This document shows, in pieces, positions 1 through 64,000 of a stretch of DNA of 64,000 nt. The stretch lies in the IMG/VR virus record IMGVR_UViG_3300042564_003728; one strand, written 5' to 3'. The DNA comes from a virus. The notes under the pieces are model-generated. The model worked only from the letters and a program-made list of their open reading frames with translations, searched no databases and was not told where the DNA came from. Numbering within the stretch: the first letter of the stretch is position 1; each line of letters begins with the position of its first letter. Both the position numbers and the translations under genes were made by a program.

Positions 1-690
1 AGAAATATAAAGTAGATTAACGAAACCTTTACCAACTCTTCTACGAATGTACTTCTCAACGAAAGCTTTGGCGCCTGAAAGCTGGCCCACAACTTGCTTT
101 CCGACATAGTCGATATTATAGATTGAGTATCCGATTTCAAGATATTCTGGTTTCTCGTACACACCATCTGAAAGACGAAAGATCTTTTCTGCAGGATATT
201 GTACTTCAGCAGCCGTACCATATACAAGCTTAAAGAAGAGATCAACTGCGCGCTCTGTACCCTTAGCACGATATAAATCAAGGGAGTTTTTAACAAGAAG
301 CTTCTTATTCGTAGCAGTATCAAACTGAATGTTCTTCAGATACTTCTCTTTAAAGTGAACAATAAAGTCATCTGTTGTACTATCAATGTCGCGATAGTCT
401 GGCAACCGGCGGGCGTGATAAAGTGGATTGGCATCAATTGGTTGATATCGAGTGATACTCGACATATATGTTGAGTTGGCAAGTTGATTAGCAGTGACTT
501 CTATAATATCGTTATTCGAAGCGATATACTGAGTAACAGTATTGCCAGAATAGTTAACATATGTTCCAGAGTTTTCAAGCCACTCATAGTAGGCTTTCAC
601 GAACGCAATGAAGTTCTCTCCCTCTTCTTGGTAAAAAGAAGGAAATTGACTCTGAATTAACGGAGATATTCTTTTTTCTATATTCTTCAT
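1..690 (-). CDS. baseplate wedge protein gp7-like, N-terminal part (gene continues past left edge of window)
   Basis: ATG at 690 overlaps the gp6 stop (TAATG). The translation MKNIEKRISPLIQSQFPSFYQEEGENFIAFVKAYYEWLE... contains LYRAKGTERAVDLFFKLVYGTAAEVQYP, which resembles the T4 gp7 block FYSTKGIEASYKFLFKVLYNEEVEIE. It lies directly downstream of gp6, as in T4 (6 then 7). Confidence 0.45.
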   Translation of the reverse strand, partial: MKNIEKRISPLIQSQFPSFYQEEGENFIAFVKAYYEWLENSGTYVNYSGNTVTQYIASNNDIIEVTANQLANSTYMSSITRYQPIDANPLYHARRLPDYRDIDSTTDDFIVHFKEKYLKNIQFDTATNKKLLVKNSLDLYRAKGTERAVDLFFKLVYGTAAEVQYPAEKIFRLSDGVYEKPEYLEIGYSIYNIDYVGKQVVGQLSGAKAFVEKYIRRRVGKGFVNLLYIS

Positions 691-2570
691 TATTCTCTGA
701 TCTGTTCAATTGTGACGTCGACGTCATTTTCAAGAATATTAAGTATCACGTTCTGAGAAGAAGTGATGTCAAGAGTACGCGGCTTGGCATAGATTTTTAA
801 AGAAGTGCCAGTGTAATTAGTAATATTAAAGTTGTTGATTCTGACGATACCAGTATCATAGTCAACTGTACCAATATCAAGAATGGTTCTATGTTGTGTT
901 CCAGAAGTATTGATGATACGCATGATACCATCACCGTTATCTTCAAGACGACAGTTTGGCAAACCATTATAAGTGAATGTCGAAGAACTTACGACATGAA
1001 TATCACCGATTAAGTGTTCTGCACCTTTGCCTGGAACATCGTTCTTTAATGGATTTTTAAAGTCAATCGTTACATTCTGACCAGAAGAAATTACACCTGA
1101 AGTCGCCAATGATACAAGCGAACCAGATGTTGACGTAGGAGTAGAAGTCACTGTCGTGCTCAGCACCGGAGTGAGATACTTGACGAGTTCAATTTGAGTT
1201 TCGTTACTAATGATACTATTTTCTGCGGCATCGACATCACGAATAAATCTTGAGTAGCGCAGTGTACGACCAAAGTTATTTAGATTCGTAGAAGCGTGTG
1301 TCAGAATAGAATCTATAACGTTCGTACGAATATCTTCTGGATTTAAACCGGTAAGATTGATATTGTACTTGATATTTGTATTGACATATAAATATGTGTA
1401 ATCAGGAGAAACAAAGAGTGGCTCAATCGCCACAGAAGAACGTGATCTTAAGAATTTCTTATATTCTGCTTCTTTAATCTTTGGAAGACCGTCGACTTCA
1501 TCAAGATCGATCGACAAGAAAATTCTGCCATACTGGGGAGGATTTGCATCTTCTCCGCCATATGCAACCACTGCATTGATTTCAGGAAAGTTTGCTTTGA
1601 GTAGATTCTCATAGTCTTCAGAAGTCACAGCACGTTCTTGTGTAGTAAATGCACGAGGAGCATTGTACTTAATCGAGCTCAGATCTTCTGCAACAGCTCC
1701 GTCGGCCGAAGCAGTAATCGTTTCAATTACAATGTTTGCTTCATTATCGATGCGTGCAGTATTAATAAACTTAAATGCGCCATTCGGAAGTTCTCCGTTG
1801 CATGATCGATATTCAATGATACACGCAGAGTTGTTCTTTGGTTTTCTTCCAACAACTCCGTCACCAAAGACGACTTCGTATGTGTCACCAATTCCCGGTT
1901 GTAAGAAAAAGACCTTTGCGTTTTCATCATGACCAAAAAGAGACGTCGCTCTCTTGTAAGTTTGAATAGTCGTGCCGTTATCTTCAAAGACCGTAACTAA
2001 TACGCTTTCAAGATCAACTCTTTTATTACTAATCTTATACACAAGAGGATTAGCATAATTTATTGTATAGGTATCGCTGAGGTAGCTACCTTCGTATACT
2101 CGAATCGGCTCGCTCTCATATATAAGATTTGATCCTGAAGGAGTTCTCTTTGTAATAACATAATTTTCAGTAGTGCTAAAGTTATAAGTGAAATCATCAA
2201 CACGCGAAGTAAATGATGTTCCCTTTGGAATAACGATCGATCTCTTTGCCGTATCTGTCGAAGTAATTACCAGTTGAATGACAGCCGAAGATGATCGAAA
2301 CGATCTCGGAAGATAGTTTAATTCTTTGGCATGAGAAATAACGCTGTCACGTAACTTCGCCGAATCAAGAAACATCTCGTTGCTGACCATGTTGAGATAG
2401 AACGCGTTCTGATAAGTGTTATATGAAAGCACGTCGAGAAGAACCGAAAGGTTGCTTCCGTCGAAGTCGTAATCTTTAAATCGATCTTGTGATTTCAGAA
2501 ATGTCTTCAACGAGTCTTTATAGGAATCGAAGTCTAACTGTGTAAGGACTATACTGGAATTTGCTGCCAT
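690..2570 (-). CDS. 6: baseplate wedge subunit gp6
   Basis: 626 aa; the N-terminus DYDFDGSNLSVLLDVLSYNTYQNAFYLNMV matches the T4 gp6 signature (DYDFEGSRLNVLCDLLAYNT); ATGA overlap with gp25 upstream. Confidence 0.8.
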   Translation of the reverse strand: MAANSSIVLTQLDFDSYKDSLKTFLKSQDRFKDYDFDGSNLSVLLDVLSYNTYQNAFYLNMVSNEMFLDSAKLRDSVISHAKELNYLPRSFRSSSAVIQLVITSTDTAKRSIVIPKGTSFTSRVDDFTYNFSTTENYVITKRTPSGSNLIYESEPIRVYEGSYLSDTYTINYANPLVYKISNKRVDLESVLVTVFEDNGTTIQTYKRATSLFGHDENAKVFFLQPGIGDTYEVVFGDGVVGRKPKNNSACIIEYRSCNGELPNGAFKFINTARIDNEANIVIETITASADGAVAEDLSSIKYNAPRAFTTQERAVTSEDYENLLKANFPEINAVVAYGGEDANPPQYGRIFLSIDLDEVDGLPKIKEAEYKKFLRSRSSVAIEPLFVSPDYTYLYVNTNIKYNINLTGLNPEDIRTNVIDSILTHASTNLNNFGRTLRYSRFIRDVDAAENSIISNETQIELVKYLTPVLSTTVTSTPTSTSGSLVSLATSGVISSGQNVTIDFKNPLKNDVPGKGAEHLIGDIHVVSSSTFTYNGLPNCRLEDNGDGIMRIINTSGTQHRTILDIGTVDYDTGIVRINNFNITNYTGTSLKIYAKPRTLDITSSQNVILNILENDVDVTIEQIRE

Positions 2571-2998
2571 TATCTTACTCTATAAAGGGTGAGTTGAAGT
2601 GTCTGCGGATTAGCATTATTTATTATCTCATAATAGACTGATACTTCATAAGAATGCGCAAACTCATTTGATACTACTAAGACATCAATGATTCGAGCTC
2701 GCTGTTCGTATTTGGTAATCGAATCGAACACGGCATCTTTGATAAGATCTGAAGTCATCACAGAAATATCTTCGAATAAGAATCGACGAAGACCACCACC
2801 AAATTCTGGATTAAACAATCGTTCTTTGGTATTTGTCTGTAAGATATTTCTCATCGATCTTCTGACAGCCTGTTCGTCAGTGTGAAGAGCGAGTCTCTTG
2901 TTCTGAGGATGTATGTTAAAGTTATTATAAAAGTCGGTGAACACAGGATCACGCTGTGTTGTTTTCCTCGTTGTCAGTGCATCTATTCTGTCTGCCAT
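2570..2998 (-). CDS. 25: baseplate wedge subunit gp25 (GPW/gp25 lysozyme-like fold)
   Basis: 142 aa; RLFNPEFGGGLRRFLFEDISVMT matches T4 gp25 RPFDPEFGCDLSDQLFENMTP; TATAAATA late promoter 20 nt upstream on the minus strand (plus coordinates 3019-3026). Confidence 0.8.
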   Translation of the reverse strand: MADRIDALTTRKTTQRDPVFTDFYNNFNIHPQNKRLALHTDEQAVRRSMRNILQTNTKERLFNPEFGGGLRRFLFEDISVMTSDLIKDAVFDSITKYEQRARIIDVLVVSNEFAHSYEVSVYYEIINNANPQTLQLTLYRVR

Positions 2999-3018
2999 AT
3001 TACCCTACTACTTTATCT

Positions 3019-3026
3019 TATTTATA
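3019..3026 (-). promoter_or_regulatory. T4-type late promoter TATAAATA for gp25-gp6-gp7 operon
   Basis: Plus strand reads tatttata, which is TATAAATA on the minus strand, followed by a 20-nt leader with an AGGG RBS before the gp25 ATG at 2998. Confidence 0.5.
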
Positions 3027-3030
3027 ATGA

Positions 3031-3606
3031 TTATATGATGGTTTCTAGTATCTCATAGTTTTCGATGTCGACATTTGCAACATCGTCAGAGAGAAGCCCA
3101 ACCTGGCCAGTAAAGGCAAAGTTTTGATAATCTTCGTTGCTACCAATCGCATCTAATCCTGGACCAGCCGAACGAGTAAAATCATATCGTATCATTACAA
3201 ATGTAGATTTATTCGTTTCAATATAAGAAAGAAGCTTGTTGTTGCCATCATACACAAAATCAGTCAAAATCATATCACAATCTTCGTACGAAACAACTGT
3301 TCCGACCTCAAACGTATCGTTGACTTCGTGTCTGAAAGGATACCAATCATCAACAACAACATCATGATCTGTTGCAAACACATAAACTGCACATAACAAT
3401 AAATCATCAACACAATTTTGTTCGCATCGTACGAAAGTCGGCATATACCAATCGTCAATTTCAACCGTGGTGACTCCAGGTTCTGGCACAGTAAATCGTA
3501 TTGCGATTGGTGGGCTTAGATCCCCATAAGAAACTGTTGGAACTGTCGGTTCGCTAACATCTGAAAAGAAATATCCATTTTCTGATACTGAATATTGATC
3601 TAACAT
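3031..3606 (-). CDS. hypothetical protein, probably virion/baseplate-associated
   Basis: 191-aa ORF inside the late structural operon between gp25 and gp5; no recognisable motif. Confidence 0.3.
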   Translation of the reverse strand: MLDQYSVSENGYFFSDVSEPTVPTVSYGDLSPPIAIRFTVPEPGVTTVEIDDWYMPTFVRCEQNCVDDLLLCAVYVFATDHDVVVDDWYPFRHEVNDTFEVGTVVSYEDCDMILTDFVYDGNNKLLSYIETNKSTFVMIRYDFTRSAGPGLDAIGSNEDYQNFAFTGQVGLLSDDVANVDIENYEILETII

Positions 3607-3622
3607 GTTAGACTAATCCACT

Positions 3623-4954
3623 TCACACGGTTGCAGAAGCGGGCTGAGCCCATTTTGGCAGATTGTCTGGATTCGGTTCTAACCCGTACTTCGTTCTACG
3701 TATCTCGATGCAATTCGGAATGAATTTTAAGATCGCATCTGGAATACCAAATATCGGTTTTAAAATGATATTTAAAACCTGACAAATCGATACTTTGCCG
3801 CGACAGATGTCAATAATCAGTTTGATTGTGTCGAGGATTTTGCCTACGATTGGAAACTGCTGTAGAATCCAACCTGGAGCTTTGAGTATGATATCATGTA
3901 TCTTGGCAATCAAATCTGTCTGAAAGAACTTCTTAATCTTTTCCATGGCGTCTTCGAACGCATCTTCAATTCGATGCCACAATTCTTCTTTTGAATGAAT
4001 CGTTTCTTTCTTCTTACGTTCTTCGTTATCGAAACCAATTAAATTGCCTAAGGTTCCGAAGAGCGGGATCGGCAAGTTCAAGACAAAGTCTATGAGTTCT
4101 TGGAGTAACTTCTCTCCAAAGTCTTCGATAGCTTTACCTGATAAGACGTCTTCTTTTGCCTTCTTAATACGTTTCTTAAAATCTTCATACTTCAGTTTTA
4201 ATTGCGCTTTAATAGGCTTCGTAGGATCGATGAATACTCCAATCTTTTCAATGATTGGACCAATAATAGGAATCTTAGTCAGTAAGCCGATCAATGCATT
4301 GATGCAGGCGGCAATAAAATCGCTCAGCAGTTCTTTCATCCATGCCAAAGCTTTCTGCCAAAATTCTTCGGCTTCATGCTCAGGACTCTTAATACCCAGA
4401 GTTCCGTCGTATTTGCCATCACCAAAAAACTTTCGAACCGATTCGATGTCTTCGGCAATTGCAGCTTTGATCTTGACTTTACCTTCCTTCGTAAACAAAT
4501 CGTTGATTACTGGCTGATAACGAACAGGATTACCAGCTTCGTCGACGAGTGTTACAGCCGTAATGAATGGAATCGGGGTAGTAAGTGGATTTGGAATTCC
4601 AAGAATATCAACAATCTTGAGTAGTGCGTCGACGATCCTCTTCTGAAACCATACGTCGATCTCTTTTAAAAACTCGCGGACCTTATACTTCATCTCTTGT
4701 TCTTTTGACTTGATCTTCTTAAAGACGTCAGTCATCAGAATACCAGTAATATCATCGACTAGCTTTTCCATGTCTCGAATAGCTTCGATGAGTTCTTTGC
4801 CGCACTCGTCTTGAATAAACTTTGCTTGTAACTTCAGTTGGCTAATGATCTTTGCAATGCCTACGAAATAGTCTTCCATTTGACGGAAAGATATTTGCCC
4901 GTTAGGACCACATTCTAAATTAGGAACTTCAGGAACATAGACTATCGGTCTCAT
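3623..4954 (-). CDS. hypothetical protein (443 aa), baseplate-hub neighbourhood
   Basis: Long ORF that overlaps the gp5 stop (ATGA) and is co-oriented with structural genes; Lys/Ile/Glu-rich helical composition. Confidence 0.3.
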   Translation of the reverse strand: MRPIVYVPEVPNLECGPNGQISFRQMEDYFVGIAKIISQLKLQAKFIQDECGKELIEAIRDMEKLVDDITGILMTDVFKKIKSKEQEMKYKVREFLKEIDVWFQKRIVDALLKIVDILGIPNPLTTPIPFITAVTLVDEAGNPVRYQPVINDLFTKEGKVKIKAAIAEDIESVRKFFGDGKYDGTLGIKSPEHEAEEFWQKALAWMKELLSDFIAACINALIGLLTKIPIIGPIIEKIGVFIDPTKPIKAQLKLKYEDFKKRIKKAKEDVLSGKAIEDFGEKLLQELIDFVLNLPIPLFGTLGNLIGFDNEERKKKETIHSKEELWHRIEDAFEDAMEKIKKFFQTDLIAKIHDIILKAPGWILQQFPIVGKILDTIKLIIDICRGKVSICQVLNIILKPIFGIPDAILKFIPNCIEIRRTKYGLEPNPDNLPKWAQPASATV

Positions 4955-5760
4955 GCATTGATTCCAACAATTGCGGCTTGAATATCCACCGCGCCTGATT
5001 TTGATACCACCTGTACACTGCCATTATTAGCATAGATCCCTACATTGCCTTCGTTTGCAAAGATGTCGAGATCTGATTGAGCAGTGATAACAATCTTACC
5101 TTGGTTACATGTGATCTCAATATTCTTATCACCCTTCTCATCGCCGACATTAAAAATTGTCATGTTGCCTGAGGCTAATTGAATATGATCTTTTACTGAC
5201 TTTGTCACGATGGTTCCATCTGGCAAGATCTCGAGATAAGATCCTGACTTATGATAAACTTGTACGCGCTCTGATCCAGGAGTATCATCTAGCTCTACTA
5301 AGTGACCGCTGCGAGTAGTCATGGTATTATTATAAGGATATCTCGCCTTGTACTTCGATTCTGGTTCAACGTAGAAACCATCATCAGTCTTAATTCGATT
5401 TTGAGTTTTTTCTTCTGGTTCACCTTGACCACGAGCATATGAAGATACGCTGTGATTGCCTTCTGGCGCATAGTTTAACACACCAAGAATATATGCCGAC
5501 TGTTGATTTGGAAGCTTCATGCACATGACTCGAGATCCCTTTAAGAGACCAGTCGGACTTAATCCAATTCCAGAGACTCCGGCGCTCGTAGTTGGCATCA
5601 TAACATATGACGGTAATAAATCTTCAGAATTCACTTGATTAGAGTGACCTAAAAGTTCTCTTACTAAAACTCTGCCAGTTTGTGGTTTATCAGCTTCTAA
5701 ACCGAGATCTGTCGTCGGATCTTCTGCTACTATACCTTCAAAAAATCTTGGAACTTGCAT
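4951..5760 (-). CDS. 5: baseplate hub / central spike protein gp5-like (OB-fold plus beta-helix, no lysozyme domain)
   Basis: LPSYVMMPTTSAGVSGIGLSPTGLLKGSRVMC matches the T4 gp5 N-terminal OB-fold LPWAQVMLPSTAAGTSGIGTNHSLLEGAIVFG. The C-terminus VITAQSDLDIFANEGNVGIYANNGSVQVV is beta-helical-needle-like. At only 269 aa there is no room for a lysozyme domain. Confidence 0.65.
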   Translation of the reverse strand: MQVPRFFEGIVAEDPTTDLGLEADKPQTGRVLVRELLGHSNQVNSEDLLPSYVMMPTTSAGVSGIGLSPTGLLKGSRVMCMKLPNQQSAYILGVLNYAPEGNHSVSSYARGQGEPEEKTQNRIKTDDGFYVEPESKYKARYPYNNTMTTRSGHLVELDDTPGSERVQVYHKSGSYLEILPDGTIVTKSVKDHIQLASGNMTIFNVGDEKGDKNIEITCNQGKIVITAQSDLDIFANEGNVGIYANNGSVQVVSKSGAVDIQAAIVGINA

Positions 5761-5770
5761 TTATCATCCT

Positions 5771-7069
5771 CTAAACTGTGTGTGTTTTTGGCAATCCACC
5801 GATGCCATCTTTTACGAGCTCTAACCCCTGTGCATATTCTGCTTTTTCATTGAAAGTCAGCATATGACGGCATTTAGTTACAACATAATTACCTGTCGTG
5901 ACAGCGCTATCTTCATTCACAGGATTTTCTTCTCCTCTTGTAAGGCCAGCCGCTTCGGGTAATTGACAGTGAATCACATCTCCAACAGTAATGGCTGAAT
6001 CTCCATAAATAGTGATTTGCATAACCACTGTTAAAAAGTGACTCATGTAATAAGGCATATGATTAAACTTTTCGGCTCTCTCTGCATTTCCAACAGTCGG
6101 ATCAAAAGGAATCGCTCGAGGAGCTCCTTCATTTCCATCTTCAGTTTTCTCAACCTGAGCTTTAAGATTTGTAGATGCAGATCCTTCGTTTAGTGTTTCA
6201 AATTGTAAATTTTTTGGATCAGCTTGAAAAGAAATGATGTCTCCAGTGACACTATTTTGTAGTTGACACGTCGATCTTCCACCTCCAATTAATCTTAAAA
6301 TTCCTTCGTTGCCGCTTTGAATAATTTTAGTAGTTAAGATGTTTCTCCACTTTGCTCCGGTTACATTTAAGTTGGTTAAAGTAGATTGTGTAAAACACTT
6401 GTCGCCGATATTTTTTATGCCTTCTTTGATTAACGCTTCCATGCTTTTAAAAACAAATCCGTACTTGTTTTCAAAGAAGTAAAAACAATGGCCGTTAAAT
6501 TCTTGAGACATTGCATGTTCTAATCTAATTTGATCAATACACTCGAATGGAGTCTTTTCAGTAAAGTTAAATGCATGCAACCCACGAGTTTTTTCTGCAA
6601 AGAAAGGTTTATTTGATTTCGTTAAGTTAAGATATGCTTTTACCATATTCTCGCACTCGATGTTTTTCCTAACAAGCGGTGTGTTTTTTATGGTCGAAGC
6701 TTTCCATGCTTCATATGTAACACACTCCACTTTATAAATTAGTGCTTTATCATCGGGAGAATTAAAAGTAACTGGTTTATTAATAACATAAAGTTCGTAT
6801 CGAATAGACGATTTTGAATTATCTTCGTCTGTTGTAAAATCAATGATAATTTTCTTATCTGTAAAAACAAATTTATCTCCTGCGCCCTTCGCCTCATAGA
6901 ATTCGAATTGTGCACGAACAGCAGGTTCGAGTATAGATTCATATATGTTTGCTTGTACACAGACAGGAGTCAAATCAACAGCCTTGCCGCAATCGACAGT
7001 TTTTGCTGTATTATCAATCATTAAGAACTCGTTAAGTTTAAACTGCCCGTCTCTAATTTGAGAAATCAT
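5771..7069 (-). CDS. baseplate hub subunit, gp27-like (tentative)
   Basis: 432 aa immediately upstream of gp5, as in the T4 27-5 hub pairing. The C-terminal ITIYGDSAITVGDVIHCQLPE is loosely similar to T4 gp27 [22 protein letters not shown]. Weak call. Confidence 0.4.
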   Translation of the reverse strand: MISQIRDGQFKLNEFLMIDNTAKTVDCGKAVDLTPVCVQANIYESILEPAVRAQFEFYEAKGAGDKFVFTDKKIIIDFTTDEDNSKSSIRYELYVINKPVTFNSPDDKALIYKVECVTYEAWKASTIKNTPLVRKNIECENMVKAYLNLTKSNKPFFAEKTRGLHAFNFTEKTPFECIDQIRLEHAMSQEFNGHCFYFFENKYGFVFKSMEALIKEGIKNIGDKCFTQSTLTNLNVTGAKWRNILTTKIIQSGNEGILRLIGGGRSTCQLQNSVTGDIISFQADPKNLQFETLNEGSASTNLKAQVEKTEDGNEGAPRAIPFDPTVGNAERAEKFNHMPYYMSHFLTVVMQITIYGDSAITVGDVIHCQLPEAAGLTRGEENPVNEDSAVTTGNYVVTKCRHMLTFNEKAEYAQGLELVKDGIGGLPKTHTV

Positions 7070-7070
7070 A

Positions 7071-7913
7071 TTACGAACTCAATTGTTGTATAAATTGTTT
7101 TTCTGTTTCAGCGAGATAAGAAGACTTGAGAACAAATATATTTCGCTTCAATTCGTTTCTTTCTTTCTCATCATCATATGCATTTACGGCATACCAATAC
7201 TCTGTTTCTGCAGTAGAAATGTTTTGCTTTATCGGAGTAATTGTTTTTATTCCTTCTGCTTGATTGACTGCAAAAGTTCCGTTGACGTGCTTTACGGTTA
7301 AGCTATTATTTTCAAGATCAACATAGTCAACGGTCGCATAAGCACCAGTGCTCGTCTGAGACACTCGATCTCCGACTTGGAATTGTGTTGGAGAAGCAGT
7401 AAGAGTCAACGATAATATTTTGTTTGTGGATACTATCCAATCTTCTTTGATTCTTTCGTAGCCGATCACTGCACCAGTATTCGTAAGTTTTGGCTTCCAA
7501 TACTTTTGAGTATTTGTAGTTTCATCGGCAAGGAGAGAATCGTATTGTTGAAGAGTAATAATTCTTTCATCTTCATGCCAGTTTAATCGATAGAAGAGAG
7601 TAATCGCTCGAGCATTCGAATTTGATCCATACTTTGTTTCAATATAATTCTTAAAATCTTCTGCTGATTTATAGTAATCGTAATAAGGATCAACGATGTT
7701 GTTCGTAAGATAGATCATCCAGTCAAATTTCGAAGATCCGTAATAGTTATAAGACAAAATGTCTGGCCTCTCGAAGCCTTCTTCAAGAGTAAACTGAAAG
7801 GTAGAATAGATTTCTTTTTTTGTTTTATCAGTAAAGTCGACGCGTGCCAAGATATTCTTGGCAACGTTTCCTCCATAGTCTACAACTGGAAATCGATCGA
7901 AATATCTTGCCAT
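7071..7913 (-). CDS. hypothetical baseplate/structural protein
   Basis: 280-aa ORF in the late operon (7913/7916 stop-start junction); no diagnostic motif. Confidence 0.3.
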   Translation of the reverse strand: MARYFDRFPVVDYGGNVAKNILARVDFTDKTKKEIYSTFQFTLEEGFERPDILSYNYYGSSKFDWMIYLTNNIVDPYYDYYKSAEDFKNYIETKYGSNSNARAITLFYRLNWHEDERIITLQQYDSLLADETTNTQKYWKPKLTNTGAVIGYERIKEDWIVSTNKILSLTLTASPTQFQVGDRVSQTSTGAYATVDYVDLENNSLTVKHVNGTFAVNQAEGIKTITPIKQNISTAETEYWYAVNAYDDEKERNELKRNIFVLKSSYLAETEKQFIQQLSS

Positions 7914-7915
7914 TA

Positions 7916-9199
7916 TTAGGGTTTCTTTTCTTCTTTATTACTAAGCGCACCTTCTACGTAACCCGTAGTGTCAGCTATTGTTTTATCAATATTAAAATCA
8001 AGTCCTGCAGCATCAATGCCTTTTTGTATTTGCGTCTTGAAAGTTTCCCAAGTTTCGCTCAGACGATCTCCGCCTTCTCTGCCATAATCACGCGAAGTTT
8101 GAATCTGTGTTTCAATCATTGAAATTGAACATTCGATAAATGCCGGGTGGCTTGTGCCTTCAAAGAATGCAGGAATTCCTTGTGGAGAGTAATTGAGTTC
8201 AATCGATTGAATGAGACACGGGAAAAATTGAATTAATCCAGGTTCACCTTTCATAATTCTTAATTCTGGTTGACATAAGAAAGGATATGCGAGGGCCGCA
8301 GTTCCTAAGCTACTATATGATGGCAAAGCATATGCTTTCATTGCTTTCAACAGATTCATTAACTGTTGACTTTCTTCTGGATTACGAGGAGCAAAAGTCC
8401 ATTCGAATCTGTGAGTACGGAGTGGAACGCCGCTAAATAAAGCTTGTATGTGAGGATTTGGAACAGCGCCAATCGCTTGAGCGCCGAGAGCTCCTACATC
8501 TCCTGTTGATTGAACCATCGCGCTAAAAGCAAGCGCGGCGACTGAATTTGTTATGGCTTGTGTTCGTTCTTTACCGCCTGGTGCTGTTACAAAGTTTTGC
8601 ATCGCATCTGCAATTCCACCTTTCAGACCTGTGGCATTTGGAGCAACTTCAATATCAAAGCTTTCTCTTATTCCTTTCGGAAGAGGAAGAGCAAATGCTT
8701 GTACAAACTTAAGATCTCCTTTTGTATGAGGAGAAGGACGTTGGTATTGTTTAAACTTAAATGACATATAATAATTTTCACTGATGTGGTCAGGAAATTG
8801 CATCGTATCCAAACCATCAACAGTAATTTTATTCGAAGCTCTTTGAATAGCATCAACATATGTTTCGGCAAAAGCAGAAGCACCTATGATATTACCATTC
8901 TGTGGATTGAAATTGTTACGAATGTCGGCGCAAGATGCTCGTTTCATTTCGCTTGTAAATGTTTGGAAATACTTGTCTTCGAGGCCGGCAGTTAAAGAAT
9001 CTCCGAATCTTGCAGAAAGTTTCGCTGCAGTTGCATCAGAAAATCCTGCCTTCTTTAGTGCTTTGGCAAAAAGATCTTCGACTGCATTCTCGAGTTTATC
9101 TTCGAGCTTATTCGTAATCCTTTTAGCAAGGTTATTCAGAAGCCCTCCCGAGCCCTTTTTAAAGTCATCTAAGCTTATTAAAAATCCGTCTCTTGCCAT
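7916..9199 (-). CDS. virion structural protein (unassigned)
   Basis: The ORF track begins at a TTG at 9211. The first ATG (9199, MARDGFLISL) lies 32 nt downstream of a late promoter TATAAATA and is preceded by GAGAG. Confidence 0.35.
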   Translation of the reverse strand: MARDGFLISLDDFKKGSGGLLNNLAKRITNKLEDKLENAVEDLFAKALKKAGFSDATAAKLSARFGDSLTAGLEDKYFQTFTSEMKRASCADIRNNFNPQNGNIIGASAFAETYVDAIQRASNKITVDGLDTMQFPDHISENYYMSFKFKQYQRPSPHTKGDLKFVQAFALPLPKGIRESFDIEVAPNATGLKGGIADAMQNFVTAPGGKERTQAITNSVAALAFSAMVQSTGDVGALGAQAIGAVPNPHIQALFSGVPLRTHRFEWTFAPRNPEESQQLMNLLKAMKAYALPSYSSLGTAALAYPFLCQPELRIMKGEPGLIQFFPCLIQSIELNYSPQGIPAFFEGTSHPAFIECSISMIETQIQTSRDYGREGGDRLSETWETFKTQIQKGIDAAGLDFNIDKTIADTTGYVEGALSNKEEKKP

Positions 9200-9231
9200 A
9201 CTGTCTCTCAAATTTAAAAAGGCTATCAGCT

Positions 9232-9243
9232 TATTTATAAATA
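9232..9243. promoter_or_regulatory. palindromic bidirectional T4-type late promoter TATTTATAAATA
   Basis: The 12-mer is its own reverse complement and contains TATAAATA in both orientations. It sits between the divergent late genes 7916-9199 (minus) and 9249-9689 (plus). Confidence 0.5.
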
Positions 9244-9248
9244 GATTT

Positions 9249-9689
9249 ATGGCTTATCAAGGAAAGTTTCGACCAAAGGATATAAAGAAATATCTCGGGG
9301 ACTCGAACAATATCGTATATCGTAGTCGATGGGAACTTAAGTTCATGATGTACTTAGATTCTCATCCGAATGTCGTGCAGTGGGGGAGTGAAGAGTTAGT
9401 GATTCCTTATCGCTCTCCTCTCGACAATCGTGTACATCGATACTTTCCAGACTTCATTGTGAAGAAAAAATCACCAGAAGGAAAGATCGATACGATTGTC
9501 GTCGAAATAAAACCTCATGCGCAGACACGGCCTCCGGTGGTGATAAATAAGCCTAATAAGCGTTACATTAATGAAGTCATGACATGGGGTGTCAATGAAG
9601 CCAAATGGAGAGCTGCAGCAGTATACTGCAATGATCGCGGTTGGAAGTTCGACATACTTACAGAAAAAGAACTAGGAATTAAGTTTTAA
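9249..9689 (+). CDS. head completion protein gp4-like (tentative)
   Basis: 146 aa from the first ATG after the late promoter; the size and position next to baseplate genes fit T4 gp4. The upstream 121 codons of the ORF-track entry (8886-) overlap the divergent promoter and the antisense of the neighbouring gene. No SD sequence, so the start is uncertain. Confidence 0.4.
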   Translation: MAYQGKFRPKDIKKYLGDSNNIVYRSRWELKFMMYLDSHPNVVQWGSEELVIPYRSPLDNRVHRYFPDFIVKKKSPEGKIDTIVVEIKPHAQTRPPVVINKPNKRYINEVMTWGVNEAKWRAAAVYCNDRGWKFDILTEKELGIKF

Positions 9690-10288
9690 TGGCAATAGTC
9701 TTTGATACTATCATCACACAAGGTGTTCGTTCAGGACAGATTCCTGCGCGTACGAACTCTGCGCGTGAGTGGTTCAGAGATACTGCCGGCAAAATGAATC
9801 GTATCAATGAGCGTGAGATGATGAAGGGTGACGTAAGTCGTATGACTACTCAGCCTCTGCTCGGCTCGATGTACATGTTCTACTATGATCCGAAACATAA
9901 AGAAGAGCTTCCATACTACGACAGATTTCCTCTGATCTTTCCATATAAGAAAGTCAAAGGCGGATTTATGGGACTCAACTTACACTACTTGCCGTTGCAA
10001 CTCAGAGCGAAGTTAATGGACGGTTTATATGACTTTGCAAACAATACTCGTTACGACGAGTCGACTCGTCTGAAACTCAGCTACGAACTCATGACTCAGG
10101 CAGCAAAGCTAAGATGGTATGCTCCATGCATTAAGCATTATTTGGCTTCACATGTGCAGTCAAAGTTTATGTACGTTTACCCATCAGAATGGGATATCGC
10201 TCTCTTTTTACCAACAGAACGTTTCGTCAAAGCAAGAAAGAACCAAGTTTGGATGGACACGAAAAGAATGCTAGGAGTTACTAAGTAA
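9689..10288 (+). CDS. baseplate wedge protein, gp53-like (tentative)
   Basis: 199 aa (T4 gp53 is 196 aa); lies between gp4 and the tube-family protein, as in marine T4-like phages; ATGA coupling on both sides; the sequence match is weak. Confidence 0.3.
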   Translation: MAIVFDTIITQGVRSGQIPARTNSAREWFRDTAGKMNRINEREMMKGDVSRMTTQPLLGSMYMFYYDPKHKEELPYYDRFPLIFPYKKVKGGFMGLNLHYLPLQLRAKLMDGLYDFANNTRYDESTRLKLSYELMTQAAKLRWYAPCIKHYLASHVQSKFMYVYPSEWDIALFLPTERFVKARKNQVWMDTKRMLGVTK

Positions 10289-11589
10289 TGTCAAACAAAG
10301 CTGAAGGAAGAACCAAACAAAATACCCTCGCCGGGAGACTTTTAACTTTTGCAAGTCCAGCAGTTGAGGCTTTATCTGGAAAACCTATCAGTGCATTTGT
10401 TCAGGCGAGTCAAACGAAAGGTGGTAGAGGCGGAGGAAGAGCTCCACAAGGATCATCAGAGCGTGCTCATCAAGATGTATTTGATAGGATTGCGGCTCGT
10501 GATAATCCGCAAGGCGCGCAGGGCTCTCAAGGCGCAACAAGCAGAGGTGGTGCACAAGGTGCAACTGCGAAACCTAAGCCTGCGGCAAAAACACAAGTAG
10601 CTAAAGGCGTCAATAATAATACAAAACAAGAAATTGAAACTAAAAATTCTGAATTTAGCACCGGTGAACGCAGTAAAGGCATATTTAATATCGGTCGATT
10701 TAGAGCCGAAGTTTCTGGTGCAGATAGTATACTTCCTACACATAGCTTCTTAACAGTTTTTGCTCCGATGCCATGGGCAATAAAAAAGTTTCCAGCCGGA
10801 AATCTCGATTCGATTCTGACAATGAGATGCGATAATGTTGTTCTTCCTTCTATTAATCTATTACAAGAACAAAATATCAGAAGATACGGATTTGGTCCAG
10901 TTGAAAATGTTGCGTATGGCGTAAATGTCGGAGATTTTACTCTTCAGTTCATCGTCGATAAAGACGCGCTGGTTGTAGAATTCTTTGAAGAATGGTTAAA
11001 TCTAATCGTCAATCGCGACTCTTTTGGTGGCGCGAATATGAATAATAATAAAATTGGTGGTTTGCGAAGACCATATGAGATCGCTTACAAAGATACGTAT
11101 GCGTGTCCGAATGTAAATGTATTTGTATATGATCGGTCACAAAATGCTGTGATGGAATATCATATATATGATGTGTTTCCTACCGGCATACAAAGCATGA
11201 ATATGTCATGGAGCGAAGAAAATACTTTAATGAAGTTAAACATCACTTTTTCTTTTACTGATCTTCGAATTGAAAGATCGAAATCGAAGAATAAAAAAAG
11301 CCAATCGATTAATGATGAAATTAAAGTGACTGCGACTGGTCCGTATGCGGTTCAAGGAATGGGTGCTGGAGGTGTTGTTGATCTTGCTACTCTCGATCCA
11401 ACAGGCGCCCGAGGTCTTGAATTAACAGATCTATCAAATGAAACTACAATCATCGGCGATGGATTTAGATCAAGAGGTTCGCCACCTCCTCTTCCGCCAA
11501 ACACATTTTCTAACCGCGGCGTTGAACTCGCCGGGTTTCCGAAACGATATGACACACTTGGAAATCAAATAACAACTGTCGAAGCATAA
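10288..11589 (+). CDS. baseplate tail-tube cap / initiator of the gp19-gp48-gp54 tube family
   Basis: 433 aa. The core (CDNVVLPSINLL...YGFGPVENVAYGVNVGDFTLQFIVDKDALVVEFFEEWLNLIV) parallels T4 tail-tube gp19 (CKATALPAGIV...VGFMNRKINVAGDRTFDDWTVTVMNDEAHDARQKFVDW). There is a Gly/Ala/Gln-rich low-complexity N-terminus. Confidence 0.55.
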   Translation: MSNKAEGRTKQNTLAGRLLTFASPAVEALSGKPISAFVQASQTKGGRGGGRAPQGSSERAHQDVFDRIAARDNPQGAQGSQGATSRGGAQGATAKPKPAAKTQVAKGVNNNTKQEIETKNSEFSTGERSKGIFNIGRFRAEVSGADSILPTHSFLTVFAPMPWAIKKFPAGNLDSILTMRCDNVVLPSINLLQEQNIRRYGFGPVENVAYGVNVGDFTLQFIVDKDALVVEFFEEWLNLIVNRDSFGGANMNNNKIGGLRRPYEIAYKDTYACPNVNVFVYDRSQNAVMEYHIYDVFPTGIQSMNMSWSEENTLMKLNITFSFTDLRIERSKSKNKKSQSINDEIKVTATGPYAVQGMGAGGVVDLATLDPTGARGLELTDLSNETTIIGDGFRSRGSPPPLPPNTFSNRGVELAGFPKRYDTLGNQITTVEA

Positions 11590-11612
11590 TTTATAATTTA
11601 GGAGAATATATA

Positions 11613-12323
11613 ATGCCTTTACCAAAAATCGACCAACCACTCTTTGACGTGACGATTCCCTCTTCAAAGAAAAAGATTCTCTTTCGACCATTCTTGGTGA
11701 AAGAAGAAAAGATCTTGCTCATCTCTCAACAAGGCGGCGAAGACACTGATGTGATCAGAGCCATCAAACAGATCTTAAAACTTTGCGTGCAAGATGAAGA
11801 TTTTGATGTCGATAAGCTTACGACTTTCGATCTTGAATATTTGTTCTTAAAACTGCGAGCGAAATCTGTCAACAACATTGTCAAGTTATCTTATCGTGAT
11901 AACGAAGACGATAAAGTTTATGACTTTGAATTAAACCTTGATACGATTGAAGTCGAAATGCCAGAGGGTATTGATTCGACTATTAAACTGTCTGATAATA
12001 TTGCAATGATCATGAAGTATCCGAGCTCGAGCATCACTGATAAAATCACGCAGTTTGATAATGAAGTCGATCTCATGACATTCTTTATCATTAACTGTAT
12101 CGATACCATCGTAACAGAAGAAGAAATTTATCCTGCTTCTGAATATACAGACAAAGAACTCGAAGAGTTTCTCGATCAATTGCCAGTCAATTCTTTCGAT
12201 TTAATTCGGCAATTCTTTGAGAAGATGCCGAAGTTATATCATAAGATTGAATACACAAATGAACTTGGTAATGATAGGAGTATCGAGTTAACGAATCTCA
12301 AAGATTTTTTTATGTGGCGCTGA
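11613..12323 (+). CDS. hypothetical tail/baseplate assembly protein
   Basis: 236 aa, acidic; strong RBS aggaga 8 nt upstream; lies in the late plus-strand block. Confidence 0.3.
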   Translation: MPLPKIDQPLFDVTIPSSKKKILFRPFLVKEEKILLISQQGGEDTDVIRAIKQILKLCVQDEDFDVDKLTTFDLEYLFLKLRAKSVNNIVKLSYRDNEDDKVYDFELNLDTIEVEMPEGIDSTIKLSDNIAMIMKYPSSSITDKITQFDNEVDLMTFFIINCIDTIVTEEEIYPASEYTDKELEEFLDQLPVNSFDLIRQFFEKMPKLYHKIEYTNELGNDRSIELTNLKDFFMWR

Positions 12324-12352
12324 GTCACAACTCGCTTCAAAACTACTATAGT

Positions 12353-12496
12353 ATGATCTTTGCTTTGGCTCAGCATCACAAATATTCGATAACTGAGATC
12401 GAAAACTTAATACCTTATGAAAGAGATCTCTACGTTGATTTATTAATGGCTCATCTTGAAGAACAGAGACAAGAAATAGAGAGTAGAAGAAAGTAA
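12353..12496 (+). CDS. small hypothetical protein (possible chaperone for the downstream tape measure)
   Basis: 60-codon ORF 12314-12496 whose stop abuts the ATG of the 748-aa protein; an internal Met (MIFALAQHH...) is the likelier start. Confidence 0.2.
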   Translation: MIFALAQHHKYSITEIENLIPYERDLYVDLLMAHLEEQRQEIESRRK

Positions 12497-14742
12497 TGCC
12501 TAGGTTATTTGAAACACCGGTTTCTGCTGCAGTAAAATCGACCATCGAAGGTACTTTCGGTCTAGCAGGAAAAGTAGTAGAAGCTGCTGGCAATGCCGTG
12601 CGCGGCGTTGGAGAAGCGGTAGGAGGAGCTCTCGAAGGAGCTCTTTCTCCTGCACCGGTAACTGTTATTAATGGTGTTGGTATGGCAGGTCAAGCCGGAA
12701 AGTCGAAAGTGTCTGGTTCAGGCACTATTCCCGCTTCTCCTAAAAAGTCTGCACGACCGGCTGTCAATCCAAATATGCCTACAGAAAAACTGTTAGTAGT
12801 AGCAGTCAATTATCTTTCTTCGATTGAAAAAACTCTTGAGCAACAACTTCAGTTTGAAAAAAGAGCATTTCAGCAACAAGCTCAAGCAGAAAAAGAAGCG
12901 TCGATCGAATCCGGTGGAAGTTCATTTCAAAATCCGTTTAGTAATTTAGGAGAAAAACTCGACGCGATAAAAGATAATGCCAAAGAAAGAGCTGGAACTG
13001 TAGGAAAGCTTTTAATCGGTGCCGGTTTGCTTGGTACTCTTGGCCTCGCTGCTCTTGGAAATTTAGACACATCACAATTAGAAGAACTAAAATCGAATTG
13101 GGCGGCTTTTACTGATAAGATATCTCCTATCATTGATTTCGTTCAAAATTTTGCAGCCGCATTGGGCACAACAGCAATCGCAGGAGCGGCAGTAGGAAGT
13201 GTTTTCGGTTGGAGAGGAGCACTCCTCGGATTAATTGGCGGGAAAATATATGAAGATGCTTATGGAACATTTAATGAAAAAACAGGACAAAGAGAAGGTG
13301 GTCAAGGACTGCTTTCATCGATAGTTAGTAATTTTCCACTCGCAGCGGTAGCTATAGCTCCTGTCACCGCTATTAAATTTGCATATAAAGGACTTAAAAC
13401 TATAGCAGGTGCACTTACTGCTTTTACAAAAAAACAAGCAGCAAGATTTATGGCATGGTTTGCAGAAAAAGCCTTTATACGTTTCGCTTTCTCTGCATAC
13501 GGTAAAAATAGATTGTGGAATCTTTTCTTAAGATACTTAGAAAAGAAAGCTCAGCAAAGACTTCTTGCTCAAATTGCTGCTGTGGCCGCTACGACCGCCG
13601 CTACTACTGCTGCTGAAGCTACACTAGCTGCCACCGGTATAGGTGCACCAGTGGCTGCGGTTTCTGCCGTGGTAACAAAGCTAATAGCAGCAGGTTTTAC
13701 TGCTTGGTTGCTATGGGATTTGTATCAAATTTGGGTAGAATTCTCGGAAACAGCAGAAGCGAGAGCACAAGAAGCTACCGACGATGAAAGAGCAAATGCA
13801 TCGCCTGTATCTACAGCCGCAACACCTGACGCGACAGCAACATCCGGATCTGCAAATATATCAGGCGCTCCTGTGGCTTCTGCAGCTCAAACACAAAATC
13901 TTCCTTCAATTCCTGCAGACGTAGAAAAAATCCTTGCTACTATCAGAACACGCGAGTCTGGTGGCAATTATGGTATTCCACATCCTAATGGCATGCCAGG
14001 TCAAACTGCATCCGGCGCTTATGCATTTACAAATGGATCTTGGAGAGGATTAACTAAAAAGTATAATATAGGAACAGAATATAGTAGCGCCTATCTTGCT
14101 CCGCCGCCTATTCAAGATGCTGTTGCCGCAAAATACGTTCAAGAAATATTACAAAAAGCCGGCGGTGATGTTTCGAAAGTTCCACTTGCCTGGTATACAG
14201 GCAATATACAAGGAAAGATGTCTGCAAAGGCGCTTGCTATAAACAATGGTATGACTCCACAAGCATATCAAGCAAAATGGATGGCAGATTATACCGGTGG
14301 AAAATATTCGGCTTCTTCTTATGATTCGCAAGGAGCAAGTTCGCAAGAATCAAAAGGTGTTATGGGTTCTCTTGCTGATTTAGGCAAAGGCGCAATTGAA
14401 AGCGCCGGTAAAGTGTTTCAAGCCAGTCTTGGAGAGATGAGTCTTACAACCGGTTCGCAGTTATCTAATAAATTTAATAATAATATGCAAACTCCTGTAA
14501 AATCAGAATCTGCGGCAGCTGCCAAAATTTCTAAAATATCTACAGAATTACAAAACACGGTTGATTTAGGGAAATTAGATTCTACTAAAGCAGCAACCGA
14601 ACCAGCATCTGCAAATATATCTCCTATTGGAAAACCCGGATCTTCAAACGATAGTAAGCGAGATCACTTTGATCCGAATTACCCAAGCGATAGCTTGCTT
14701 ATGGAAAAATATATGCAACATCAAAAATTGGTAATTGCATAA
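12496..14742 (+). CDS. tail tape-measure protein (gp29-like) with C-terminal lysozyme-like / lytic transglycosylase domain
   Basis: 748 aa with an Ala/Gly-rich helical N-terminus and hydrophobic Ala-rich segments (AAVAATTAATTAAEATLAATGIGAPVAAVSAVV). A C-terminal block RTRESGGNYGIPHPNGMPGQTASGAYAFTNGSW resembles SLT/GH23 catalytic motifs. Position ahead of the tube-cap genes is as in T4 (29-48-54). Confidence 0.5.
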   Translation: MPRLFETPVSAAVKSTIEGTFGLAGKVVEAAGNAVRGVGEAVGGALEGALSPAPVTVINGVGMAGQAGKSKVSGSGTIPASPKKSARPAVNPNMPTEKLLVVAVNYLSSIEKTLEQQLQFEKRAFQQQAQAEKEASIESGGSSFQNPFSNLGEKLDAIKDNAKERAGTVGKLLIGAGLLGTLGLAALGNLDTSQLEELKSNWAAFTDKISPIIDFVQNFAAALGTTAIAGAAVGSVFGWRGALLGLIGGKIYEDAYGTFNEKTGQREGGQGLLSSIVSNFPLAAVAIAPVTAIKFAYKGLKTIAGALTAFTKKQAARFMAWFAEKAFIRFAFSAYGKNRLWNLFLRYLEKKAQQRLLAQIAAVAATTAATTAAEATLAATGIGAPVAAVSAVVTKLIAAGFTAWLLWDLYQIWVEFSETAEARAQEATDDERANASPVSTAATPDATATSGSANISGAPVASAAQTQNLPSIPADVEKILATIRTRESGGNYGIPHPNGMPGQTASGAYAFTNGSWRGLTKKYNIGTEYSSAYLAPPPIQDAVAAKYVQEILQKAGGDVSKVPLAWYTGNIQGKMSAKALAINNGMTPQAYQAKWMADYTGGKYSASSYDSQGASSQESKGVMGSLADLGKGAIESAGKVFQASLGEMSLTTGSQLSNKFNNNMQTPVKSESAAAAKISKISTELQNTVDLGKLDSTKAATEPASANISPIGKPGSSNDSKRDHFDPNYPSDSLLMEKYMQHQKLVIA

Positions 14743-16937
14743 TGGCTGAACCGGTTACGATTGGCGGCCAAACCTTCATTAAAACTGGTGATGGATGGGT
14801 AGATCAAAAAACAAAAATAAAAGCGCCCGAAGGCTTACTTAAGCTTCTGAATAATCTTCAATCTGAGAATTCTCTTTCTGAAGGCAAGAAGAAGCGTGTT
14901 CGTATTGATCCTTCTCGACCTGTTATAAAACTCGGTAAAACAGAATATGTATGGGATCTCAACGGAAAAGTATGGATCGATAAGAAAACAAGAGAAGCTT
15001 CGAATCCGCGTTTTAGCTTATTGATTGAAGCAACATATCAGTCGACACTCGGCAGTGATCAGTTACAAGATCCCGGTACACCAACTCCAAGCACTGCGGC
15101 CGCAAAAGCAGCAATGAAAGATGTGCTTGCAAATAATATGTTTGCAACAAATCAAAAAACAAAAACTTCGAAGACAGGAAGCGGCACACTTCCTTCAATG
15201 AGTAATATTAAAATTAATTCTCCTATCGTTCAGATGATAGAGAAGCTAGCTACGATTGACGGTTATCTCAAGCAAAGATTAAATAACAATATATCTTCAT
15301 ATAATACGCGCAGTGTTTCTACAAAAGAACAATCGATAGAACAAGGTGCATCGCAAACAGATGCTACTCCTAATTTAGAACAAGAAAAAGTCGATGCTGA
15401 AGTAGAAAAAGCAAATAAAGAATCGAATGGTATATTATTAGGTGCAGCTGTTGCAGCTGGAGCTCTTTTTATATCTCAACTCGATCCGGTAAAAGAAACT
15501 TTTAATGCTATTGTAAACTTTGCAAAAGGTGTTTATGATTTTGCATCAGGAATAGCTGGAGTTTTTAATGATGGCCTACGCAATATTGTAGGAACTCCAG
15601 AGTCAAGAGCAGCAGAAAAATTATCAACTGAAACTGGTTCTTCTGCAACAGGCGTAACACAACCTTCCGCCGAAATGCAACAAACCAACGACCAATCAGA
15701 AGATTCCACAGCATTTTCAGGTCCAAAACAACCTGTTACTTCTGGCAATAAAGCTTCAAGTGGACCGAATTCACCCGAAGAAATTTTAACTGCTTTTCCG
15801 GGGCCTAAATCTTCTTCAAAATCCGGTACTTCCGGTGGCACAACAGGGTCAAAAGGTTCTGATGCTACTCGCGCTTCTTCTGCAACCGCTGTAACGCCTT
15901 CTTCTTCTGCAACCGCTGTAACGCCTTCTTCTTCTGCAGCTACAACTCCTTCTTCTGCAGCTACAACTCCTGCTTCTGCAACTCCTGCAGCTACTCCAGC
16001 TACTACGGCACCAGCTAATGGTACAAAATCTACGGCGCCGGCACAAGCAACTCAAACGGGTGGATCTTCTCCTAGCGCAACTTCTAATCAATCATTGAGT
16101 AAAGCTACTCGACTAGCTGCTAGTCAAGTTGGTATTGGTGAATCACAAATAGGCAACTATTTAAGACAAGGTGGCGTCGGATTAGATCCGCGAAATGAAA
16201 AATGGTGCTCGGCATTTGTAAACTCTACACTCGCTCAAGTTGGATTAAAAGGCGCAACTAACATAGCTAATAGCTTTCAAAAGTGGGGAGATAATGTTCC
16301 AGTGTCTTCTGTTCAAGAAGGCGACATTGTTATTCAAACTCGTGGTTTAGGTCCAGATGTTGCTGGTGGCCATATAGGTATCGCAACAGGCGTAAGACAA
16401 GGAAACAAAGTCGAGCTCATAGCCGGTAACACTAGCAATAAAGTTAAGAGATATTTTTTAGATAACAATGCTAAAAATGGATTGCAAATAAGAAGATATA
16501 ACCCGCAAAAACCATATGGCAAAGGAGCAGTGGGAGGAGCGCCATTAGGAGGAACCGGAGATAGCGCTTTGGAACAAGCGGTTGGAGCCGGCGTTGATTT
16601 AACGGAGGGCGCGATCAAGGCAGTTGGAAATATTCTAAGTGCTGCTTTAGGACCTATGAGTATTACTACTGGATCACAACTTCAAAATAGTTTTAATAGT
16701 ACAATGTCAAGTGATATAGGAAAAGCAGCAAGAGAAAAAACAAATGCGATTGTCGATTCAAAAATTATAGAATCTGCAGCTGCTACGATAAAGACGAGTT
16801 CAGCAGATACAAAGGCTTCTGCGAGTTCTTCTCAAATGCAAATCGCTGAGTCGACTGGAGATAACGCCAGCATTCAATATTACTTAACTCGTATGGGATT
16901 TGCGCCGCTCGATTATAAACAAGCGGCAAGAGCATAA
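14742..16937 (+). CDS. virion-associated peptidoglycan hydrolase with CHAP domain
   Basis: 731 aa. The CHAP catalytic pair is present (EKWCSAFVNS Cys, AGGHIGIATGV His). There is an upstream Ser/Thr/Ala tandem-repeat linker, and the C-terminal 45-aa module is shared with the preceding protein. ATGA-coupled to it. Confidence 0.6.
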   Translation: MAEPVTIGGQTFIKTGDGWVDQKTKIKAPEGLLKLLNNLQSENSLSEGKKKRVRIDPSRPVIKLGKTEYVWDLNGKVWIDKKTREASNPRFSLLIEATYQSTLGSDQLQDPGTPTPSTAAAKAAMKDVLANNMFATNQKTKTSKTGSGTLPSMSNIKINSPIVQMIEKLATIDGYLKQRLNNNISSYNTRSVSTKEQSIEQGASQTDATPNLEQEKVDAEVEKANKESNGILLGAAVAAGALFISQLDPVKETFNAIVNFAKGVYDFASGIAGVFNDGLRNIVGTPESRAAEKLSTETGSSATGVTQPSAEMQQTNDQSEDSTAFSGPKQPVTSGNKASSGPNSPEEILTAFPGPKSSSKSGTSGGTTGSKGSDATRASSATAVTPSSSATAVTPSSSAATTPSSAATTPASATPAATPATTAPANGTKSTAPAQATQTGGSSPSATSNQSLSKATRLAASQVGIGESQIGNYLRQGGVGLDPRNEKWCSAFVNSTLAQVGLKGATNIANSFQKWGDNVPVSSVQEGDIVIQTRGLGPDVAGGHIGIATGVRQGNKVELIAGNTSNKVKRYFLDNNAKNGLQIRRYNPQKPYGKGAVGGAPLGGTGDSALEQAVGAGVDLTEGAIKAVGNILSAALGPMSITTGSQLQNSFNSTMSSDIGKAAREKTNAIVDSKIIESAAATIKTSSADTKASASSSQMQIAESTGDNASIQYYLTRMGFAPLDYKQAARA

Positions 16938-16939
16938 AA

Positions 16940-16963
16940 AAAGGGCGACCGAAGCCGCCCTTT
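16940..16963. terminator. bidirectional rho-independent terminator between convergent gene blocks
   Basis: aaagggcg-ACCGAAGC-cgcccttt hairpin with flanking A and T runs, right after the CHAP gene stop and before the gp32 stop. Confidence 0.6.
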
Positions 16964-16972
16964 CCCACCTTA

Positions 16973-17869
16973 TCAATCTTCTTCGGCAAGCCGTTTGAAG
17001 AAATCGAGATCATCGTCGTCTTCATCGACCGTAGAAGCTGCAGCAGGTGCAGCAGCCGCCTTGAAGGTAGGCGCAGGAGCTTTATACTCCTCTTCATCAC
17101 GATCAACTCCGCGAATCTTGGCAGGTTCCGCAGAAAGTGCCAAGACAGTGTTCAGACGAGTCTTAAGATCCTCATAAGACTTGAATTGCTTTGCATCTAC
17201 GAGCTCAGCGAGCGGATACTCTTGAGTGTAGACACGTTCAAGCTCACTGTCATCATCGAACAGTGGTGCGGGAGAGTCGAATTCTGACTTATCGTAATTA
17301 GGCCAACCTTCGACCTTACGAATTTTGAGCTTGAAATTAGCACCGTTCCAAAGATCGAAAGGATTTACTGGCTTCTCGTCCTCAAAACCTGGGTTCATGA
17401 GGTCGTTCAGCTTATCGAAGATCTTCTTTCCGTACTTGTACAGGAAGACCTTACCTTCGTTCGCAGGATTGCCTGGATCCTTCACAACATAGATGTTGCT
17501 GTGGTATGCCAAGCGGCGCTTCTGCTTGCGTGCGATCTCCTTATCAGAGTCAAGACCAGTGTTCCAAAGAACGCTGTTGTATTCTGACACGGGATCGTCT
17601 TTACCGAGAGTCGTAAGCGACTTCTCGATGTACCAAAGACCTGTTGGTCCTTGGAATCCATGGTCCCAGATGCGAGTGAAAGGAATGTCTTCGTTGGCTG
17701 GCGCGGGAAGGAAACGAATCACGGCGTATCCATTACCAGCTTTATCAACGGTAGGCTTCCAATACTTTCCCTCGTCGGGATCTGAATATGTGGTATTTTG
17801 TTTAGCAAGTTCTTTGGTGAGCTTCTCAAAAGAAGAGTTGGAAGAACGCTTAAGGTCTGCAAATGACAT
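16973..17869 (-). CDS. 32: single-stranded DNA-binding protein gp32
   Basis: [46 protein letters not shown] and the acidic tail [10 protein letters not shown] align with T4 gp32 ([52 protein letters not shown]). Confidence 0.9.
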   Translation of the reverse strand: [298 protein letters not shown]

Positions 17870-17934
17870 AGTAATCTCCTATATGTCGGTATGTTTCGAA
17901 GTATTTAGATTGCAGCGAACTGCAATTGTATTTA

Positions 17935-18510
17935 TCATGAAGTAAAGGCAGCCTTGACAATTTTTCTACATTTAAATGCATCATAATGAAAGAAAGGCTT
18001 ATACTTCAGCAGCTTCTTGTGGATGCTGGGCCATAGGACACCATCCTCAATCTTCTTGTTCCAATGACCGAAGAACCCGAAGATATCATTGAGGATAATC
18101 ACCGTCTCGATAGAAATCTCTCGACGAAGATATTGTTTCAGTAAGAAGGGATGTTGCCCATTCTTTACAATAACACAATCATTGAAATTTGTACATAGTT
18201 TTTTTACGTCTTCTTCGAAGATATAAGAAAGAGACTGCTGTCTCTTCAACCATTCATTGTACACTTTCTCTGAGTCATCGCCGAACAGATCGCCTATCCA
18301 TTTTAAATCGCCATCTACAAAGTTGGCAACAAGATATTTGAGTGGATCTTTATGTTTCGACAACTTATAGAACTGATACTTGTCCTTACGTACATCAAAG
18401 CTCGAAGGCTTTGCGCCTATCTTGCCGTTGTATTTGATGTAGTCATAGCTGTCTGTTGTGAAGTGGTTTTTAAGGGCGAGGAAAGTGGTGTAGCTCTCGA
18501 ATGGAGTCAT
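17935..18510 (-). CDS. 59: gp59 helicase-loading protein
   Basis: 191 aa; YDYIKYNGK...RKDKYQFYKLSKHKD parallels T4 gp59 YDVIKYNW...RRDKYFFQKLSEKYK; the gene order 33-59-32 is conserved. Confidence 0.75.
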   Translation of the reverse strand: MTPFESYTTFLALKNHFTTDSYDYIKYNGKIGAKPSSFDVRKDKYQFYKLSKHKDPLKYLVANFVDGDLKWIGDLFGDDSEKVYNEWLKRQQSLSYIFEEDVKKLCTNFNDCVIVKNGQHPFLLKQYLRREISIETVIILNDIFGFFGHWNKKIEDGVLWPSIHKKLLKYKPFFHYDAFKCRKIVKAAFTS

Positions 18511-18761
18511 ACTGGTAGCTTAGCCCTCTTTGGCATGAAGTTGAGTTCTTCTGCTTCGTCTTGAAGCTTTGCCTTGATACGAATGTTACTACGAATGATA
18601 CTCGCAGCAGCCTCGATCTCGATGTTATTCTTTTCACAATAGTGGACGACGGCATCCATATAATCTAAATCATAATTAATAACCAGTCGTTCAATTTCTT
18701 TAATGAACTTTTCAGAAGTCAATGCTTTCGTTGAAATGACGTCGTCCACCATAATAATCAT
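18507..18761 (-). CDS. 33: late-transcription coactivator gp33-like
   Basis: 84 aa; YDLDYMDAVVHYCEKNNIEIEAAASIIRSNIRIKAKLQDEAEELNF parallels T4 gp33 EFGMSYLEATTAFLEENSIPETQFAKFIPSGIIEKIQSEAIDENLL; lies immediately upstream of gp59 as in T4. Confidence 0.55.
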   Translation of the reverse strand: MIIMVDDVISTKALTSEKFIKEIERLVINYDLDYMDAVVHYCEKNNIEIEAAASIIRSNIRIKAKLQDEAEELNFMPKRAKLPV

Positions 18762-19336
18762 CCTCTATAAAAAATGTGTGCACCAATCTTAGTCGTACGA
18801 GCAAACACTCTACCCCATGACGGACTTACGTAGTCAGCGTGGTAAAACTTTGCTCCCTTTGTTACGTCACCGTAATTTCCGAGATACACATGTTCGGCGA
18901 TTTCCTTTGATTTTGCAAAAGCTACACCGTCACGAATTCTTTTTCCACCCTCACACTTCCATGAAAATTGGCATACGCGCGCAGTTCTCTGATTGATAAC
19001 TCCACATGGCGTGCTTGGGAAACGATCGTCTTTTGCGCGGTTCAAAACAACATTGTTTACCGCAATCCTACCTTTATAAGGTTCATGAGCCGCTTCGAAG
19101 TATGTATTCTCGGCCATGCATTGGATTTGTTTTTTGTCGTAGTTGCTCAGATAGACTGGCTTCTTTACGACCTTTTCTTTTTCGATTACCTGAATGACTG
19201 GGACCTTTACGATCTTGACTTCAGGTTCTTTGTTTGGTGTAGCCAAAGCCACGCCTGTTACTGCAATGATACCTATGACAAAGCCTTCGGCCCAGCGTAG
19301 ATACGGGAAATCTTTTCTAGTTTCGAAAAGTTTCAT
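18758..19336 (-). CDS. SleB/CwlJ-family cell-wall hydrolase with N-terminal membrane anchor
   Basis: 192 aa; hydrophobic segment WAEGFVIGIIAVTGVALA; Hydrolase_2-like core KKQIQCMAENTYFEAAHEPYKGRIAVNNVVLNR. Confidence 0.55.
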   Translation of the reverse strand: MKLFETRKDFPYLRWAEGFVIGIIAVTGVALATPNKEPEVKIVKVPVIQVIEKEKVVKKPVYLSNYDKKQIQCMAENTYFEAAHEPYKGRIAVNNVVLNRAKDDRFPSTPCGVINQRTARVCQFSWKCEGGKRIRDGVAFAKSKEIAEHVYLGNYGDVTKGAKFYHADYVSPSWGRVFARTTKIGAHIFYRG

Positions 19337-19499
19337 GTTCTTCCTCTTAGTCTCAATGACTTTGGCAAACAGAGACTACTTTACAGGCATCCCAGCCATA
19401 TAGTTTTCTGCCGCTATAAGAAGATACACAAGAGAATAACGAAGTATCTTCCATCCATTTCCCTCTTACTGGAAATGCAAAATCATTAGTGTTTTCGTC

Positions 19500-19970
19500 G
19501 GTGGCATCCGAATGATGCCGCTTTCTAGCCATCTAAGACTTGAAGTTTTGCAAGAGTCAATGGAGGATTCTAACCTCCGTCGTGATATTTTATTTATACT
19601 ACCACCAGCGGTTTTTCTGGTGACTCGTAGCACCAGAGATTCAACTGGTAGCAAGTGGCCCGTTCTGTTCCAAGGTGGAGCCATACCCGTGTAGATCATG
19701 CCGCTAGGCGGATATCTGCAAAGCTATCGTTATCGTTAGCATTTATGTTTAGTGGCACTTTGCCAGGCAATCAGTCTCGAACCGCCCTATTACACGAAAA
19801 TCGAATTCCAAGGTCACCCCCATCATCTACTATGCAAACACGCTTCGGCTTCCTGGCATGTTCGGGATACGATTATAACCGTATCCGGATTAATGCATAG
19901 TAGATGGTGGAGGTGCGGGGAGTCGAACCCCGGTCTTTCCGCCTTTATTGTTGATTGTCAACAACTGATA
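19500..19970 (-). ncRNA. ssrA: permuted (two-piece type) tmRNA gene. Acceptor piece is about 19970-19905, intervening hairpin 19904-19822, coding piece 19821 to about 19500.
   Basis: The minus strand reads ...GGCGGAAAGAC-CGGGG-UUCGACU-CCCCG-CACCUCC-A-CCA (T-arm plus acceptor 3' strand, G3:U70-compatible). An 83-nt spacer is closed by the 11-bp helix UCUACUAUGCA/UGCAUAGUAGA. Then comes GGGGGUGACCUUGGAAUUCGAUUUUCG (tmRNA 5' end, which pairs 7/7 with CACCUCC). The tag ORF GCU AAC GAU AAC GAU AGC UUU GCA GAU AUC CGC CUA GCG GCA UGA encodes ANDNDSFADIRLAA, 81 nt from the 5' G. The 3' boundary of the coding piece is uncertain. Confidence 0.6.
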
Positions 19971-19995
19971 TACTATATATACAATGTTTTTCTTT

Positions 19996-20010
19996 AATTG
20001 TACATGCTTA
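19996..20010 (-). promoter_or_regulatory. promoter-like motif upstream of tmRNA (TAAGCATGTACAATT, then a 17-nt spacer, then ATATAT)
   Basis: A member of the recurrent AAACATGTACAA motif family. The TGTACA hexamer, a 17-nt spacer and a TATATA -10-like element (19980-19974) precede the predicted tmRNA precursor start. Confidence 0.4.
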
Positions 20011-20445
20011 ATTGCACCAAGACTGTTTTGCATCTCCGAAATATGCTCGAGCAAAGCTGTTCTTAATAAGCAGATCGCGAAGGCTCATGCCGTCAAGCAG
20101 AATGTCACCGAGTACACGGCCACCAAACTTGTCCCAATCATATAGAACAACCTGATGTTTCTTCGTACCAGCAATTACATCTTTGACAAAAACAGAAGCT
20201 TGCTCTCCACGCTTCTTTTCGCTCTCGCACTTGGCACGAAAGCTTTTTTCTGGAGTATCAACACCAAAGATACGAACGCCGAGTTCAGGCTTGAGCGGAG
20301 CTGGTAAGTATGGTGCCTCGATGACAATCGTATCTCCATCAATTGCTCGAACGATCTTTGCATCATAGGTTACACCAACGGGTGTTTTCTGAGCAATTGC
20401 TGGAGTTGCTAGCATGACTAATGCTAGAGCGATAAAATTCTTCAT
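20008..20445 (-). CDS. secreted staphylococcal-nuclease (SNase/thermonuclease) family nuclease
   Basis: Signal peptide MKNFIALALVMLATPAIAQ; SNase Ca/active-site blocks RAIDGDTIVIE and RIFGVDTPE; 145 aa. Confidence 0.7.
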   Translation of the reverse strand: MKNFIALALVMLATPAIAQKTPVGVTYDAKIVRAIDGDTIVIEAPYLPAPLKPELGVRIFGVDTPEKSFRAKCESEKKRGEQASVFVKDVIAGTKKHQVVLYDWDKFGGRVLGDILLDGMSLRDLLIKNSFARAYFGDAKQSWCN

Positions 20446-20454
20446 ATATTTTCC

Positions 20455-20787
20455 TTAATTACAAGTGGTTTCCCAATAAACATACCGGCGACCGTAGCGC
20501 CACTCGGTAATCTGTTCACGAACGCAGTAGCGTCTATCATATCGATAATCTGGTGGATAATAACGAGTGTCATTATAATCTTGATTTCTATCTTCTTCTG
20601 GTGCTCGTTCTTTTGAAGCAAGCACACCTACAACGACACCGCCGATAATGGCACTACATAGCCAACCACATCCGCTTTTACGTTTTTGTTTGTGTTCGCG
20701 ATGTTCTGTACGATCATAATTTCTTGCAAGAACTGGAGTAGAAATCAGCATACTGCTGACAATTGCGAATGTAATAAGCTTCTTCAT
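20455..20787 (-). CDS. small secreted Tyr/Arg/Cys-rich protein
   Basis: Signal peptide MKKLITFAIVSSMLISTPVLA from an internal Met; the tail is YYPPDYRYDRRYCVREQITEWRYGRRYVYWETTCN. Confidence 0.3.
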   Translation of the reverse strand: MKKLITFAIVSSMLISTPVLARNYDRTEHREHKQKRKSGCGWLCSAIIGGVVVGVLASKERAPEEDRNQDYNDTRYYPPDYRYDRRYCVREQITEWRYGRRYVYWETTCN

Positions 20788-20788
20788 A

Positions 20789-21028
20789 TTAGAACCTTTC
20801 ATCGATATCGGCAAACATCACTCGTTTTCTTGGATCTCCATCAGTGATACATCGAGTCAGTGTAAGCGCTTCTTTGTAATTCTTTGTATGGAACATGACA
20901 GGAAAGATGATCTCATCATCCTCCATTTCGAATGCCATTCCAACAAAGTAAGTACCGTTTTCTACCATAAACGTATTTATAATTGGGAGAACCGAAGCTC
21001 TCCCAACCATATTAGGCAGCATCTGCAA
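20789..21028 (-). CDS. hypothetical protein
   Basis: 79-aa ORF in a tight array with its neighbours. Confidence 0.25.
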   Translation of the reverse strand: MQMLPNMVGRASVLPIINTFMVENGTYFVGMAFEMEDDEIIFPVMFHTKNYKEALTLTRCITDGDPRKRVMFADIDERF

Positions 21029-21959
21029 ACTCCACCGCAGTTTCCAATGCCTTCGTCTTGAGGTTCTTATTCGAACCGTACCAGGCAGAAGTCATGCGAT
21101 TATCTGCATTGCGACCAATCATGTGATCAGTCATGAAGGTAACCGCGTTGAAAGCCTGCCACCAGCTACCTTCGCCATATTCGGCGCCAGGCTGTTGATC
21201 CATGATTTCGAGAGCGATACCAGCATTCTTGCTGAGATCTTTCTTCGAACCGGTGACAGGGAATACACGCTGGAAATACTCGACGATGTTCTCGTCAGTG
21301 TAACGCTTCGAACCAAGATAAGCAGCCATTTCCTTGTACTTCGCAAGCTTTTCCTTGGCAACACCGAGTGTTTCCTTGACAACGTCACCGTCAAACTCGC
21401 GGCGATGGCTGACCTTGACAATCTTGCTCGACTGGCTGTTCAGCGAGAGCGTGAGAGTGTTGTTGCAAACGACGCGAACAGGAGTGAAGCGAACGTCGAT
21501 CGACCAACCATACTTATGCGGATTGGTGAAGAGCAGGTAGGAATCGACCTGATCGCCCTTGAACAATTCGAAGGAATCCTTCACCTTTGCCAAGGCCCAA
21601 ACAAGCTGGCCATCGCGAAGCGAACCAGCTGTGTGCATTTCCATCTCACCAGCTGCAACGAAATCATTGAAGAATTCGAAGGCCGATTCGTTCTGATTAG
21701 GAACCCAATCGTTGGTGATGACGTCGAGGATCTTATTGTCAACGTCACGAACCAGAGCGGAGTGGCCGATGTCGGTTTGTTTGCCACCGATATTGGCAAA
21801 AGCAGTAATTGGATTGACCTTCCAGTCAAGACCAGCGGCCTTCAGCATCTGATTCGGTGTAAGGTCGTTCGAGACCTTCGTACCGAGACCATGCCAAGGT
21901 GTTTCGCCGGCATAAGCCATCGAAGCCTTGCCGTCGAGAAATTCAATCATATGAGCCAT
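21012..21959 (-). CDS. DUF932-like phage/plasmid protein
   Basis: The N-terminus MAHMIEFLDGKASMAYAGETPWHGLG is characteristic of the DUF932 family. The recurrent promoter-like motif sits just upstream (22003-22020). The start is more likely the internal Met at 21959 than 22001. Confidence 0.4.
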   Translation of the reverse strand: MAHMIEFLDGKASMAYAGETPWHGLGTKVSNDLTPNQMLKAAGLDWKVNPITAFANIGGKQTDIGHSALVRDVDNKILDVITNDWVPNQNESAFEFFNDFVAAGEMEMHTAGSLRDGQLVWALAKVKDSFELFKGDQVDSYLLFTNPHKYGWSIDVRFTPVRVVCNNTLTLSLNSQSSKIVKVSHRREFDGDVVKETLGVAKEKLAKYKEMAAYLGSKRYTDENIVEYFQRVFPVTGSKKDLSKNAGIALEIMDQQPGAEYGEGSWWQAFNAVTFMTDHMIGRNADNRMTSAWYGSNKNLKTKALETAVEFADAA

Positions 21960-22002
21960 AATATAGTTTCCTTTTTCAATTTGGTATAACCATTCTACCA
22001 TA

Positions 22003-22020
22003 GAATGGCCTATTTGTACA
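22003..22020 (-). promoter_or_regulatory. promoter-like motif copy (AAATTAAACATGTACAAA on minus strand)
   Basis: Member of the recurrent motif family, about 40 nt upstream of the DUF932 gene start. Confidence 0.3.
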
Positions 22021-22028
22021 TGTTTAAT

Positions 22029-22172
22029 TTACGCTGGCGTGATAATCCAGAGGCCAGCAAATACGATAGGGGCAAAGATAAGAAATGAGAGGCTAGCGAG
22101 CATCTCGTTGCGAAACTCTGCAGGAGTCATAGTAGCCTTCATATCGCGAATAACTTGAGTGATCGTGTTCAT
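22029..22172 (-). CDS. small hydrophobic protein (47 aa), missed by the ORF track
   Basis: ATG 17 nt downstream of the TATAAT of cassette copy A with RBS AAGGAAG; MNTITQVIRDMKATMTPAEFRNEMLASLSFLIFAPIVFAGLWIITPA. Confidence 0.35.
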   Translation of the reverse strand: MNTITQVIRDMKATMTPAEFRNEMLASLSFLIFAPIVFAGLWIITPA

Positions 22173-22187
22173 GTTTGCTTCCTTCTT

Positions 22188-22240
22188 TATTATAGGTCCA
22201 CCTTACCAAAGTTTTGATAAAATGTACATGTTTATTTTTC
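22188..22240 (-). repeat. early promoter/RBS cassette copy A (PeSL-like)
   Basis: The minus strand reads AAATAAACATGTACATTTTATCAAAACTTTGGTAAGGTGGACCTATAAT-AAAGAAGGAAGCAAAC-ATG. It is near-identical to the copies at 22878 and 59421. Confidence 0.6.
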
Positions 22241-22398
22241 GATAAAATCAGAAACCATCTGAAAAAAGTCATCGGGCTTTTCGTCCTCGAGGACCATAAG
22301 ATAGTCACGAACATCTTCTGTGATGCCATGCTTGGCGAAATATGCGGCGATGGCTCGCTGAACGGTATCCATGCCGAAGTAGCCTATGACAGGACTAC

Positions 22399-22605
22399 TC
22401 ATACATCATCCTCCATTTGTTGAACCATGATTGCAATGATTTTTTCGAAGTCATCATCAGGATGCAACATATAATCTGCAGAGATATCACTGTACATCTC
22501 AGTGCAGGTGTTCATGGTTTCAACACCATGAGTTCCGCTGAGGGCTTCATAGATGAAATCGAAAGGATCATCTTGAGCGAGGATGTATTCATATAGCTTA
22601 GTCAT
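22399..22605 (-). CDS. hypothetical small protein
   Basis: Start taken at MTKLYEY, preceded by AAGGAAACA; a promoter-like motif lies about 50 nt upstream (22654-22670). Confidence 0.3.
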   Translation of the reverse strand: MTKLYEYILAQDDPFDFIYEALSGTHGVETMNTCTEMYSDISADYMLHPDDDFEKIIAIMVQQMEDDV

Positions 22606-22653
22606 TTTTGTTTCCTTCTTTATCATATATCCAGGATACCTTGTTTTCGAAAT

Positions 22654-22670
22654 ATTGTACATGTTTATTT
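22654..22670 (-). promoter_or_regulatory. promoter-like motif copy
   Basis: Minus strand AAATAAACATGTACAATATTTCGAAAAC. Confidence 0.3.
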
Positions 22671-22676
22671 CGAAAA

Positions 22677-22862
22677 TTAGAGGTGATTTTCGGTTTTGAA
22701 TTTATTGGCGGAATCGATGTCGACGAAAGTGATACAAATGGTTGGATTTCCGTTACGGGTAACGGTGGTGTATTGAATGTCGGTGATAGTGGTATAATAC
22801 GAAGCGAGAGTTTCGAAGATGTTGTGGTTGTAGTCGAAGTCGAAGGTAATGGTGTTAGTCAT
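22677..22862 (-). CDS. hypothetical small protein
   Basis: 61 aa; ATG positioned exactly as in the other cassette-driven genes (TATAAT, then 16 nt, then ATG; RBS AGAGGAA). Confidence 0.35.
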   Translation of the reverse strand: MTNTITFDFDYNHNIFETLASYYTTITDIQYTTVTRNGNPTICITFVDIDSANKFKTENHL

Positions 22863-22877
22863 GATTTTTTCCTCTTT

Positions 22878-22926
22878 GATTATAGGTCCACCTTACCAAA
22901 GTTTTGATAAAATGTACATGTTTATT
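22878..22926 (-). repeat. early promoter/RBS cassette copy B (PeSL-like)
   Basis: tgattataggtccaccttaccaaagttttgataaaatgtacatgtttatt is shared with copies A and C; a hairpin terminator follows immediately at the higher coordinate. Confidence 0.6.
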
Positions 22927-22934
22927 GTCAAAAA

Positions 22935-22958
22935 AAATGCGACCGAAGCCGCATTTTC
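22935..22958. terminator. hairpin terminator aaaatgcg-ACCGAAGC-cgcatttt
   Basis: Same ACCGAAGC loop as the 16940 terminator; flanked by A8 on one side and T4 on the other; lies between the exonuclease gene end and cassette B. Confidence 0.5.
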
Positions 22959-23648
22959 TTATCCGTACATTTGATGGTAAGATCGAACCAGATCGGTCGC
23001 TTTCTCAAGGTAGTTTTGAGGACGTTCCCTAAACACTTGTGCCTCGAGAGAATCATCGACACCAATGATGATAACGATATCCTTCACTAAGATGCCTGTC
23101 ATTTCCCATAGCATGTATGCATAGAGACTGGTCTGTAGGAAGTATCCTTCGATCCAGTCCTTTCGCTTCAGCTTCGCAGAAGTCTTATAGTCAATGATCG
23201 ACAGACGGCCGTCGTAGTCTGCTATGAGGTCGCATGAACCTGCTAGTTTCAGATGATCGGAGAAGAGCGTACATTCTGTGGCTCTGATCATGTCAACCTT
23301 GTCGTCAAGGATCATCTTGATCTGACGAAACATCATCATGTTATGAGGCATCGACGTATCGATGTCATGGCCTAACACATAGTTTTCACACATCGTATGG
23401 ATGTTAGTTCCACGAGTGGCAGCCCGAGATGAAACTCGAGCTGCTTCGTCCTCGCCTACTCTTTTCTTCCAAGCTTCAAGGGCAGATTTATCAGTCATCT
23501 TACCGAGGACGGCGGTGACAGACGGATATCTCTTTCCTTCTGGTGTCTCATAGAGACGTGTTGGACCATCTATCCTTTGCAGCTCCGCAAAGTCTAGCAG
23601 ATCGTATTCGAAACCTTTACGGTTGAAGTCCGAGTTTTTGACGAGCAA
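22959..23648 (-). CDS. PD-(D/E)xK family exonuclease (Cas4/RecB-like)
   Basis: 229 aa; YPSVTAVLG...W N-terminal motif and D-x(n)-IIDYKTS core typical of PDDEXK exonucleases. Confidence 0.45.
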   Translation of the reverse strand: MLVKNSDFNRKGFEYDLLDFAELQRIDGPTRLYETPEGKRYPSVTAVLGKMTDKSALEAWKKRVGEDEAARVSSRAATRGTNIHTMCENYVLGHDIDTSMPHNMMMFRQIKMILDDKVDMIRATECTLFSDHLKLAGSCDLIADYDGRLSIIDYKTSAKLKRKDWIEGYFLQTSLYAYMLWEMTGILVKDIVIIIGVDDSLEAQVFRERPQNYLEKATDLVRSYHQMYG

Positions 23649-24369
23649 TTATATATTCCTTCACTAATTTCGATCGAACGATATCCTGTTCGAGAAAGTC
23701 AACATGTACAAAATCATTCAACTTACCGAGGACCTTCATAAAGTCCTTGAGTCCGTTGCGTTCTTGGTCCTTCGTAAGATCTGACTGACGGAAGTCACCG
23801 CAGAACAATACTTTACAACCCTTACCAATACGAGTGATCACCGAGTCCAGTTCGTGGAACGTCATGTTATTGACTTCGTCCACAATGACAAAACAGTTGT
23901 TCATGGTAATACCACGAACGAACGACGTTGAGATAAACTCGATGGCGTTCTTCTGCTTGAGGATCTCGTATGCATCAGACCGATCAAACAATTCGGTGCA
24001 GATTGCATAGTAAGGTGCCTCATAGACCTTCATCTTTTCCTTCTGGTTTCCAGGAAGAAAACCCATATCTCGTGTTGGTACTACCGATCTTACAATATAA
24101 ATCTTATTTTGTACACCGGTATTTTCCATCATCGATTCAATGGCCTTATACAGAGCAATAAACGTTTTACCTGTACCAGCCATGCCGTGCAACATCAAAT
24201 GTTTTCCATCATCAAAAGCATCAAACGCAATGCGCTGGTTTTCTGTGAGTGGATTAATATTTTTTAAATTGAAATTTTGAGTTTTAAATGTCAACCCTTC
24301 TTGTGTGTCACCATTTTGTCTGGCGATTCTTTTTTCTCTCTTAGTTAAACGAGGTTGGCTATGTTGCAC
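23617..24369 (-). CDS. phoH: PhoH-like ATPase
   Basis: Walker A GMAGTGKTF; IVDEVNN Walker B; the full PhoH family pattern is present. Confidence 0.8.
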   Translation of the reverse strand: MQHSQPRLTKREKRIARQNGDTQEGLTFKTQNFNLKNINPLTENQRIAFDAFDDGKHLMLHGMAGTGKTFIALYKAIESMMENTGVQNKIYIVRSVVPTRDMGFLPGNQKEKMKVYEAPYYAICTELFDRSDAYEILKQKNAIEFISTSFVRGITMNNCFVIVDEVNNMTFHELDSVITRIGKGCKVLFCGDFRQSDLTKDQERNGLKDFMKVLGKLNDFVHVDFLEQDIVRSKLVKEYIIARQKLGLQP

Positions 24370-24378
24370 AAGTTGTCC

Positions 24379-24678
24379 TTATTTTTTATTACGAGCCTTA
24401 TTTACTGCCTCTCTGGTTTTGGTGCTTTTAATACCTTTATCAGCGTGTTGTTCACCGAGTGGCGAGTATGGGTTGGCATTACCGATTCTATTGAGTAGGT
24501 CGTTAAAGCCCGAGTCATTTTTGTGAGTTACGCCTGCTATTCCTGATACAAAATTAGGAGCGCCTATAATTTCTTCGATGTCTGGATTGGCCTCGAGAAA
24601 ATCAATTTTCTGTTGATAGTTAAAGAATTCCTCGAAAACTTCTCCGGTTTCTTTGAGTCTAAATTCGTATATAGGCAT
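24379..24678 (-). CDS. hypothetical protein
   Basis: 99 aa; MPIYEFRLKETGEV N-terminus, lacking the zinc-ribbon cysteines. Confidence 0.3.
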   Translation of the reverse strand: MPIYEFRLKETGEVFEEFFNYQQKIDFLEANPDIEEIIGAPNFVSGIAGVTHKNDSGFNDLLNRIGNANPYSPLGEQHADKGIKSTKTREAVNKARNKK

Positions 24679-24828
24679 TAATAATCTTCATCTTCTATCA
24701 GATCTAAAAGGGTGCTTTTTGCTTTAGAACGAAGGGCAGATCGAAGCCGCTTCTCACTCAAATGCTGACGATGATCATGTGATGTATTTTTCGAGTCGTC
24801 ATATTCTTCATTATATTTTCTAAAACGC

Positions 24829-25257
24829 TTAACCGTGTTGCTCATTTGGAATTAACCCTGGAAAAGCTTCGTTAATTGTTGCTGCGTTGAGTCCTTCGAC
24901 TTTCTTATCCTTGACTGCAATCAAAAGATTTGCATCCTTCGGATGAAGAGATTCGAGAAGACCGATGAAAAGCATTTCGCGCTGAACTTGTTTAATGTCA
25001 GGACGATTGCCGCTGAGGTAAAGAGGAAGTGTACGTGCCTCTTGATAGAGTCTTCCTTCGCTGTCGAGCACTTCGCTCGGCTTATAAGGAGGAGCTCCTT
25101 CTGGTAGCCACCATCCTACGTTAGGATGGAATGCCAATTCAAGGATATACCGAAGTGTTTCATTATCATACTGTCGTAAGACAGAAACCTTTGATGGTAC
25201 ATCTTTTGCTTCCTTGACCAAATCAAGGATCTCTGCTATCGCTAATGTTCTTTGCAT
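24829..25257 (-). CDS. hypothetical protein
   Basis: 142-aa ORF; no motif recognised. Confidence 0.3.
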   Translation of the reverse strand: MQRTLAIAEILDLVKEAKDVPSKVSVLRQYDNETLRYILELAFHPNVGWWLPEGAPPYKPSEVLDSEGRLYQEARTLPLYLSGNRPDIKQVQREMLFIGLLESLHPKDANLLIAVKDKKVEGLNAATINEAFPGLIPNEQHG

Positions 25258-25258
25258 A

Positions 25259-26110
25259 TTAAAACTCGTTAATGCTTTCTAATAGGAGTTTGAGACGACG
25301 TTCGATAAAGTAGTTGAAGAGTTTATCTCTTCCTTTACCAGCTTGCTGCTCGTACTGCACGAGCACTTCCTTCTTAATATCAGGAGGAATGAAGTTGAGA
25401 TCAACGAGCTGCTGATTGCGAAGGTAACCGCGCAGCATCTTCTCGTCACAGAATTCCTTTGGATCTGATACGAGCCACTGATCTAATTTTTTCTGACTAA
25501 TAGGTTTCTGTCTGGCACCGACAACGAACGTGTCATCTGCTGACAAGAAGTTAGGAACACCGTCGCCAGTATCACCGCGAATGATATGTTCTTTGATGAA
25601 CTTATCGACGTCGTTCGTCTTACGCCACTTCTTCTGTACAGGATCAAACTGCTGTACGTTCATGTAAGCTTGAAGCTGCACAAAGTCCTTGTCACCAGAA
25701 AGAATCAAGATCTTCTCGTTGGTATTGCCATAGGTTTGTGCAAGAGTGCCGATGATATCATCAGCTTCGGCGCCATCGACACGAATGACTCGATAAGGAA
25801 AGTAATCCTTGAGTTCATCGCGGACTTTATTGAGAGTCTCGAATACGGCAGTCCAGTTGATCTCGGACTTCTCACGATTCTTACGACGATTGGCTTTGTA
25901 ATAGGGAAATACTTGACGGCGCCAGTTATTACCAGCATCGCATGCGATAATCATCTCGCCGAACTCGTTCTTAAACTTGACATTATAAGCTCGAACAGAG
26001 TTTAGCACCATGTGTCGCAAAAGATCTTCTTCGATATCTGCATTCGTGTGGTTTCCAAGTTGTATCATTAGATTGGAAATCATAACCTGCGAAAGGTCCA
26101 TAATAATCAT
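25259..26110 (-). CDS. rnh: RNase H (FEN-family 5'-3' exonuclease)
   Basis: Collinear with T4 RNase H: LRHMVLNSV / VRHLILNSI; WRRQVFPYYKANRRKNRE / WRRDFAYYYKKNRGKARE; IRVDGAEADDIIGTL / MDIDKYEADDHIAVL; identical C-terminus SINEF. Confidence 0.85.
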   Translation of the reverse strand: MIIMDLSQVMISNLMIQLGNHTNADIEEDLLRHMVLNSVRAYNVKFKNEFGEMIIACDAGNNWRRQVFPYYKANRRKNREKSEINWTAVFETLNKVRDELKDYFPYRVIRVDGAEADDIIGTLAQTYGNTNEKILILSGDKDFVQLQAYMNVQQFDPVQKKWRKTNDVDKFIKEHIIRGDTGDGVPNFLSADDTFVVGARQKPISQKKLDQWLVSDPKEFCDEKMLRGYLRNQQLVDLNFIPPDIKKEVLVQYEQQAGKGRDKLFNYFIERRLKLLLESINEF

Positions 26111-26119
26111 TTCAATTTC

Positions 26120-26470
26120 TCACTCTTCATCTGGTAAAGTATACGTATATTCAATTGTACTGTCTTCATTATATCTAAATTCAAATATGTTGTCAGACAT
26201 ATTATGAAATGGATGCTCGAGATTATACTGTCTGTGCAACAATGCCTTGATGCCTTCCATGACTAAGGCTACATCTTTGATGTATTTATCGTCATTGATA
26301 TCTACGCCATAAGCTCCGAACATATTAATTATGTCAGGAATCATGTCATTCATGACTCCAGCCACGTGTTCTTTACGAGTCTGAGTAACCTTATCATGAA
26401 TTTCGTCTAAGTTCTGAGGCGGCGCCTCGTCGCGCTTGACACCTGGAAATAAGATTACGTTGTCCGTCAT
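26120..26470 (-). CDS. hypothetical protein
   Basis: 116 aa, acidic. Confidence 0.3.
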   Translation of the reverse strand: MTDNVILFPGVKRDEAPPQNLDEIHDKVTQTRKEHVAGVMNDMIPDIINMFGAYGVDINDDKYIKDVALVMEGIKALLHRQYNLEHPFHNMSDNIFEFRYNEDSTIEYTYTLPDEE

Positions 26471-27555
26471 TTAATAACCCTTAGTAGAATGGTGTCTTGA
26501 TTGATTCGGCCATTCGGCTTCGACTCTACGGTCTTGATCTCGTCCATAAACTTGCGTAGGCTGACTTTGCCTGCACCGAGCAATGCTTGAATAGAAACAT
26601 CTGGCTTTCGCAAGCTCTTGCTTGTAGAAGTTTCGACATCATAACCGATCAAGGTAGTGCCCTTCACTTGGATTCCAGCTGGACCACTCGAATCATATCG
26701 AGCCAACTTCTTGTATTTGGTGTTGTAAGCCCATAGCTGTGTACATCCTACGATCTCTGCTGGATGGACAGAGACAATCTTGAGTGAAGGCTCTTCCTTC
26801 TGGTATTTAAGGTTCTTGACCAGATCGACTGCAGACTTTGCTTTCTTCTCACGTGGCTTACGAACCTTGACAGCCTTCTTGTTATTTACATAACGATCGA
26901 TGTCATCGAAGAAACTCTGCCAAAAGTTAATCCAAAACTTCAGACGCTTGCCGAAGGCTTCTTGAACTTGCTCGTCATTCGACATAATCTCTGTATATTG
27001 AGGACGGTAGTAGTCAGCTACGATGCCGAGAATCTGTGCGTTCAATTCGTTCGCTTGACAAAAAGTGTACATCGAGAACTCTTTGCCATCGATGACATTA
27101 TCGAGTTCTTCTTCGAGACTCGTAATGATGTAGTTGGCCTTCTCACGAATGCGAGCTTGAATATCGACGACAGGCTTTGGCGCATCTTCGACTTCTTCGA
27201 CAATCTGAGTGGCTGCCGCAAGCAGATTCTTTACACTATCATTGAAATAGTCGAGATTCTTTTGCGGCAGCTCATTGCCATTCAGGAGAATACGTGCAAC
27301 GTTACCAAGAGTTTTGGAAATCTTCCACTTTGGAAGCTTGCGTAGGAGTGCGAGTTGGTCCTTGGTATAATTCTTCTTGGCATATGTGAAGAACCAGTCG
27401 CGTGACTGATCATCAGATGCCATGTAGTTATACCAATTCAGAGCATTGCTATAGCCATCGATTACGATGGGTTCTGAGCCATAGGCTTTGTCATCGATCG
27501 ACCGAATAGCCGCACGAGAGATCTGTTTGGGTTTAGCTTTAACCTTAATGACCAT
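26467..27555 (-). CDS. hypothetical protein (362 aa)
   Basis: Long ORF with a promoter-like motif 55 nt upstream; no motif recognised. Confidence 0.3.
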   Translation of the reverse strand: MVIKVKAKPKQISRAAIRSIDDKAYGSEPIVIDGYSNALNWYNYMASDDQSRDWFFTYAKKNYTKDQLALLRKLPKWKISKTLGNVARILLNGNELPQKNLDYFNDSVKNLLAAATQIVEEVEDAPKPVVDIQARIREKANYIITSLEEELDNVIDGKEFSMYTFCQANELNAQILGIVADYYRPQYTEIMSNDEQVQEAFGKRLKFWINFWQSFFDDIDRYVNNKKAVKVRKPREKKAKSAVDLVKNLKYQKEEPSLKIVSVHPAEIVGCTQLWAYNTKYKKLARYDSSGPAGIQVKGTTLIGYDVETSTSKSLRKPDVSIQALLGAGKVSLRKFMDEIKTVESKPNGRINQDTILLRVIK

Positions 27556-27609
27556 GTTTACCTCTGTAGTTCCTTGTTTGTATTATTCAATCTACTACAG
27601 TTTTGATAA

Positions 27610-27627
27610 TTTGTACATGTTTATTTT
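27610..27627 (-). promoter_or_regulatory. promoter-like motif copy
   Basis: Minus strand AAAATAAACATGTACAAATTATCAAAACTGTAG. Confidence 0.3.
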
Positions 27628-28382
27628 CATAGGTCGATTTTATAATTAAAACTTGGACCACCCTTTGGCGTGTACTGCTCTGCGTTTGGCTCCCAACCAG
27701 GAGTTCCAACGACCGGTTCCCACTTTTTGTCGATATGTTCCTTCTTGACATATGACCACTTACGAGAAGTTTCCATTGCCGTTTCCATACCATACTCGAG
27801 CAATTGATTGTGCACAGCATCGTGTTCGTACATCTCTACGTCATCGAAGACGAAGACTGCGCCAGGATCTGATCGTTCAAGGAAAAACGCAATCTCGGTA
27901 TCAAGCGCTTCGAGCGTATGAGGACCATCGAAGTGAACTACGCTGTACTTATTGACAAGACTCTTATGCTCTGCATAGACAGGAACACCGTCTGCATAAC
28001 GATTGAAGAACTCTGTGTCTTCGAGGTTGAACATGTAGAAATTCACATTCTTCTGACGACAATACAGATACATGTTGATCATGCACACGTCGCGCATCTC
28101 ATTCGTATAGTCACAGCGACCTTCTTTGAAGATCTCGTCACGATAATATTCGATGTTGCCATACGGATCAATACCAAAGACTGGCTTCTCAGGAGTCTGA
28201 CCGCTTTCTACGAGACCGTCGATGATACGTTGTAGACCACCACCGAGACGGACACCGATCTCGACTGCCGCACCTTCTACACCTTTTGATCGAATGGCTG
28301 CGTCAGTGAGTACTTCATAGTTTCCACTGTCTGTGCCGAATTGTGCTTGGATCTGATGGATCGATACTGGTTGTTGTGACAT
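27627..28382 (-). CDS. class I SAM-dependent methyltransferase
   Basis: Motif I VEIGVRLGGG; first gene of the sugar-modification operon. Confidence 0.45.
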   Translation of the reverse strand: MSQQPVSIHQIQAQFGTDSGNYEVLTDAAIRSKGVEGAAVEIGVRLGGGLQRIIDGLVESGQTPEKPVFGIDPYGNIEYYRDEIFKEGRCDYTNEMRDVCMINMYLYCRQKNVNFYMFNLEDTEFFNRYADGVPVYAEHKSLVNKYSVVHFDGPHTLEALDTEIAFFLERSDPGAVFVFDDVEMYEHDAVHNQLLEYGMETAMETSRKWSYVKKEHIDKKWEPVVGTPGWEPNAEQYTPKGGPSFNYKIDL

Positions 28383-28981
28383 TATGTAGTTACCTTACCT
28401 CTGGTTCTGATATATTTAGCAATCATATGCATGATCGCCTGATGGACGTCTTCTGCTGCTTCGTATTCTTGAATATCAACGTGCAAAGAAATATCTGCGA
28501 GTTGAGCACACTTATTATCTGGTGAAAATCCTGTCAGAGCAATAGTCTTTATTTTCAATGACTTAGCAGTCTCAATTGCCTTGACAACATTTGGAGAATT
28601 ACCACTCGAAGAAATGGCTACGAGTACATCGCCTTCTTGCCCGAGTGCATCGAGCTGGAACGAGTAAACATCATCATAAGAGATGTCATTCGCCACGGCT
28701 GTCATGAGTGGAATATTTGCTGCCAAAGAAATAACTCTTGGTCGCAGTCCGCCTTTCTTACATCCTTTGGTATAGTCGCATGCCCAATGCTGAGCGATGG
28801 AAGCAGAAGCACCGTTTCCAATTGTATAGATGTTGTTACGATGATTCGAAATGCTTGTCAACCAAATGAGTTCGGCTGCCTTTTTAAATTCTTCATGATC
28901 GATACTTGCAAAGCCGATATTAATCAAGCCCATATGATCGAATATAATGTCAGTCTCGATAGACAACTCTTGCTCCTTCAT
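28382..28981 (-). CDS. gmhA: phosphoheptose isomerase GmhA (SIS domain)
   Basis: TIGNGASASIAQHWACDY and VAISSSGNSPNV are SIS/GmhA signatures; 199 aa. Confidence 0.7.
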   Translation of the reverse strand: MKEQELSIETDIIFDHMGLINIGFASIDHEEFKKAAELIWLTSISNHRNNIYTIGNGASASIAQHWACDYTKGCKKGGLRPRVISLAANIPLMTAVANDISYDDVYSFQLDALGQEGDVLVAISSSGNSPNVVKAIETAKSLKIKTIALTGFSPDNKCAQLADISLHVDIQEYEAAEDVHQAIMHMIAKYIRTRGKVTT

Positions 28982-29891
28982 GTGCGATGCCTACATCGAG
29001 GCACGTTCTGTCTGAAAATTCTTGGCGGATCAAGTTTTTCTGATCTGTGATTGCTAGCATGTATCCGCCGCCTCCTGCTCCGAGCAGTTTAGATCCGAAT
29101 GCTTCTGCTGATTGGCATCGATCGTACATACTATCTATCTCTTCTGAAGAGATGCCTTCAGTCATCTGTTTCTTTAATATCCATGCAGCATTCAACAATC
29201 CACCATAGTCAAATGGATTTACAGCTTGAGTGCTTTGCATATCTGCCATATGAGCAAGCTCACGAATTACAAATGTCTTGGCTTCGAAGTTAATCTTATC
29301 AAGAATCTTTGCTGCATGATGCTCTACGTTTGTAGGAATCAAGATTATGTAATTCTCGATTCCCATTGTATCTAAACGCTTTACAGTGATATTACCGCTG
29401 TTCGAATATTGAATATAGTTCATACCGCCGAAGGCAGATGCAAACTGATCTTGCATGCCAATCTTCCAACCGCATAGATCGATCTCGATGTGGCAAGCAG
29501 TCTTTGCGATGAGATAAGGGTTTACGTATTCGTAACCAAGATATGCTGATAGCGCTTTAATCAAGGCACAAGTAAAAGCAGACGATCCACCGAGACCGTT
29601 GCCGATCGTAGGGATGTCTGCGAATGATGTGATCTCGATGTTGGATTTGATACCGAAGAATTTCAAAGCGTTCTTGACAATATCGTTCTGAAGATCCTCA
29701 ACGTTCTCTACACACTCTTGTTTCGAATAAGAAACTTTGATGTGGTCGTGAGGAGTATGCATGACTGCTACATAGACATACTTGTCGATGGCAGTTGAGA
29801 TGGTTGCTCCACCCCATTGCGCAAAGTGGGCGGGGATATCACTACCCCCGCCGAAAAAACTAACTCTGAGTGGTGCTTTGGCCAATATCAC
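28950..29891 (-). CDS. GHMP sugar kinase, D-glycero-D-manno-heptose-7-phosphate kinase (HddA)-like
   Basis: PLRVSFFGGGSDIP and NGLGGSSAF are GHMP kinase motifs; the adjacency to GmhA implies a heptose pathway. Confidence 0.55.
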   Translation of the reverse strand: MILAKAPLRVSFFGGGSDIPAHFAQWGGATISTAIDKYVYVAVMHTPHDHIKVSYSKQECVENVEDLQNDIVKNALKFFGIKSNIEITSFADIPTIGNGLGGSSAFTCALIKALSAYLGYEYVNPYLIAKTACHIEIDLCGWKIGMQDQFASAFGGMNYIQYSNSGNITVKRLDTMGIENYIILIPTNVEHHAAKILDKINFEAKTFVIRELAHMADMQSTQAVNPFDYGGLLNAAWILKKQMTEGISSEEIDSMYDRCQSAEAFGSKLLGAGGGGYMLAITDQKNLIRQEFSDRTCLDVGIAHEGARVVYRD

Positions 29892-30864
29892 GGTGTTGTT
29901 CCTTTAACGAAGCGATGAGTCCCTTCCACTTGGGAATTACAGAATCCCAACCGAAGCGAGTATCTGCGTAGGCTTTGACAAATGACATCATGTTAGTAAT
30001 GTCGTTGTTCTGTACGTTCTCGATGGCATACATCAGAGTGTGTGCAAAGATGTTAGCATGCAGATTTGGATTCTCATGGTCGCCGTCATACTGTACGGTC
30101 AACCCACCCGACGTGTCAGCCAAAGCAGAGAAGTTAGGATGAACCGCCAAACAACCAGCCGACATAGCTTCAATAAGTGACCTGCACGAAGTTTCCGGCC
30201 AGATGCAAGGATATGCAAAGATGTGGGCTTTTTGATATGCGGCACGGACTGTCTCCTGATCTGCCCAACCATGATAGTTGATTTGTGGGTGCTCTTTCAT
30301 CCGATCGAAGATAGGTTTGTACGCTTCGTCGCGACTCTCCCAACCTGGACCATAAATGCCGAACGAAGAGTATACGTCTAGCTCGATGTTAGGATATTTC
30401 TCGGCGAGAGCGCAAAAGACAGGAACCAGAATCTCCAATCCACGATGAGGCGTGGACGTATAAATGAGACGAATCTTGTCCTTTGGTTTGTCAACGAGTG
30501 GAATAGGCTCGATGCCTGTTTCGATAACTGTTGAATGATTGCTATATGGAACTCCAAGATAATCACGATACTGTTGATACTGCCAGTTAGAACTGAAGAC
30601 CAACTTTTGAAAGCGAGCTCGAGAAGCTGGATCTTGAAGGTGTGAAGCTTCCGGATCACCGGCGAGATCATGTAAATGATAGATCTTAATTCGGTCAGGA
30701 TCGAGGTCGCGGACGCGAGCAGTGATAATTTGGACACCATCGAGTTCATCACTTGAAAGTCGGTGGAAAAGATTTCGAGTGGTAAGTTCTGTTCCACCAT
30801 TCGAGTCCTTATTCAGTTCGTTCAGTTCAATCTTATCTTGATTATTCATTATTTTTGTATCCAT
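29860..30864 (-). CDS. GT-B fold glycosyltransferase (GT4-like)
   Basis: C-terminal EAMSAGCLAV motif of retaining GT-B enzymes; 334 aa. Confidence 0.5.
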   Translation of the reverse strand: MDTKIMNNQDKIELNELNKDSNGGTELTTRNLFHRLSSDELDGVQIITARVRDLDPDRIKIYHLHDLAGDPEASHLQDPASRARFQKLVFSSNWQYQQYRDYLGVPYSNHSTVIETGIEPIPLVDKPKDKIRLIYTSTPHRGLEILVPVFCALAEKYPNIELDVYSSFGIYGPGWESRDEAYKPIFDRMKEHPQINYHGWADQETVRAAYQKAHIFAYPCIWPETSCRSLIEAMSAGCLAVHPNFSALADTSGGLTVQYDGDHENPNLHANIFAHTLMYAIENVQNNDITNMMSFVKAYADTRFGWDSVIPKWKGLIASLKEQHRDIGQSTTQS

Positions 30865-31207
30865 TTACTAAAAAGTCATCGTACTTCGCCTCGATGTCAA
30901 CACTTTTAAAAAACTCAACATCACTCATTGCCTTGTCATCAATCCATACGTCGTATGACGGTTTTCCAAGACGAACTTCATGGAACTTGCAGCCCCAATC
31001 ATTGAGTTGTTTATTGGTAAGTTCGGTCCAATCGATTCCTGATCCTGAACCTCGGGCTGTCCAATAAATGATGGTATGCCCTTCGTCGTACAAACTATTT
31101 ATACGATCAATACGGTACTGATATGGGCACGCAAGCTCATAACGATGTCGACCATCTGTGCATGGAGTTACACAGATGGTCTGATCAATATCTACCATGT
31201 AGATCAT
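30842..31207 (-). CDS. small HAD-family phosphatase (possible heptose bisphosphate phosphatase)
   Basis: DxDxT motif MVDIDQTIC at the N-terminus; 121 aa; in an operon with GmhA and the kinase. Confidence 0.45.
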   Translation of the reverse strand: MIYMVDIDQTICVTPCTDGRHRYELACPYQYRIDRINSLYDEGHTIIYWTARGSGSGIDWTELTNKQLNDWGCKFHEVRLGKPSYDVWIDDKAMSDVEFFKSVDIEAKYDDFLVNGYKNNE

Positions 31208-31506
31208 TCGTGGACCATGTATCCAAGGATCGAATCATAGCGAAACGATCTCCAGCCTTTGTTTTCAATATCCCATACGGCGAGTACATCTGGATTTGGA
31301 GTTTTCTTTTGCACGGCTTCTTCAAGATCAGTTTGTACTGGAAGAAGATCTGGTTTCAGAGTGCAAATTAACTTGCGTTCTGTTCCATCTTTCTTTACAA
31401 ACAAAACATTAACTACATTTTCAAATAATGTTTTCTTGAGATATTCATTCTGCCAAGAAGCTTCGTTCTGGTCTGTCGTACCATTCAACGAGTTTGTCAT
31501 AACCAC
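31204..31506 (-). CDS. hypothetical protein
   Basis: 100 aa; LICTLKPDLLP...VWDIENKGWRSFRYDSI block of a small conserved phage family. Confidence 0.3.
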   Translation of the reverse strand: MVMTNSLNGTTDQNEASWQNEYLKKTLFENVVNVLFVKKDGTERKLICTLKPDLLPVQTDLEEAVQKKTPNPDVLAVWDIENKGWRSFRYDSILGYMVHE

Positions 31507-31699
31507 CTACCTTTTCTGTGTCAATTATAATGAAAGGAACTGTTCTTACGTCTGGAAAGTTTTCCATAAACTCTTCGCGCGTAATATCTTTTCCTATCTT
31601 CTTCTCTATATACTGTTCTCCTTTATTTGTAAACAAGTTTTTCGCTTGTACACAAAAAGGGCAGTTGTCTTTCGTATAGATTAGAATATTCTTATTCAT
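31445..31699 (-). CDS. glutaredoxin (NrdC-like)
   Basis: CPFC active site in MNKNILIYTKDNCPFCVQAK; about 85 aa from the internal Met. Confidence 0.65.
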   Translation of the reverse strand: MNKNILIYTKDNCPFCVQAKNLFTNKGEQYIEKKIGKDITREEFMENFPDVRTVPFIIIDTEKVGGYDKLVEWYDRPERSFLAE

Positions 31700-31961
31700 C
31701 GCTCGTCGCTTTGCTGTAAATACCTGTTGATCGATTTTTTGGATTACCCCAAACACCGTTCGCACGCACTTTAATAAAGCGCATGTTAGACTGCGGACCA
31801 GGAACAGTAATCCATGGATTCTGGCCTTTGCGCCAAGCTTTCAGCTTATTGTAGGCCTTTTCGCCTTCGCTACGATCTTGACGGACTTCTTTCACACCAG
31901 CTACGATCGAACGACGTTGGCCTTTCGATACGACTGTCTTACGTGTTCTCTTCTTACCCAT
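31692..31961 (-). CDS. hypothetical basic protein
   Basis: 89 aa, Lys/Arg-rich. Confidence 0.25.
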   Translation of the reverse strand: MGKKRTRKTVVSKGQRRSIVAGVKEVRQDRSEGEKAYNKLKAWRKGQNPWITVPGPQSNMRFIKVRANGVWGNPKNRSTGIYSKATSDE

Positions 31962-32350
31962 TATAACACCTCATTTTTCTCAATTAATGTCAACCCGTTT
32001 TCTCGGTCTATATACTTATACTCAACTTTTGTAGGATCCCATTCAGTGATGGCATCAAACACATCTTGAATATTCAAAGTGCTGCACGTGTAAACATCTA
32101 GCTGAGCCATCGCCGGCTCGCATTCGTCCCATACATGTAGAGCAATATGACTGGTCTCGATGATAGTCACGGCAGTCAATCCGCGATTACCGACCATATC
32201 AGAATACACTGTGTATGGTCCCATTAAAATTTTCATATCAATCTGATTGACCAGCTTCTTCATCCACTCATCGATCGCCGATGTGCACTGCGGAGGATTG
32301 TTCAGCTCAGCTCTTACAATCAAATGCTTGTGTTCTAGTACCTTACCCAC
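31961..32350 (-). CDS. speH: S-adenosylmethionine decarboxylase proenzyme (pyruvoyl-dependent, SpeH class)
   Basis: IETSHIALHVWDE matches the self-cleavage block LESHISIHTWPE of small bacterial AdoMetDC; 129 aa. Confidence 0.55.
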   Translation of the reverse strand: MGKVLEHKHLIVRAELNNPPQCTSAIDEWMKKLVNQIDMKILMGPYTVYSDMVGNRGLTAVTIIETSHIALHVWDECEPAMAQLDVYTCSTLNIQDVFDAITEWDPTKVEYKYIDRENGLTLIEKNEVL

Positions 32351-32351
32351 C

Positions 32352-32774
32352 TCATAAATTCTCCTGTTCGGGGTTGAAAAGTAAAGCCTTCACGTGGCTT
32401 GTTTGAATTTTACAAGATACCCAACTATTGTAATATTTAGGATCTAAAATGGCATCTGTATCGAATATATATTTTGTTTCAAAGTAATTACATTCTCCGC
32501 GACCCTTGCAGAGTCTTAAGATCGTTCTACGAAAGTTATCTTTTCCGTAGAGATCAATGTCTTCTTTGAGGGAAGTAGAAGATCCGTAGTAGTCTCGCCA
32601 ATCGGACTCTACGCGAAGCTTCTTTCGTTTGCCTTTGACAGTTTTGTATCCGGCTTTTGTCAGATACTTACGACCTATATATTTCCTGCCGTTTACCAAA
32701 TTTTCGATGAGATATATGAAGCCATAATAATCTTCGACTTCAGTAAATTCTTTGTCTTCGTATAACCAACTCAT
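32352..32774 (-). CDS. GIY-YIG nuclease-domain protein (Seg-like)
   Basis: YGFIYLIENLVNGRKYIGRK is a GIY-YIG motif; at 140 aa there is no long DNA-binding tail. Confidence 0.5.
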   Translation of the reverse strand: MSWLYEDKEFTEVEDYYGFIYLIENLVNGRKYIGRKYLTKAGYKTVKGKRKKLRVESDWRDYYGSSTSLKEDIDLYGKDNFRRTILRLCKGRGECNYFETKYIFDTDAILDPKYYNSWVSCKIQTSHVKALLFNPEQENL

Positions 32775-32804
32775 AGATCACGTTCCATCAGGAGAAAGAT
32801 CTAT

Positions 32805-32942
32805 TTATTCTTCATATTCTTCGTCGAATGGATCTTCAAGCTCAAGCTCTGCAGAACAATATGGACAATATTCTGGAAGAGCGGTGTTTTCTGTGATTAT
32901 TTTAAATTCCTCATCACATGAGGGGCAAGTAATCCAATCCAT
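32805..32942 (-). CDS. zinc-ribbon mini-protein (45 aa), missed by the ORF track
   Basis: MDWITCPSCDEEFKIITENTALPEYCPYCSAELELEDPFDEEYEE; ATG overlaps the nrdB stop (TAATG). Confidence 0.3.
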   Translation of the reverse strand: MDWITCPSCDEEFKIITENTALPEYCPYCSAELELEDPFDEEYEE

Positions 32943-34042
32943 TATAGTGTAAATCCTTTGAATGTGTTTTCATCAACATCTTTTTTAACTCCACCAATCA
33001 CATAGCTAGTAATTTCTGTTTCTTGCGGTGCAACTTGTACGTCAGAACCTGAAATCCACTTCTGTGTCCATGGCAAAGGATTCGCTCCTGGCTTACCGTT
33101 CAGACCGATAGCACCCATACGTTTCGCGGCGATATGGTCTACGTAGTTACAAAGAAGCTCTTCGTTCAAACCAATCATCGAACCGTTCTGGAAAAGGTAA
33201 TGTGCCCAACTTTTTTCTTGCTCGACCACTCGATAAAACATGCTGATGCACTCATCTCGTGTTTCTTCTTGTATGCGAGCAAAGTCTGGATCCTCTTTCG
33301 GTAGAATTTTGAGGAGCTGTTGTGTCGAGGCAAGATGAACGTTCTCGTCCCGCGCGATGAGCTTGATGATCTTGGCGTTACCTTCCATTTTCTTAACTTC
33401 CGCAAAAGCCCAACTGCATGCAAACGAGACATAGAATCTTACTCCTTCGAGAGCGTTAACAGCATTTAGACAAAGCCATAGAGCCTTCTTGTGTTGATAT
33501 GGATCAACAGCTTGCCTATCACCAACCCAGTAAGGATCGATGGAATTTAGATTGTTCATTTCAATCAGATCATCATAGTATTTGCTTATGTCATGAGCAC
33601 AATCGGCTATTTCTTGGATGTCGAGCATCTCGTCAAATACCCTTGACGGATCTGAATAAACGTTTCGAATGATATGAGTGTAGGATCGACTATGAATCGT
33701 TTCGGAAAATGTCCATGTTTGGATCCAGGTTTCGAGTTCGGGGAGCGAACAAATCGGTAGAAACGCCAGGCTAGGCGCACGTCCTTGAACAGAGTCAAGA
33801 AGAATCTGACGCTTGAGATTGCTTGTAAAGATGTGCTTTTCATGGTCGCTTAACCCTTTAAAGTCTTTGCCGTCTCTTGACAGATCTACTTCTTCTGGCC
33901 GCCAAAAAAATCCGAGTTGCTTATCTGTCAGCTTCTCGAAGATATTGTAACGTTGCTTATCGTAACGGGCAATATTAACTTGCTTTCCGAAGAAACAAGT
34001 CTGTTCTGTAGCATCAAACATTTCGTTTGAAAAAACTGTCAT
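32942..34042 (-). CDS. nrdB: ribonucleotide reductase small subunit NrdB
   Basis: 366 aa; class Ia beta di-iron fold blocks (ARYDKQRY...FEK, FFWRPEEVD, EGVRFYVSFA). Confidence 0.85.
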   Translation of the reverse strand: MTVFSNEMFDATEQTCFFGKQVNIARYDKQRYNIFEKLTDKQLGFFWRPEEVDLSRDGKDFKGLSDHEKHIFTSNLKRQILLDSVQGRAPSLAFLPICSLPELETWIQTWTFSETIHSRSYTHIIRNVYSDPSRVFDEMLDIQEIADCAHDISKYYDDLIEMNNLNSIDPYWVGDRQAVDPYQHKKALWLCLNAVNALEGVRFYVSFACSWAFAEVKKMEGNAKIIKLIARDENVHLASTQQLLKILPKEDPDFARIQEETRDECISMFYRVVEQEKSWAHYLFQNGSMIGLNEELLCNYVDHIAAKRMGAIGLNGKPGANPLPWTQKWISGSDVQVAPQETEITSYVIGGVKKDVDENTFKGFTL

Positions 34043-34608
34043 TCAACTCTCCAGGTGCTGGTATTTAATTTAATATCTTTCGGCCAATCGCCTTCGGTAT
34101 ATGATTTATCATGGAATCGAAGTTCGTTTGTAGGCATGATAGTCAGTCTGCCATTGTCTAATTGAATAAACATAAATTCCTTCGACTGAGAAGGATCTTG
34201 TGAATATCCATCGTGCATTGGAATCACTGTAAAAAGATAACGGCCGAAAAGGCCGGTCTTTCGAATCTCTGCTTGTTGGCTGTGTAGATAGTTATATATC
34301 AATACCGAAAACTGATCACCATAACAATCCCATATCTGTGTATCTTCAAGCTGCCACGTTTTCTCTGGATTAGGCGCGAAGGCTAATGCATGCGGCGGAA
34401 CTCCACGCCAAACTGCTCCACACTCGAGCATCACATGACAACCCCAAGAATGACCAGCTTTAGCATGCAATGCAAACCAGATGCAAGGTTCGTATGTGTT
34501 TGGTTTGGCATCTTTACGAATGAACGAAGAATCTACCCAACAATAGATGTGATGAGGTATATTCCCCGATCCTGTGTATAGCATTACCAGTCCTTCGCTT
34601 CGAGCCAT
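34039..34608 (-). CDS. hypothetical protein inserted between nrdA and nrdB
   Basis: 189 aa, Trp/His/Cys-rich; no motif recognised. Confidence 0.3.
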   Translation of the reverse strand: MARSEGLVMLYTGSGNIPHHIYCWVDSSFIRKDAKPNTYEPCIWFALHAKAGHSWGCHVMLECGAVWRGVPPHALAFAPNPEKTWQLEDTQIWDCYGDQFSVLIYNYLHSQQAEIRKTGLFGRYLFTVIPMHDGYSQDPSQSKEFMFIQLDNGRLTIMPTNELRFHDKSYTEGDWPKDIKLNTSTWRVE

Positions 34609-34772
34609 TCGATTTGGTTCTGTGGAACAACCCGTGTCTGAATTTCGCCGGTTGTGGTATCTTCAATCGTAAGAGTTACGCCGGTACTATTTTCACGCGT
34701 CGTATACTCATGCACAAACCAAACTTTGCCTGCGTCTGACCACATATCACTATCAATTTTAATATATTGCAT
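34584..34772 (-). CDS. hypothetical small protein
   Basis: 62-aa ORF. Confidence 0.25.
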   Translation of the reverse strand: MQYIKIDSDMWSDAGKVWFVHEYTTRENSTGVTLTIEDTTTGEIQTRVVPQNQIEWLEAKDW

Positions 34773-34924
34773 TATCTTCCTTGCCCACGATATGCCTTAA
34801 AGTTTCTCTTCTTGTGCTTATTCATTGACGATAATTTAGGACGTCTTGTATCTTGAGATGTTCCTGTTACGATTGGAACATGTAGTTGCTTTGATGTAAT
34901 GGACTTTGCCATGTAATACTCCTG

Positions 34925-37192
34925 TTAAATTTTACAAGAGTCACAATCCTCATCATCTAGTTGCCCTTGTGCGAGTGGTTTGTTTTCTTCAATCTCACCA
35001 GCACCGTCAAAGGTGTTGAAGTAGTAGAGCGTCTTACCGCCATACTTGTAGTGCATCAAAATATGTTTGATCATCTCAGACATCGGGATCTTCTCATCCT
35101 CATAGTGACGAGGATTATAAGAAGTATTGACCGAGATTGCCTGATCGATAAACTTCTGCAGGACCGCCATAATCTTCAGATAACCTTCTGGAGACTTTTG
35201 ATCCCATAGTAGTTCGTATTTATTCTTCAGTCGTCTTAGCTCGGGAACGACCTGCTTCAGTACACCATCCTTCGATTGCTTGATCGAGATCAGAGCACGA
35301 GGAGGTTCGATGCCATTGGTCGAGTTTGAGATCTGAGCAGAAGTCTCGGCTGGCATCAGAGCCATAAGTGTTGAGTTACGAATACCATAGTCTCTAACTC
35401 GGCCAGACAGCTGTTCCCAGTCCATCTTATAATTCGGAGCAACTAATTCGTCAACATCTTTCTTATATGTGTTAATAGGAAATAGACCCAAACCATACTT
35501 AGTATCTACTGTTAGAGGGCAGTGACCTACTTCTTCAGCCAAGTCGACCGAGGCTTTAATAAGGTAATAACTCCATGCTTCAGCATACTCATGAACAAGC
35601 TCAAGGTTAGGATCAGAGTAATTAGTGTCATTACGAGCCAACCAATAAGCAAAGTTAATGATACCAATACCAAGAGGCCTACGATTCCGAGTACCAATAG
35701 CAGCGGCTCGAACAGGATAGTCCTGATAGTCAAGTAAGGCATCCAAAGCGCGTACTGCAATGGTGCATGGCTTTTCGAAATCAGCTGGCTTTCTAATCTT
35801 TCCCCAATTGATCGCTGCAAGCGTGCATAGGCTAATCTCGCCTGTTTCATCATGAATATCCTTTAGTGGTGTTGTTGGCAATGTAATCTCACAGCACAGA
35901 TTCGACATCTTAATCGGTGCTGCTTCAGTAAACGAACCATGCTCATTGGCATGGTCGACGTTCATCAGATAGATTCGTCCCGTGTCTTTTCGTTCGGTAA
36001 CGAAGGCTGAGAAGAGATCAATCGCAGGGATGGTTTTCTTTCTAACCTTACTACGTTCGTATTTTTCGTAGAGTTCTCTAAAGTCTTCAGCGCTTTTGTA
36101 AAAGGCTTCATAGAGATCCGGGACATCACTAGGTGAGAAGAGGGTGATATTACCTCCAGAAAGAAGTCTTTCATACATTACCTTATTAAATTGTACGCCA
36201 TAATCAAGATGACGGATACGGTTATCTTCGGTGCCTTTGTTGTTCTTTAGGACAAGAAGATCCTCCACTTCGTAATGCCAAAGGGGGTAATAGAGAGTCG
36301 CTGCTCCACCTCGGACACCACCTTGGCTACAAGATTTAACAGCTGACTGGAAATGCTTATAAAAAGGAATAGTACCAGTGTGAGAAGCATCGCCATTGCG
36401 TATAGGAGATCCAACAGCCCTAATACGACCGCCGCCAATACCAATACCAGCTTTCTGAGAAACATACTTAACAATTGCGGAGGCTGTTGCATTTATGGAA
36501 TCCAGCGAGTCGTCAGTTTCGATAAGTACGCACGAACTAAACTGACGTTGAGGTGACCGCACTCCTGCCATAATAGGAGTAGGAAGACTAATGTCAAATG
36601 TACTGATAGCATCATAAAGGTCCTTTACCCATTTCATTCTATTTGTAGTGTAATTTTGAAAGAGTGTCATGGCAATCAACATGAATGCCATTTGTGGTGT
36701 TTCGTAGAACTTATTCGTCACACGATTACGGATCAGATACTTTCCACGGAATTGTTCCATGGCAGCATAAGTCAGTAGGTTATCACGGTCGTGGTCGATA
36801 TAATCAGCTAGTTGAATCCACTCTTCTTGCGAGTATGCAGAAGCCAGAGCATTATCATAATACCCTTCTAGTACTACTCGACCATAATGGCCGAAAAGGT
36901 GAGGAGGTTCGTACTGACCATAGACTTCTTTGCGAAGGTTATAGTTGATCAGACGACCAGCAACATACTGATAGTTTGGCGCTTCTTCTGCGATGAGTTC
37001 GGCAGCAGCCTTGATCAGTGTCTCTTGAATGTCAGTCGACTTGATCTTATCATAAAATTGAATATGAGTTTTGATTTCAAGATCTGAAACAGAAACGCCG
37101 CTTAAACCTTCACACGCATGTAGCGCTACTTTATGGAACTTATTAATATCGAGTGGTTCTCGCGTTCCATCACGTTTCGTTACTTGAATCAT
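34925..37192 (-). CDS. nrdA: ribonucleotide reductase large subunit NrdA (with ATP-cone)
   Basis: 755 aa; N-terminal ATP-cone VTKRDGTREPLDINKFHK; catalytic blocks including the C-terminal CDSC redox motif. Confidence 0.9.
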   Translation of the reverse strand: MIQVTKRDGTREPLDINKFHKVALHACEGLSGVSVSDLEIKTHIQFYDKIKSTDIQETLIKAAAELIAEEAPNYQYVAGRLINYNLRKEVYGQYEPPHLFGHYGRVVLEGYYDNALASAYSQEEWIQLADYIDHDRDNLLTYAAMEQFRGKYLIRNRVTNKFYETPQMAFMLIAMTLFQNYTTNRMKWVKDLYDAISTFDISLPTPIMAGVRSPQRQFSSCVLIETDDSLDSINATASAIVKYVSQKAGIGIGGGRIRAVGSPIRNGDASHTGTIPFYKHFQSAVKSCSQGGVRGGAATLYYPLWHYEVEDLLVLKNNKGTEDNRIRHLDYGVQFNKVMYERLLSGGNITLFSPSDVPDLYEAFYKSAEDFRELYEKYERSKVRKKTIPAIDLFSAFVTERKDTGRIYLMNVDHANEHGSFTEAAPIKMSNLCCEITLPTTPLKDIHDETGEISLCTLAAINWGKIRKPADFEKPCTIAVRALDALLDYQDYPVRAAAIGTRNRRPLGIGIINFAYWLARNDTNYSDPNLELVHEYAEAWSYYLIKASVDLAEEVGHCPLTVDTKYGLGLFPINTYKKDVDELVAPNYKMDWEQLSGRVRDYGIRNSTLMALMPAETSAQISNSTNGIEPPRALISIKQSKDGVLKQVVPELRRLKNKYELLWDQKSPEGYLKIMAVLQKFIDQAISVNTSYNPRHYEDEKIPMSEMIKHILMHYKYGGKTLYYFNTFDGAGEIEENKPLAQGQLDDEDCDSCKI

Positions 37193-37388
37193 CTGTTCTC
37201 TTTCTTAATCCAATTTTGCCGTCGTCATAAACGGTCCATACTAGTTCAGTATCTATATCCCAACCCATGGATTCCATGAGTTCGTCTGATAATTCTATGT
37301 ACAATTCGCCGTCTTCAGTTTCTTTTACTACACTGCTATGACTCATGGTAACATCTCTATTCGATAAGGCGCTTCGTCTTTCCACCAC
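37170..37388 (-). CDS. hypothetical small protein
   Basis: 72-codon ORF overlapping the nrdA start; the start is probably the internal Met. Confidence 0.2.
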   Translation of the reverse strand: MVERRSALSNRDVTMSHSSVVKETEDGELYIELSDELMESMGWDIDTELVWTVYDDGKIGLRKRTDDSSNET

Positions 37389-37485
37389 GGATCTTCTGTA
37401 AGATCTTGTACAACCTCGAGAGCTTCTTCTTCAGACTCAACGTCTGCAACGACGATATCATTTTTATTGTATACTAGCCAATTAA

Positions 37486-38187
37486 TCATGGTAGTTTCCT
37501 TTCAAACTCTGCTTGCGCAGCCATATCGTCAAGAGCCTTCTTCACATCAGGGAAATGGTGCGCAATAATATCCCAGCACTGTTCGGCAATGATACGATGT
37601 TCTTTCTGAGTTGCCTTATCCATACGCAACTGACAGTAGTGAACCCATGAACGAAGCGTGCCAGTCACGATCATGACCGATTCTGTATTGCCTTCAGGAA
37701 GAACGGCACGAGCTTGTTCTTTGGCGATACCATTTTCAATTGCCCAGTTATAGGCATACAACGACTCGCTGATTACTCGGGCTTGCCGTATATTCCAATT
37801 TTCTTGTAGTAATTTATTATCGCCAGCTTCGATTGAGTTCTGTCTGTTCTTGGCATCTTGAAGTCTGGCTTCTCGATTAACAAAGCCAAGATCTTTCGTT
37901 GGATCGGCGTAACGCTGAGAGTATTCTTGGAACATGAAAGAACGATGTCTAAGAATTTGTCGAGCGATATCTCTTGTTGTTCTGATTTCCATTGAGACAT
38001 GGACCATCTCCAAGGGTGACCAATGCTGGTTCTTGATAAGATACTGAACAAGCTTAGGCGCTGTAGCAGTGTTGTTTTGATTTGATGGATTCGATACTCG
38101 AGCAGCCCATGCAATCAATTCGTTTGCGGTTACACATTCTGTATATGCACTCGGCTTTGTAATGCCGACTAGATTTACTTCACTCAT
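37486..38187 (-). CDS. thyX: flavin-dependent thymidylate synthase ThyX
   Basis: ThyX motif RHRSFMFQEYSQRY (RHR-x7-S-x-R); 233 aa. Confidence 0.85.
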   Translation of the reverse strand: MSEVNLVGITKPSAYTECVTANELIAWAARVSNPSNQNNTATAPKLVQYLIKNQHWSPLEMVHVSMEIRTTRDIARQILRHRSFMFQEYSQRYADPTKDLGFVNREARLQDAKNRQNSIEAGDNKLLQENWNIRQARVISESLYAYNWAIENGIAKEQARAVLPEGNTESVMIVTGTLRSWVHYCQLRMDKATQKEHRIIAEQCWDIIAHHFPDVKKALDDMAAQAEFERKLP

Positions 38188-38381
38188 TAAATATGTTCCA
38201 ATGCTTCCAGCTTGTCTTTGTACTCGGCGATATGTCCAAGTTCAAGTTCAATTGCACCCATAAAATCGGTATGTTCATGAATAGCCATTGGGTTATTCAT
38301 CATAACACGAACGTTCATTGCATGCTTCTCAATGTGTGCTTGAAAATGCTTGCGAAGCACCATTTTAATTTCATCTTTCAT
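38187..38381 (-). CDS. hypothetical small protein
   Basis: 64 aa. Confidence 0.25.
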   Translation of the reverse strand: MKDEIKMVLRKHFQAHIEKHAMNVRVMMNNPMAIHEHTDFMGAIELELGHIAEYKDKLEALEHI

Positions 38382-38525
38382 TTTAACTGTTCCTCAAATC
38401 ATTATATTGCCAAAGCATTTCTTTGATGTATTCAATTTCTGGTTCATAGTCGTCTGACCAACCATATGGCAGCTTTTCCTTGAGTAGGTCAAGAAACTTC
38501 ATAGCATCTTCGTATGTAACCTGTT

Positions 38526-38795
38526 TCACTGTTCAACCTCAAAAGTTTTTACATTCATAAACCGTGGAACATTAGCGTAGCCACTAGCCTTCAAATCATT
38601 TACACGAGCCAGAGCATCGTAGTATTCGACGTACTGACCATCATTGTACCACCAGAAGTGGTCCCATGGCGCCCAAAGACGAACATAACGTTGATACTCG
38701 ACAAGCCACTGCTTGCCTACTCGAAATATTCGAAGCTTCTTGATCGAGATTTGCTCGTACTCGATCCCAAACTCGTTGTCTACTAAATCAGTCAT
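38526..38795 (-). CDS. hypothetical protein
   Basis: 89 aa, Trp-rich. Confidence 0.25.
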   Translation of the reverse strand: MTDLVDNEFGIEYEQISIKKLRIFRVGKQWLVEYQRYVRLWAPWDHFWWYNDGQYVEYYDALARVNDLKASGYANVPRFMNVKTFEVEQ

Positions 38796-39066
38796 ATCCG
38801 TTTCCTATTAGGTTGAAGATGTTAGGATCAAAGTACAATGCACCTTGAGCGCCATCGCCACATTCTCTCGAAACTACCTTCACGTAATCATCAAAGAAAT
38901 CGACACCTCGAAGTTGAATAATCAACATCACGGCAGTTTGCACCATGTTGGCATTATAAACTACCCACGTAAGCTTTTGCTCTGGAAGAGACAGAATAGA
39001 CTCAACGGTCTTTTCTCCAAATTGCGAAATGCAATTTTGCTGTAGGTCCGGAGTAATTACATTCAT
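38788..39066 (-). CDS. hypothetical protein
   Basis: 92 aa. Confidence 0.25.
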   Translation of the reverse strand: MNVITPDLQQNCISQFGEKTVESILSLPEQKLTWVVYNANMVQTAVMLIIQLRGVDFFDDYVKVVSRECGDGAQGALYFDPNIFNLIGNGYD

Positions 39067-40021
39067 CTAAAACACCCTTAATATATTCTGACGTGTAGCC
39101 GGCTAAAATCATATCATTGACATCTTTATGTTGGATGTCTGAAGGCCATATGACTACACGATATCCAGCATCAATCGCCTTCTGCATTCTTTTGATTGTA
39201 TCTGAATGCCTTGGCTCATTATCAAATACTACCACAATTTTCTCTTTAAGTAAACCGGTTTGTTCGACTTGTGCAGCAAGATCTCCACCTGCCGCTGCCA
39301 TTGCATTCGGCAAGAACATCGAATCGATCGGTCCCTCTAGTAAATATATATCTTTATCCTCATCGATAGTATCCATGCCAAATACTTTTGGTTTCGAATC
39401 ATCCAGCATGATGGTGATATATCGGACACCGTCTTTCTTGAACGACCTGCCTTGAAAACCAAAGAGATTCTTTTCCTTATCAAGGAATGGTATGATCAGA
39501 CGTGGTTCGTCTTTCTCACCGATCTTGATCTTGTCAGGTATCATAGTATTGACCCACGCGCCAAATTTTGGAGCATAGAATAGCTTGTAGTGAAGATGCG
39601 GAGGGATCTGCCGACTATCCACATACTTCTTGACAGGATGACCCGGATCGAGCTGACTTACCTTCTTTATCTTCGACAGAGCGGTGGTCTTGACAAAGAC
39701 TGGAGGTTTCATCTTCTCTGCAAAAGTCTCGACATCTTTCTGATTACCAGATTCTTTCATCTGTTCCTTGATGTATTCAAGGTAGAGTGTTGGATCGATC
39801 TCTTTCATGAAATATCTGAACTGCATACTCGCAGAACAGTTATGACAATAAAAACGAACCTTGCCGCCCTTCTCGATCAAGTGCCCACGAGTCTTTCGAC
39901 GGTCCTTTTGAGAGTCGCCGCAGATAGGGCAACGGAACCGATAGACGGTGTTGTTCACTCGCTGAAATCTCTCGAGACGACCTGAGAGAAGGCTGATGTA
40001 TTTGTGTTCTATCCAAAGCAT
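39002..40021 (-). CDS. 61: DNA primase gp61
   Basis: Zn-ribbon FRCPICGDS...FYCHNCSAS and core blocks EPRLIIPF, FGFQGRS, YITI, YLLEGPIDS, DNEPRHSDTIKRMQKAIDAG and KDVNDMI align with T4 gp61 throughout. Confidence 0.8.
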   Translation of the reverse strand: MLWIEHKYISLLSGRLERFQRVNNTVYRFRCPICGDSQKDRRKTRGHLIEKGGKVRFYCHNCSASMQFRYFMKEIDPTLYLEYIKEQMKESGNQKDVETFAEKMKPPVFVKTTALSKIKKVSQLDPGHPVKKYVDSRQIPPHLHYKLFYAPKFGAWVNTMIPDKIKIGEKDEPRLIIPFLDKEKNLFGFQGRSFKKDGVRYITIMLDDSKPKVFGMDTIDEDKDIYLLEGPIDSMFLPNAMAAAGGDLAAQVEQTGLLKEKIVVVFDNEPRHSDTIKRMQKAIDAGYRVVIWPSDIQHKDVNDMILAGYTSEYIKGVLDECNYSGPTAKLHFAIWRKDR

Positions 40022-40064
40022 AATAACTCCAATCTGTTAACTTCATTATACACAGTTTGTGATT

Positions 40065-40080
40065 ATTGTACATGTTTATT
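40065..40080 (-). promoter_or_regulatory. promoter-like motif copy upstream of gp61
   Basis: The minus strand reads TAAATAAACATGTACAATAATCACAAACTGTG-TATAAT-GAAGTTAACAGATTGGAGTTATT-ATG. The TGTACA hexamer, a 17-nt spacer and a TATAAT form a sigma70-like promoter. Confidence 0.45.
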
Positions 40081-40622
40081 TAGAACAAAGAGCCTTTAAG
40101 ATTAAAATTAATCGCTAATCTTCTTTCGACATCTAATGGAAGATTAGTACTGTGCCTATTATCAATATGATCTCCGCCTTCGAAGAATAGTAATCGATTC
40201 TCGATATGCTCGACTTCTGATCCATCTTCAAATAGTGTTGGAGCAGTATTACAAGTATTGATATAAAACAGAGCTACGTAATGCTTATACGGGCAATCAT
40301 TGTGCCAACCATGGGCACGCTTACGGCCTTGATTCATCATGCTATTGACGTTTACGCTGATGACATGTTCTGTATTGAAATTAAGTTTTTCTTCAAAGAA
40401 ATAGAACATCGGTCTGATCGTTTGCCAATACCCGAATGCATCTTCGATGTGTTCATTTTCTGTATAGATTCTCTTCATGAAGTACCAGTCTTTTTCAGTC
40501 TGGCCGTTGTATCCTTCAGGAAGTATCGATGAGAAGTTCCAACGAAAGGCTGGATGTTCGATCATCTGTTTTATTTCATTAAAATAACTTCTTGGCAAGA
40601 AGTCATCAATCACGCGTCTCAT
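40080..40622 (-). CDS. possible 2OG-Fe(II) oxygenase superfamily protein
   Basis: HGWHNDC (HxD) plus a downstream GGDHIDNRH; weak. Confidence 0.3.
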   Translation of the reverse strand: MRRVIDDFLPRSYFNEIKQMIEHPAFRWNFSSILPEGYNGQTEKDWYFMKRIYTENEHIEDAFGYWQTIRPMFYFFEEKLNFNTEHVISVNVNSMMNQGRKRAHGWHNDCPYKHYVALFYINTCNTAPTLFEDGSEVEHIENRLLFFEGGDHIDNRHSTNLPLDVERRLAINFNLKGSLF

Positions 40623-40625
40623 AAT

Positions 40626-41108
40626 TTATCCAATTCCGAATATTGTACTCCATGGCACCAATGTAATAATACCGCCTACGATAGCAGCACCGCCGATGAC
40701 TGTCCACATCCATTTTTCCATGGCAGTGATTCGATCGCTCAGAGTGTTATGCTGTACTGTCGACTCAGCACGCATCTCTTTAATTTCTTTCATGAGTTCG
40801 TCGTACTGATCGTCGATGCTTTCTTTGAGCTCGCGCTCGCCTGAAGAAATTCTTTCATGTAATAGCTGGACTTTGTCGTCTGTTTCCACTCTGCGTGCTT
40901 CCACTAAATCTGATAGTTGTTTACTTATGATTTCCTGGGAAGTCAGTTTAGTTTCGTGGACAGCAAGAAGATTCGATACGCTACTTGAAATGTCAGTTAG
41001 CTTATCAATGGTTGTATCCAAACGGCCAACAAGCGTATTGACGACTGCCATATCTCTACTTAGATACGACACATCTTCAGCTAACTTGTTGACCGATGGT
41101 GTTGCCAT
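40626..41108 (-). CDS. coiled-coil protein with C-terminal transmembrane anchor
   Basis: Heptad-rich; C-terminal WMWTVIGGAAIVGGIITLVPW. Confidence 0.35.
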   Translation of the reverse strand: MATPSVNKLAEDVSYLSRDMAVVNTLVGRLDTTIDKLTDISSSVSNLLAVHETKLTSQEIISKQLSDLVEARRVETDDKVQLLHERISSGERELKESIDDQYDELMKEIKEMRAESTVQHNTLSDRITAMEKWMWTVIGGAAIVGGIITLVPWSTIFGIG

Positions 41109-41347
41109 TATTCTGTTGGTTCCGTACTAGCTTTGAGTGCAAGAGCTGCACCGCCGGCGGCGAGTACCGCACCTAATCCTACACCCCATGTCGATGCATC
41201 AAATTCTGCACCACGATAGATGTCGTAGATCGACAGACCAAAGAAAAGCATTACGCCTTTGGCCCATAGAATTCTACCAAGATCAAGTGTCTTATTATCT
41301 TTTCCAGTGAATGTTTGGAAAATCAGATCTTTTATTTTTTTAAACAT
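41108..41347 (-). CDS. small membrane protein (holin-like candidate)
   Basis: 79 aa with two hydrophobic segments (VMLFFGLSIY; GVGLGAVLAAGGAALAL). Confidence 0.3.
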   Translation of the reverse strand: MFKKIKDLIFQTFTGKDNKTLDLGRILWAKGVMLFFGLSIYDIYRGAEFDASTWGVGLGAVLAAGGAALALKASTEPTE

Positions 41348-41381
41348 TTCTTCGACTCCGTTAGGTTAACGAAATCATAAT

Positions 41382-41831
41382 TTAGAAAGGACCGAAATCC
41401 TCGTCGCTATCTTTGTATTTATCGATAGCTGCCATCATTTTAATTTCATTTTCGGTTTCAATTGTTTCAGCTTGTGCGTTGATGACATGTGCTTCTGCGA
41501 GTTCTTTATGGTCTGTCTTACCAAGTTCTTGTGTCTTGACATTCGGATCAAATTCTGCTGTCTTCATACCCATCATGGTAGCAAATGCACCAACAAAGGC
41601 ACCAATAATCATTGAGAATGCTGGACCAATAATCTTAAAGATCTCGTTGTTATCGATTAGCTCGTTTGGCATGAACATACCAATGAGGAAGATGAATACA
41701 ACAGCCAACATAATAGATGATAAGACAAGCGTTACCATTTTCATGATAGTAAGTTGGATCTTGCCCTTCTCAAGCTCGAGTTGTTCGAGAGAGTTAATCG
41801 GCGGTGTTGCAAAAAATGATAATAGGCTCAT
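41382..41831 (-). CDS. membrane protein with 2 TM segments
   Basis: 149 aa; TM1 VTLVLSSIMLAVVFIFLIGMF, TM2 IIGPAFSMIIGAFVGAFATMMG. Confidence 0.3.
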   Translation of the reverse strand: MSLLSFFATPPINSLEQLELEKGKIQLTIMKMVTLVLSSIMLAVVFIFLIGMFMPNELIDNNEIFKIIGPAFSMIIGAFVGAFATMMGMKTAEFDPNVKTQELGKTDHKELAEAHVINAQAETIETENEIKMMAAIDKYKDSDEDFGPF

Positions 41832-42013
41832 TTCTTTTTTCTAACTTTCTTAATTTTCTCTGCGGCTTCAACAACTGCATTGATAGTTTCATTTGCTTCT
41901 TTGGCTTTCTTATCAGCCAAAGCACGAGCAAGTTCAAGATCTTCTGCTGTGACTCTACCATCTGAATTCAGGTCTGCTGTCTTCATGAACCAGCTTTTAA
42001 TTTTTTCCCACAT
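41828..42013 (-). CDS. EF-hand-like mini-protein
   Basis: DLNSDGRVTAEDLE matches a canonical 12-residue Ca-binding EF loop (D-x-N-x-D-G-x-V-x-x-x-E). Confidence 0.35.
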   Translation of the reverse strand: MWEKIKSWFMKTADLNSDGRVTAEDLELARALADKKAKEANETINAVVEAAEKIKKVRKKK

Positions 42014-42025
42014 ATCAGTCTCCGA

Positions 42026-42238
42026 TTATTTTCTATTTGATGTTGATGCGAGCTTTCTTGCAACACTTGCAGGAAGCCCATCTTTTGAAAGATTAAGAAG
42101 TCCCAGAGCGGCGATCAAAAGGAGTAGACCGCGCGTATCATCTTTATTGCCACTGCTCGCTCTATTGAGAGAGTTGGCAATGATGGTAATCAAACTATCG
42201 TTCGAGTCTTCTTCTGGTACGTCTTTAAACTTTTTCAT
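42026..42238 (-). CDS. hypothetical small protein
   Basis: 70-aa ORF. Confidence 0.2.
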   Translation of the reverse strand: MKKFKDVPEEDSNDSLITIIANSLNRASSGNKDDTRGLLLLIAALGLLNLSKDGLPASVARKLASTSNRK

Positions 42239-42747
42239 TTCTTCTTCTCTTTTGCCATCGCATCAACGGCCATTTTATTCTCACTTATCCATCGTTGGAG
42301 TTCGACGAGTTGGACCGAGTTGGATTGGCAGATGGCGTAGTTTCTGATGATTCCGATGAGGGCATCAGTGTCTTTAACTGCTGAGGGGGACGCATCAGAA
42401 CTTCTGGCGGCGTCGGCATCACCGGCACTGGCACTAATGTCGTGCGTGAACACCCAGCCGTTAGACATAACAGACTGATTAGGAACAGTGTCTTTAGCGG
42501 CATCAATGTAAACATATTCTTTCTCTCTAATTGTGTTTGTGCGATCAACATATTCAGTGACTACCTCAGTAGAAATTGCAGAATTCTTCCTCTCCAATTC
42601 CGCGATTTGCTCACTCTTTTGCGCAGAGAAACGAGCCAATTCAGCTTCAGCATAAGCAGATCCTTTCATATAACCAAAGACGAAGATCCCTGCCATGAGT
42701 GCAGCACCTGCAAGCAACTTATATGGTAGTGGGATCATTCCTAACAT
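42235..42747 (-). CDS. i-spanin (Rz-like)
   Basis: N-terminal TM LLAGAALMAGIFVFGY followed by a coiled-coil periplasmic domain; contains an embedded out-of-frame lipoprotein ORF. Confidence 0.5.
   Translation of the reverse strand: MLGMIPLPYKLLAGAALMAGIFVFGYMKGSAYAEAELARFSAQKSEQIAELERKNSAISTEVVTEYVDRTNTIREKEYVYIDAAKDTVPNQSVMSNGWVFTHDISASAGDADAARSSDASPSAVKDTDALIGIIRNYAICQSNSVQLVELQRWISENKMAVDAMAKEKKK
42285..42515 (-). CDS. o-spanin (Rz1-like) embedded in the +1 frame of the i-spanin
   Basis: MFTLMPLKTLFLISLLCLTAGCS has the lipobox L-T-A-G-C; the mature part is Pro-rich (VPVPVMPTPPEVLMRPPQQ); lies wholly inside 42235-42747. Confidence 0.5.
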   Translation of the reverse strand: MFTLMPLKTLFLISLLCLTAGCSRTTLVPVPVMPTPPEVLMRPPQQLKTLMPSSESSETTPSANPTRSNSSNSNDG

Positions 42748-42748
42748 A

Positions 42749-43309
42749 TTATTTCTTCATAAATCTATTGAAAGTCATGACGTTTTTCTTTTTCTTTCTT
42801 ACTGGCGGTTCACCTTGTAGGCCTGCAACTTGGCCAGAACCAACAGAATTCACTGCAACTTCTTCAGTCGCATTTACTCGTGCTTGTCCTGTGAGCTTTT
42901 TCATAGCAACTTGTTGATTATGCCCACGGCTCATCTTACGACCATAAAGTTTAGGATCCATAGGTGTGCCTACGTTCAAACCAGTCTTCTTACGAATCTC
43001 ATCGCGTACTGCGATACCATGTTCTTTACGAGCTTTCTCGTCTTTCTTCGATTTGACAACATAAGAACCGAGTGTAGCACCTGAAAGTTCGTCGAGTTGT
43101 GCTTCTTCGCTCATCTCGCCTTGCATATAATTCGAAGCAGTAGTGATGTAATCTTCTGCGAGTGTAATCTTCGACTGAACCCATTCAGGAAGATTCGTAT
43201 CTACCTTCAGCATGTCATGCATGCGCTGAGCGTTGGCAATGATAGACTTGAGTTGTGACATGGCCATATCGCCTTCGTAGTCATACTCTTGCTTTTCTTT
43301 ATTGGCCAT
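42749..43309 (-). CDS. Lys-rich hypothetical protein sharing the ELSxATLGSYV module
   Basis: DELSGATLGSYVVKSKKD repeats the module found twice in the 45057-46553 protein. Confidence 0.35.
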   Translation of the reverse strand: MANKEKQEYDYEGDMAMSQLKSIIANAQRMHDMLKVDTNLPEWVQSKITLAEDYITTASNYMQGEMSEEAQLDELSGATLGSYVVKSKKDEKARKEHGIAVRDEIRKKTGLNVGTPMDPKLYGRKMSRGHNQQVAMKKLTGQARVNATEEVAVNSVGSGQVAGLQGEPPVRKKKKNVMTFNRFMKK

Positions 43310-43698
43310 TAAATCTTCCTTAGTTTTTGTACTATAACTTCATCTACAGCAATATCGTTAGTAATAAGTGTTTTATTATCTATGCCTATATTCGGTATCT
43401 TCTCAGGAAGCCTTCCTAATAAAACGATGAATGGCTTCAACATATGATGATAGCCATCTAACTTAAAGAAGAGTAATCTGGTAGCTTCGTTACCGAACAC
43501 ATTGTACAGAACAACGAGATGATTGACGATTAATCTATCTTTTAAATCTCCGGACTCTTCATAGCGATTAAGTAATCTCTTAATATATTTGAATCGAGCT
43601 AAGTCTTCGTAAAATTCAAGATCCTCAAAACATTGTGGATTATCATAACACTTAGCAGCATATATCAAGAAATTGGAATCATCAAGTTTTTCAATCAT
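43309..43698 (-). CDS. hypothetical protein
   Basis: 129 aa. Confidence 0.3.
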   Translation of the reverse strand: MIEKLDDSNFLIYAAKCYDNPQCFEDLEFYEDLARFKYIKRLLNRYEESGDLKDRLIVNHLVVLYNVFGNEATRLLFFKLDGYHHMLKPFIVLLGRLPEKIPNIGIDNKTLITNDIAVDEVIVQKLRKI

Positions 43699-43949
43699 TA
43701 GGCAATTCTTACTTTGACGCTCCCATCAGCTACAAAGTATGGTTGGCCAAGTGCCACTCCATTAGTATTTGCTACTGAATCGTTGGCGAATGGTCCTTGG
43801 AAGATAGACTTCCGAATGGTGGATAATGTAGCAGACTTGGTCGTATTAGCGGAGATATCTTCTACAATAAAGATATCTCCGCTAGCGATCGACGTGTTGG
43901 CCGTGCCAATCGAAGTAAGCTCAGTTATTTTCTTGGCACGATCACTCAT
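43698..43949 (-). CDS. hypothetical protein
   Basis: 83 aa, Ser/Thr/Ala-rich. Confidence 0.25.
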   Translation of the reverse strand: MSDRAKKITELTSIGTANTSIASGDIFIVEDISANTTKSATLSTIRKSIFQGPFANDSVANTNGVALGQPYFVADGSVKVRIA

Positions 43950-43958
43950 ATATTATCC

Positions 43959-44804
43959 TTATGCGTCTGGCAAGATTGCGTCGTCAGATGCGTCGGTAGA
44001 TAAGTTTCCACCCATTGCAACGAGCGTTTCGTACTGAACACGACCTGCACGACCACCACTACCAACTGTACGGAGTACCCAACCAGTGTGAGCAGCGCCC
44101 TTGGTGTAACCACGTTCTGTCAGCACAGCAACTGCAGTAGCTGTTTCGCCTCTCAGAGAGTGGCCTGTTTCTGTCAATCCCTTTGTTAGGTCGATAGTGT
44201 CACCATTTGGAGCAGTCGCAAGAGTCACAGCTGTTGTATTCGACGTCTTAATAAAATAATCAGTACCTGATACTAGATTTGTCAAAGCGGTATTACCTGT
44301 TGCAACAGTGTATGTTACTTTGTCACCTGCCAGGAAGAAGCTGTTTGCAGTTGTGATTGCAATAGCGTCTGTCGCATTCGTAACAGCAGCGTTAGCATTA
44401 AAGCTTTGCGCTGCTGGAGCAGCAATAGTCACTGCAGGCACCGAACCGAATCCAGCGATCGTTACGTTAGCAGTCAGTGCAGTTACACGACCAACAGCAA
44501 CTGTTGAGTTGGCTGCAGATGTGTTTGATCCACCCGTCGAGTTAGCAACTGTAACTACAGCATTCGCAGCATATCCAGATCCAGCATTTACTACGATATA
44601 TTGCGCAATCGCAGCATTACCAGAAACACGAATTTCTGTGGCATCAAGACCGAATTGGCCTACCGCTTCGCCAGCAACAAATGCGCCGACCGTGGTGTTA
44701 CCAAACAATGCCGCTTGGTTTACTGTGTTAGGTGTTAAGTTCACTGCAGCTGTGGCCCATAGGACCGAGTTTGCAGCATCGTCTGTATTGCCCCATTGAG
44801 CCAT
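43959..44804 (-). CDS. Ala/Thr/Asn/Val-rich repeat protein (possible fibrous/decoration structural protein)
   Basis: 281 aa, about 45% Ala+Thr+Asn+Gly+Val with degenerate repeats (TANVTIAGFGSVPAVTIAAPAA...). Confidence 0.35.
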   Translation of the reverse strand: MAQWGNTDDAANSVLWATAAVNLTPNTVNQAALFGNTTVGAFVAGEAVGQFGLDATEIRVSGNAAIAQYIVVNAGSGYAANAVVTVANSTGGSNTSAANSTVAVGRVTALTANVTIAGFGSVPAVTIAAPAAQSFNANAAVTNATDAIAITTANSFFLAGDKVTYTVATGNTALTNLVSGTDYFIKTSNTTAVTLATAPNGDTIDLTKGLTETGHSLRGETATAVAVLTERGYTKGAAHTGWVLRTVGSGGRAGRVQYETLVAMGGNLSTDASDDAILPDA

Positions 44805-44838
44805 CTTCTTTTCTCCTAAAGATTCTTTGTCTTATTTA

Positions 44839-45048
44839 TCATTCTTCGGATGTAAGCATATCAATCATATATGCCGACATTTTTTTATTAAACTTTTTTG
44901 GTTGACCGTTATGAATAACAGTGCCTTCTTCCATCTGTACAACTTCTGGTAAAGACACAGCTTCTTCACTTTCAACGACAGCTTCAACTTCTGGTAAAGT
45001 TTCAGCAACTTTATTTTTTACTATAAAAGTTCCGACATTAATTGCCAT
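44839..45048 (-). CDS. hypothetical small acidic protein
   Basis: 69 aa. Confidence 0.2.
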   Translation of the reverse strand: MAINVGTFIVKNKVAETLPEVEAVVESEEAVSLPEVVQMEEGTVIHNGQPKKFNKKMSAYMIDMLTSEE

Positions 45049-45056
45049 ATTACACC

Positions 45057-46553
45057 TTATACGTGTTTCATGAGGTTTTCATGCGAGTGACCTACAAACT
45101 TTTGGAAGTCTTCTTTCTCATTTGGTTTCATGCCAGCATACTTCGTTAAGATCTTTGCCGCATGTGTTCCTGAAACTTCTTTCGAATCGCCGTGTGTAAA
45201 GTGAATTTTGGATCCACCCAACATCGATGTCTTCGCCTTCGAAAGTTGGTTCATGATGTGCTGGCCGGCTTCAACCTTTGGCTTCTCAAGAACTTTATTC
45301 TTCTGAAGGAGTTCGATCTTTTTCATATGCTCAGGATTATTGTGCATGAGCTTTTCTTTTGTCTTCGGATGGATCGTGAAATCCTTGGCACCAGCTTTCT
45401 TTGGACGGCCGCGAGCTTCGGTGATTTCTACTTCTTCACCAAAATGTGGATTCTTCATGGGAGAACCCATCTTCTTCATATCCTTGACAGCTTGATCGTT
45501 ATTCTTCTTACGCTTTTTAAGATCTGTTTCAAGGTAACCAGTTTCTTCATTACGCGAAGCAATCTCTTTACGAGCTCTTGCAAGGTTACGCTCTTTTTTT
45601 GCAATGGCACGGCCCATTGCATTTCTAGCTCTACCACGCGGTGATCTATCTTCCAAGCCTTTAGGCATGTCATTATCCATACCTTCGAACATTTCATCGT
45701 TCAGCGAATCAACAAAGTCTTGTTCTTCTTGAGTCAGCTTATTAACTGCTTTTGTTACACCGCTAACTCTTTTAATAGCTTTATGCACATTCTTTTCGCC
45801 GGCTTTTTCTTCTTCAGAATCGCGATTCATATCACCACGAACTGTCATTGCGTCACCCGAGTAGCCTCTGCTAAATGCCTGGTTTGTTGCTTTCTTGACA
45901 TAAGAACCAAGAGTTGCCTTTGATAGTTCATCAATCTGCTCTGACTCTTCCTTGGTCAGTTTCTTAACAGCAGTTTCAATACCCTTGTGGCGCTTTGTGA
46001 GCTTCTTTTCAAGTGGCTTCGAAGAACTACCGTGAGCTTCTTTGTGGCCTTGTCTATAAGAAGCAGTATCGATAGAATCCTTGGCTTTATTGATGTAACG
46101 GCCAAGTGTTCCCTTCGAGACCTCATTGATCGGCGCTGCTGTATCGCACTGACCGCAACATTCAGGAGTTCCGCAATTGGTATGCTCTACATCTTCATTG
46201 GCTTTCATTGCTTTCTTCGCAAGATGCTTAGCAACGTTCTTTACTTTGTTACCGTATTCATCTTTACGCTCTTCGCCAGCTTTTCTATAAGGACCATCAA
46301 AAGGCAATTTAGGTGCATCTTCTTCCTTGATTGGCTTCTTTTCTTTTGCCATCATCGCACGAACTTTGTCTGCCGTCTTCTTGTTAGCTTCAGTCGGTTC
46401 ATCGGCAGTAGGCATCGTGCCTTCTTTCATCTCATCTTCTGCTTCGCACTTTGAGCATTCGCAGTCGGCTGGACATTTCTTCGCTTCTCCAAGAATACCG
46501 AGAACAGTATTAAGAAGGTCGTCTGAAAAATTTGCAATCTTTTTAGTTAACAT
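45057..46553 (-). CDS. Lys/Glu-rich 498-aa protein with Cys clusters and repeated modules
   Basis: N-terminus CPADCECSKCEAEDE and CGTPECCGQCD; modules INEVSKGTLGRYINKAKD and IDELSKATLGSYVKKATN; highly charged throughout. Confidence 0.4.
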   Translation of the reverse strand: MLTKKIANFSDDLLNTVLGILGEAKKCPADCECSKCEAEDEMKEGTMPTADEPTEANKKTADKVRAMMAKEKKPIKEEDAPKLPFDGPYRKAGEERKDEYGNKVKNVAKHLAKKAMKANEDVEHTNCGTPECCGQCDTAAPINEVSKGTLGRYINKAKDSIDTASYRQGHKEAHGSSSKPLEKKLTKRHKGIETAVKKLTKEESEQIDELSKATLGSYVKKATNQAFSRGYSGDAMTVRGDMNRDSEEEKAGEKNVHKAIKRVSGVTKAVNKLTQEEQDFVDSLNDEMFEGMDNDMPKGLEDRSPRGRARNAMGRAIAKKERNLARARKEIASRNEETGYLETDLKKRKKNNDQAVKDMKKMGSPMKNPHFGEEVEITEARGRPKKAGAKDFTIHPKTKEKLMHNNPEHMKKIELLQKNKVLEKPKVEAGQHIMNQLSKAKTSMLGGSKIHFTHGDSKEVSGTHAAKILTKYAGMKPNEKEDFQKFVGHSHENLMKHV

Positions 46554-46564
46554 GGTAACTCCTA

Positions 46565-47002
46565 TTATCTTTTTGTAAGTGCTTTTAACATCCAGGCATG
46601 TTTATCATGTGCATCTAGACGACCTTCTAGAAAATTCACTAAACCGAATTCGCCTGCAGACTCGGCTGTATTTCTTACTTGTTTTAATTTGTTTCTAAGT
46701 GTATCATTATCTATCTTTACTTGTGAAAGCATTTCTACAGCCGGAATAATCATATCATCACACTGAATAGTTGCAAGAACTAGATATCTTTTAAAAGATC
46801 CTGGAGCATACGCATTTAAACTGCGAATTTTTTCAGCAGTCTCGTCGACAGCACTGTCAATCTCTTCGTAAAGTTTTCCAAGAAACTTATGATACTGAGC
46901 AAAGTCAGGACCTTCAATATTCCAGTGGTAATACTGTGTCTTTAACCGAAACGCAAAGGTATCGGCTAGCAGTTCTTTCATCTGCTGAATGAGTTCTTCC
47001 AT
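46565..47002 (-). CDS. Dps-family ferritin-like protein
   Basis: KTQYYHWNIEGPDFAQYHKFLGKLYEEI matches the Dps helix-A/B ferroxidase block (HWNVTGPNF...HEKFEEQYEEL); 145 aa. Confidence 0.6.
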   Translation of the reverse strand: MEELIQQMKELLADTFAFRLKTQYYHWNIEGPDFAQYHKFLGKLYEEIDSAVDETAEKIRSLNAYAPGSFKRYLVLATIQCDDMIIPAVEMLSQVKIDNDTLRNKLKQVRNTAESAGEFGLVNFLEGRLDAHDKHAWMLKALTKR

Positions 47003-47295
47003 TAGTTACACTTCCATCTACGAAGCGACATCGCCTTGCGAGTCGGTCTACCTTTTTCATCTTTCATCGGACCTTTGACGCCACTCATACGAGCACAGAA
47101 AGACTTACGTCTACCTGCATCTTTGGATCCAGGCTTTACTTTACCAGTGACAGCTGTCTGAAGGTTGGATCCAGGATTCTTGGCACGATAAGCTTTTACA
47201 CCTTTCGCTGTCATACCTGCACCCTTCTCAGTGGCGATGAAGTGACCTTTCGAATCTTCGCCACGCTCAGTGATGAATTCCTTAAATCCGATCAT
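47002..47295 (-). CDS. small basic protein with T4 capsid-targeting-sequence-like N-terminus
   Basis: MIGFKEFITE-RGE resembles T4 internal-protein leaders (MKTYQEFIAE, cleaved after the Glu). Confidence 0.3.
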   Translation of the reverse strand: MIGFKEFITERGEDSKGHFIATEKGAGMTAKGVKAYRAKNPGSNLQTAVTGKVKPGSKDAGRRKSFCARMSGVKGPMKDEKGRPTRKAMSLRRWKCN

Positions 47296-49499
47296 TCTGC
47301 GTCCTTCTCGATATCAACTTCGCGACGAACTTTTCTCCAAGCCCATCCCTTAGGTGTGCGAACCTTTATCATACGAAAGTCTGATTTGGTTTCTTTCTCT
47401 TCGTCGAAAGTTGTATTAAACACTTCGTTGATATCTGCTTTTTCCTGTCCAGGAGTTTCTTTCTGATACTTCTTGACGAGTGATTTAGTACCAACTTCAC
47501 GATCTGCTGCAGTATCTTCTTTAAATCCAAATGCAGCATCTACTTTTTTGTGGCCATGCTTGTTACGCAGATAGTGCGATATTGCATGATCTTTTGTTTT
47601 AAATTCAGAAGTATCAACTACTTTGCTTTGTTGCTTAATAAGACCATGCAGAGTCTTAATATCGTGCTTCTTTAGTGAGTCGTATTCTTTCGCAATTGGA
47701 TGCTTTTCAGCGGCTTCATTAATTCCAGCGTGCTTATGTGCCGAGGCTTTGAAGTCCATGCCAAAGTACTTTACCTTGCCATGCTTGTTCGAGGCTTTCC
47801 AACCACGTTGCTGAGTGCTGCCTTTTTCTGTGAAAGGCTTGACGTATGGTTTATTGTTCGACTCGTCAATAATTTTCTTTTTAATTTCTTGATGGCGCTT
47901 GGCTGCACCTTTATTAAAAGCGCCTCTATCAACAAATTCATGTGATTTTCTATCTAGTTTAGTAGACACTGCGACAGATTGCACAGAAGTATCCTTCTTG
48001 TTTACAGATGGATTTGTTTCGACTGCTTCAGATGCCGATCTAAAGCCTGCGTCAGTCGGTGCACCTTTCGATCCAGGCTTACGCATACGTTCGCCAGATC
48101 CAGCTTTAATTCTCTTGCGCTTGGCATGAATGTTAGCCCATAGGCTTTCATTGATATCAGATTCACGAAGATCCTTATCAGCACCGTGATAAGTGCCTTT
48201 GCCCTTTGTGATGTAAGAGTTTACGCGAGCCATGCCCCACTGTTGTGGTGTAGTTCCTGGACGGTGGCCGCTGTTCCAAGCAGCAACACCGCGAGCATAC
48301 ACTTTCTTCAGAGTGGATAAGGAAACACCTGACTTCTTTGCCTTGGCAGCAAGACCGTCAGCAGCTTCGTTGACCATCTGTTCAATCTCTTCTCCGTACA
48401 TCGCTTTATATTTCTTTGTGTGTACAGATTGTGGCATATCTTTCTTACGAGCTGCCTTGTCACCAGGTGCATCTTGATATGCACGCGGATCTCGATCAGA
48501 ATACTTTTCCATCTTCTTCCAGTGAGATTCGCGTGCCTTGGCAGTCGAAGCGCTGAGTCCAGTATGATATGCCTCGAAAACATTATCGAGCTTATCGTTG
48601 ACTTCTTTCTCTTCACGAAGATCTGCATCGAGTGTCCAAGCTCTGCCCTTGGCAATATAGCTGTTCACTCTTGAGAAAGAGAATTGTTCTTGCGTTGTTC
48701 TGCCGTCATCTTCCCACGCAAAAGAACCGCGCTCGAACACCTCTCTGAGGGTCGAGAACGGTATGCCGGTTCTTTCGGATTTTTTCATGAGGGTTGACGT
48801 TGCTACGTCTTCTGGAAGAACTGCGCTTAGGAGTCTCTTCAGCGTGATACCCATCGAGTTATTATTCTCGTTGAGGGCATCGATAGAGTCGTTGATAATG
48901 TCGACGAGTTGCATAGAAGTCTTATTATCAAGACTCTCTACGATTGTATTGAATTCTTCGTTGACTGGGGCAGCAGTCGCATGTTGTATTTTTGATCCCG
49001 ATTGGAATGAAGCGAGACGATTGACTTCTGCTTTACGAAGAGCAGGTAGAAGGCGAGCAGCTAATCTTCTGATCAGCTTGACCTTCTTATCGACTACCTT
49101 ATCTACTTGAATTTTTTCAGATGTGGTGAGCTCAGTATAAGGAGTACCTCTACGAGATGCAAACCGCATCTTGACAATATTTCTTGCTTTGACAATTGCT
49201 CGAGCCTTCAGCTTTTCGTCTGAGGCGAGTTTGTGTTGAGCAACTTCTTTGGCTCTCTGCATCTTCGGTTCTTTGGCTCTCAAGATGCGAGCTCTGCGTT
49301 GGCGCTGAACGAGTGTCAGTGCTTTCTTCTCAGCTAAAGTGTCAGTTAGGACTACGGTATCCTCGTTGTGCTGGCGATTGCCGAGACCTTTGAGCTGAGG
49401 ACGGATCTCGATACCATCAAGTGGTTTGCCAGTTACAGACGTTCCGGTTGGCTTTTTTAACTGTTTTGTGTCGACCGGTTTATTCTTCTTATCTTCCAT
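47292..49499 (-). CDS. Lys-rich 735-aa protein with duplicated xxxGxxAWxxx...ARVNSYIxKG modules
   Basis: FERGSFAWEDDGRTTQEQFSFSRVNSYIAKGRAWTLDADLRE and YARGVAAWNSGHRPGTTPQQWGMARVNSYITKGKGTYHGADKDLRE are internal duplicates; a TATAAATA late promoter lies 60 nt upstream (49561-49568). Confidence 0.4.
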   Translation of the reverse strand: MEDKKNKPVDTKQLKKPTGTSVTGKPLDGIEIRPQLKGLGNRQHNEDTVVLTDTLAEKKALTLVQRQRRARILRAKEPKMQRAKEVAQHKLASDEKLKARAIVKARNIVKMRFASRRGTPYTELTTSEKIQVDKVVDKKVKLIRRLAARLLPALRKAEVNRLASFQSGSKIQHATAAPVNEEFNTIVESLDNKTSMQLVDIINDSIDALNENNNSMGITLKRLLSAVLPEDVATSTLMKKSERTGIPFSTLREVFERGSFAWEDDGRTTQEQFSFSRVNSYIAKGRAWTLDADLREEKEVNDKLDNVFEAYHTGLSASTAKARESHWKKMEKYSDRDPRAYQDAPGDKAARKKDMPQSVHTKKYKAMYGEEIEQMVNEAADGLAAKAKKSGVSLSTLKKVYARGVAAWNSGHRPGTTPQQWGMARVNSYITKGKGTYHGADKDLRESDINESLWANIHAKRKRIKAGSGERMRKPGSKGAPTDAGFRSASEAVETNPSVNKKDTSVQSVAVSTKLDRKSHEFVDRGAFNKGAAKRHQEIKKKIIDESNNKPYVKPFTEKGSTQQRGWKASNKHGKVKYFGMDFKASAHKHAGINEAAEKHPIAKEYDSLKKHDIKTLHGLIKQQSKVVDTSEFKTKDHAISHYLRNKHGHKKVDAAFGFKEDTAADREVGTKSLVKKYQKETPGQEKADINEVFNTTFDEEKETKSDFRMIKVRTPKGWAWRKVRREVDIEKDAE

Positions 49500-49560
49500 C
49501 AGAGTTTCCCTTGGGCTTATCTGTTAAACAAACGGGATTGCCGTAGCCTAACCGCAAATC

Positions 49561-49568
49561 TATTTATA
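49561..49568 (-). promoter_or_regulatory. T4-type late promoter TATAAATA upstream of the Lys-rich protein operon
   Basis: Plus strand tatttata; downstream on the minus strand, RBS AAGGGAAACTCTG then ATG at 49499. Confidence 0.4.
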
Positions 49569-49587
49569 ACAAGGAAACTTTAACGGA

Positions 49588-50199
49588 TCAACTAATCCAG
49601 TTTTTAAATCTGACAATGAATGATTCGTTCACACCCATGCCTTTGCGGACATCGTGATACAACTCGTCTTTATGTGCTTTGCTCATACCAGATGGAGCCA
49701 TCTTATGGAATGATTCTTTATCTCCAGCGGTGACGTGCTTACGCATAGCAGTACCAGAAGCAGATTCAATTCCACCTCCACCTTCTTTGCGTTCGCCACC
49801 GACAGACTTTACTTTGATGCTCTTGAAGTTGTAATGGCCATGTTTATTCTCTGTGCCATTATACTGATGCAAAAGCTTATGAAATTCGTGTACACGATCA
49901 GAACCGACATGCATAGTCACATGTGTGTAACCAGCCTTATGCAGCTTTGACATCTGATGGAGCAGAGTCGGATGTTCCTTCGTCATCGCCTCGACGTGCG
50001 AACCTTTGACAGCACGAGAAAGATGCTTCACCTTCTGCTCAGGTGTTAAAGGATTCTTCTTGGCATCATGAGATCCTGTTGTCAGGATCTTATGATCGGC
50101 TCCTTCTTTCTTGGCCGCATCCATCACATGCTTGACGACCATTTCGTGGCCTGCATGCACAGGATTGAATCGTCCTTGTGTGATATGAATGGATTTCAT
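49588..50199 (-). CDS. HIGH-motif nucleotidyltransferase, NMN adenylyltransferase-like
   Basis: GRFNPVHAGH matches the archaeal-type NMNAT/NadM GRFQPFHKGH; the second motif ASGTAMRKHV matches ISGTxIR; the remainder is His/Lys-rich. Confidence 0.5.
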   Translation of the reverse strand: MKSIHITQGRFNPVHAGHEMVVKHVMDAAKKEGADHKILTTGSHDAKKNPLTPEQKVKHLSRAVKGSHVEAMTKEHPTLLHQMSKLHKAGYTHVTMHVGSDRVHEFHKLLHQYNGTENKHGHYNFKSIKVKSVGGERKEGGGGIESASGTAMRKHVTAGDKESFHKMAPSGMSKAHKDELYHDVRKGMGVNESFIVRFKNWIS

Positions 50200-51365
50200 T
50201 GAGCTTTAACCTTATTGAAATTGGCAGCCGAGAATTCAGCACGATCTACGATCTTAGTAGGACGGTTATGTCTAACTACTACGAATCCTTCAGGCTTCGA
50301 CTTCTTGCCATTGATACTATGATCAAACTCGGCACTACTCGAAAGAGTCTTAGCCAACACATCCTTTGCTTTTTGCAGGTGCTTATGCTGGTTCAGAACG
50401 TTTTCGAAGTGAGCACGATTACGTTGAATGTGACCGATATCTGCTTCCATCGCAGCAGTCTTAGCTGCCTTCGATGCTGCCATCTTCACACCTTCAATCT
50501 TCTTCTGATGTGCCTTCATGTAGTGGTTCATGAAACCTTCTACGTTAGGCTTCGTACCAGTACGAACGGTATGATTGATGTAAGTCTTCAGAGGAAGTTC
50601 GTGACCTTTGATGGACTCATAGGTTTCAGGCTTTGCTTTTTTGTTATGGGCTGCAGCCGCAGTCATAGCCTTTGCAAAGCTTTCGCGATTCTGAGGAGTG
50701 TACTTAATGTTATCGAGATGATGTTCCGTTGAAATCAGATGCACGTCTTTGTGCAATCCAAAGTCATTCAGCTGAGCACCATGCTCGGCTTGCATATCCT
50801 CGAGGTTCTTACCATTATACTTAGTATGAATGGCTACACCAATCTTCGAGTTAAGAGCAGCCTTACCATGTGCCGAATTTTTTGGAGCAGAGTAAGTGAT
50901 GGTGTTAGGTGTAAAGTGTACACGACCATCAGACTCATGCACATCATCAGAAGTATGCATGATATCTCCTTGGAAAACACCTTTCTTTGGTGTCACCTTT
51001 GGCAGATGTTGTAATGCAGCTCGCAGCTTCGACACGAGGCCAGGAGCATGTCCATGGTTACGCTCAATATCTTCTGGAGTATAATTGATCTTTGGATTCT
51101 TATTGAAGGCAGACTTCGATGCTACGAAGAATCGACCAGTTTGAGGATGACGACCGAATACCACAGAAGGAGAACCATCATACTTCATGGTGATTCTTGT
51201 ATCGTTCTTCTTGCCTGTCAGTCTGTCATGCACATCTTTGAGATTGTGATAGGCATGAGAAAAGCCTTCATGCCCAGCATTAATCACGTGATCTTCGGCA
51301 TGCTCAAGATGCTTCAGCTTAGTTTCGTCAAGCTCTTCTGCAAGGAAATTTCTAAAACTTGTCAT
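50196..51365 (-). CDS. ATP-dependent polynucleotide (RNA/DNA) ligase-family protein
   Basis: Motif I ITMKYDGSPSVVF (KxDG) and motif IV-like PEGFVVVRHN; the N-terminus MTSFRNFLAEE is capsid-targeting-sequence-like. Confidence 0.4.
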   Translation of the reverse strand: MTSFRNFLAEELDETKLKHLEHAEDHVINAGHEGFSHAYHNLKDVHDRLTGKKNDTRITMKYDGSPSVVFGRHPQTGRFFVASKSAFNKNPKINYTPEDIERNHGHAPGLVSKLRAALQHLPKVTPKKGVFQGDIMHTSDDVHESDGRVHFTPNTITYSAPKNSAHGKAALNSKIGVAIHTKYNGKNLEDMQAEHGAQLNDFGLHKDVHLISTEHHLDNIKYTPQNRESFAKAMTAAAAHNKKAKPETYESIKGHELPLKTYINHTVRTGTKPNVEGFMNHYMKAHQKKIEGVKMAASKAAKTAAMEADIGHIQRNRAHFENVLNQHKHLQKAKDVLAKTLSSSAEFDHSINGKKSKPEGFVVVRHNRPTKIVDRAEFSAANFNKVKAQ

Positions 51366-51967
51366 CGTACTGTTTTTACCGATCCATCAGGATTTACAAA
51401 GAAGGCTTCGAACGTAATATCAGGAAACTCTTTCTTCAATGAAAGAAATGCCTGAAGATTGCTAGGAGCATCATCAAACAACCGAAGCTTTACGTAGTTC
51501 TTAGTATTTATATACTTTCGAAAGATGATCTTCTTGGCTTCAGCCGAAGAGTCGATCTTCAAGTTACCAGCTCGTTCGACATGGATATTATCGATAGGTA
51601 GACCATGATCTCTGAACGTCTGAAGGAAGATATCCTTGTTATCGAAGTCAGCTCGCGCTGTACAGATAATCACTCGACTATGAGGATTCTTTTTCGAGTT
51701 AGCAAAGATAGCTTTTGTTTTTGCAACCATACGAGTGATTGGCTTGGATGACCTACGAAATACCTCGGCGTTTGCAAACTCTCCGAAGTCGTAGGTTTCA
51801 CCCTTCTTACGTTTGTAAGTGTTGAACTCTTGGTTGTCTAGCATTCTGACAAGGTTGCCGTCTTTTACAACGGCAACCTTTGCATACGTGTGAAACAATG
51901 TCTCATCAATATCGAATATCGTGAGGGTACCAGTACCAACAAACTCTTTAAATCTTTTCTTTATCAT
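51362..51967 (-). CDS. HAD-family phosphatase (polynucleotide 3'-phosphatase-like)
   Basis: IFDIDETLF DxDxT motif, ICTAR and FDD blocks comparable with the T4 Pnk phosphatase domain; a promoter-like motif lies 30 nt upstream. Confidence 0.45.
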   Translation of the reverse strand: MIKKRFKEFVGTGTLTIFDIDETLFHTYAKVAVVKDGNLVRMLDNQEFNTYKRKKGETYDFGEFANAEVFRRSSKPITRMVAKTKAIFANSKKNPHSRVIICTARADFDNKDIFLQTFRDHGLPIDNIHVERAGNLKIDSSAEAKKIIFRKYINTKNYVKLRLFDDAPSNLQAFLSLKKEFPDITFEAFFVNPDGSVKTVR

Positions 51968-51993
51968 AGTTTACTCTACAATAGTTTCGATAA

Positions 51994-52010
51994 AATGTAC
52001 ATGTTTATTT
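51994..52010 (-). promoter_or_regulatory. promoter-like motif copy
   Basis: Minus strand AAAATAAACATGTACATTTTATCGAAACTATTG-TAGAGT. Confidence 0.3.
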
Positions 52011-52727
52011 TTATAATTTTACGTTTGGTTTGAGCACACCGCTCGTCAAACGATCGAGCATGATATCGCTCTTCTTAACCTTCTTGATGGCCATAACCTT
52101 ACCAATATCTCGAGTAGAGTTTTTGATAAAGATGATCTGGTGGTTCTTGAAGTAGTTGTCATATGCACGCTGTGCAAAGTCTTCTTCGATACGCTTCAGC
52201 TCGTTAGGATATTTCCTACGAATGGCATCGAGAGCTGACTTGTTGACACCTTCACCACTAGCACCAACTTTCTTTTTCAGATCTAATAGATCCTTTACGA
52301 TATCACTCAGATTGAATGTACCGCCGAGTTTAAAGTTTGTAGCATAGCCATTGGCAGTAACATCGACAGCCTTCACTTCGAATTCTCCGTTACTCGCTAT
52401 TACGTCAACGCCGGCGGACGACCCACCACCGAGATGAGCCGAGTTGACTAGAAAGTAAAGAGTGACTTCACCAGGACCTACGCCCTTGAGATTGTAGTTG
52501 TGCATCTTCGACAGCATTACCGGATCTTCGCTGCGAAGCTTGTCAATCAGTCTATTGATCTTATTCATATCGATCGAATCAATCGTATCCTTTAGATCAA
52601 ACTTGGGGAAGAAATGCATATTAAAGATATGCTGAATTTCTTTTTTGAAACGTGTGTCTTTAAAATCTGATGAAGACAGATTGAATGACGTAACGTGCAA
52701 AGCCCGTTTGATAAAGTTTTTATCCAT
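52011..52727 (-). CDS. hypothetical protein with PD-(D/E)xK-like motif
   Basis: GVDVIASNGEFEVKAV fits D-x(n)-E-x-K; 238 aa. Confidence 0.3.
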   Translation of the reverse strand: MDKNFIKRALHVTSFNLSSSDFKDTRFKKEIQHIFNMHFFPKFDLKDTIDSIDMNKINRLIDKLRSEDPVMLSKMHNYNLKGVGPGEVTLYFLVNSAHLGGGSSAGVDVIASNGEFEVKAVDVTANGYATNFKLGGTFNLSDIVKDLLDLKKKVGASGEGVNKSALDAIRRKYPNELKRIEEDFAQRAYDNYFKNHQIIFIKNSTRDIGKVMAIKKVKKSDIMLDRLTSGVLKPNVKL

Positions 52728-52809
52728 AATTTATTCCTTATTCCTTTGTTTATTTATCAACAAGCAAAATTATCTTTGCTCGTATTGTCACGCTACAACG
52801 AAATGCAAT

Positions 52810-52826
52810 AATTGTACATGCTAAAA
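52810..52826 (-). promoter_or_regulatory. promoter-like motif variant (TTTAGCATGTACAATT)
   Basis: GCTTA-type variant of the motif, as at 19996 and 57219. Confidence 0.25.
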
Positions 52827-52885
52827 ACAAAAAAAATCGCTCCGAGTATCTCTACTGGAGCGATTTGTTAGAAATATTTATGGTG

Positions 52886-53449
52886 TTAGGCTGCGACAGC
52901 AAACCATTCTGGAATTGGACGTTTGGTCCATGCCATCTTAAATCGCTCTTGCTTCGTCTGATAGAACTTACGATAAGATCCTACGATATCATTGTAGTCG
53001 ATACACTCAGGATTAGCCTTCATCGCCAACGGCTGAGGAGTCTTGTAACCGACTGGAATATTACGAGGCAATTGCTTCAAAGCTTCGCGAAGCAATGTAT
53101 CAGTGCTATGAACCTTGCCATAGCGATACGTGTACTCGTCGCAGAGAGCAGCGAAGTGTATCCAGTGCCAAGTGTAGTTATTATTACTTTGTGCAGTCCA
53201 AATCGTGCAAGGATGATGCATATGCACTGCACGATAGAATGTATCTTCACGTTCGTCAGGCAGAGTCCATGCCTTCGACATCGTCTTACCAGACTTTGAA
53301 GGAATACGGCACTGCTCGCCGTCAAGCATACGATGCACTGTAGAAAGCATCTGAGCACTCTCGACGATCATCTTCACGACATGCTTGTCACACTGTAATT
53401 GTGCTGCTTTGACAGGATCACTGTCAAGAATGAATAAATTCACGGCCAC
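52886..53449 (-). CDS. hypothetical protein (conserved-looking N-terminus MAVNLFILDSDPVKAAQLQCDKHVVKM)
   Basis: 187 aa, Trp/His-rich; no assignable motif. Confidence 0.3.
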   Translation of the reverse strand: MAVNLFILDSDPVKAAQLQCDKHVVKMIVESAQMLSTVHRMLDGEQCRIPSKSGKTMSKAWTLPDEREDTFYRAVHMHHPCTIWTAQSNNNYTWHWIHFAALCDEYTYRYGKVHSTDTLLREALKQLPRNIPVGYKTPQPLAMKANPECIDYNDIVGSYRKFYQTKQERFKMAWTKRPIPEWFAVAA

Positions 53450-53555
53450 ATTTCCTTATCGTTTAACATTTCATCGCGTTCCTCTGGAGTAATCTTATTG
53501 GTAAGGATACCATACACTGTAACTCCAATAATGAACACTATAAAAACGAAAAGAT

Positions 53556-53972
53556 TCATATTCCAGCTTTCTTTACAAGATCTTTATATCCACGCCACGA
53601 TGGATGGATATCATCAGGTTGAACATACGATGTAGCAATGATACGATCTCCGTAACTTACAGCGATGCTTTTCACTACGGCATTCACCTTAGGTTTACAA
53701 AAACCTTTGTTACAAGGAGGCATAATCCATACTACATTTCCTACCTTAATACGAGTTCTAATTATTGTCAACTCTTTTTTTGTATTCACGCCGGAATGAT
53801 CGTTTGTTCCAAGACTAATCACGATTGTCTTGGCTTCAAGCGGAGTCTTACCCCACTTCTTATTCCACTGCCATGTGTTATATCCGCCCTTCGAATATGA
53901 TACACATTCTTTCGGAGCAAACATTTTAGTACCAACGGCGATCGAGTCGCCCATAATTAAACATTCTAACAT
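53556..53972 (-). CDS. SGNH/GDSL-family hydrolase
   Basis: Block I IMGDSIAVG, block III SLGTNDH, block V DDIHPS. Confidence 0.55.
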   Translation of the reverse strand: MLECLIMGDSIAVGTKMFAPKECVSYSKGGYNTWQWNKKWGKTPLEAKTIVISLGTNDHSGVNTKKELTIIRTRIKVGNVVWIMPPCNKGFCKPKVNAVVKSIAVSYGDRIIATSYVQPDDIHPSWRGYKDLVKKAGI

Positions 53973-54235
53973 TATACTTGTATCCCTGTTACTTGTTTCA
54001 GATATTGTGTAGCAACCTGTGCACTCGTTTCAGTAGCACCGACGATCACAGTGTCAGAGATAACGACGTTGTTATCAGGAGCTGACATCATCCATGGCAT
54101 CATCGCAAATCCTTGTGGTCCCATACCAACTGTACGAGGCTTAATGAGCTCGGTGACTCCGTCTTCTTGCTTGACACGAGAGATCAACTCTTCGCCCGAC
54201 ATGAGCTTAATTGTATATACTTTATTCTGTTCCAT
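53972..54235 (-). CDS. hypothetical small protein
   Basis: 87 aa. Confidence 0.2.
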   Translation of the reverse strand: MEQNKVYTIKLMSGEELISRVKQEDGVTELIKPRTVGMGPQGFAMMPWMMSAPDNNVVISDTVIVGATETSAQVATQYLKQVTGIQV

Positions 54236-54608
54236 TATTTTCTACCTCATAACGAATATTTGTGCCTTTCCAGACTTTGATACCAAGCCCATCGTATTCC
54301 CAGTCACGTAGATCAGGATCAAGTTCTTTCATATCTGGTTTCGGAGTATCATAGACCACTTCGTGCACATACTTAAACTTTTGTTCGTCTGACCATTCAC
54401 GAAGATAATCATTGTCCTCGTCAAATACACGAAGATACTCTGCATCATCGATTACGCGAGCAGAAGTGACTAACTCGTCGATATGCATCTGAGAAAACTC
54501 TTCCGCCTCATTCATCGTGACTGTGTCTTTTGCATGTTCAGCACTCTCACAATCGACAACATATCGAATCCGATGCATCGAGATTGTTTCTACAAGATAC
54601 TTAGGCAT
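54222..54608 (-). CDS. hypothetical acidic protein
   Basis: 128 aa. Confidence 0.2.
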   Translation of the reverse strand: MPKYLVETISMHRIRYVVDCESAEHAKDTVTMNEAEEFSQMHIDELVTSARVIDDAEYLRVFDEDNDYLREWSDEQKFKYVHEVVYDTPKPDMKELDPDLRDWEYDGLGIKVWKGTNIRYEVENNGTE

Positions 54609-54906
54609 CGTCTTTCAATCCCATTTCTATCAACTGATCAGGAGTTGAGTACCATTTTAGCACAATCTCAAGCGCGTCGATATGTTTTTGGATCTCTATA
54701 TCATCAGCTTCCTGATCATCCCATACAAAGATGTGATGATTTGCTCCAAGATCTCGACGCAAAGTATCCCATGTATCACGAAGTTGGTCAACAACAATCT
54801 TATCAGCCATTTCATAAGTTAAATCAATCGTATACTTACTCATTTCACTTTTCCTTTTCAACAATAATTGAACAACATTTACCACCAAACCCAAACGAGT
54901 TGACAA
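54601..54906 (-). CDS. hypothetical protein
   Basis: 101-codon ORF; the likely start is the internal MSKYTIDL. Confidence 0.2.
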   Translation of the reverse strand: MSTRLGLVVNVVQLLLKRKSEMSKYTIDLTYEMADKIVVDQLRDTWDTLRRDLGANHHIFVWDDQEADDIEIQKHIDALEIVLKWYSTPDQLIEMGLKDDA

Positions 54907-55954
54907 GAACTTTCTTGACGTCAGTCTCGATGTTCTCCATCACCACATCCATATCAGTGTCTTTGCAACCAGCGGTATGAGGAATCACACCGTTCTGAAT
55001 AGACAGTACACTGTAAATCGTTTCAAGTACACCTGCTGCAGCGAAAGTATGTCCAATTTTTCCTTTATTGGAATATATCGGCGCATCGGTAAACTCGCGA
55101 ACCACATTGTATTCTGAAATATCTCCAAGCGGTGTACTCGTGCCATGCGAGTTGATGCTATCAACACCTTCAAGATTCAGTTTTTCAAGGCATGCTCTTG
55201 CTCCTGTGCCAGAAGGAGAAGTTGGATCGAGTGCATCAGAAGCGTTTGCGACTCCAGTAATACGAGCATAAATCTTCGAACCCATCTCTTCAGCTTTCTT
55301 ACGAGACTGAAGAATGATGCAACCTGCGCCTTCTCCCATAATAAAACCATCACGATTTTTATCGAACGGCATTGACTTCGTACCGATAGCTCGCATTGCA
55401 GAGAAAAAGCCTAAGTCAAGATCATTTACTCCTGCATCAGAACCTCCTACAATTACATAGTCATATTCATCAAGAAAACGCATGGCATAATCGATGCTTA
55501 CGAGACCGGTAGCACAAGCAGAATACACACACGTGTTGATACCGCGATAGCCATACTTAATAGAGATATTACTACACAAATAGTCGATAGTAATCTTAAG
55601 CCCTTGCTTCGGCTTCAGCGGCTTTCCAGATGCCCGCGCGCGGGCCTTCGAAGTATTTCCACCAGTCAAAGTCGAAAAAACTACACCAACATTAGAAGAG
55701 TGCGGAAGTCCTGCCATATGAAGAGCTTGTTCGACAGCATGCATGCCATAGTGCACAGTACGATTAGTAAAATTTTCGTCTATTTCTATTTCAGGATACA
55801 TTCCATATTTAACTTTATTGCCGTATCCTTCGTGGATGTGTGGATCAACAAGTTTATGGAAGTCTCGATCATTAAGCATATTCTCCCAACAATCGATGGG
55901 ATTATCGCCTAAGGCGTCGATCATTCCAAAGCCGACGATACATGCTTCCTTCAT
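54845..55954 (-). CDS. beta-ketoacyl-ACP synthase (KAS I/II, FabF/FabB-like)
   Basis: Catalytic triad context: YSACATGLVSID (Cys), NSHGTSTPLGD (His), KGKIGHTFAAAG (His); C-terminal NSFGFGG; 369 aa. Confidence 0.8.
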   Translation of the reverse strand: MKEACIVGFGMIDALGDNPIDCWENMLNDRDFHKLVDPHIHEGYGNKVKYGMYPEIEIDENFTNRTVHYGMHAVEQALHMAGLPHSSNVGVVFSTLTGGNTSKARARASGKPLKPKQGLKITIDYLCSNISIKYGYRGINTCVYSACATGLVSIDYAMRFLDEYDYVIVGGSDAGVNDLDLGFFSAMRAIGTKSMPFDKNRDGFIMGEGAGCIILQSRKKAEEMGSKIYARITGVANASDALDPTSPSGTGARACLEKLNLEGVDSINSHGTSTPLGDISEYNVVREFTDAPIYSNKGKIGHTFAAAGVLETIYSVLSIQNGVIPHTAGCKDTDMDVVMENIETDVKKVLVNSFGFGGKCCSIIVEKEK

Positions 55955-56346
55955 TCTACAACTTTCTTATAACGATTAATTGTTCCATCGGCTTCTTCGA
56001 CCATAATCTCATCCATACGAGGATTATGAGCTAGAATTCTTTGTTCATGATCTGCAATGATCTTACCGGCTTCACGAAGAGTACGCATCACAGCATTAGC
56101 AATTCCAAACTTATTGCGGCCGGTATTTCGCGCTTCTTCAACCGCATCAGCACTGTCGCGATACAACTCATCGGACAACGACCAAGATAAGTCGACAGCA
56201 TTAGCAAAATCTCCTACGCGCCGAAGATATTCTTGTCCTCCGTCGACAGAAATAGCTCCACATGTGCAAGTTACAAAGTCATGACGATGCTTTGAGACGA
56301 TAAGGTCTCCACATGACAAGCAATTTACTGCATTTTGAACAATCAT
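55951..56346 (-). CDS. hypothetical Cys-cluster protein
   Basis: CLSCGD...CTCG zinc-binding-like N-terminus; 131 aa. Confidence 0.3.
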   Translation of the reverse strand: MIVQNAVNCLSCGDLIVSKHRHDFVTCTCGAISVDGGQEYLRRVGDFANAVDLSWSLSDELYRDSADAVEEARNTGRNKFGIANAVMRTLREAGKIIADHEQRILAHNPRMDEIMVEEADGTINRYKKVVE

Positions 56347-56576
56347 TCTGCTATCACCTTTTCGTGCACTTGTGTAATGTGCTTACACTTATTATAGAAA
56401 TTAAAACCAGGACAGTCACACACCCAACCTTGATCGAGCATCGTGACGTGATACTGTTTGCCTTTACAGTTTATATATGGCCATGTCAGACCGACCAAAT
56501 GGTGGTCGTGAAAATTGATGCCAGCCATTGCAAGCGGTGTACGAAAGGCGGAATAAGTTGGCGTATGGTCAATCAT
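56343..56576 (-). CDS. SWIM zinc-finger mini-protein
   Basis: CDCPGFNFYNKCKH matches the SWIM pattern CxCx(n)CxH. Confidence 0.45.
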   Translation of the reverse strand: MIDHTPTYSAFRTPLAMAGINFHDHHLVGLTWPYINCKGKQYHVTMLDQGWVCDCPGFNFYNKCKHITQVHEKVIAE

Positions 56577-56756
56577 AGGTTCACCTTACTACAAAAAACT
56601 AATTTTGTAAACCCCCTAAAGCGAGGAGAATTAAAATAACAAAAAGAAAACCATAGAGGGCAAATCGGAAAAAAATCTTGGCGACCTTAAGTCCGATCCA
56701 AAGAAAGAGGCCTAAGATCGCCAAGAACGGCAACGATGAGAGGAGGAACACGATGC

Positions 56757-57176
56757 TCAACCGCGTCTCTTACCAGTTGCCGGATCGGCCGCTTCAGACT
56801 TGGAAAGGACAACAAGTCCGCCTTTGTTATAGGCTTGGCCGATGATATAATTGCCGCTGACGGCAAGCTTTTCTTTCTCGTAAGAGGAATTCTTTGCGTA
56901 GTGTACACCGATCTCGTTCTGAGATGGGTACTTTTTACGATGATCTGATACGTTGTAATCAGGCATCGGTGTGCCACGAAGCTTAGGCTTATAGTTGCCA
57001 GCACGGTACTGCTGATATTCTTCGAACGTCTTTGGCTTAACACCAATACGCTTGCAAAACTTACAGTCTTCGAGCCAAGCCAAACCAATTTTGGTATACT
57101 TGGACGTCGTCATTTTAGACTTACGCTTGCCATGATGAGTGGTAGTGTAAGCAGGACCAAGAAGATGCATTGTCAT
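56757..57176 (-). CDS. hypothetical basic protein
   Basis: 139 aa; a promoter-like motif lies 45 nt upstream (57219-57234). Confidence 0.3.
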   Translation of the reverse strand: MTMHLLGPAYTTTHHGKRKSKMTTSKYTKIGLAWLEDCKFCKRIGVKPKTFEEYQQYRAGNYKPKLRGTPMPDYNVSDHRKKYPSQNEIGVHYAKNSSYEKEKLAVSGNYIIGQAYNKGGLVVLSKSEAADPATGKRRG

Positions 57177-57218
57177 AATATAATTTCCTCCTGATTCTGG
57201 TATACACTACCACCGATT

Positions 57219-57234
57219 AATTGTACATGCTTAC
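57219..57234 (-). promoter_or_regulatory. promoter-like motif variant (GTAAGCATGTACAATT)
   Basis: GCTTA-type variant. Confidence 0.25.
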
Positions 57235-58028
57235 TTTACGTTGACGATACCCTTAAAGTCGTAAGGAACGATAATGGTAGAAACCTTACCTTCCTTCACG
57301 GCTTCGGCGATCGTCACGAGAGCAGTTGCTTCCATGTACTTTGTTGCACCAGCATTGGCGTTCAGAGCGGCAATACGTTCTGCTTCCAACTTTGCGGTGC
57401 GAACCTCTACCTGCTTCTGCTTCTCGGCGTTCTGTGCCTGAACCAACTGGTTGGCTGAGGCTACGATGTTCGCAGCAGGCTTTACCTGACGAACAAGAAC
57501 CTGAGAGATTGAAATTGCACCGTCAAGCTTCTCAGAAGCAAGCTGCGTAACGATTTCCTGGCGAACAAGCTGTTCGATCTCTGCACGGTTATCAGCCATT
57601 TTCAAGGACTCGTACTTGCGTGCAACCTTATAGGCAGCATTACGACCGAGCTGACGAATGTAGTTGTACATTAGAAGGGTGTCACCTTCTTCGGTATCAG
57701 CGTGGAAGCCACGGTTCTTTTCGATGTAGAGTTCTGCAACAGAACCAGGATTGATCGAGTAGATGACAGCCATATCGAAGTCGGCAACTGTCGAGTTATC
57801 AGAAGCGAGTGGAGTCAAGTCAGAGACATCAACCTGAACATCCTTTGTAGGGAATGTCATGACATCACCGAACATTGTCTGATTGATAGAACCAGGCATC
57901 AACTCAGTTGTTTCAATGGTCTTGTCGAACGAGCGACGAACACCAACTTCACCAGTTTCAATACGAGTACATGCAGCAGTCGTGGCCATCAGACCAGCGA
58001 GAACGGCAATCTTTGCAATACGATTCAT
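57231..58028 (-). CDS. SPFH/band-7 (prohibitin-like) lipoprotein
   Basis: Signal plus lipobox LMATTAAC; SPFH core through residue 200; Ala/Gln-rich coiled-coil tail. Confidence 0.65.
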   Translation of the reverse strand: MNRIAKIAVLAGLMATTAACTRIETGEVGVRRSFDKTIETTELMPGSINQTMFGDVMTFPTKDVQVDVSDLTPLASDNSTVADFDMAVIYSINPGSVAELYIEKNRGFHADTEEGDTLLMYNYIRQLGRNAAYKVARKYESLKMADNRAEIEQLVRQEIVTQLASEKLDGAISISQVLVRQVKPAANIVASANQLVQAQNAEKQKQVEVRTAKLEAERIAALNANAGATKYMEATALVTIAEAVKEGKVSTIIVPYDFKGIVNVK

Positions 58029-58042
58029 AATTTACTTTTCCT

Positions 58043-58219
58043 TTAGAACAAAATAACAATAGACGCAACAAATAACATTACTAGAACGGTGACTCCAAAA
58101 GAATAACCGGCCACGGCCAACATTTTTATCTTTTCTTTTCCGGTCAGCCGACGGAAAATATCAATGCTTGTAAAAAAGATGACAAACAATGACAAGAAAG
58201 CAATAATCATTTTACTCAT
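58043..58219 (-). CDS. small 2-TM membrane protein (58 aa), missed by the ORF track
   Basis: MSKMIIAFLSLFVIFFTSIDIFRRLTGKEKIKMLAVAGYSFGVTVLVMLFVASIVILF; ATG overlaps the phosphoesterase stop (TAATG) and the gene ends 15 nt before the SPFH ATG. Confidence 0.4.
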   Translation of the reverse strand: MSKMIIAFLSLFVIFFTSIDIFRRLTGKEKIKMLAVAGYSFGVTVLVMLFVASIVILF

Positions 58220-58860
58220 TAATTAGGTCCACTTCCATTTCCCCATGCTTTTACAGGACCTTTATATCCTGTATCTTTCCAACGTTGTTGGATTCTTTCT
58301 TCTACCTCATCGAAGTGAAGAGGAGTGAAGTCGGTTTGCTCTACGCATACGCAGAGATATCGAGGATCTGGGAAGTCAGCATATATGATTTCGTTTCTAT
58401 CAGCATTAACTCCCCATGGCATTTTGATCTCATTTGCATGTAGATGACCGTGTACGTTGACACGGAACCTTTCAGACACGCAGTCAGGATGTAGCGGGAT
58501 ATGGCTCAGAATGAACTTATCGACAAACACACGAACACCGTGAATCTGCTCAAAGCCAACTTCACGATAGTCTTCGTCCTTGAAGATGTCGTGGTTACCG
58601 CGCACAAGGATCTTACGGCCATTCATACGCTTTACCAATTCAAGATACTTCTTGTTGATTACCACGTCGCCAAGAAAGTAGACAGTGTCTTGCTCTTTCA
58701 CTTTAGCATTGTGCCGCTCGATCATGGTCTCGTTCATCTCTTCAGTCGAAGTGAACGGCCGCAGCGGACTGCCGTCAGATAGCGTGAACTTTTCCCACGA
58801 GTTCGTATGACCAAGATGATGGTCAGAGATAACGAATCTGTTTACAAACTTAGTCATCAT
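58219..58860 (-). CDS. calcineurin-like metallophosphoesterase
   Basis: Motifs ISDHHLGH, GDVV, GNHD, GHLH; 213 aa. Confidence 0.65.
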   Translation of the reverse strand: MMTKFVNRFVISDHHLGHTNSWEKFTLSDGSPLRPFTSTEEMNETMIERHNAKVKEQDTVYFLGDVVINKKYLELVKRMNGRKILVRGNHDIFKDEDYREVGFEQIHGVRVFVDKFILSHIPLHPDCVSERFRVNVHGHLHANEIKMPWGVNADRNEIIYADFPDPRYLCVCVEQTDFTPLHFDEVEERIQQRWKDTGYKGPVKAWGNGSGPN

Positions 58861-59110
58861 CCATTCTTTCGAGGTATATTCGAGTTGCTTCTACGCTGAG
58901 AGACAATACAGCGGTTGCATTGATACGACAAGCGATATTCACGACAATCCATTTGGCAATGTATGCAGTGATACGATCTTTGCGAGATAACGTGTTATTC
59001 ACATTTCCACCATACGTTCGTATGCAGCGCGATCGGCTTGCTCATCGAGCCAAGCTTCGTAACCTTCCCAGAATTCTTGTTCTTCAGCAGACATCATCAT
59101 ATCCTTCTTC

Positions 59111-59160
59111 ATTATAGATCCACCTTACCAAAAATTGTATTAATTGTACATGTTTATTTT
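59111..59160 (-). repeat. early promoter/RBS cassette, diverged copy D
   Basis: The minus strand reads AAAATAAACATGTACAATTAATACAATTTTTGGTAAGGTGGATCTATAATGAAGAAGGAT-ATGATGATG, driving a 33-aa ORF (MMMSAEEQEFWEGYEAWLDEQADRAAYERMVEM). Confidence 0.5.
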
Positions 59161-59405
59161 TAGTTGTAATTATCAATCACAGGAGATAGGCGAGACATAA
59201 GTCTAACGAATTTTAGACGAGGTTTTTTGTTAAGGACGATATCGTCGACGGTCGCGGCGACGAAGTAGTTTTTGTAAAGAGCGATTGAATATTCGAGTGT
59301 CGGGTTTTGATTGATAAAATCGACGAGAAGTTGAATGGTGGGGAATTTAGGCGAAGAGGTGTCGAGGTTGTTGTTAAGACGATCGAAATATTGAATGGAG
59401 TACAT
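59160..59405 (-). CDS. hypothetical protein
   Basis: Start MYSIQYF placed 17 nt after the TATAAT of cassette copy C (RBS AGAAGGAAAAA). Confidence 0.3.
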   Translation of the reverse strand: MYSIQYFDRLNNNLDTSSPKFPTIQLLVDFINQNPTLEYSIALYKNYFVAATVDDIVLNKKPRLKFVRLMSRLSPVIDNYN

Positions 59406-59420
59406 GTGTTTTTTTCCTTC

Positions 59421-59470
59421 TTGATTATAGGTCCACCTTACCAAAGTTTTGATAAAATGTACATGTTTAT
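59421..59470 (-). repeat. early promoter/RBS cassette copy C (PeSL-like)
   Basis: tgattataggtccaccttaccaaagttttgataaaatgtacatgtttatt, identical over about 48 nt to copy B; a hairpin follows at 59491-59512. Confidence 0.6.
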
Positions 59471-59490
59471 TTCGAAAAAAGGACAAAAAA

Positions 59491-59512
59491 ATGGGCGACC
59501 CGAAAGCCGCCC
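59491..59512. terminator. hairpin terminator tgggcg-ACCCGAAAGC-cgccca
   Basis: GC stem with an ACC-GAAAGC loop related to the 16940 and 22935 hairpins; A7 run on the plus-strand 5' side. Confidence 0.45.
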
Positions 59513-59632
59513 ATCATGCGTGTAGCAGGAGGAACCCCACCTGTGACCCTGCCTATTCCAGTCGTCAATTAAGACACTTGCCTCTTACACAGTTAAAACT
59601 GTATATCCACGCACCACATAGTGTACATCTAT

Positions 59633-59941
59633 TTATACAAGTTCTACAGTCAATTCTAAAGTTTTTTCGCGTTCAGCTAAAAAAAATGCTGGCGTAGATC
59701 CATCAAACCCACCGCCAAAGTTTAGGTGACGAACCATCTCCTTGGCTTTGGACATACGCATACCCTTGACTACAATCTGATCTGTCTTGGTCTCAAGGAT
59801 ATCACCGCCTATTTCGCCAAACCCGCCACCAACGTTGACGATCTTTCCAGTATTTACGATCTTGTAGTTAACCATCAATCTTCTCCCATTTAAAACCAAA
59901 ACAAAGTTCTTGCATCTTGCGATGAAACCAATTAGGCTCAT
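59633..59941 (-). CDS. hypothetical protein, Gly-rich small beta-type
   Basis: KIVNTGKIVNVGGGFGEIGGDILETKTDQIVVKG; the likely start is the internal MVNYK. Confidence 0.25.
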   Translation of the reverse strand: MSLIGFIARCKNFVLVLNGRRLMVNYKIVNTGKIVNVGGGFGEIGGDILETKTDQIVVKGMRMSKAKEMVRHLNFGGGFDGSTPAFFLAEREKTLELTVELV

Positions 59942-60050
59942 TGCCTTCCTCGACCATCCACCAAGAATTCTTTAGTATCTGGCACTTCCATTTGTATTTA
60001 GGATTTTTGACTGTATTGACTATCCAGCCGTTCCTGAGATTATCGATCAT
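59868..60050 (-). CDS. hypothetical small protein
   Basis: 60 aa, Trp-rich. Confidence 0.2.
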   Translation of the reverse strand: MIDNLRNGWIVNTVKNPKYKWKCQILKNSWWMVEEGNEPNWFHRKMQELCFGFKWEKIDG

Positions 60051-61462
60051 TTGAAACCTGCAAATTTAATTTTCTCGAATTTACTGACTGGCTTCGATTC
60101 ATTCTCGAGTCGATAACCAGAAGCGGAGTTGTCAAAGACTGGTCGATCTTCATCCTGAACAAGATCTTCTTGAGCAGATGCTTCTACATTATACAGACGC
60201 ATCTTCGAGTAGTCGACACCAATCACGAATCGCTTATGCACTGAAGGATCGCCGTAACGATTCTTCAACTGCTTTACCATGATCTGATTGAGCTGACGTA
60301 GTTCTTCACTCGTAATCAAGGCAAACATAAAGTCGGCCGTTGCTGGCAGACCGAACGATTCAGATGTATCTTCGAGACCGACATCAGAGTTGCTGAAACC
60401 AGAACGATTAGTCTGAGTAGCAGAAACGATTGGCACGTTGAACTCGACGGCGAGGCCGCGTAGTTCTTCGGCGATCGCCTTGATGTAAGTGTACGAGTTC
60501 ACGTTCGATCCCGGCTTGATCCTCGACGACGCACAGATGTTCAGGTAATCGATGTAGATAATGTCGGGGATAAAGTTCTTCTTGATCTTCAACTCGTTCA
60601 AGAGATGTCGAAAGTTTGCGGATCCTGCGCATGCTGTTGGATACTCCTTCACAATGAGCTTGCCTTTTGCTCGTTCCTTGACTTTCCCTACCAACTTGTA
60701 GTAGATCGCTTGAGGTAGATCCTTCAGATCGTCGAGTGTCACACCGAGGAGATTTGCATCGATACGCTCGGCGATTCTTTCTTCTGCCATTTCCAAAGTG
60801 ATATACAAGACATTCTGACCTGACATCAAGTTTTGAGCCGCGTTATGACACATGAACAATGACTTACCGACACCAGTACCAGCAAGAGCAATGTTCAGTG
60901 TCTTACGAGGCAGACCGCCTTGAGTAATCTTGTTAAAGAAGTCAAGGTCGAAACCGATGCGAACTTCCTTACGGTGATAGAACTCATAACGTTCTGCTGC
61001 ATCATTCAAGAAGTCGTGGCCGATATGGCTATCGAAAGAAACACCGAGTGCGTCAGTCAAGATCTGTGGAATCGATCCAACCGAGATGCTATCCTTCTTG
61101 CTATCATCGACGATCTGAATCGATTGCATCAAAGCATTATACAATGCCTTGTCTTTACAAAACTTTTCGGTATTATCTACGAGCCATGCCACATCACGAT
61201 CTTCGGACTTATCAAGGCCAGATACAACTTCCTTAGCAAGTTTGAACTGATCGTCAGACAGCCCGCCGACATCGTTGAGATCAATCTCGACAGCAGATTT
61301 TGTAGGAAAGTTGTTATACTTTCCCACATATTCATGAATGATAGAGAAGATCTTACGATCTACGGTGTCTGTAAAGTATTCTTCTTTGAGGAATGGAATG
61401 ACCTTACGACCGTACTCCTCGTTTTCGATAAGGTTTCCAAATATGATATGTTCAATTCTCAT
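60047..61462 (-). CDS. 41: replicative DNA helicase gp41 (DnaB-like)
   Basis: Walker A LAGTGVGKS; DnaB-family blocks; 471 aa (T4 gp41 is 475 aa); ATGA-coupled to uvsX. Confidence 0.85.
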   Translation of the reverse strand: MRIEHIIFGNLIENEEYGRKVIPFLKEEYFTDTVDRKIFSIIHEYVGKYNNFPTKSAVEIDLNDVGGLSDDQFKLAKEVVSGLDKSEDRDVAWLVDNTEKFCKDKALYNALMQSIQIVDDSKKDSISVGSIPQILTDALGVSFDSHIGHDFLNDAAERYEFYHRKEVRIGFDLDFFNKITQGGLPRKTLNIALAGTGVGKSLFMCHNAAQNLMSGQNVLYITLEMAEERIAERIDANLLGVTLDDLKDLPQAIYYKLVGKVKERAKGKLIVKEYPTACAGSANFRHLLNELKIKKNFIPDIIYIDYLNICASSRIKPGSNVNSYTYIKAIAEELRGLAVEFNVPIVSATQTNRSGFSNSDVGLEDTSESFGLPATADFMFALITSEELRQLNQIMVKQLKNRYGDPSVHKRFVIGVDYSKMRLYNVEASAQEDLVQDEDRPVFDNSASGYRLENESKPVSKFEKIKFAGFK

Positions 61463-62529
61463 TCATCCTCCATCTCATAGACATCTGCCACTTCGTCTTC
61501 ACTCTGCATAATGGCACCGTTAGCTGCAGCGTACTTCTTTTCAACGAACTCATTGAACTTAGGACACTGTAGAATAGGATGCCAGAAGTTGAAGTTATAG
61601 GTATCATTCAAGCGATACGACTTATCGGAGATTTCTCCAGTAATCATATCAACCTTTTGGAACCAACCAACCTTTGGCTTGATCACGTGCCCAGACTCGA
61701 GAGCCATGTCAAGCAGACCAGACCACTTGCTGATGCCTTCGTCCCATGATACTTCGATTGGAATCTTGCTTTTTTCTTTTACAAAGCGAGACTTCTCAAC
61801 GTTGATGATGAAGTTGTAGCCAGTGACTTCCTTGCCATCTTTCTCTTGTTGACGACCAAGAATGAAGATGTTGTCAGCCGAGTAATAGATGCCAGTACCA
61901 CCAGATACGACGGCCTTCGAGTACATCTCTTGAGTCTGATAAGTGTGGTTGACCACGATCAGAGGAATATCCTTCAGGTTAAGATGGGGAGTAACCATAC
62001 GGAAGAGCGACTTAAGTTGTTTTGCACGAGTCATATCGGCGGCTGAGTTCTGCTTCAGTGCATCTTCGACTTCCTTCTTCGAAGCGAGATTGCCGACCGA
62101 GTCGATCACAACGATGACACGATCGCCGCGCTTGATCTCTTCGAACTGATGCATAATATCAAACTTCAACTGTTCGACATCTGTGATGGGAGTATGGAGA
62201 ACTCGAGATGTGTCGATGCCGAACGAGTCGAAGTAAGATTGCGGAGTACCAAATTCTGAGTCATAGAAAAGCATGACTGCATCTGAATACGTGTCCATAT
62301 ATGCCTTCGCCATAAGAAGACTAAAAGAAGTTTTGAAGTGCTTCGATGGACCTGCCCAAATGGTCAGACCAGGGACGAAGCCACCATTAATTTTACCACT
62401 CAATGCAATGTTGATTGCAGGCACTGTCGTGCGGATCATGTCCTTGGCATTGAAGAACTTGGAATCAGACAGAATATCTGAATCCTTGATTGTGGTATTC
62501 TTACGCAATTTATTTAATAGGTCTGACAT
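61459..62529 (-). CDS. uvsX: UvsX recombinase (RecA-like)
   Basis: Near-collinear identity with T4 UvsX, for example SKFFNAKDMIRTTVPAINIALSG, WAGPSKHFKTSF, LFYDSEFG, IDSVGNLASKKEVEDAL, DMTRAKQLKSLFRMVTP, NHTYQTQEMYSK, LNVEKSRFVKEKSK and GLLDMALE. Confidence 0.9.
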   Translation of the reverse strand: MSDLLNKLRKNTTIKDSDILSDSKFFNAKDMIRTTVPAINIALSGKINGGFVPGLTIWAGPSKHFKTSFSLLMAKAYMDTYSDAVMLFYDSEFGTPQSYFDSFGIDTSRVLHTPITDVEQLKFDIMHQFEEIKRGDRVIVVIDSVGNLASKKEVEDALKQNSAADMTRAKQLKSLFRMVTPHLNLKDIPLIVVNHTYQTQEMYSKAVVSGGTGIYYSADNIFILGRQQEKDGKEVTGYNFIINVEKSRFVKEKSKIPIEVSWDEGISKWSGLLDMALESGHVIKPKVGWFQKVDMITGEISDKSYRLNDTYNFNFWHPILQCPKFNEFVEKKYAAANGAIMQSEDEVADVYEMEDE

Positions 62530-62585
62530 AACTTCTCCTTGTCTGATTGTCCCAGTATATACGATATATCTTTATTTGTACACCA

Positions 62586-62816
62586 TTAAGATGCGAGAAT
62601 CTTATTTAATTTAGTAATGAAGAGATCGATCTTCTCGGCACGATTAGGCCAGTTGATGATCGGGTTTTTATCTGCATCTTTCTTTAAATTTACAAGTAAA
62701 GGCATGATGGCAGCATACATTGCATCTGCCTTATCGTTGCCTTCTTGTTTGATTTCTTCTTCAGATGAAGTCGTGAAACCAAAATCAAAGTCTAAGTCTA
62801 TATCTAGTTTAGCCAT
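62586..62816 (-). CDS. hypothetical small acidic protein
   Basis: 76 aa, upstream of uvsX. Confidence 0.3.
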   Translation of the reverse strand: MAKLDIDLDFDFGFTTSSEEEIKQEGNDKADAMYAAIMPLLVNLKKDADKNPIINWPNRAEKIDLFITKLNKILAS

Positions 62817-63009
62817 TAATAACTCCTATTGTCCAGTTTTCAGCGCAATCTTCTGCGTATCGTAATGTTTTTTCTTTTAAAACTCGCGTTTCAATATGCT
62901 CATCATTTTCAAAAAACTTGACATAGTAATAATCATCATAGCTTTGCTTATGCAATTCAGCTCGACGGTTTGCATATTTTCCATTACCATTGTATTCTGT
63001 TACCATCAT
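62809..63009 (-). CDS. hypothetical small protein
   Basis: Start more likely at MMVTEYNG (ATGA overlap with the gp43 stop) than at 63051. Confidence 0.25.
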   Translation of the reverse strand: MMVTEYNGNGKYANRRAELHKQSYDDYYYVKFFENDEHIETRVLKEKTLRYAEDCAENWTIGVING

Positions 63010-64000
63010 GAGAACCAATCCTCCAGTGTTGCGCGTTTTTCTGCTTGCCATCCCATGGTGTTAGTGATCGACTCGATAGGGCTGAGATAGCCTTTCTCGA
63101 ACTGCACCGCATAGTCGATGTAAGCTTCCATCTTCAATTCTTTTGGTAGACCATTCGGACACGAGATGACATAGTCTTGTGTCGGATTTGGGTTTTTCAA
63201 GTATGCAAACTTAATCTTCTCACCGCTGGTAATGGATTGATATTTATTCGTAAGTTTCTTCTTCTTCAACATTTCGTTGTAGACCACAGAACCACGAACA
63301 TGGATAGGAGTCTGGCTTTGGAACCTACCACCTACCCAATATTTCTCGATGTCCTTGACACCGCGAGTGAAAGCCACGTCGTCAAACCCAAGAGATGAAA
63401 ACTCTGACTTGAAGTTGGCGACATACTTCTGAAGATCCGATTCGGATCCAGCCATGATAATCTCGAGAGACTTTTTAATGGCATCACGACATGCAGTCGG
63501 AGTCGAGGATCGAACTGCTTCGATGCCTGTCATCTTCAACTTCGGCTTCTCATACTCAACGCCTTCAGAGTTCCACACATTCAAGATGTACATCTTCTTG
63601 GCTTTCCAGATACCCTTATCGGCGATGTTCTCTCGCTTCATTTGCATCTTCTGATCGTATGCATGCATATACTCGGCAAGCTCTTGATAAGAACGATCGA
63701 TGAATGGTTCGATTCGTTCCTTACAGATCTTGTCGATATACTGAATCACCTTCTTGGTTTCAGGCACATCATCACCGAATACATTCTTCACGAGGTATTC
63801 GAGCGTGACATACACCGAGTCGGTATCAGAAGCCAACACATAGTCAAAGTTTTCTGTCTTCAACAGTTTGTTAAGATAGTCGTTGAGCTTGTTCTCGATC
63901 CAACGAATGCTGAGCTGACCAGACGTGGTGATGGCTTCGGCATTGTTCACGTCAAACCAACGGAACCACTTGTTACCGAGAGCACCATAAGCCGAGTTCA
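63006..64000 (-). CDS. 43: DNA polymerase gp43, C-terminal part (gene continues past right edge)
   Basis: Motif C DYVLASDTDSVYV (DTDS). Extending the frame to the window edge gives NSAYGALGNKWFRWFD, which is motif B (KxxxNSxYG) of family-B polymerases, so the start shown by the ORF track (a GTG) is internal. Confidence 0.85.
   Translation of the reverse strand, partial: NSAYGALGNKWFRWFDVNNAEAITTSGQLSIRWIENKLNDYLNKLLKTENFDYVLASDTDSVYVTLEYLVKNVFGDDVPETKKVIQYIDKICKERIEPFIDRSYQELAEYMHAYDQKMQMKRENIADKGIWKAKKMYILNVWNSEGVEYEKPKLKMTGIEAVRSSTPTACRDAIKKSLEIIMAGSESDLQKYVANFKSEFSSLGFDDVAFTRGVKDIEKYWVGGRFQSQTPIHVRGSVVYNEMLKKKKLTNKYQSITSGEKIKFAYLKNPNPTQDYVISCPNGLPKELKMEAYIDYAVQFEKGYLSPIESITNTMGWQAEKRATLEDWFS

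Follow-up and report, generated by a model that had tools for sequence, protein, structure and literature searches.

In T4 (Tevenvirinae), the gp5 tail lysozyme digests the cell wall locally at entry (PMC3004832), the function that we propose here for two large proteins, A and B, of an uncultured T4-like phage. In T4 the genes for the hub and the tape measure lie together (27-28-29), and gp29 is the only tape measure. In other phages a wall hydrolase is embedded in the tape measure itself, and Pb2 of T5 is such a tape measure with a muralytic motif. Further siphophage examples are gp17 of mycobacteriophage TM4, with Rpf-like and mt3 motifs, and the transglycosylases within the tape measures of enterococcal phages, which aid entry and not lysis (PMC1796659; PMC10194240). 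Finally, in the Anabaena myophage A-1(L) the tip of a contractile tail delivers both a glycan-cutting and a peptide-cutting activity, carried by the hub protein gp15 (PMC10966104).

The DNA studied is a stretch of 64,000 nt, hereafter the window, from IMG/VR record IMGVR_UViG_3300042564_003728. It shares with T4 a hub operon, a gp5 with OB fold and beta-helix, a gp27-like protein and homologues of gp48, gp53, gp54 and gp51. However, the wall-cutting enzyme is located outside gp5. The gp5-like central spike (4951-5760, minus strand) is a 269-aa protein made of the OB fold and a short beta-helix, whose residues 41-120 match Pfam Gp5_OB (E 1.9e-9) and which matches phrog_430 (E 1.4e-43). BLASTP aligned its residues 6-78 with T4 gp5 residues 10-82 and its residues 129-209 with 375-455, skipping T4 residues 83-374; from the borders of these blocks, 51 residues in the window protein stand in place of 293 in T4 gp5. 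The protein thus lacks about 240 residues of its T4 counterpart, the lysozyme domain among them. Indeed, the Pfam scan detected Phage_lysozyme at residues 183-310 of T4 gp5, used as a positive control, and no lysozyme domain in the window protein. The lysozyme-less spike described in an earlier note on this DNA is therefore borne out, and the coordinates and lengths that it gave for the spike, A and B are correct.

Next to gp5 lies a 432-aa hub protein (5771-7069, minus strand; phrog_350 'tail protein', E 7.7e-39), which is gp27-like by position only, as BLASTP found no similarity to T4 gp27; its counterpart also adjoins gp5 in cyanophages. It is followed by the genes for the gp53 wedge protein (7071-7913, minus strand; Pfam Phage_gp53) and the gp48 tube cap (7916-9211, minus strand; Pfam T4_tail_cap), with PHROG matches to phrog_232 and phrog_230. 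Two T4-type late promoter motifs, TATTTATAAATA, are placed back-to-back at 9232-9243, between this operon and a divergent structural operon on the plus strand. The window contains 10 copies of the motif TATAAATA, where 2.7 would be expected, with copies on both strands at 9232-9243, and a gp33-like late coactivator gene is present at 18507-18761. The plus-strand operon begins with a gp4-like head completion nuclease (9249-9689; Pfam Tn7_TnsA-like_N, E 1.2e-23), a gp2-like protein (9689-10288; the 199-aa orthologue of a relative matches PF26869, Phage_T4_gp2) and a gp54/tube-like protein (10288-11589; phrog_45 tail tube, E 5e-32), all upstream of the hub genes. The latter start with a 236-aa hub assembly protein (11613-12323, plus strand; PF12322, E 5.5e-55), 42% identical to Cr30 and cyanophage proteins; PF12322 also matches T4 gp51, and cyanophage records name such a protein gp26. 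A 60-aa 'hub assembly catalyst' comes next (12314-12496, plus strand), the 'gp51-like' protein of cyanophages, with 53% identity to S-ShM2_012 (E 1e-22). The A and B genes are found downstream of these two, in the operon headed by the late promoter motif, at the position of the hub and tape-measure genes of T4.

Homologues of Protein A (12496-14742, plus strand; 748 aa), each about 750 aa long, number more than 140. Their N- and C-terminal parts are conserved, and the scaffold of A matched nothing in Pfam or PHROG. A hydropathy scan delimited four hydrophobic, Gly/Ala/Leu-rich, membrane-segment-like stretches within residues 168-407 (12997-13716, plus strand), modelled by AlphaFold as helices with low confidence. 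Protein A carries a GH23-type (SLT/Rpf-like) sugar-chain cutter at residues 470-600 (13903-14295, plus strand). The string ESGGNYG...SGAYAFTNGSW corresponds to residues 487-516, and its Glu487-Ser488 is invariant, Glu487 (codon 13954-13956, plus strand) being the catalytic residue. Scanned alone against PF06737, the window domain scored 19.6 bits, under the cut-off of 27, but a sister module whose core aligns closely with it passes both PF06737 (29.5 bits) and SLT PF01464 (23.6 against a cut-off of 21.3). Moreover, a profile built from the module matches the phiKZ gp144 transglycosylase (E 5e-4), and the AlphaFold model of residues 460-600 (pLDDT 70-92) found almost exclusively GH23 enzymes when searched against the PDB with Foldseek, the T7 core protein gp16 being also among the matches. 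In its fold and its catalytic Glu-Ser motif the module agrees with phiKZ gp144, T7 gp16 and E. coli Slt70 (GH23), proteins that are unrelated to Protein A beyond this domain. The SLT-like domain noticed earlier is thus real, but Protein A does not end in it: the domain is internal, with about 150 conserved residues C-terminal to it, including a post-enzyme motif, GAIESAGKVFQASLGEMSLTTGSQLSNKFN, at residues 632-661 (14389-14478, plus strand).

Protein B (14742-16937, plus strand; 731 aa; more than 170 homologues) starts in an overlap with the stop of Protein A (TAATG) and carries a CHAP peptidase, as the same note had proposed. This NlpC-P60-type cysteine peptidase occupies residues 485-575 (16194-16466, plus strand). 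Pfam CHAP reached 27.2 bits when the domain was scanned alone (cut-off 26) and 23.6 bits in the full-length scan, TIGR02594 matched at 1e-13 and phrog_1259 at 7e-19. Cys489 (codon 16206-16208, plus strand), His544 (16371-16373, plus strand) and Asn563 do not vary among 18 homologues. Residues 1-100 of B (14742-15041, plus strand) form two beta-hairpin plus helix repeats of unknown fold, near-invariant among homologues and modelled with a pLDDT of 70-81; a comparison with the PDB gave no match. A single hydrophobic segment follows at residues 229-250 (15426-15491, plus strand), and the motif common to B and A, GAIKAVGNILSAALGPMSITTGSQLQNSFN, is found after the enzyme, at residues 623-652 (16608-16697, plus strand). 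The combination of a glycan-cutting and a peptide-cutting enzyme, encoded by adjacent genes of a late-promoter structural operon, is therefore a sound description of the locus.

Two properties of the pair had been missed. The first is that, judged by sequence comparison, A and B are paralogues. They match each other in BLASTP at 3e-15, and HMMs of their scaffold ends cross-match at 1e-6 to 1e-17 in each locus, where the two genes invariably adjoin and overlap. Both proteins have the same order of parts: a helical N-terminus, hydrophobic segment(s), a Ser/Thr/Ala/Pro linker, the enzyme and the shared C-terminal motif. The second is that the enzyme behaves as an exchangeable cassette, swapped many times among relatives and shuffled independently in the two slots. 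We counted 7 module clusters in the A slot and 11 in the B slot, and 14 distinct combinations among 27 distinct loci. Pfam labels were PF06737 with SLT, and PF18013 (5.6e-32), in the A slot, and M23 (2e-33), M15_4 (8e-19), VanY (2.6e-18), Amidase_2 (1.4e-10) and M15_3 (1e-6) in the B slot; remote relatives of Protein A have a PF18013, SLT or GH24 enzyme. Among more than 200 metagenomic relatives, the A slot holds a sugar-chain cutter (SLT/Rpf, PF18013 or GH24) wherever the module is identifiable, and the enzymes of the B slot are peptide cutters or an amidase (CHAP, M23, M15, VanY, Amidase_2).

A third point had escaped notice as well: this layout is not particular to the window. It recurs throughout an uncultured clade of large size and, judged by gene position, in cultured T4-like cyanophages, marine ones among them. 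S-ShM2, S-N03, S-H34 and S-CREM2 have the gp26-like and gp51-like genes followed by two large proteins with internal enzyme domains (S-ShM2_013/014, S-N03 gp153/gp152, S-H34 gp197/gp196, S-CREM2 gp208/gp209), a hub protein, and a gp5 consisting of the OB domain only, without lysozyme; in S-CRM01 the genes are ordered alike, with one large protein, g61, in place of the two. No sequence or profile homology was detected between the A/B scaffolds and the cyanophage pair. The N-termini of the S-N03 pair resemble each other (2e-7). The enzymes also differ from those of the window (PF18013, GH19, GH24, a C39-like peptidase and probably a LAS-type peptidase), and some of the proteins carry two. Cluster C cyanophages have glycosidases in both slots (GH19, GH24), so the glycan/peptide division is not universal.

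What could be the function of this pair? We favour, with a probability of roughly 0.6, the reading that A and B are a duplicated virion pair at the hub/tape-measure position, lodged in the hub and tube lumen and acting as entry enzymes that replace the gp5 lysozyme. The earlier note called Protein A gp29-like, and this we could not uphold: PF25671 (T4_Tape_measure) matches T4 gp29 and neither A nor B, and profile comparisons of A and B gave nothing against either T4 gp29 or the tape measure of Cr30, nor did sequence or profile comparison with the tape-measure candidate of phiM7. The term tape measure hence relies on position, architecture and analogy. It is possible, if rather doubtful, that A and B are instead lysins carried by the virion, either attached to hub or baseplate, or else stored in the head and ejected like T7 gp16, while another protein sets the tail length. 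Besides the lack of homology to any known tape measure and the T7 gp16 fold match, such a role is consistent with the suggestion by the S-CREM2 authors that gp208/gp209 are packaged in the capsid (PMC10665884). Space in the tube points the same way: the inner density of the T4 tail tube is about 20 A wide (PMC3004832), and by this value a folded enzyme domain of about 15 kDa would fit in only tightly and crowd the lumen. A rival candidate for the tape measure exists as well, an all-helical 443-aa protein (3623-4954) translationally coupled to gp5, but its match to the tape-measure family phrog_1535 is weak (E 1e-3, only 18 bits). Moreover, A and B lie in the hub operon, at the site of the T4 tape measure and of the annotated one of Cr30.

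The lengths of the cyanophage proteins also argue for the lumen. S-CREM2, with its 418-nm tail, has equivalents of 1565 and 1456 aa, against 933 and 722 aa in its short-tailed relative S-N03 (138-nm tail), and much of the additional 630-730 aa or so is low-complexity or tandem-repeat sequence. The one such protein of S-CRM01, of 864 aa with a GH24 lysozyme domain and a LAS-type metallopeptidase motif seen by eye, suits a tail of 140-170 nm. This single protein, together with the distinct N-terminal domain of B and its one hydrophobic segment against four in A, could also mean that only one of the two is a tape measure and that the other became an accessory hub or tail-tip lysin after duplication. 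We consider this unlikely, as both equivalents are lengthened in S-CREM2, A and B both measure about 680-780 aa throughout the clade, and they have in common the conserved helix and the post-enzyme motif.

Under the favoured lumen reading, A and B would be long, mostly helical or disordered scaffolds with a conserved N-terminal helix and C-terminal tail, held, as T4 gp29 is, in the lumen of hub and tube. The AlphaFold models are of good confidence only in the enzyme domain of A and in residues 1-100 of B. Sheath contraction would push the enzyme-less spike across the outer membrane, and A and B would next be expelled into the periplasm, where they would locally cut glycan strands and peptide stems, their hydrophobic segments possibly assisting passage through the inner membrane. 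Delivery through the tube, which the earlier note had proposed, is suggested indirectly by position, architecture, the detection of the equivalents in S-CREM2 virions and their growth with tail length. Such a device would differ from that of T4 in using two proteins for one gp29 and in attacking two classes of bond, glycan and peptide, in place of one. It would resemble the siphophage tape measures, in which a wall hydrolase, of Rpf/SLT type as in A, is embedded in a tube-filling protein that exits first; those, however, are single proteins of non-contractile tails, whereas A and B are a paralogous pair, would belong to a contractile tail of T4 type, and have one slot per bond class with exchange of cassettes. 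In A-1(L), unlike here, the enzymes are hub-protein domains and the separate tape measure, gp13, is devoid of them.

The cyanophage equivalents bear the annotation endolysin, chitinase or hypothetical protein and are not labelled as tail proteins, the first two labels being those of GenBank for S-CREM2, S-N03 and S-H34. Taken with the peptidoglycan hydrolase domains of A and B, these labels would make the pair endolysins that lyse the host cell from inside as infection ends, which we regard as very improbable. About 600 of some 740 residues are conserved non-enzymatic scaffold, the genes belong to the hub operon, and the equivalents are abundant in virions: mass spectrometry of purified S-CREM2 particles recovered 73 and 71 unique peptides of gp208 and gp209 (PMC10665884). 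The 'endolysin' labels on these positional equivalents are most likely mislabelling, and A and B would functionally replace the T4 gp5 lysozyme, not serve in final lysis. The window also encodes a separate small enzyme, a 192-aa SleB-type Hydrolase_2 cell-wall hydrolase (18758-19336, minus strand; PF07486, E 1.6e-23; PHROG endolysin families). This enzyme has a hydrophobic, membrane-anchor-like N-terminus and is conserved in a relative; it is likely the lysis enzyme, distinct from the A/B pair.

The central spike of this virus, the gp5 homologue (4951-5760, minus strand, 269 aa), keeps the N-terminal OB fold of T4 gp5, detected by Pfam Gp5_OB (E 1.9e-9), and, by phrog_430 (E 1.4e-43), the beginning of the C-terminal trimeric beta-helix. 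BLASTP aligns it with T4 gp5 in two blocks, residues 6-78 with T4 residues 10-82 and residues 129-209 with T4 residues 375-455, so that 51 residues stand in for 293. The stretch that is missing covers the lysozyme domain, in which Glu184, Asp193 and Thr199 are the catalytic residues of T4 gp5 (PMC3004832). This middle domain (T4 residues about 174-339) is absent from the window protein both in the BLASTP alignment and in a Pfam scan that, as a positive control, finds Phage_lysozyme at residues 183-310 of T4 gp5; the short spike without lysozyme that the earlier note had described is thereby borne out. A lysozyme-less gp5 is not rare: in the gp5 of S-ShM2, S-CREM2, S-N03 and phiM7, Pfam finds spike domains but no lysozyme domain, and some Vibrio phage proteins align with the window gp5 over its full length and in one piece.

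The wall-cutting enzymes lie in two large adjoining proteins, A (12496-14742, plus strand, 748 aa) and B (14742-16937, plus strand, 731 aa). The earlier note was right about these enzymes and about their relocation, and the pattern is not one of chance. Five lines of evidence, from sequence and structure prediction, assign residues 470-600 of A to GH23 (SLT/Rpf-like), that is, to the sugar-chain cutters. Taken alone, this domain scores 19.6 bits against PF06737 (E 1.5e-3), below the cut-off of 27, and it is the sister module of A orthologues, closely alignable with it over the core, that passes the Pfam check, with 29.5 bits for PF06737 and 23.6 bits for PF01464 (SLT; cut-off 21.3). The profile of the A module also matches the phiKZ gp144 transglycosylase (E 5e-4). 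The AlphaFold model of A, confident over residues 460-600 only (pLDDT 70-92), predicts a lysozyme-like alpha-helical fold for residues 470-600, and GH23 enzymes account for almost all of its Foldseek matches in the PDB (gp144, Slt70, P. aeruginosa Slt, Cj0843, MltE, MltD and T7 gp16), with a probability of 1.0 for 3bkh and individually weak E-values, the best being 9e-3. The expected Glu-Ser motif, Glu487-Ser488, stands at the end of the first helix and is invariant in 59 sequences, as are the longer motifs E487-S488-G-G-N-Y and A505-S-G-A-Y-x-F in 59 homologues. The profile match sets Glu487 opposite the Glu in the 'IES' motif of gp144, a protein in which Glu115 is the catalytic residue. The SLT-like domain attributed to A is thus present, but it is internal and not terminal, with about 150 conserved residues C-terminal of it. 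The scaffold of A has no match in Pfam or PHROGs.

Residues 485-575 of B are identified by sequence profiles as a CHAP / NlpC-P60 cysteine peptidase. PF05257 (CHAP) gives 27.2 bits for the domain alone (cut-off 26) and 23.6 bits in the full-length protein. The domain also matches NLPC_P60 (E 7e-4), phrog_1259 (E 7e-19) and TIGR02594 (E 1e-13), the last with 51.8 bits, below its cut-off of 70.55. Cys489, His544 and Asn563, whose codons were checked, are kept by all of 18 homologues; judged from motif position rather than structure, they would form the triad of catalytic Cys, His and polar third residue. The score of the isolated domain and the invariant Cys489 and His544 uphold the peptidase that the earlier note placed in this gene. 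AlphaFold, working from a shallow alignment, gives a pLDDT below 50 over the CHAP domain. Single-sequence phmmer searches of both the A and the B enzyme domains against PDB sequences returned chance matches only. The first 100 residues of B (14742-15041, plus strand), nearly invariant across the family, are modeled as a twice-repeated unit of beta-hairpin plus helix; they form the only confident part of the B model, for which Foldseek found no fold match in the PDB.

Sequence comparison identifies A and B as paralogues with one cargo slot apiece. They share the same parts in the same order: a conserved helix (VAVNYLSSIEKTLEQQL in A, IVQMIEKLATIDGYLKQRL in B), hydrophobic segments rich in Gly, Ala and Leu, of which A has four and B only one, a Ser-, Thr-, Ala- and Pro-rich linker of 50 residues (A) or 171 residues (B), then the enzyme, and after it a common motif, GAI[EK]..G....A.LG.MS[LI]TTGSQL.N.FN. 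The conserved C-terminal tails span residues 632-748 in A and 623-731 in B. BLASTP links A to B at 3e-15, and at every locus HMMs of the N- and C-terminal scaffold ends of one family match the other family at 1e-6 to 1e-17. The two genes are adjacent in all loci, the stop of one overlapping the start of the other.

The slots are occupied by exchangeable cassettes. A large protein database returned 148 relatives of A and 171 of B, and in both families the ends are highly conserved and the enzyme region variable. Clustering of the variable region gave 7 types of module for the A slot and 11 for the B slot, to which Pfam labels were assigned by scanning module representatives. The labelled modules of the A slot are SLT/Rpf and PF18013, 'phage tail lysozyme' (5.6e-32); those without a label are three related NNPG[GN]I types and one further type (P0071). 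The B slot carries CHAP, M23 (2e-33), M15_4 (8e-19), VanY (2.6e-18), M15_3 and Amidase_2 (1.4e-10), and several weak LAS-like or unknown types without a Pfam label. In every case where the class can be told, the A module is a sugar-chain cutter, and the B module either cuts peptides or is an amidase. The NNPG[GN]I modules (P0004, P0022, P0005) have no Pfam family and match phrog_873 'endolysin' weakly, one of them also matching phrog_2276 'tape measure' weakly; they probably represent an uncharacterised class of wall hydrolase. These modules are common in the clade (for example, L016 6186-8447 and L020 6564-8870). Among 45 IMG/VR loci the two slots combine freely, SLT/Rpf being paired with CHAP, VanY, M23 or LAS-like modules and PF18013 with three M15 types, and the sequences themselves show cassette exchange between relatives. 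Searching exhaustively with residues 1-460 of A reached 82 clusters at 50% identity. Five of ten remote relatives scanned carry PF18013, SLT or GH24 lysozyme, and the other five, of 515-555 aa, have no credible Pfam match. That the A-B layout is widespread and modular had escaped the earlier note.

The region belongs to an uncultured T4-like myovirus. Around A and B, Pfam and PHROG profiles identify T4-type structural and replication genes: gp6, gp25, gp5, gp53, gp48, a gp4-like nuclease, a gp54/tube-like protein, a hub assembly protein (PF12322), gp32, gp59 and a gp33-like late coactivator. Within 50,697 phage records the A-B region found no match by megablast and protein A none by tblastn, and protein B matched through its CHAP domain only. 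The T4 late promoter motif TATAAATA occurs 10 times in the window against 2.7 expected, and a palindromic, back-to-back pair (TATTTATAAATA, 9232-9243, both strands) lies between two divergent structural operons. Just 5 bases separate the end of the plus-strand motif from the ATG at 9249, which implies that the leader, if there is one at all, is very short. In the leftward operon the order is gp48, gp53, a 432-aa hub protein, gp5 and a 443-aa protein. The rightward operon begins with the gp4-like and gp2-like genes and continues with gp54, the gene for the hub assembly protein, that for a 60-aa protein, and then A and B, which makes A and B members of a late structural operon. BLASTP finds no similarity between the 432-aa hub protein and T4 gp27. 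Names conflict for two of these genes: PF12322 at 11613-12323 (plus strand) matches T4 gp51, yet cyanophage records name its homologue 'gp26', and it is the 60-aa protein downstream (12314-12496, plus strand) that they call 'gp51-like'.

Are A and B tape measures? Homology does not make them so. PF25671 (T4_Tape_measure) matches T4 gp29 but neither A nor B (E up to 0.01), hhalign of A and B against T4 gp29 gives a probability of at most 0.2%, and phmmer finds no link. Profiles of A and B set by hhalign against T4 gp29, the Cr30 tape measure, S-ShM2_013 and a six-sequence cyanophage N-terminal alignment reach probabilities of 0.1-27%, none convincing, and HMMs of the scaffold ends find nothing below E 0.07 among T4, Cr30, phiM7 and cyanophage proteins. 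With no PF25671 match and insignificant profile comparisons, the label 'gp29-like' given to A in the earlier note was over-confident.

Position and architecture, on the other hand, plausibly make A and B tape measures. Both lie downstream of the gp51 homologue, where the gene block would place a tape measure. Since PF12322 is the gp51 family, by its match to T4 gp51, and the 60-aa protein resembles a hub assembly catalyst (53% identity to the cyanophage 'hub assembly catalyst'), A and B stand at the place of T4 genes 27-28-29; the annotated Cr30 tape measure occupies the same place. The enzyme-free length of each is about 600 residues, against 590 aa for T4 gp29, 562 aa for the Cr30 tape measure and 567 aa for phiM7 gp108. 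Judged by eye, without statistics, T4 gp29, the phiM7 candidate and the cyanophage proteins also have hydrophobic stretches beyond the N-terminal part. A rival candidate, possibly the tape measure instead or else an ejected protein, is the 443-aa product of the gene at 3623-4954 (minus strand), whose start overlaps the gp5 stop (ATGA). It is all-helical, rich in Lys, Glu and Ile, and a relative keeps a 446-aa counterpart; it has no Pfam match, and its match to phrog_1535 'tape measure' is weak (E 1e-3). The phiM7 gene that follows gp5 ends in an M15 peptidase, unlike this protein.

Cultured cyanophages help to judge the reading of A and B as tape measures. S-ShM2, S-N03, S-H34 and S-CREM2 have the order gp26-like, gp51-like, two large proteins, hub protein and OB-only gp5, and S-CRM01 has the same order with one large protein. 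In S-ShM2 the first large protein (1083 aa) carries PF18013 and the second (1205 aa) a C39-like peptidase plus GH24. The first and second are of 933 aa (GH19) and 722 aa (GH24) in S-N03, of 936 and 735 aa in S-H34, and of 1565 aa (GH19) and 1456 aa (GH24) in S-CREM2. The single 864-aa protein of S-CRM01 (L058 9919-12513), with GH24 and, by eye, a LAS-type metallopeptidase motif, represents either a fusion or the condition that preceded duplication. Glycosidases fill both slots in cluster C cyanophages, so that the division between glycan and peptide seen in the uncultured clade is not general.

Tail lengths are 138 nm in S-N03, 129 nm in S-H34, 418 nm in S-CREM2 and 140-170 nm in S-CRM01 (PMC10665884). 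Both proteins are much longer in the 418-nm-tailed than in the 138-nm-tailed cyanophage, though not in proportion. Divided by the residues gained between S-N03 and S-CREM2, the additional 280 nm comes to 2.05 A per residue if the two proteins lie in series and to 4.1 A if they lie in parallel, which favours series; judged by absolute length, though, S-N03 and S-CRM01 fit the parallel arrangement. Much of the extra length in S-CREM2 comes, in gp208, from a Ser/Thr/Asn-rich tract and, in gp209, from tandem copies of a 13-residue repeat (FQQSMGSVAPAGG and variants) that cover about 550 residues (L054 about 13400-15085). Tape measures usually change length through such repeat or low-complexity growth. 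Around residues 1060-1200 of gp208 an extra CHAP/NlpC-P60-like region can be seen by eye. Both S-CREM2 proteins, the positional equivalents of A and B, are found in CsCl-purified virions, with 73 and 71 unique peptides, and the authors list both as 'endolysins' perhaps carried in the capsid (PMC10665884).

By analogy with the proposals for T4 gp29 and with what has been shown for tape measures carrying muralytic motifs, we infer that A and B would occupy the hub and the tube lumen, and that contraction would expel them once the spike has pierced the outer membrane; they would then cut glycan and peptide locally, and their hydrophobic segments would help to cross the inner membrane. The muralytic motif of the TM4 tape measure aids infection of stationary-phase cells (PMC1796659), and experiments on the hub protein of A-1(L) have demonstrated a dual glycan-plus-peptide set at the tip of a contractile tail (PMC10966104). 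The density in the T4 tail-tube lumen is about 20 A wide (PMC3004832), which poses a steric problem for a folded domain, and A and B offer a test bed for a folded enzyme carried by a tape-measure-like protein. More broadly, in T4-like phages outside Tevenvirinae, two paralogous tail-lumen proteins may jointly set tail length, possibly staggered or end to end, with each slot dedicated to one bond class and with enzymes swapped by recombination at the conserved flanks (linker and post-enzyme motif) to track host wall chemistry. We give this reading about one chance in four; if it is true, the slot pair is a host-range marker readable from metagenomes.

That tape measures and tail tips can carry wall hydrolases is well known, and no principle is overturned here. 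The variant that is, as far as we found, undescribed is a duplicated protein pair of T4-like phages in which each slot serves one bond class and cassettes are freely exchanged. This accounts for how phages of the T4 type with a lysozyme-less spike could breach the wall, among them abundant marine cyanophages and the uncultured clade. A conserved pair of large genes recorded as 'endolysin', 'chitinase' or 'hypothetical' is thereby re-labelled as encoding probable tail entry proteins. In addition, the cassette pattern amounts to a natural catalogue of enzymes for entry, two or three of the module types being of unknown class.

Separate from A and B, a small SleB-type cell-wall hydrolase (Hydrolase_2; 18758-19336, minus strand; PF07486, E 1.6e-23) is likely the lysis enzyme and, with its hydrophobic N-terminal segment, probably a membrane-tethered or signal-anchor-release endolysin. 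It is flanked on one side by the gp33-like gene and on the other by a permuted, two-piece tmRNA of alphaproteobacterial type (19654-20008, minus strand), which Rfam scores at 89 bits for tmRNA_permuted (cut-off 47) and 54.2 bits for alpha_tmRNA (cut-off 50), and which encodes the tag peptide ANDNDSFADIRLAA. This tmRNA points to an alphaproteobacterial host, probably that of the uncultured clade as a whole; 7 of 9 related IMG/VR loci have a tmRNA at the same place, in one case with the tag ANDNNAYEGLALAA.

Follow-up and report, generated by a model that had tools for sequence, protein, structure and literature searches.

Independent metagenome gene calls leave a gap of 670 nt without a called gene in the window, the 64,000-nt stretch of viral DNA analysed here, at a spot to which the initial annotation had assigned a circularly permuted tmRNA with its own promoter. 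The question raised by this locus is whether it holds a complete tmRNA gene and what such a gene would do in a phage. The first part can be answered directly. The phage is T4-like, and the tmRNA gene in the gap is complete, of the circularly permuted ("two-piece") type and preceded by a promoter of its own. ARAGORN called a permuted tmRNA at 19605-20000 on the minus strand with the tag ANDNDSFADIRLAA. The Rfam model tmRNA_permuted (RF04321) was matched over its full length (model 1-213) with 89 bits against a gathering score of 47 (E = 9e-16), and alpha_tmRNA (RF01849), the best model of the clan, scored 54.2 bits against a gathering score of 50. The permuted order is seen on the minus strand, where the CCA at 19907-19905 lies upstream of G1 at 19821. 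ORFs overlapping the tmRNA had no Pfam or PHROG match, and no supported protein gene overlaps the region. The identification is borne out by two independent detectors, by covariation and by T4 core genes on both sides, and the T-arm, CACCUCC, A73, CCA, GGGGGUG, tag frame and spacer were each found on the minus strand where the initial annotation had placed them. The features of the gene are as follows.

19974-20004, minus strand: promoter, with TGTACA at 20004-19999, a 17-nt spacer and TATATATA at 19981-19974
19905-19969, minus strand: acceptor piece, 65 nt (Rfam alignment, checked coordinates, covariation)
19969-19964, minus strand: AUCAGU, predicted 5' end (promoter spacing, complementarity to ACUGAU)
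19965-19950, minus strand: acceptor-piece hairpin
19941-19936, minus strand: P2a strand CGGAAA of the acceptor piece
19932-19916, minus strand: T-arm CGGGG-UUCGACU-CCCCG
19915-19909, minus strand: acceptor 3' strand CACCUCC
19908, minus strand: discriminator A (A73)
19907-19905, minus strand: encoded CCA
19822-19904, minus strand: intervening segment, 83 nt, predicted to be absent from the mature RNA (sequence, fold)
19904-19894 with 19836-19826, minus strand: closing helix of 11 bp, UCUACUAUGCA/UGCAUAGUAGA
19825-19822, minus strand: UGAU facing ACCA
19650-19821, minus strand: coding piece, 3' end approximate (ARAGORN, Rfam, covariation)
19821-19815, minus strand: acceptor 5' strand GGGGGUG
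19800-19795, minus strand: P2a strand UUUUCG of the coding piece
19775-19770, minus strand: ACUGAU
19765-19753, minus strand: pre-tag hairpin UGGCA/UGCCA
19696-19740, minus strand: tag frame, with resume codon GCU, ANDNDSFADIRLAA and stop UGA (ARAGORN and translation); tag codons at 19740-19699, stop at 19698-19696
19657-19688, minus strand: post-tag H-type pseudoknot (covariation among coding pieces), with S1 formed by GGGU 19688-19685 and ACCU 19676-19673 and S2 by GGCUC 19682-19678 and GGGCC 19661-19657
19603-19649, minus strand: two extra hairpins after the pseudoknot, ACCAG/CUGGU at 19649-19632 and CACCAG/CUGGUG at 19622-19603
19591-19598, minus strand: T4 late-promoter consensus TATAAATA, conserved in relatives

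The acceptor 5' strand GGGGGUG lies 83 nt downstream of CACCUCC and pairs with it at 7 of 7 positions, including a G3:U70 wobble, the alanine identity pair. In the fold of the precursor (z = -5.0) the T-arm forms, the acceptor stem closes over the spacer, and the spacer's own helix is present. Comparative support for the tRNA-like domain came from an alignment of 13 divergent relatives that were found through gp59 and that vary in this domain. In this alignment 94.5% of cells were paired, as against 39-56% in slid controls. Changes on both sides were observed for five of the six P2a pairs (CGGAAA/UUUUCG in the window, GUUCCG/UGGGAU in others) and for two of the five T-arm pairs; the acceptor stem was 100% paired, with one of its seven pairs compensatory (G-C to A-U), and G3:U70 was kept in all 13 sequences. 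The 5' AUCAGU could pair with the complementary ACUGAU of the coding piece, where only one-sided, pairing-preserving changes occur. A candidate P2b helix, AAUC/GGUU, varies in register among relatives. A pairing of AGGCGGA with the tag region, proposed by ViennaRNA, was rejected in favour of P2a: two relatives (contigs L039 and L072) break the AGGCGGA pairing, while P2a covaries and is preserved in contig L087.

The tag frame begins 81 nt after G1 with an alanine resume codon and encodes a tag with a hydrophobic C-terminus. The distance from G1 is nearly fixed at 81 nt, with 81-83 nt in a few relatives, and the frame and its position are conserved. One-piece tmRNAs have four pseudoknots, three of them after the tag, and four had been expected here. 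Instead, a single post-tag pseudoknot is supported; evidence for three post-tag pseudoknots of the one-piece type was not found. In an alignment of 47 distinct coding pieces this pseudoknot had 87.7% of cells paired, as against 38-60% with the partners slid, and 11 pairs changed on both sides, including all six core S2 pairs; the observed values were reached by 0 of 500 shuffles. Its loop is UGGAACAGAAC, and the loop motif AACAGAA agrees with the alpha_tmRNA consensus and with the tmRNA of the OM43 phage Melnitz. Ahead of the tag, the hairpin is supported (contig L032 has UGAUCG/CGAUCA there), and a candidate second stem for a pre-tag PK1 has only 3-4 bp and no consistent register.

The Rfam alpha model ends at 19654, and we take the coding piece to end near 19650 because some relatives have a ribosome-binding site and ATG about 15-25 nt past the pseudoknot. 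The two extra hairpins beyond this point are not followed by a U-tract. They show compensatory CGCCAG/CUGGCG in relatives, are absent from other tag subfamilies, and may be part of the coding piece, a 3'-end protection or a transcription stop. The 3' limit called by ARAGORN (19605) falls within the second of them.

The 83-nt spacer was as initially described, with its 11-bp closing helix and inner hairpin. Folded alone it reaches -33.7 kcal/mol (z = -6.3) and contains two inner hairpins, one of which is GGAUACG/CGUAUCC, of 9 bp in the minimum free energy fold. In the fold, ACCA faces UGAU, and acceptor stem and closing helix form a near-continuous duplex of ~20 bp, which would keep the two ends in contact and might serve as a signal for processing. 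Excision of the segment is expected by analogy with bacterial two-piece tmRNAs. Among 132 parsed genes, a set in which some contigs were fetched twice so that locus counts are inflated, the segment falls into 38 unrelated families of 5-157 nt. All families longer than 12 nt have a closing helix of 9-13 bp that runs from directly after the CCA to 4-5 nt (UGAU) before G1. Because the segment is swapped for unrelated ones in relatives while the same tag and mature sequence persist, it is dispensable for the mature RNA. The tag ANDNDSFADIRLAA is paired with at least 17 segment families, and one 122-nt segment was found with four tags and two T-loop types, indicating that modules are exchanged between phages, with recombination at the conserved junctions CACCUCCACCA and GGGGGUGA as a plausible route.

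Some of the segments have a cloverleaf-like fold with a GGUUCGAAUCC loop and are not recognisable tRNAs. When the T-loop-bearing segments were searched for a tRNA gene, the score to tRNA-Sec was only 17.7 bits (gathering score 47), and ARAGORN called no tRNA. The three longest segments (those of Melnitz, contig L014 and the L008 type) have a Shine-Dalgarno sequence and ATG followed by an ORF that fills the segment, and these ORFs have no homology support; a BFD-like assignment for the L008 ORF found no Pfam support and was dropped. The conserved AUGAUGGGGGUG junction gives rise, as an artefact, to most of the apparent ORFs that cross G1.

The promoter begins 3 nt past the stop codon of the preceding SNase-like gene and ends 4 nt ahead of AUCAGU, from which transcription is predicted to start near 19969. 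The window contains 6 copies of the motif CATGTACAAWT where 0.16 would be expected (~40-fold), all of them on the minus (coding) strand; the copies elsewhere share the TGTACA-N17-TAnnnT layout, and most lie shortly upstream of a ribosome-binding site and ATG. Relatives have TTGACT/TGTACA-N17-TATAAATA and Melnitz has TTGACA-N17-TATAAATA. In these the -10 element is at the same time the T4 late-promoter consensus, to which the window copy has one mismatch. The -10-like TATATATA is an imperfect match to both the sigma-70 and the T4 late consensus, and a generic sigma-70 scan missed the tmRNA promoter. Because the motif is recurrent and enriched, and its layout is common to relatives and Melnitz, the claim that the gene has its own promoter is well supported as a sequence feature; promoter activity, start site and timing are predictions. 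A TATAAATA at 19598-19591 opens the next unit (leader, hydrolase, gp33), and the window contains 10 copies of this consensus, with 2.7 expected.

The genes neighbouring the tmRNA are all on the minus strand and include several of T4 type.

25259-26110, minus strand: T4-type RNase H, 5.3 kb from the tmRNA
23617-24369, minus strand: PhoH
22959-23648, minus strand: PD-(D/E)XK nuclease
21012-22001, minus strand: DUF932 protein
20455-20814, minus strand: ORF without family match
20008-20445, minus strand: secreted SNase-like endonuclease, directly upstream of the tmRNA
18758-19336, minus strand: SleB-type hydrolase/endolysin, between the tmRNA and gp33
18507-18761, minus strand: gp33 late-transcription coactivator
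17935-18510, minus strand: gp59
16973-17869, minus strand: gp32

The presence of gp32, gp59, gp33 and RNase H around the tmRNA marks the phage as T4-like, in agreement with the initial annotation; its statement that the gene sits between gp33 and RNase H holds only loosely, since the hydrolase and the SNase-like nuclease adjoin it. The gp32 protein is 55-61% identical to gp32 of T4-like cyanophages. A search of 50,697 phage records found no close relative, the best DNA matches being 126 bp of gp32 (cyanophages) and 34 nt (Ruegeria phage RpAliso). No smpB was found in the 64-kb window with an approximate query sequence, and the tmRNA would therefore depend on host SmpB.

A two-piece tmRNA at the same genome position has already been described in related aquatic phages, and the gene is not novel in kind. 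Buchholz et al. (2022) reported a two-piece ssrA directly upstream of the gp33 coactivator in Melnitz, found that 17 of 47 Melnitz-like contigs carry a permuted tmRNA, and counted 53 two-piece tmRNAs in 18,146 phage genomes, 50 of them aquatic (PMC9004378). The same study found the combination of tmRNA and riboswitch to be rare and noted that tmRNA type need not predict the host. A 2025 tmRNA database holds 79 unique phage tmRNAs (PMC11915505).

The nearest known counterparts are Melnitz (MZ577097; host Methylophilales) and related pelagimyophage-like contigs. Melnitz and the window have the same backbone of PhoH, PD-(D/E)XK, ssrA, gp33, gp59 and gp32. In both, a -35/N17/-10 promoter precedes a permuted two-piece ssrA, a helix-closed intervening segment directly follows the CCA and ends in UGAU, and an ANDN...LAA tag is followed by a pseudoknot with an AACAGAA loop. 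Nevertheless, the mature parts are only 52% identical. The tag is ANDNDSFADIRLAA in the window and ANDNYVPVDYALAA in Melnitz, the T-loop UUCGACU rather than the alpha-type GGCAGUA, the acceptor strand GGGGGUG rather than GGGGGCG, and the -35 element TGTACA rather than TTGACA. Relative to Melnitz, genes for an SNase, a DUF932 protein and the SleB-type hydrolase are inserted around the window gene, the last (endolysin-like) being the single insert between tmRNA and gp33. In Melnitz a glutamine riboswitch directly follows the pseudoknot, whereas the window has two plain hairpins; no glnA or other riboswitch matched at E <= 10 in 18700-20600.

The alphaproteobacterial two-piece tmRNAs (RF01849) share with the window the permuted order, the encoded CCA, G3:U70, the inter-piece P2, one post-tag pseudoknot with a GCAACAGAA-like loop and an ANDN-type tag; they differ in that the window gene lies in a lytic-type T4-like phage. 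Their prototype is that of Caulobacter crescentus, attributed to Keiler et al. (2000) where that work is cited in PMC9004378. Tags of relatives such as AANDNSPVEFALAA resemble the Caulobacter tag AANDNFAEEFAVAA (PMC1233412), which fits the alphaproteobacterial likeness initially noted for the tag. The alpha T-loop GGCAGUA/GGCGGUA is found in four close relatives (contigs L261, L266, L268 and L283), and others score 47-49 bits with alpha_tmRNA. Together, the best clan model, the alpha T-loop of close relatives and the Caulobacter-like tags point to a tmRNA of alphaproteobacterial type, as judged from sequence. Compared with the alpha model, the window has a canonical T-loop instead of the alpha-specific one (GGCgGUA), the 5' region of the acceptor piece is shortened by deletions, and parts of P2 are deleted. 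The alpha_tmRNA score is barely over its threshold, and the window T-loop is not of the alphaproteobacterial type.

Two further sets of phages provide comparisons. RpAliso (OR257569) carries an unannotated permuted tmRNA at 2864-3207 with tag ANENFAPVEMAVAA, and its 34-nt T-arm/acceptor/CCA sequence is identical to that of the window; its intervening segment has 30 nt, with a closing helix. The locus differs from that of the window, as this tmRNA follows a tRNA cluster and has a gene for tRNA nucleotidyltransferase nearby, and the remaining RNA is not alignable to the window by BLAST. The cluster C mycobacteriophages (Bxz1 and others) and Bacillus phage G are, like the window phage, ssrA-bearing large lytic myoviruses, and their ssrA is presumed to support translation (PMC4131195). 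Unlike the window gene, theirs are standard, non-permuted tmRNAs with multiple pseudoknots, and their hosts are Gram-positive or actinobacterial (PMC4131195).

The distribution of the gene was determined with two queries. The 27-nt T-arm/acceptor sequence is present in 91 IMG/VR contigs, and 74 of the 80 listed contigs among these contain a complete permuted tmRNA, with the window's exact tag in about 36 of the 74. A scan with gp59 returned 321 viral contigs. Among the best 80 of these, 56 extend 2 kb or more beyond gp59 on its upstream side; in 49 of the 56 (88%) a permuted tmRNA lies 1.0-1.6 kb upstream of gp59, which makes the tmRNA a near-core feature of this phage lineage. The description of a phage two-piece tmRNA as unusual was accordingly overstated: such genes are published for aquatic T4-like phages (PMC9004378) and are near-universal in the lineage. 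Absence beside gp33 was noted for Caulobacter phage Cr30 and marine virus AG-345-L05. The conservation of the locus across RNAs that have diverged to 52% identity suggests long residence in the phage clade, and the fixed place in a T4-like replication and late-transcription module likewise argues against recent host capture.

A decaying, functionless relic of host DNA is a reading with very little probability. It would account for the off-consensus T-loop and promoter of the window and for the 7 of 56 relatives without an ARAGORN call at the locus. Decay is, however, at odds with mature parts that are near-invariant over ~130 metagenome genes while the excised segment turns over completely, with the compensatory changes that maintain the helices, and with a position conserved as far as Melnitz. 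Nor was a bacterial counterpart found when bacterial genomes were scanned with the tag and the 27-mer. The exact tag ANDNDSFADIRLAA is absent from 185,579 bacterial species (representative) genomes. The 27-mer occurs in at least 120 bacterial contigs from unrelated phyla and is uninformative on the donor, being common to the one-piece tmRNAs of many phyla: ARAGORN made 109 tmRNA calls in these contigs, all standard one-piece. With no tag match and 0 of 109 bacterial tmRNAs permuted, the search for a donor by exact tag or 27-mer failed, and no donor can be named.

We also considered that the locus might merely mimic an integration site, a tmRNA 3' fragment serving as attP of a temperate element. 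tmRNA genes are common integration sites (PMC4383910), and one unrelated viral contig (L067) does hold only the 27-mer followed by a terminator-like hairpin. The gene in the window is instead complete and permuted, unlike any of the bacterial tmRNAs that contain the 27-mer; its neighbours on both sides are T4 genes of replication and late transcription, and the ORFs scanned around it gave no integrase-family match. The completeness of the gene and its context refute the integration-site reading, to which we attach practically no probability.

The locus is thus very probably a functional two-piece ssrA gene carried by a T4-like member of the aquatic cyanophage/pelagiphage/Melnitz clade. Its function and its mechanism beyond the fold are proposed by analogy with bacterial tmRNA biology. 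Host RNA polymerase would start at the promoter of the TGTACA-N17-TAnnnT phage class, ~4 nt upstream of AUCAGU, and the precursor of ~320 nt would fold such that CACCUCC and GGGGGUG pair across the intervening segment and the closing helix stacks on the acceptor stem, as in the computed fold. RNase P would cut 5' of G1 (19821), endo- and exonucleases would trim to the encoded CCA (19905), and the 83-nt segment would be discarded. The two pieces would be held together by the acceptor stem and P2a, both supported by covariation, and probably by AUCAGU/ACUGAU. The RNA would be charged by host AlaRS via G3:U70 and A73 and brought by host SmpB and EF-Tu to ribosomes stalled on truncated mRNAs, where translation would resume at GCU and add ANDNDSFADIRLAA, with the LAA end as a ClpXP-type degron. 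Since the exact tag did not occur in any of the representative bacterial genomes, its compatibility with host proteases and adaptors is an assumption. The probable benefit to the phage would be ribosome rescue and amino-acid recycling during host transcription shut-off and mRNA degradation.

Rather than a plain top-up of host trans-translation, the gene could be a competing or retargeting device that outcompetes host tmRNA for SmpB, or whose phage-specific tag alters the fate of tagged proteins by a different adaptor or protease or by slower degradation. Retargeting would be in keeping with the absence of the exact tag from bacterial species genomes, with the at least 12 tags, differing in their middle residues, among phages whose gp59 is at least 79% identical, and with the lack of a detected phage smpB. 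All lineage tags nevertheless keep the form ANDN...(L/V)AA, and the ANDN start and (L/V)AA end are the parts important to recognition by SspB and ClpX in model bacteria. The difference in tag, moreover, stands against bacterial species genomes and not against the host's own tag. Competition has a precedent in phage DS6A, whose tmRNA consists of the TLD only and is reported to inhibit tmRNA (PMC4131195). In the window phage and its relatives, by contrast, conservation extends to the entire tag frame, the resume context and the pseudoknot, as would be expected if the tmRNA works. We regard a competing or retargeting device as unlikely.

Candidate roles of phage tmRNAs include ribosome rescue after host shut-off, amino-acid recycling and redirected proteolysis. 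What may be new here is the tag absent from the bacterial species genomes, the hypervariable excised segment and the shuffling of modules between phages. That the phage tmRNA is a fast-evolving modular tool, with phage-specific tags, shuffled modules and a hypervariable cargo slot, and more than a spare host copy, is a doubtful proposition with some chance of being correct. If it is true, the tags would have diversified in an arms race in which the choice of proteins to be destroyed during infection, or of the protease that destroys them, is at stake. In relation to a cargo slot, some segments hold tRNA-like modules or Shine-Dalgarno ORFs, and an mRNA excised with the segment would lack a stop codon.

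Practical value is limited until the host is cultured. The window adds a large, apparently uncultured branch of ~130 metagenome genes to the published Melnitz and pelagiphage examples. This branch constitutes a natural experiment in which the mature RNA is almost frozen, the middle of the tag varies and the excised segment is fully variable, a pattern that separates the selected from the ignored parts of a tmRNA gene.

The segments that separate the two pieces of tmRNAs of this phage family, at 19822-19904 in the window, are hypervariable despite 97-100% gp59 identity among the phages compared. They fall into 38 unrelated families of 5-157 nt (relatives L002-L092 and L221-L292), and a closing helix of 9-13 bp is found in every family longer than 12 nt. 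One and the same intervening segment occurs with different tags and with different T-loop types, which points to the shuffling of modules between these phage tmRNA genes.

The tmRNAs of eight relatives (L259, L261, L266, L268, L273, L275, L276, and L283) have the alphaproteobacterial T-loop GGCAGUA or GGCGGUA, whereas the T-loop of the window tmRNA is UUCGACU. The P2a helix, which joins the two tmRNA pieces, is also wholly different in sequence, and the gp59 of these eight phages is ∼80% identical to that of the window. Intervening segments and tags are nevertheless common to the two T-loop types, indicating that the tRNA-like domain has been swapped too.

The intervening segments of L006 (7793-7880), L009, L040, and L091 have a cloverleaf-like fold in which a T-arm-like hairpin (GGUUCGAAUCC) abuts the closing helix. 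The top Rfam match of these segments was tRNA-Sec, with 17.7 bits against a gathering score of 47, and ARAGORN detected no tRNA in them. A tRNA gene inside a tmRNA intervening segment is recorded as a single case in the 2025 tmRNA database (PMC11915505).

The three longest intervening segments, one of them in the OM43 phage Melnitz, each open with a Shine-Dalgarno-like sequence and an ATG.

Loci with the longest intervening segments
L008, 6935-7380
L014, 9902-10370
Melnitz (L293), 11080-11221

Open reading frames of 54-57 amino acids occupy the whole of these segments and continue into the coding piece, past the predicted RNase P cleavage site. The three reading frames have no Pfam match and no similarity to one another. 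If the segment is excised, the mRNA of the reading frame would be left without a stop codon.

Downstream of the tmRNA, about 255 nt running from the late-promoter consensus TATAAATA to the start codon of the SleB-type hydrolase gene (window 19337-19598, minus strand) are near-invariant across 13 distinct relatives, and the changes that do occur cluster in hairpin loops. Rfam gave no match and the gene callers no gene in this stretch; the start of a 59-amino acid reading frame within it (19353-19532) is not kept in the relative L003. A leader with RNA structure, or a small RNA of unknown kind, may lie here. The corresponding position in Melnitz holds a glutamine riboswitch.

The motif CATGTACAAWT is present in six copies in the window against 0.16 expected, all on the coding strand.

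Copies of CATGTACAAWT
19996-20006, minus strand
22012-22022, minus strand
27609-27619, minus strand
52810-52820, minus strand
57219-57229, minus strand
59142-59152, minus strand

A weaker copy lies near 62582. The layout is TGTACA, 17 nt, and then TAnnnT, the -35-like hexamer differing from the sigma-70 consensus TTGACA. The class is promoter-like and phage-specific.

Immediately upstream of the tmRNA promoter is a gene for an SNase-like endonuclease of 145 amino acids (20008-20445, minus strand), the stop codon of which falls 3 nt before the -35 element. By eye, the hydrophobic N-terminal segment of the protein is a putative signal peptide. Elsewhere in the window, a run of sugar-metabolism genes adjoins a methyltransferase gene.

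Sugar-metabolism run and adjoining gene
28382-30864, minus strand, SIS-domain protein, GHMP-family kinase, and group-1 glycosyltransferase
27627-28382, methyltransferase

In this T4-like phage, the run resembles a module for modifying the cell surface or nucleotide sugars.

Among the 56 close relatives whose contigs reach far enough upstream of gp59, 7 had no ARAGORN tmRNA call near that gene (L264, L267, L272, L278, L279, L286, and L287). The 27-mer from the T-arm and acceptor of the window tmRNA is common to two unrelated viral contigs. One (L027, 107 kb) encodes at 3151-3562 a one-piece tmRNA of the standard form, the tag of which is 30 amino acids long. The other (L067) has only a tmRNA 3' end, at about 4798-4824, followed by a terminator-like hairpin, as would be expected of an integration-site fragment.

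A complete permuted tmRNA with the tag ANENFAPVEMAVAA was identified by ARAGORN in Ruegeria phage RpAliso (OR257569.1) at 2864-3207, a region unannotated in the record. It is preceded by a tRNA gene cluster and has a tRNA nucleotidyltransferase gene downstream. As RpAliso has a cultured host, it is a candidate for experiments.

Follow-up and report, generated by a model that had tools for sequence, protein, structure and literature searches.

Gene shuffling at repeated promoter units, the PeSLs (promoter-early stem-loop), has already been described for T4-type phages, in RB49/phi1 (Arbiol et al. 2010, PMC2839356) and also in T4/PST and KVP40/nt-1 (Comeau et al. 2014, PMC4122927). The window analyzed here, a stretch of 64,000 nucleotides of the IMG/VR record IMGVR_UViG_3300042564_003728, carries repeated cassettes whose sequence supports a PeSL-like nature, in a new lineage. 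T4-type genes in the window include a gp6-like wedge, a gp5-like hub, a tail tube, NrdA and a gp41-like helicase (∼60% identical to its counterparts in T4-like phages), and by this gene content the phage is an uncultivated T4-like myovirus. The best match to an isolate, in a baseplate wedge protein, reaches 37% identity, and none of 50,697 phage records contains the cassette. The host of this lineage is probably alphaproteobacterial.

The core of the finding is a set of three near-identical copies (A, B, C) and a diverged one (D), located where the original prediction had placed them. The 21-mer TTGGTAAGGTGGACCTATAAT, of which 100 shuffles yielded no chance occurrence, is found on the minus strand with no mismatch at 22189-22209, 22879-22899 and 59424-59444, and with one mismatch at 59111-59131. 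The longer 49-mer AAATAAACATGTACATTTTATCAAAACTTTGGTAAGGTGGACCTATAAT is exact in copy A (22189-22237) and copy C (59424-59472), has one mismatch in copy B (22879-22927), and seven in copy D (59111-59159; 42/49 identical). Alignment of the copies confines their likeness to the stretch from AATAAAC to the Shine-Dalgarno sequence (SD) AAGAAGGAA, and it is gone on either side. All 17 spacer positions and the start region are identical in A, B and C, which represent two loci 37 kb apart and precede unrelated genes.

Cassette A (22173..22237, on the minus strand like all those described below) begins with a UP-like AAATAAA that includes the TAA stop of the upstream ORF, followed by a -35 box TGTACA (22223-22228), a 17-nt spacer, a putative -10 box TAAGGT (22200-22205), the hexamer TATAAT (22189-22194) and the SD AAGAAGGAAG, and leads to the ATG (22172) of a 47-aa ORF (22029-22172). 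Cassette B (22863..22927) is composed of the 49-mer and a leader up to the ATG (22862) of a 61-aa ORF (22677-22862), and cassette C (59406..59472) of the 49-mer and an 18-nt leader up to the ATG (59405) of an 81-aa ORF (59160-59405). In cassette D (59101..59159) the spacer differs (ATTAATACAATTTTTGG) and the 3' half is unchanged (TAAGGTGGATCTATAAT); the ORF that follows (58999-59100) has 31-33 aa and a metallophosphoesterase gene next to it. Within the 49-mer, the -35 region forms an 8-bp palindrome, ATGTACAT. The SD reads AAGAAGGAA or AAAGAGGAA and lies 6-9 nt upstream of the ATG in all four copies. The distance from TATAAT to the ATG, which had been given as 16-17 nt, is 16 nt in A and B but 18 nt in C and 10-16 nt in D (where ATGATGATG follows), so that this estimate was roughly right. 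As predicted, the small ORFs are unrelated: they fall into separate BLAST clusters, and a PHROG search returned no family for those behind A, B and C and only a borderline one (E 0.009) for the fourth.

These copies are not the only ones, as had been assumed. With up to two mismatches, the consensus AAATAAACATGTACA has 11 minus-strand matches in the window versus 0.19 expected, all of them intergenic or at gene starts and with a spacer of 16-17 nt leading to TA at -12/-11. A 12th relative was located at ∼52813-52820. The window holds a family of at least 12 predicted promoters, of which A-D are the most alike. Common to the family are AAATAAA, TGTACA, a spacer of 16-17 nt and TAnnnT, and the arrangement TGTACA-N16/17-TAnnnT is also seen in the profile of 64 non-redundant members collected from the window and 124 loci. 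A stop codon lies inside the AAATAAA block in two cases (22232-22234, 57231-57233), overlaps its first bases in two others (40080-40082, 22029-22031) and abuts it in two more (27627-27629, 52011-52013).

Among the other members, E (22606..22670) has spacer type S2, the 3' half TATCCTGGATATATGAT and an SD, and precedes the ATG (22605) of the g0 ORF, which in relatives is found behind the full 49-mer or chimeric cassettes. The member in front of the DUF932 gene (21960..22029; true gene start 21959) reads TGTACA-17-TAGAAT, has TGG upstream and a -10 overlapped by an 8-bp inverted repeat, CCATTCTA/TAGAATGG. A predicted promoter at 19967..20013 (TGTACA-17-TATATA) would drive a two-piece tmRNA gene, the Rfam model of which begins at 19966. 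Further members precede a 362-aa gene (26467-27555; member 27556..27626, TGTACA-17-TAGATT), a 339-aa gene (39002-40021; member 40022..40081, TGTACA-16-TATAAT) and a PNK/HAD-like gene (51362-51967; member 51968..52010, TGTACA-17-TAGAGT), the mRNA of the latter being probably leaderless since the ATG comes 5 nt after the -10. The product of the 339-aa gene has a weak Toprim-like Pfam match, under the curated cut-off. Two members remain: one before a 139-aa gene (56757-57176; member 57177..57236, with AAGTAAGCATGTACA, -10 TATACC and SD AGGAGG), which is the right-hand border of variable region 2 (see below), and the weaker 12th one before gene 52011-52727 (member 52728..52826, with CATGTACA at the position given above, -10 TAGCGT and a leader of ∼70 nt). 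The structural-gene part of the window has no family members but does have TATAAATA, with 10 occurrences near structural genes versus 2.7 expected. T4 late promoters (gp55-dependent, with TATAAATA at -10 and no -35) were considered for the cassettes themselves and rejected; these read CTATAATNAAG.

The original prediction took TATAAT as the -10 box. Yet the whole family shares TGTACA-N17-TAnnnT, and the working -10 of the four copies is therefore probably TAAGGT, 17 nt past TGTACA. TAAGGT is preceded by TGG in the four copies, and TATAAT lies 5 nt downstream of it, at about -1..+5. At the 17-nt position, 23/64 non-redundant members have a hexamer identical to TATAAT in five or more of its six positions, the search pattern having fixed only T, A and T within it; how well G-TAnnnT is conserved in the extended set owes something to this pattern and to a filter. 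In an alternative that we regard as rather improbable, transcription depends on TATAAT and a weak -35, TCAAAA, located 17 nt before it, AAATAAACATGTACA being a UP element or activator site (∼-55 to -41), or else both hexamers act as tandem promoters. TATAAT is a perfect -10 and TAAGGT matches at only 3/6 positions; a scan with the E. coli consensus misses all four copies (TGTACA 4/6, TAAGGT 3/6), and TCAAAA-17-TATAAT would reach 9/12. A simple scan chooses the equivalent pair TCGAAA-17-TATGAT for the copy at 22656, and a second -10-like hexamer, not imposed by the search, stands 11-12 nt after the first in 35/64 members. However, the SD core begins 0-6 nt after the second hexamer in 28/35 of these, and a start ∼7 nt past it would fall inside or after the SD in as many. 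Presence of the second hexamer does not come with a better -35 partner (3.03 versus 2.90 of 6), and sub-families without it retain TGTACA-17-TAnnnT, such as T2 (TAGTAT-GAATAATAAGCTAAGGAG), which has the 5' half of the 49-mer and no TATAAT. Two gene families begin 5-6 nt after the first -10, and in such probably leaderless cases the start codon itself lies within the second hexamer. The tmRNA model begins 3-4 nt past the start predicted from the first -10, while a start from the second hexamer would cost this gene the 5' strand of the first model helix.

The GC hairpins that had been noticed before B and C, each with a UUCG loop and a U-tract, are well supported by folding. One is a predicted intrinsic terminator (22929..22958, stem AAAAUGCGGC/GUCGCAUUUU) after the PD-(D/E)XK nuclease gene (22959-23648), and its segment 22933-22958 folds at -15.5 kcal/mol (z -3.8, U8); a variant of the stem, GCGGCTTAAGCCGC, in the relative L026 is still complementary. 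The other, upstream of copy C (59483..59515), folds at -19.1 kcal/mol over 59490-59515 with 11 pairs and U7, and closes a conserved non-coding segment of ∼140 nt (59490-59632) rather than a protein gene. A third copy of the hairpin core (16940..16962, core 16945-16958, GGGCGGCTTCGGTCGCCC and T7) stands at the end of a minus-strand gene block and is not followed by a promoter; upstream of copies A and D there is no stem-loop. In relatives, the hairpins keep their place behind the gene or non-coding unit that precedes them, regardless of the cassette variant that comes next. Since they do so, and since the core also occurs without a promoter, the exchangeable unit appears to be promoter plus leader. 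Predicted terminators are present before B and C as proposed, but appear not to form a module with the promoter. A, B and C also have an internal hairpin of 11 pairs (including 3 G.U) that overlaps the -10, while D has no stem-loop. This hairpin is 90% paired within its own sequence lineage, but in other members pairing is 47% versus 36-48% in shifted controls, and there is no covariation beyond that lineage.

The exact 49-mer occurs in 33 IMG/VR contigs, and the family pattern in more than 113 related ones from many metagenomes. With up to two mismatches, the 49-mer has 57 copies in front of seven unrelated ORF clusters, five of which are also found behind other family members, and for several upstream contexts the ORF downstream varies, with 3-6 different ones per context. 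A simple duplication in which the copies keep the same flanking genes is thus not what relatives display. Half of the window's 12 copies lie within two short variable regions, ∼3 kb together, the small ORFs of which have no significant PHROG family. Region 1 (nuclease gene to DUF932 gene) has at least six gene-order haplotypes and region 2 (after g3) at least five, several of which recur in 2-7 different samples. In L001, for instance, the 61-aa ORF is missing, the gap runs exactly from cassette B to member E, and the junction cassette consists of B's left part and E's leader; elsewhere the 47-aa ORF is swapped for an unrelated one between cassette A and the DUF932 promoter. Similar events are seen in region 2. 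Insertions, deletions and replacements end inside cassettes or within ∼25 nt of them, and of 409 homology breakpoints, 41% are no more than 40 nt away from a cassette, versus 7.7% of random positions (at most 12.7% in any of 500 trials) and 23% of gene starts, a ∼1.8-fold excess over the latter in a noisy count, as BLAST segment ends also mirror plain divergence. The cassettes themselves are mosaics, spacer S1 being combined with the 3' halves T1, T2, T5 and T6 and the 3' half T1 with spacers S1, S2, S3 and S6, with crossover points spread over mid-cassette, the border of spacer and -10, and the interval between TATAAT and SD.

We consider it likely that A-D are the closest members of a sigma-70-type, probably early, promoter family of this T4-like myovirus, and that crossovers at the cassettes shuffle genes in the manner of PeSLs. 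We infer that the cassettes act as promoters, with early timing, and that recombination at them causes the rearrangements they would otherwise merely mark. Each unit would consist of an A/T-rich UP-like AAATAAA, often with an upstream stop, the -35 TGTACA, a spacer of 16-17 nt, the -10 TAnnnT, an A/T-rich start region (TATAAT, ∼-1..+5) and a ∼20-nt leader with the SD AAGAAGGA before the ATG of a small gene. Transcription by host RNA polymerase would begin ∼7 nt past TAAGGT, which would give each small ORF its own transcription and translation signals. Where a conserved unit ends right before the cassette, as do the nuclease gene and the non-coding segment that follows g3, a strong terminator would insulate it. 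Because 49-65 nt are common to them, the cassettes could serve the phage recombination system as homology patches; through crossovers inside one cassette or from one to another, intervening genes would be deleted, inserted, duplicated or replaced, and chimeric cassettes would arise.

Less probably, these are ordinary conserved strong promoters, alike through recent local duplication and selection for strength, and without a causal part in rearrangement. Nearly every small ORF of the variable regions has its own promoter, so that gene-level indels would adjoin a promoter under any mechanism; the excess of breakpoints over gene starts is accordingly only 1.8-fold, and some right-hand breakpoints fall at cassette-free gene starts, such as the g46/g6 junction in L008. 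Yet A, B and C are identical in the spacer and start region, which are weakly constrained in sigma-70 promoters, and the homology overlaps at deletion junctions, the chimeric junction cassettes and the mosaic combinations of spacer and 3' half all indicate exchange within repeats. The related loci are metagenome contigs in which mis-joins at repeats are possible, and many stop at or near a cassette (L033, L017, L012, L007), as repeats do in assembly graphs. That assemblers created the shuffling by joining strains or loci at a repeat of 49-65 nt is nevertheless very unlikely: one region-2 haplotype was found in four samples (L008, L011, L025, L033) and one region-1 haplotype in seven (L005, L010, L012, L016, L018, L027, L032), flanks are syntenic with no joins of region 1 to region 2, the variable ORFs exist regardless of joins, and the window alone has copies at two loci. 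The palindrome at the -35 region and the PD-(D/E)XK nuclease gene adjoining variable region 1 could recall a strict mobile element of MITE or integron-attC type, with a transposase or site-specific recombinase of its own. This we judge the least probable reading, since five copies aligned with their flanks have neither terminal inverted repeats nor target-site duplications, the annotated genes include no integrase or transposase, and crossovers spread along the cassette argue for homology-driven exchange rather than cutting at one site.

Compared with known systems, integron gene cassettes likewise form arrays of small promoter-dependent ORFs swapped at repeated sites, but here there is no integrase or attC structure, each cassette has its own promoter, and crossovers are spread. 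The morons of lambdoid phages are autonomous units of promoter, gene and terminator, for which insertion by illegitimate recombination is assumed. Like them, the units described here place small accessory genes with their own expression signals between conserved genes; morons have no shared flanks, however, whereas here the conserved cassette is the junction. With the early promoters of T4, which are strong and use host sigma-70, the family shares an A-rich block upstream, a non-canonical -35 (of TTTACA type in T4), a 17-nt spacer and many close copies in front of small non-essential genes, in a single transcription direction, but it is another sequence family, and identity over 49 nt goes beyond the need of promoter function. 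The PeSLs remain the closest counterpart, and the original PeSL-like reading stands in its anatomy, variable regions and breakpoints at cassettes, with -10, hairpin linkage and copy number corrected. The cassettes differ from PeSLs in their consensus AAATAAACATGTACA, in the adjoining terminator found at only 2/4 copies, with hairpins segregating with the upstream unit, and in the second -10-like hexamer that many of them have one helical turn further on. The traits of PeSLs also include demonstrated activity as strong early promoters and as terminators, and mini-circles formed during infection by exchange between neighbouring cassettes. Both, however, are repeated intergenic units in which an A/T-rich block that includes the upstream stop is followed by two sigma-70-like boxes with 17 nt between them, then by an SD and an ATG, the -35 TGTACA resembling the TTTACW of T4/PST (5/6 identical to TTTACA) and the upstream terminator hairpins of B and C the PST and nt-1 type. 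Junctions here map to the interval from the -10 region to the SD, where those of PeSL mini-circles have also been reported, and in both systems the units are enriched in variable regions beside small ORFs of unknown function and border the indels and replacements that distinguish close relatives.

Direct reading of the minus strand bore out the predicted repeats at their positions. The 21-mer TTGGTAAGGTGGACCTATAAT occurs four times on this strand (three exact copies and one with one mismatch, versus 0 expected by chance), and the 49-mer AAATAAACATGTACATTTTATCAAAACTTTGGTAAGGTGGACCTATAAT is exact in copies A (22189-22237) and C (59424-59472), carries one mismatch in copy B (22879-22927), and is matched at 42 of 49 positions in the diverged copy D (59111-59159), all on the minus strand. 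In a multiple alignment that included the flanks, the shared stretch runs from AATAAAC through the Shine-Dalgarno (SD) sequence AAGAAGGAA and then ends, the flanks being unrelated on either side. The ATG of a small ORF follows each copy (47, 61, 81 or about 33 aa), and these ORFs are unrelated, as had been proposed: all four belong to different BLAST clusters, with no PHROG family for three of them and only a borderline match (E 0.009) for the fourth.

The four copies are real, but they belong to a larger family with at least 12 members in the window. Its 5' part, AAATAAACATGTACA, has 11 minus-strand matches in the window with up to two mismatches (versus 0.19 expected), and the twelfth, weaker copy is situated near 52813-52820. 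Common to every member are TGTACA, a spacer of 16-17 nt and TAnnnT (or TAnnnA/C), the -10 hexamers found in the window being TAAGGT, TAGAAT, TAGATT, TAGAGT, TATAAT, TATCCT, TATACC and TATATA. From this architecture we infer that the members are promoters, probably used early in infection. All are located upstream of genes in the minus-strand block at 19-60 kb of the window, namely a two-piece tmRNA, a DUF932 gene, genes for 362-aa, 339-aa (with a weak Toprim-like match) and 139-aa products, a PNK/HAD-like gene, and small ORFs. The structural genes lie in a part of the window that has no family member but contains the T4 late motif TATAAATA (10 in the window versus 2.7 expected). Sites of this motif include 3019-3026 (minus), 9232-9239 (minus), 9236-9243 (plus), 59630-59637 (minus) and six more, several of them just 5' of structural genes, and their placement suggests that late transcription in this phage is of the gp55 type. 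TATAAT itself was rejected as a T4-type late promoter, as the motif does not fit.

The consensus AAATAAACATGTACA-N17-TAnnnT can serve as a promoter model in the annotation of this phage group, and corrects several gene starts put inside the promoter by mechanical ORF calling. Such minus-strand calls are 22399-22662, 21012-22001 and 59160-59486, which begin at the ATG of ACATGTACA, at an ATG in the spacer and at a TTG upstream of the spacer, respectively; the SD-preceded starts at 22605, 21959 and 59405 yield products of 68, 315 and 81 aa, lengths that match those in relatives. The DUF932 promoter also carries an 8-bp inverted repeat, CCATTCTA-TGG-TAGAATGG (21992-22010, minus strand), that overlaps its -10 and is kept in relatives with changes mostly in the loop, which is the layout drawn for many of the promoter-early stem-loop cassettes (PeSLs) of phi1/RB49.

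TATAAT had originally been taken as the -10 box of the four copies, yet several results favour TAAGGT, which would place TATAAT at about -1 to +5. In these copies TAAGGT lies 17 nt past TGTACA and is preceded by TGG, with TATAAT 5 nt further downstream. A simple consensus scan called neither arrangement in the four copies, and a generic E. coli-consensus promoter scan, which gave 45 hits versus 38.5 ± 6.4 in shuffles and missed the four copies, showed no enrichment and is thus uninformative for this phage. TGTACA-17-TAnnnT is the sole architecture common to the whole family, and its hexamer is at least 5/6 like TATAAT in 23 of 64 non-redundant members (window and related contigs), the search pattern having fixed just three bases of it. 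A large sub-family has the 5' half of the 49-mer followed by TAGTAT-GAATAATAAGCTAAGGAG, and lacks TATAAT. A second -10-like hexamer, which the search did not impose, is found 11-12 nt (one helical turn) past the first in 35 of the 64 members, and the -35 partner for it scores no better in members with this hexamer than in those without (3.03 vs 2.90 of 6). In 28 of 35 members the SD core starts 0-6 nt past this second hexamer, so that a transcript started there would lack the SD. Two gene families begin 5-6 nt past the first hexamer, and in the window example, gene 51362-51967, the ATG lies inside the second hexamer. The permuted tmRNA model begins at 19966; the first hexamer would set the start 3-4 nt before this position, and a start set by the second would leave the first helix without its 5' strand. 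In the PNK/HAD-like gene (51362-51967, minus strand) the ATG is 5 nt past the -10 TAGAGT with no SD between them (51962-51978), and its mRNA is thus probably leaderless; the second gene family, which comes from related loci, is arranged in the same way.

At lambda PR', a -10-like element makes sigma-70 pause polymerase near the promoter. As the second hexamer of the family sits at the position of this pause-inducing element, the cassette might be more than a promoter, either a promoter with an integral sigma-dependent pause or attenuation site or a two-start promoter, setting the early expression of accessory genes, with the palindromic -35 ATGTACAT as a possible target of a recombination-promoting phage protein; we consider this quite improbable.

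The hairpins noticed upstream of B and C are strong predicted intrinsic terminators with UUCG loops and U-tracts (-15.5 kcal/mol before B and -19.1 kcal/mol before C). The proposed order of terminator then promoter holds for both copies, but the hairpins stay with the upstream units and are not part of what is exchanged. The one before B always lies behind the nuclease gene, whatever cassette variant or gene comes next, and the one before C is the end of a conserved non-coding segment of ~140 nt (59490-59632, minus strand) between the stop of ORF g3 and cassette C. The hairpin core is also found at 16945-16958 with no promoter behind it, and homologues of the 81-aa ORF in two related loci (L052 and L067) have a family promoter upstream and no hairpin. 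Because of this distribution, we take the exchangeable repeat to be promoter plus leader, and the terminators to be separate modules of the upstream units. The three terminators (16940-16962, 22929-22958 and 59483-59515, all minus strand) share GCGGC-UUCG-GUCGC with the same G.U wobble, the core being extended by flanking pairs at 16940 and 59483 and a 14-mer being identical at 16945 and 22939; they form a small family independent of the promoters. Because the non-coding segment has its own promoter-like site (TGTACA-16-TATACA) and a terminator hairpin at its end, it is a candidate for a small RNA some 105 nt long. In Rfam it gave noise-level matches only (14-21 bits versus gathering scores of 37-111), and RNAalifold found no covariation, since its sequence hardly varies among 11 relatives. 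The 49-mer could itself form an internal hairpin of 11 pairs overlapping the -10; when pairing between -35 and -10 was tested family-wide, no covariation was found and pairing was limited to one sequence lineage, outside which the structure is unsupported.

The exact 49-mer is present in 33 IMG/VR contigs and the family pattern in more than 113 among the matches listed; the first set of loci was picked by exact 49-mer match, and 49-mer invariance there is by construction. The nucleotide diversity of cassette versus flanks was accordingly discarded as evidence of conservation, the ungapped flanks being in addition inflated by indels. Gene-order maps delineate two variable regions, one from the PD-(D/E)XK nuclease gene (22959-23648) to the DUF932 gene with at least six haplotypes, and one after the helicase gene and g3 with at least five. 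Several haplotypes were found again in 2-7 different samples, which argues against assembly chimeras, and a family promoter lies upstream of nearly every variable ORF. The copies are not always flanked by the same homologous genes: in relatives, 57 copies of the 49-mer (up to two mismatches) precede seven unrelated ORF clusters, five of which are also found behind other family members, and single upstream contexts each lead to 3-6 different downstream ORFs. In pairwise blastn, the 61-aa ORF is missing from one relative (L001), the gap running precisely from cassette B to the family member at 22606-22670; the two homology segments overlap by 80 nt on the cassette, and the junction cassette consists of the left part of B and the leader of that member. 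The 47-aa ORF behind cassette A is swapped for an unrelated one, with cassette A and the DUF932 promoter on either side. In the second region of four relatives (L008, L011, L025 and L033), a 49-mer is followed by four additional ORFs, of which three have promoters of their own, and homology to the window stops 9-25 nt from cassette D.

Of the 409 breakpoints counted across all loci, 41% are no more than 40 nt from a cassette, versus 7.7% (maximum 12.7%) for random positions, BLAST segment ends carrying noise from plain divergence; 23% of gene starts have a cassette within 40 nt. With a promoter in front of nearly all small ORFs, some association of cassettes with indels is bound to arise. Mosaic pairings of spacer type with 3'-half type imply that exchange took place within cassettes. 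The cassettes may have a causal role in recombination. The g0 ORF (22399-22605) has 2-3 tandem paralogues in the first region of some relatives (L006 and L028), consistent with unequal exchange.

A gp6-like wedge, a gp5-like hub, a tail tube protein, NrdA and a gp41-like helicase identify the window as part of a T4-type myovirus. Among 50,697 phage records, megablast of 21000-24000 found no relative and word-11 blastn no cassette; a search for exact copies of the 43-nt cassette core in 185,579 bacterial and archaeal genomes found nothing, hence no host clue. The two-piece (permuted) tmRNA (19654-19966, minus strand; RF04321, 89 bits; RF01849, 54 bits; ARAGORN-predicted tag ANDNDSFADIRLAA) lies directly behind the family promoter at 19967-20013. 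It is of the alphaproteobacterial type, which points to an alphaproteobacterial host or gene origin; tmRNAs of this kind have been described in T4-like phages from aquatic environments (Melnitz, pelagimyophages; PMC9004378).

The published PeSLs consist of an A/T-rich region that includes the upstream stop codon, sigma-70-like boxes separated by 17 nt, a stem-loop, and an SD with ATG; they are concentrated in hyperplastic regions beside ORFans that differ between close relatives, and their crossovers fall between the -10 and the SD (PMC2839356, PMC4122927). The original likening of the cassettes to PeSLs holds for all features testable from sequence save the stem-loop, which does not regularly accompany the unit here. 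This kind of cassette was already known, while the phage lineage and the consensus are new: PeSL-type cassettes, described before in three groups of cultured gammaproteobacterial T4-type phages, now extend to an uncultivated lineage whose tmRNA is of the alphaproteobacterial type. Here the process is visible in a natural population instead of two isolates, since the same cassette is joined to different genes, with chimeric cassettes at the junctions, in dozens of independent metagenome contigs.
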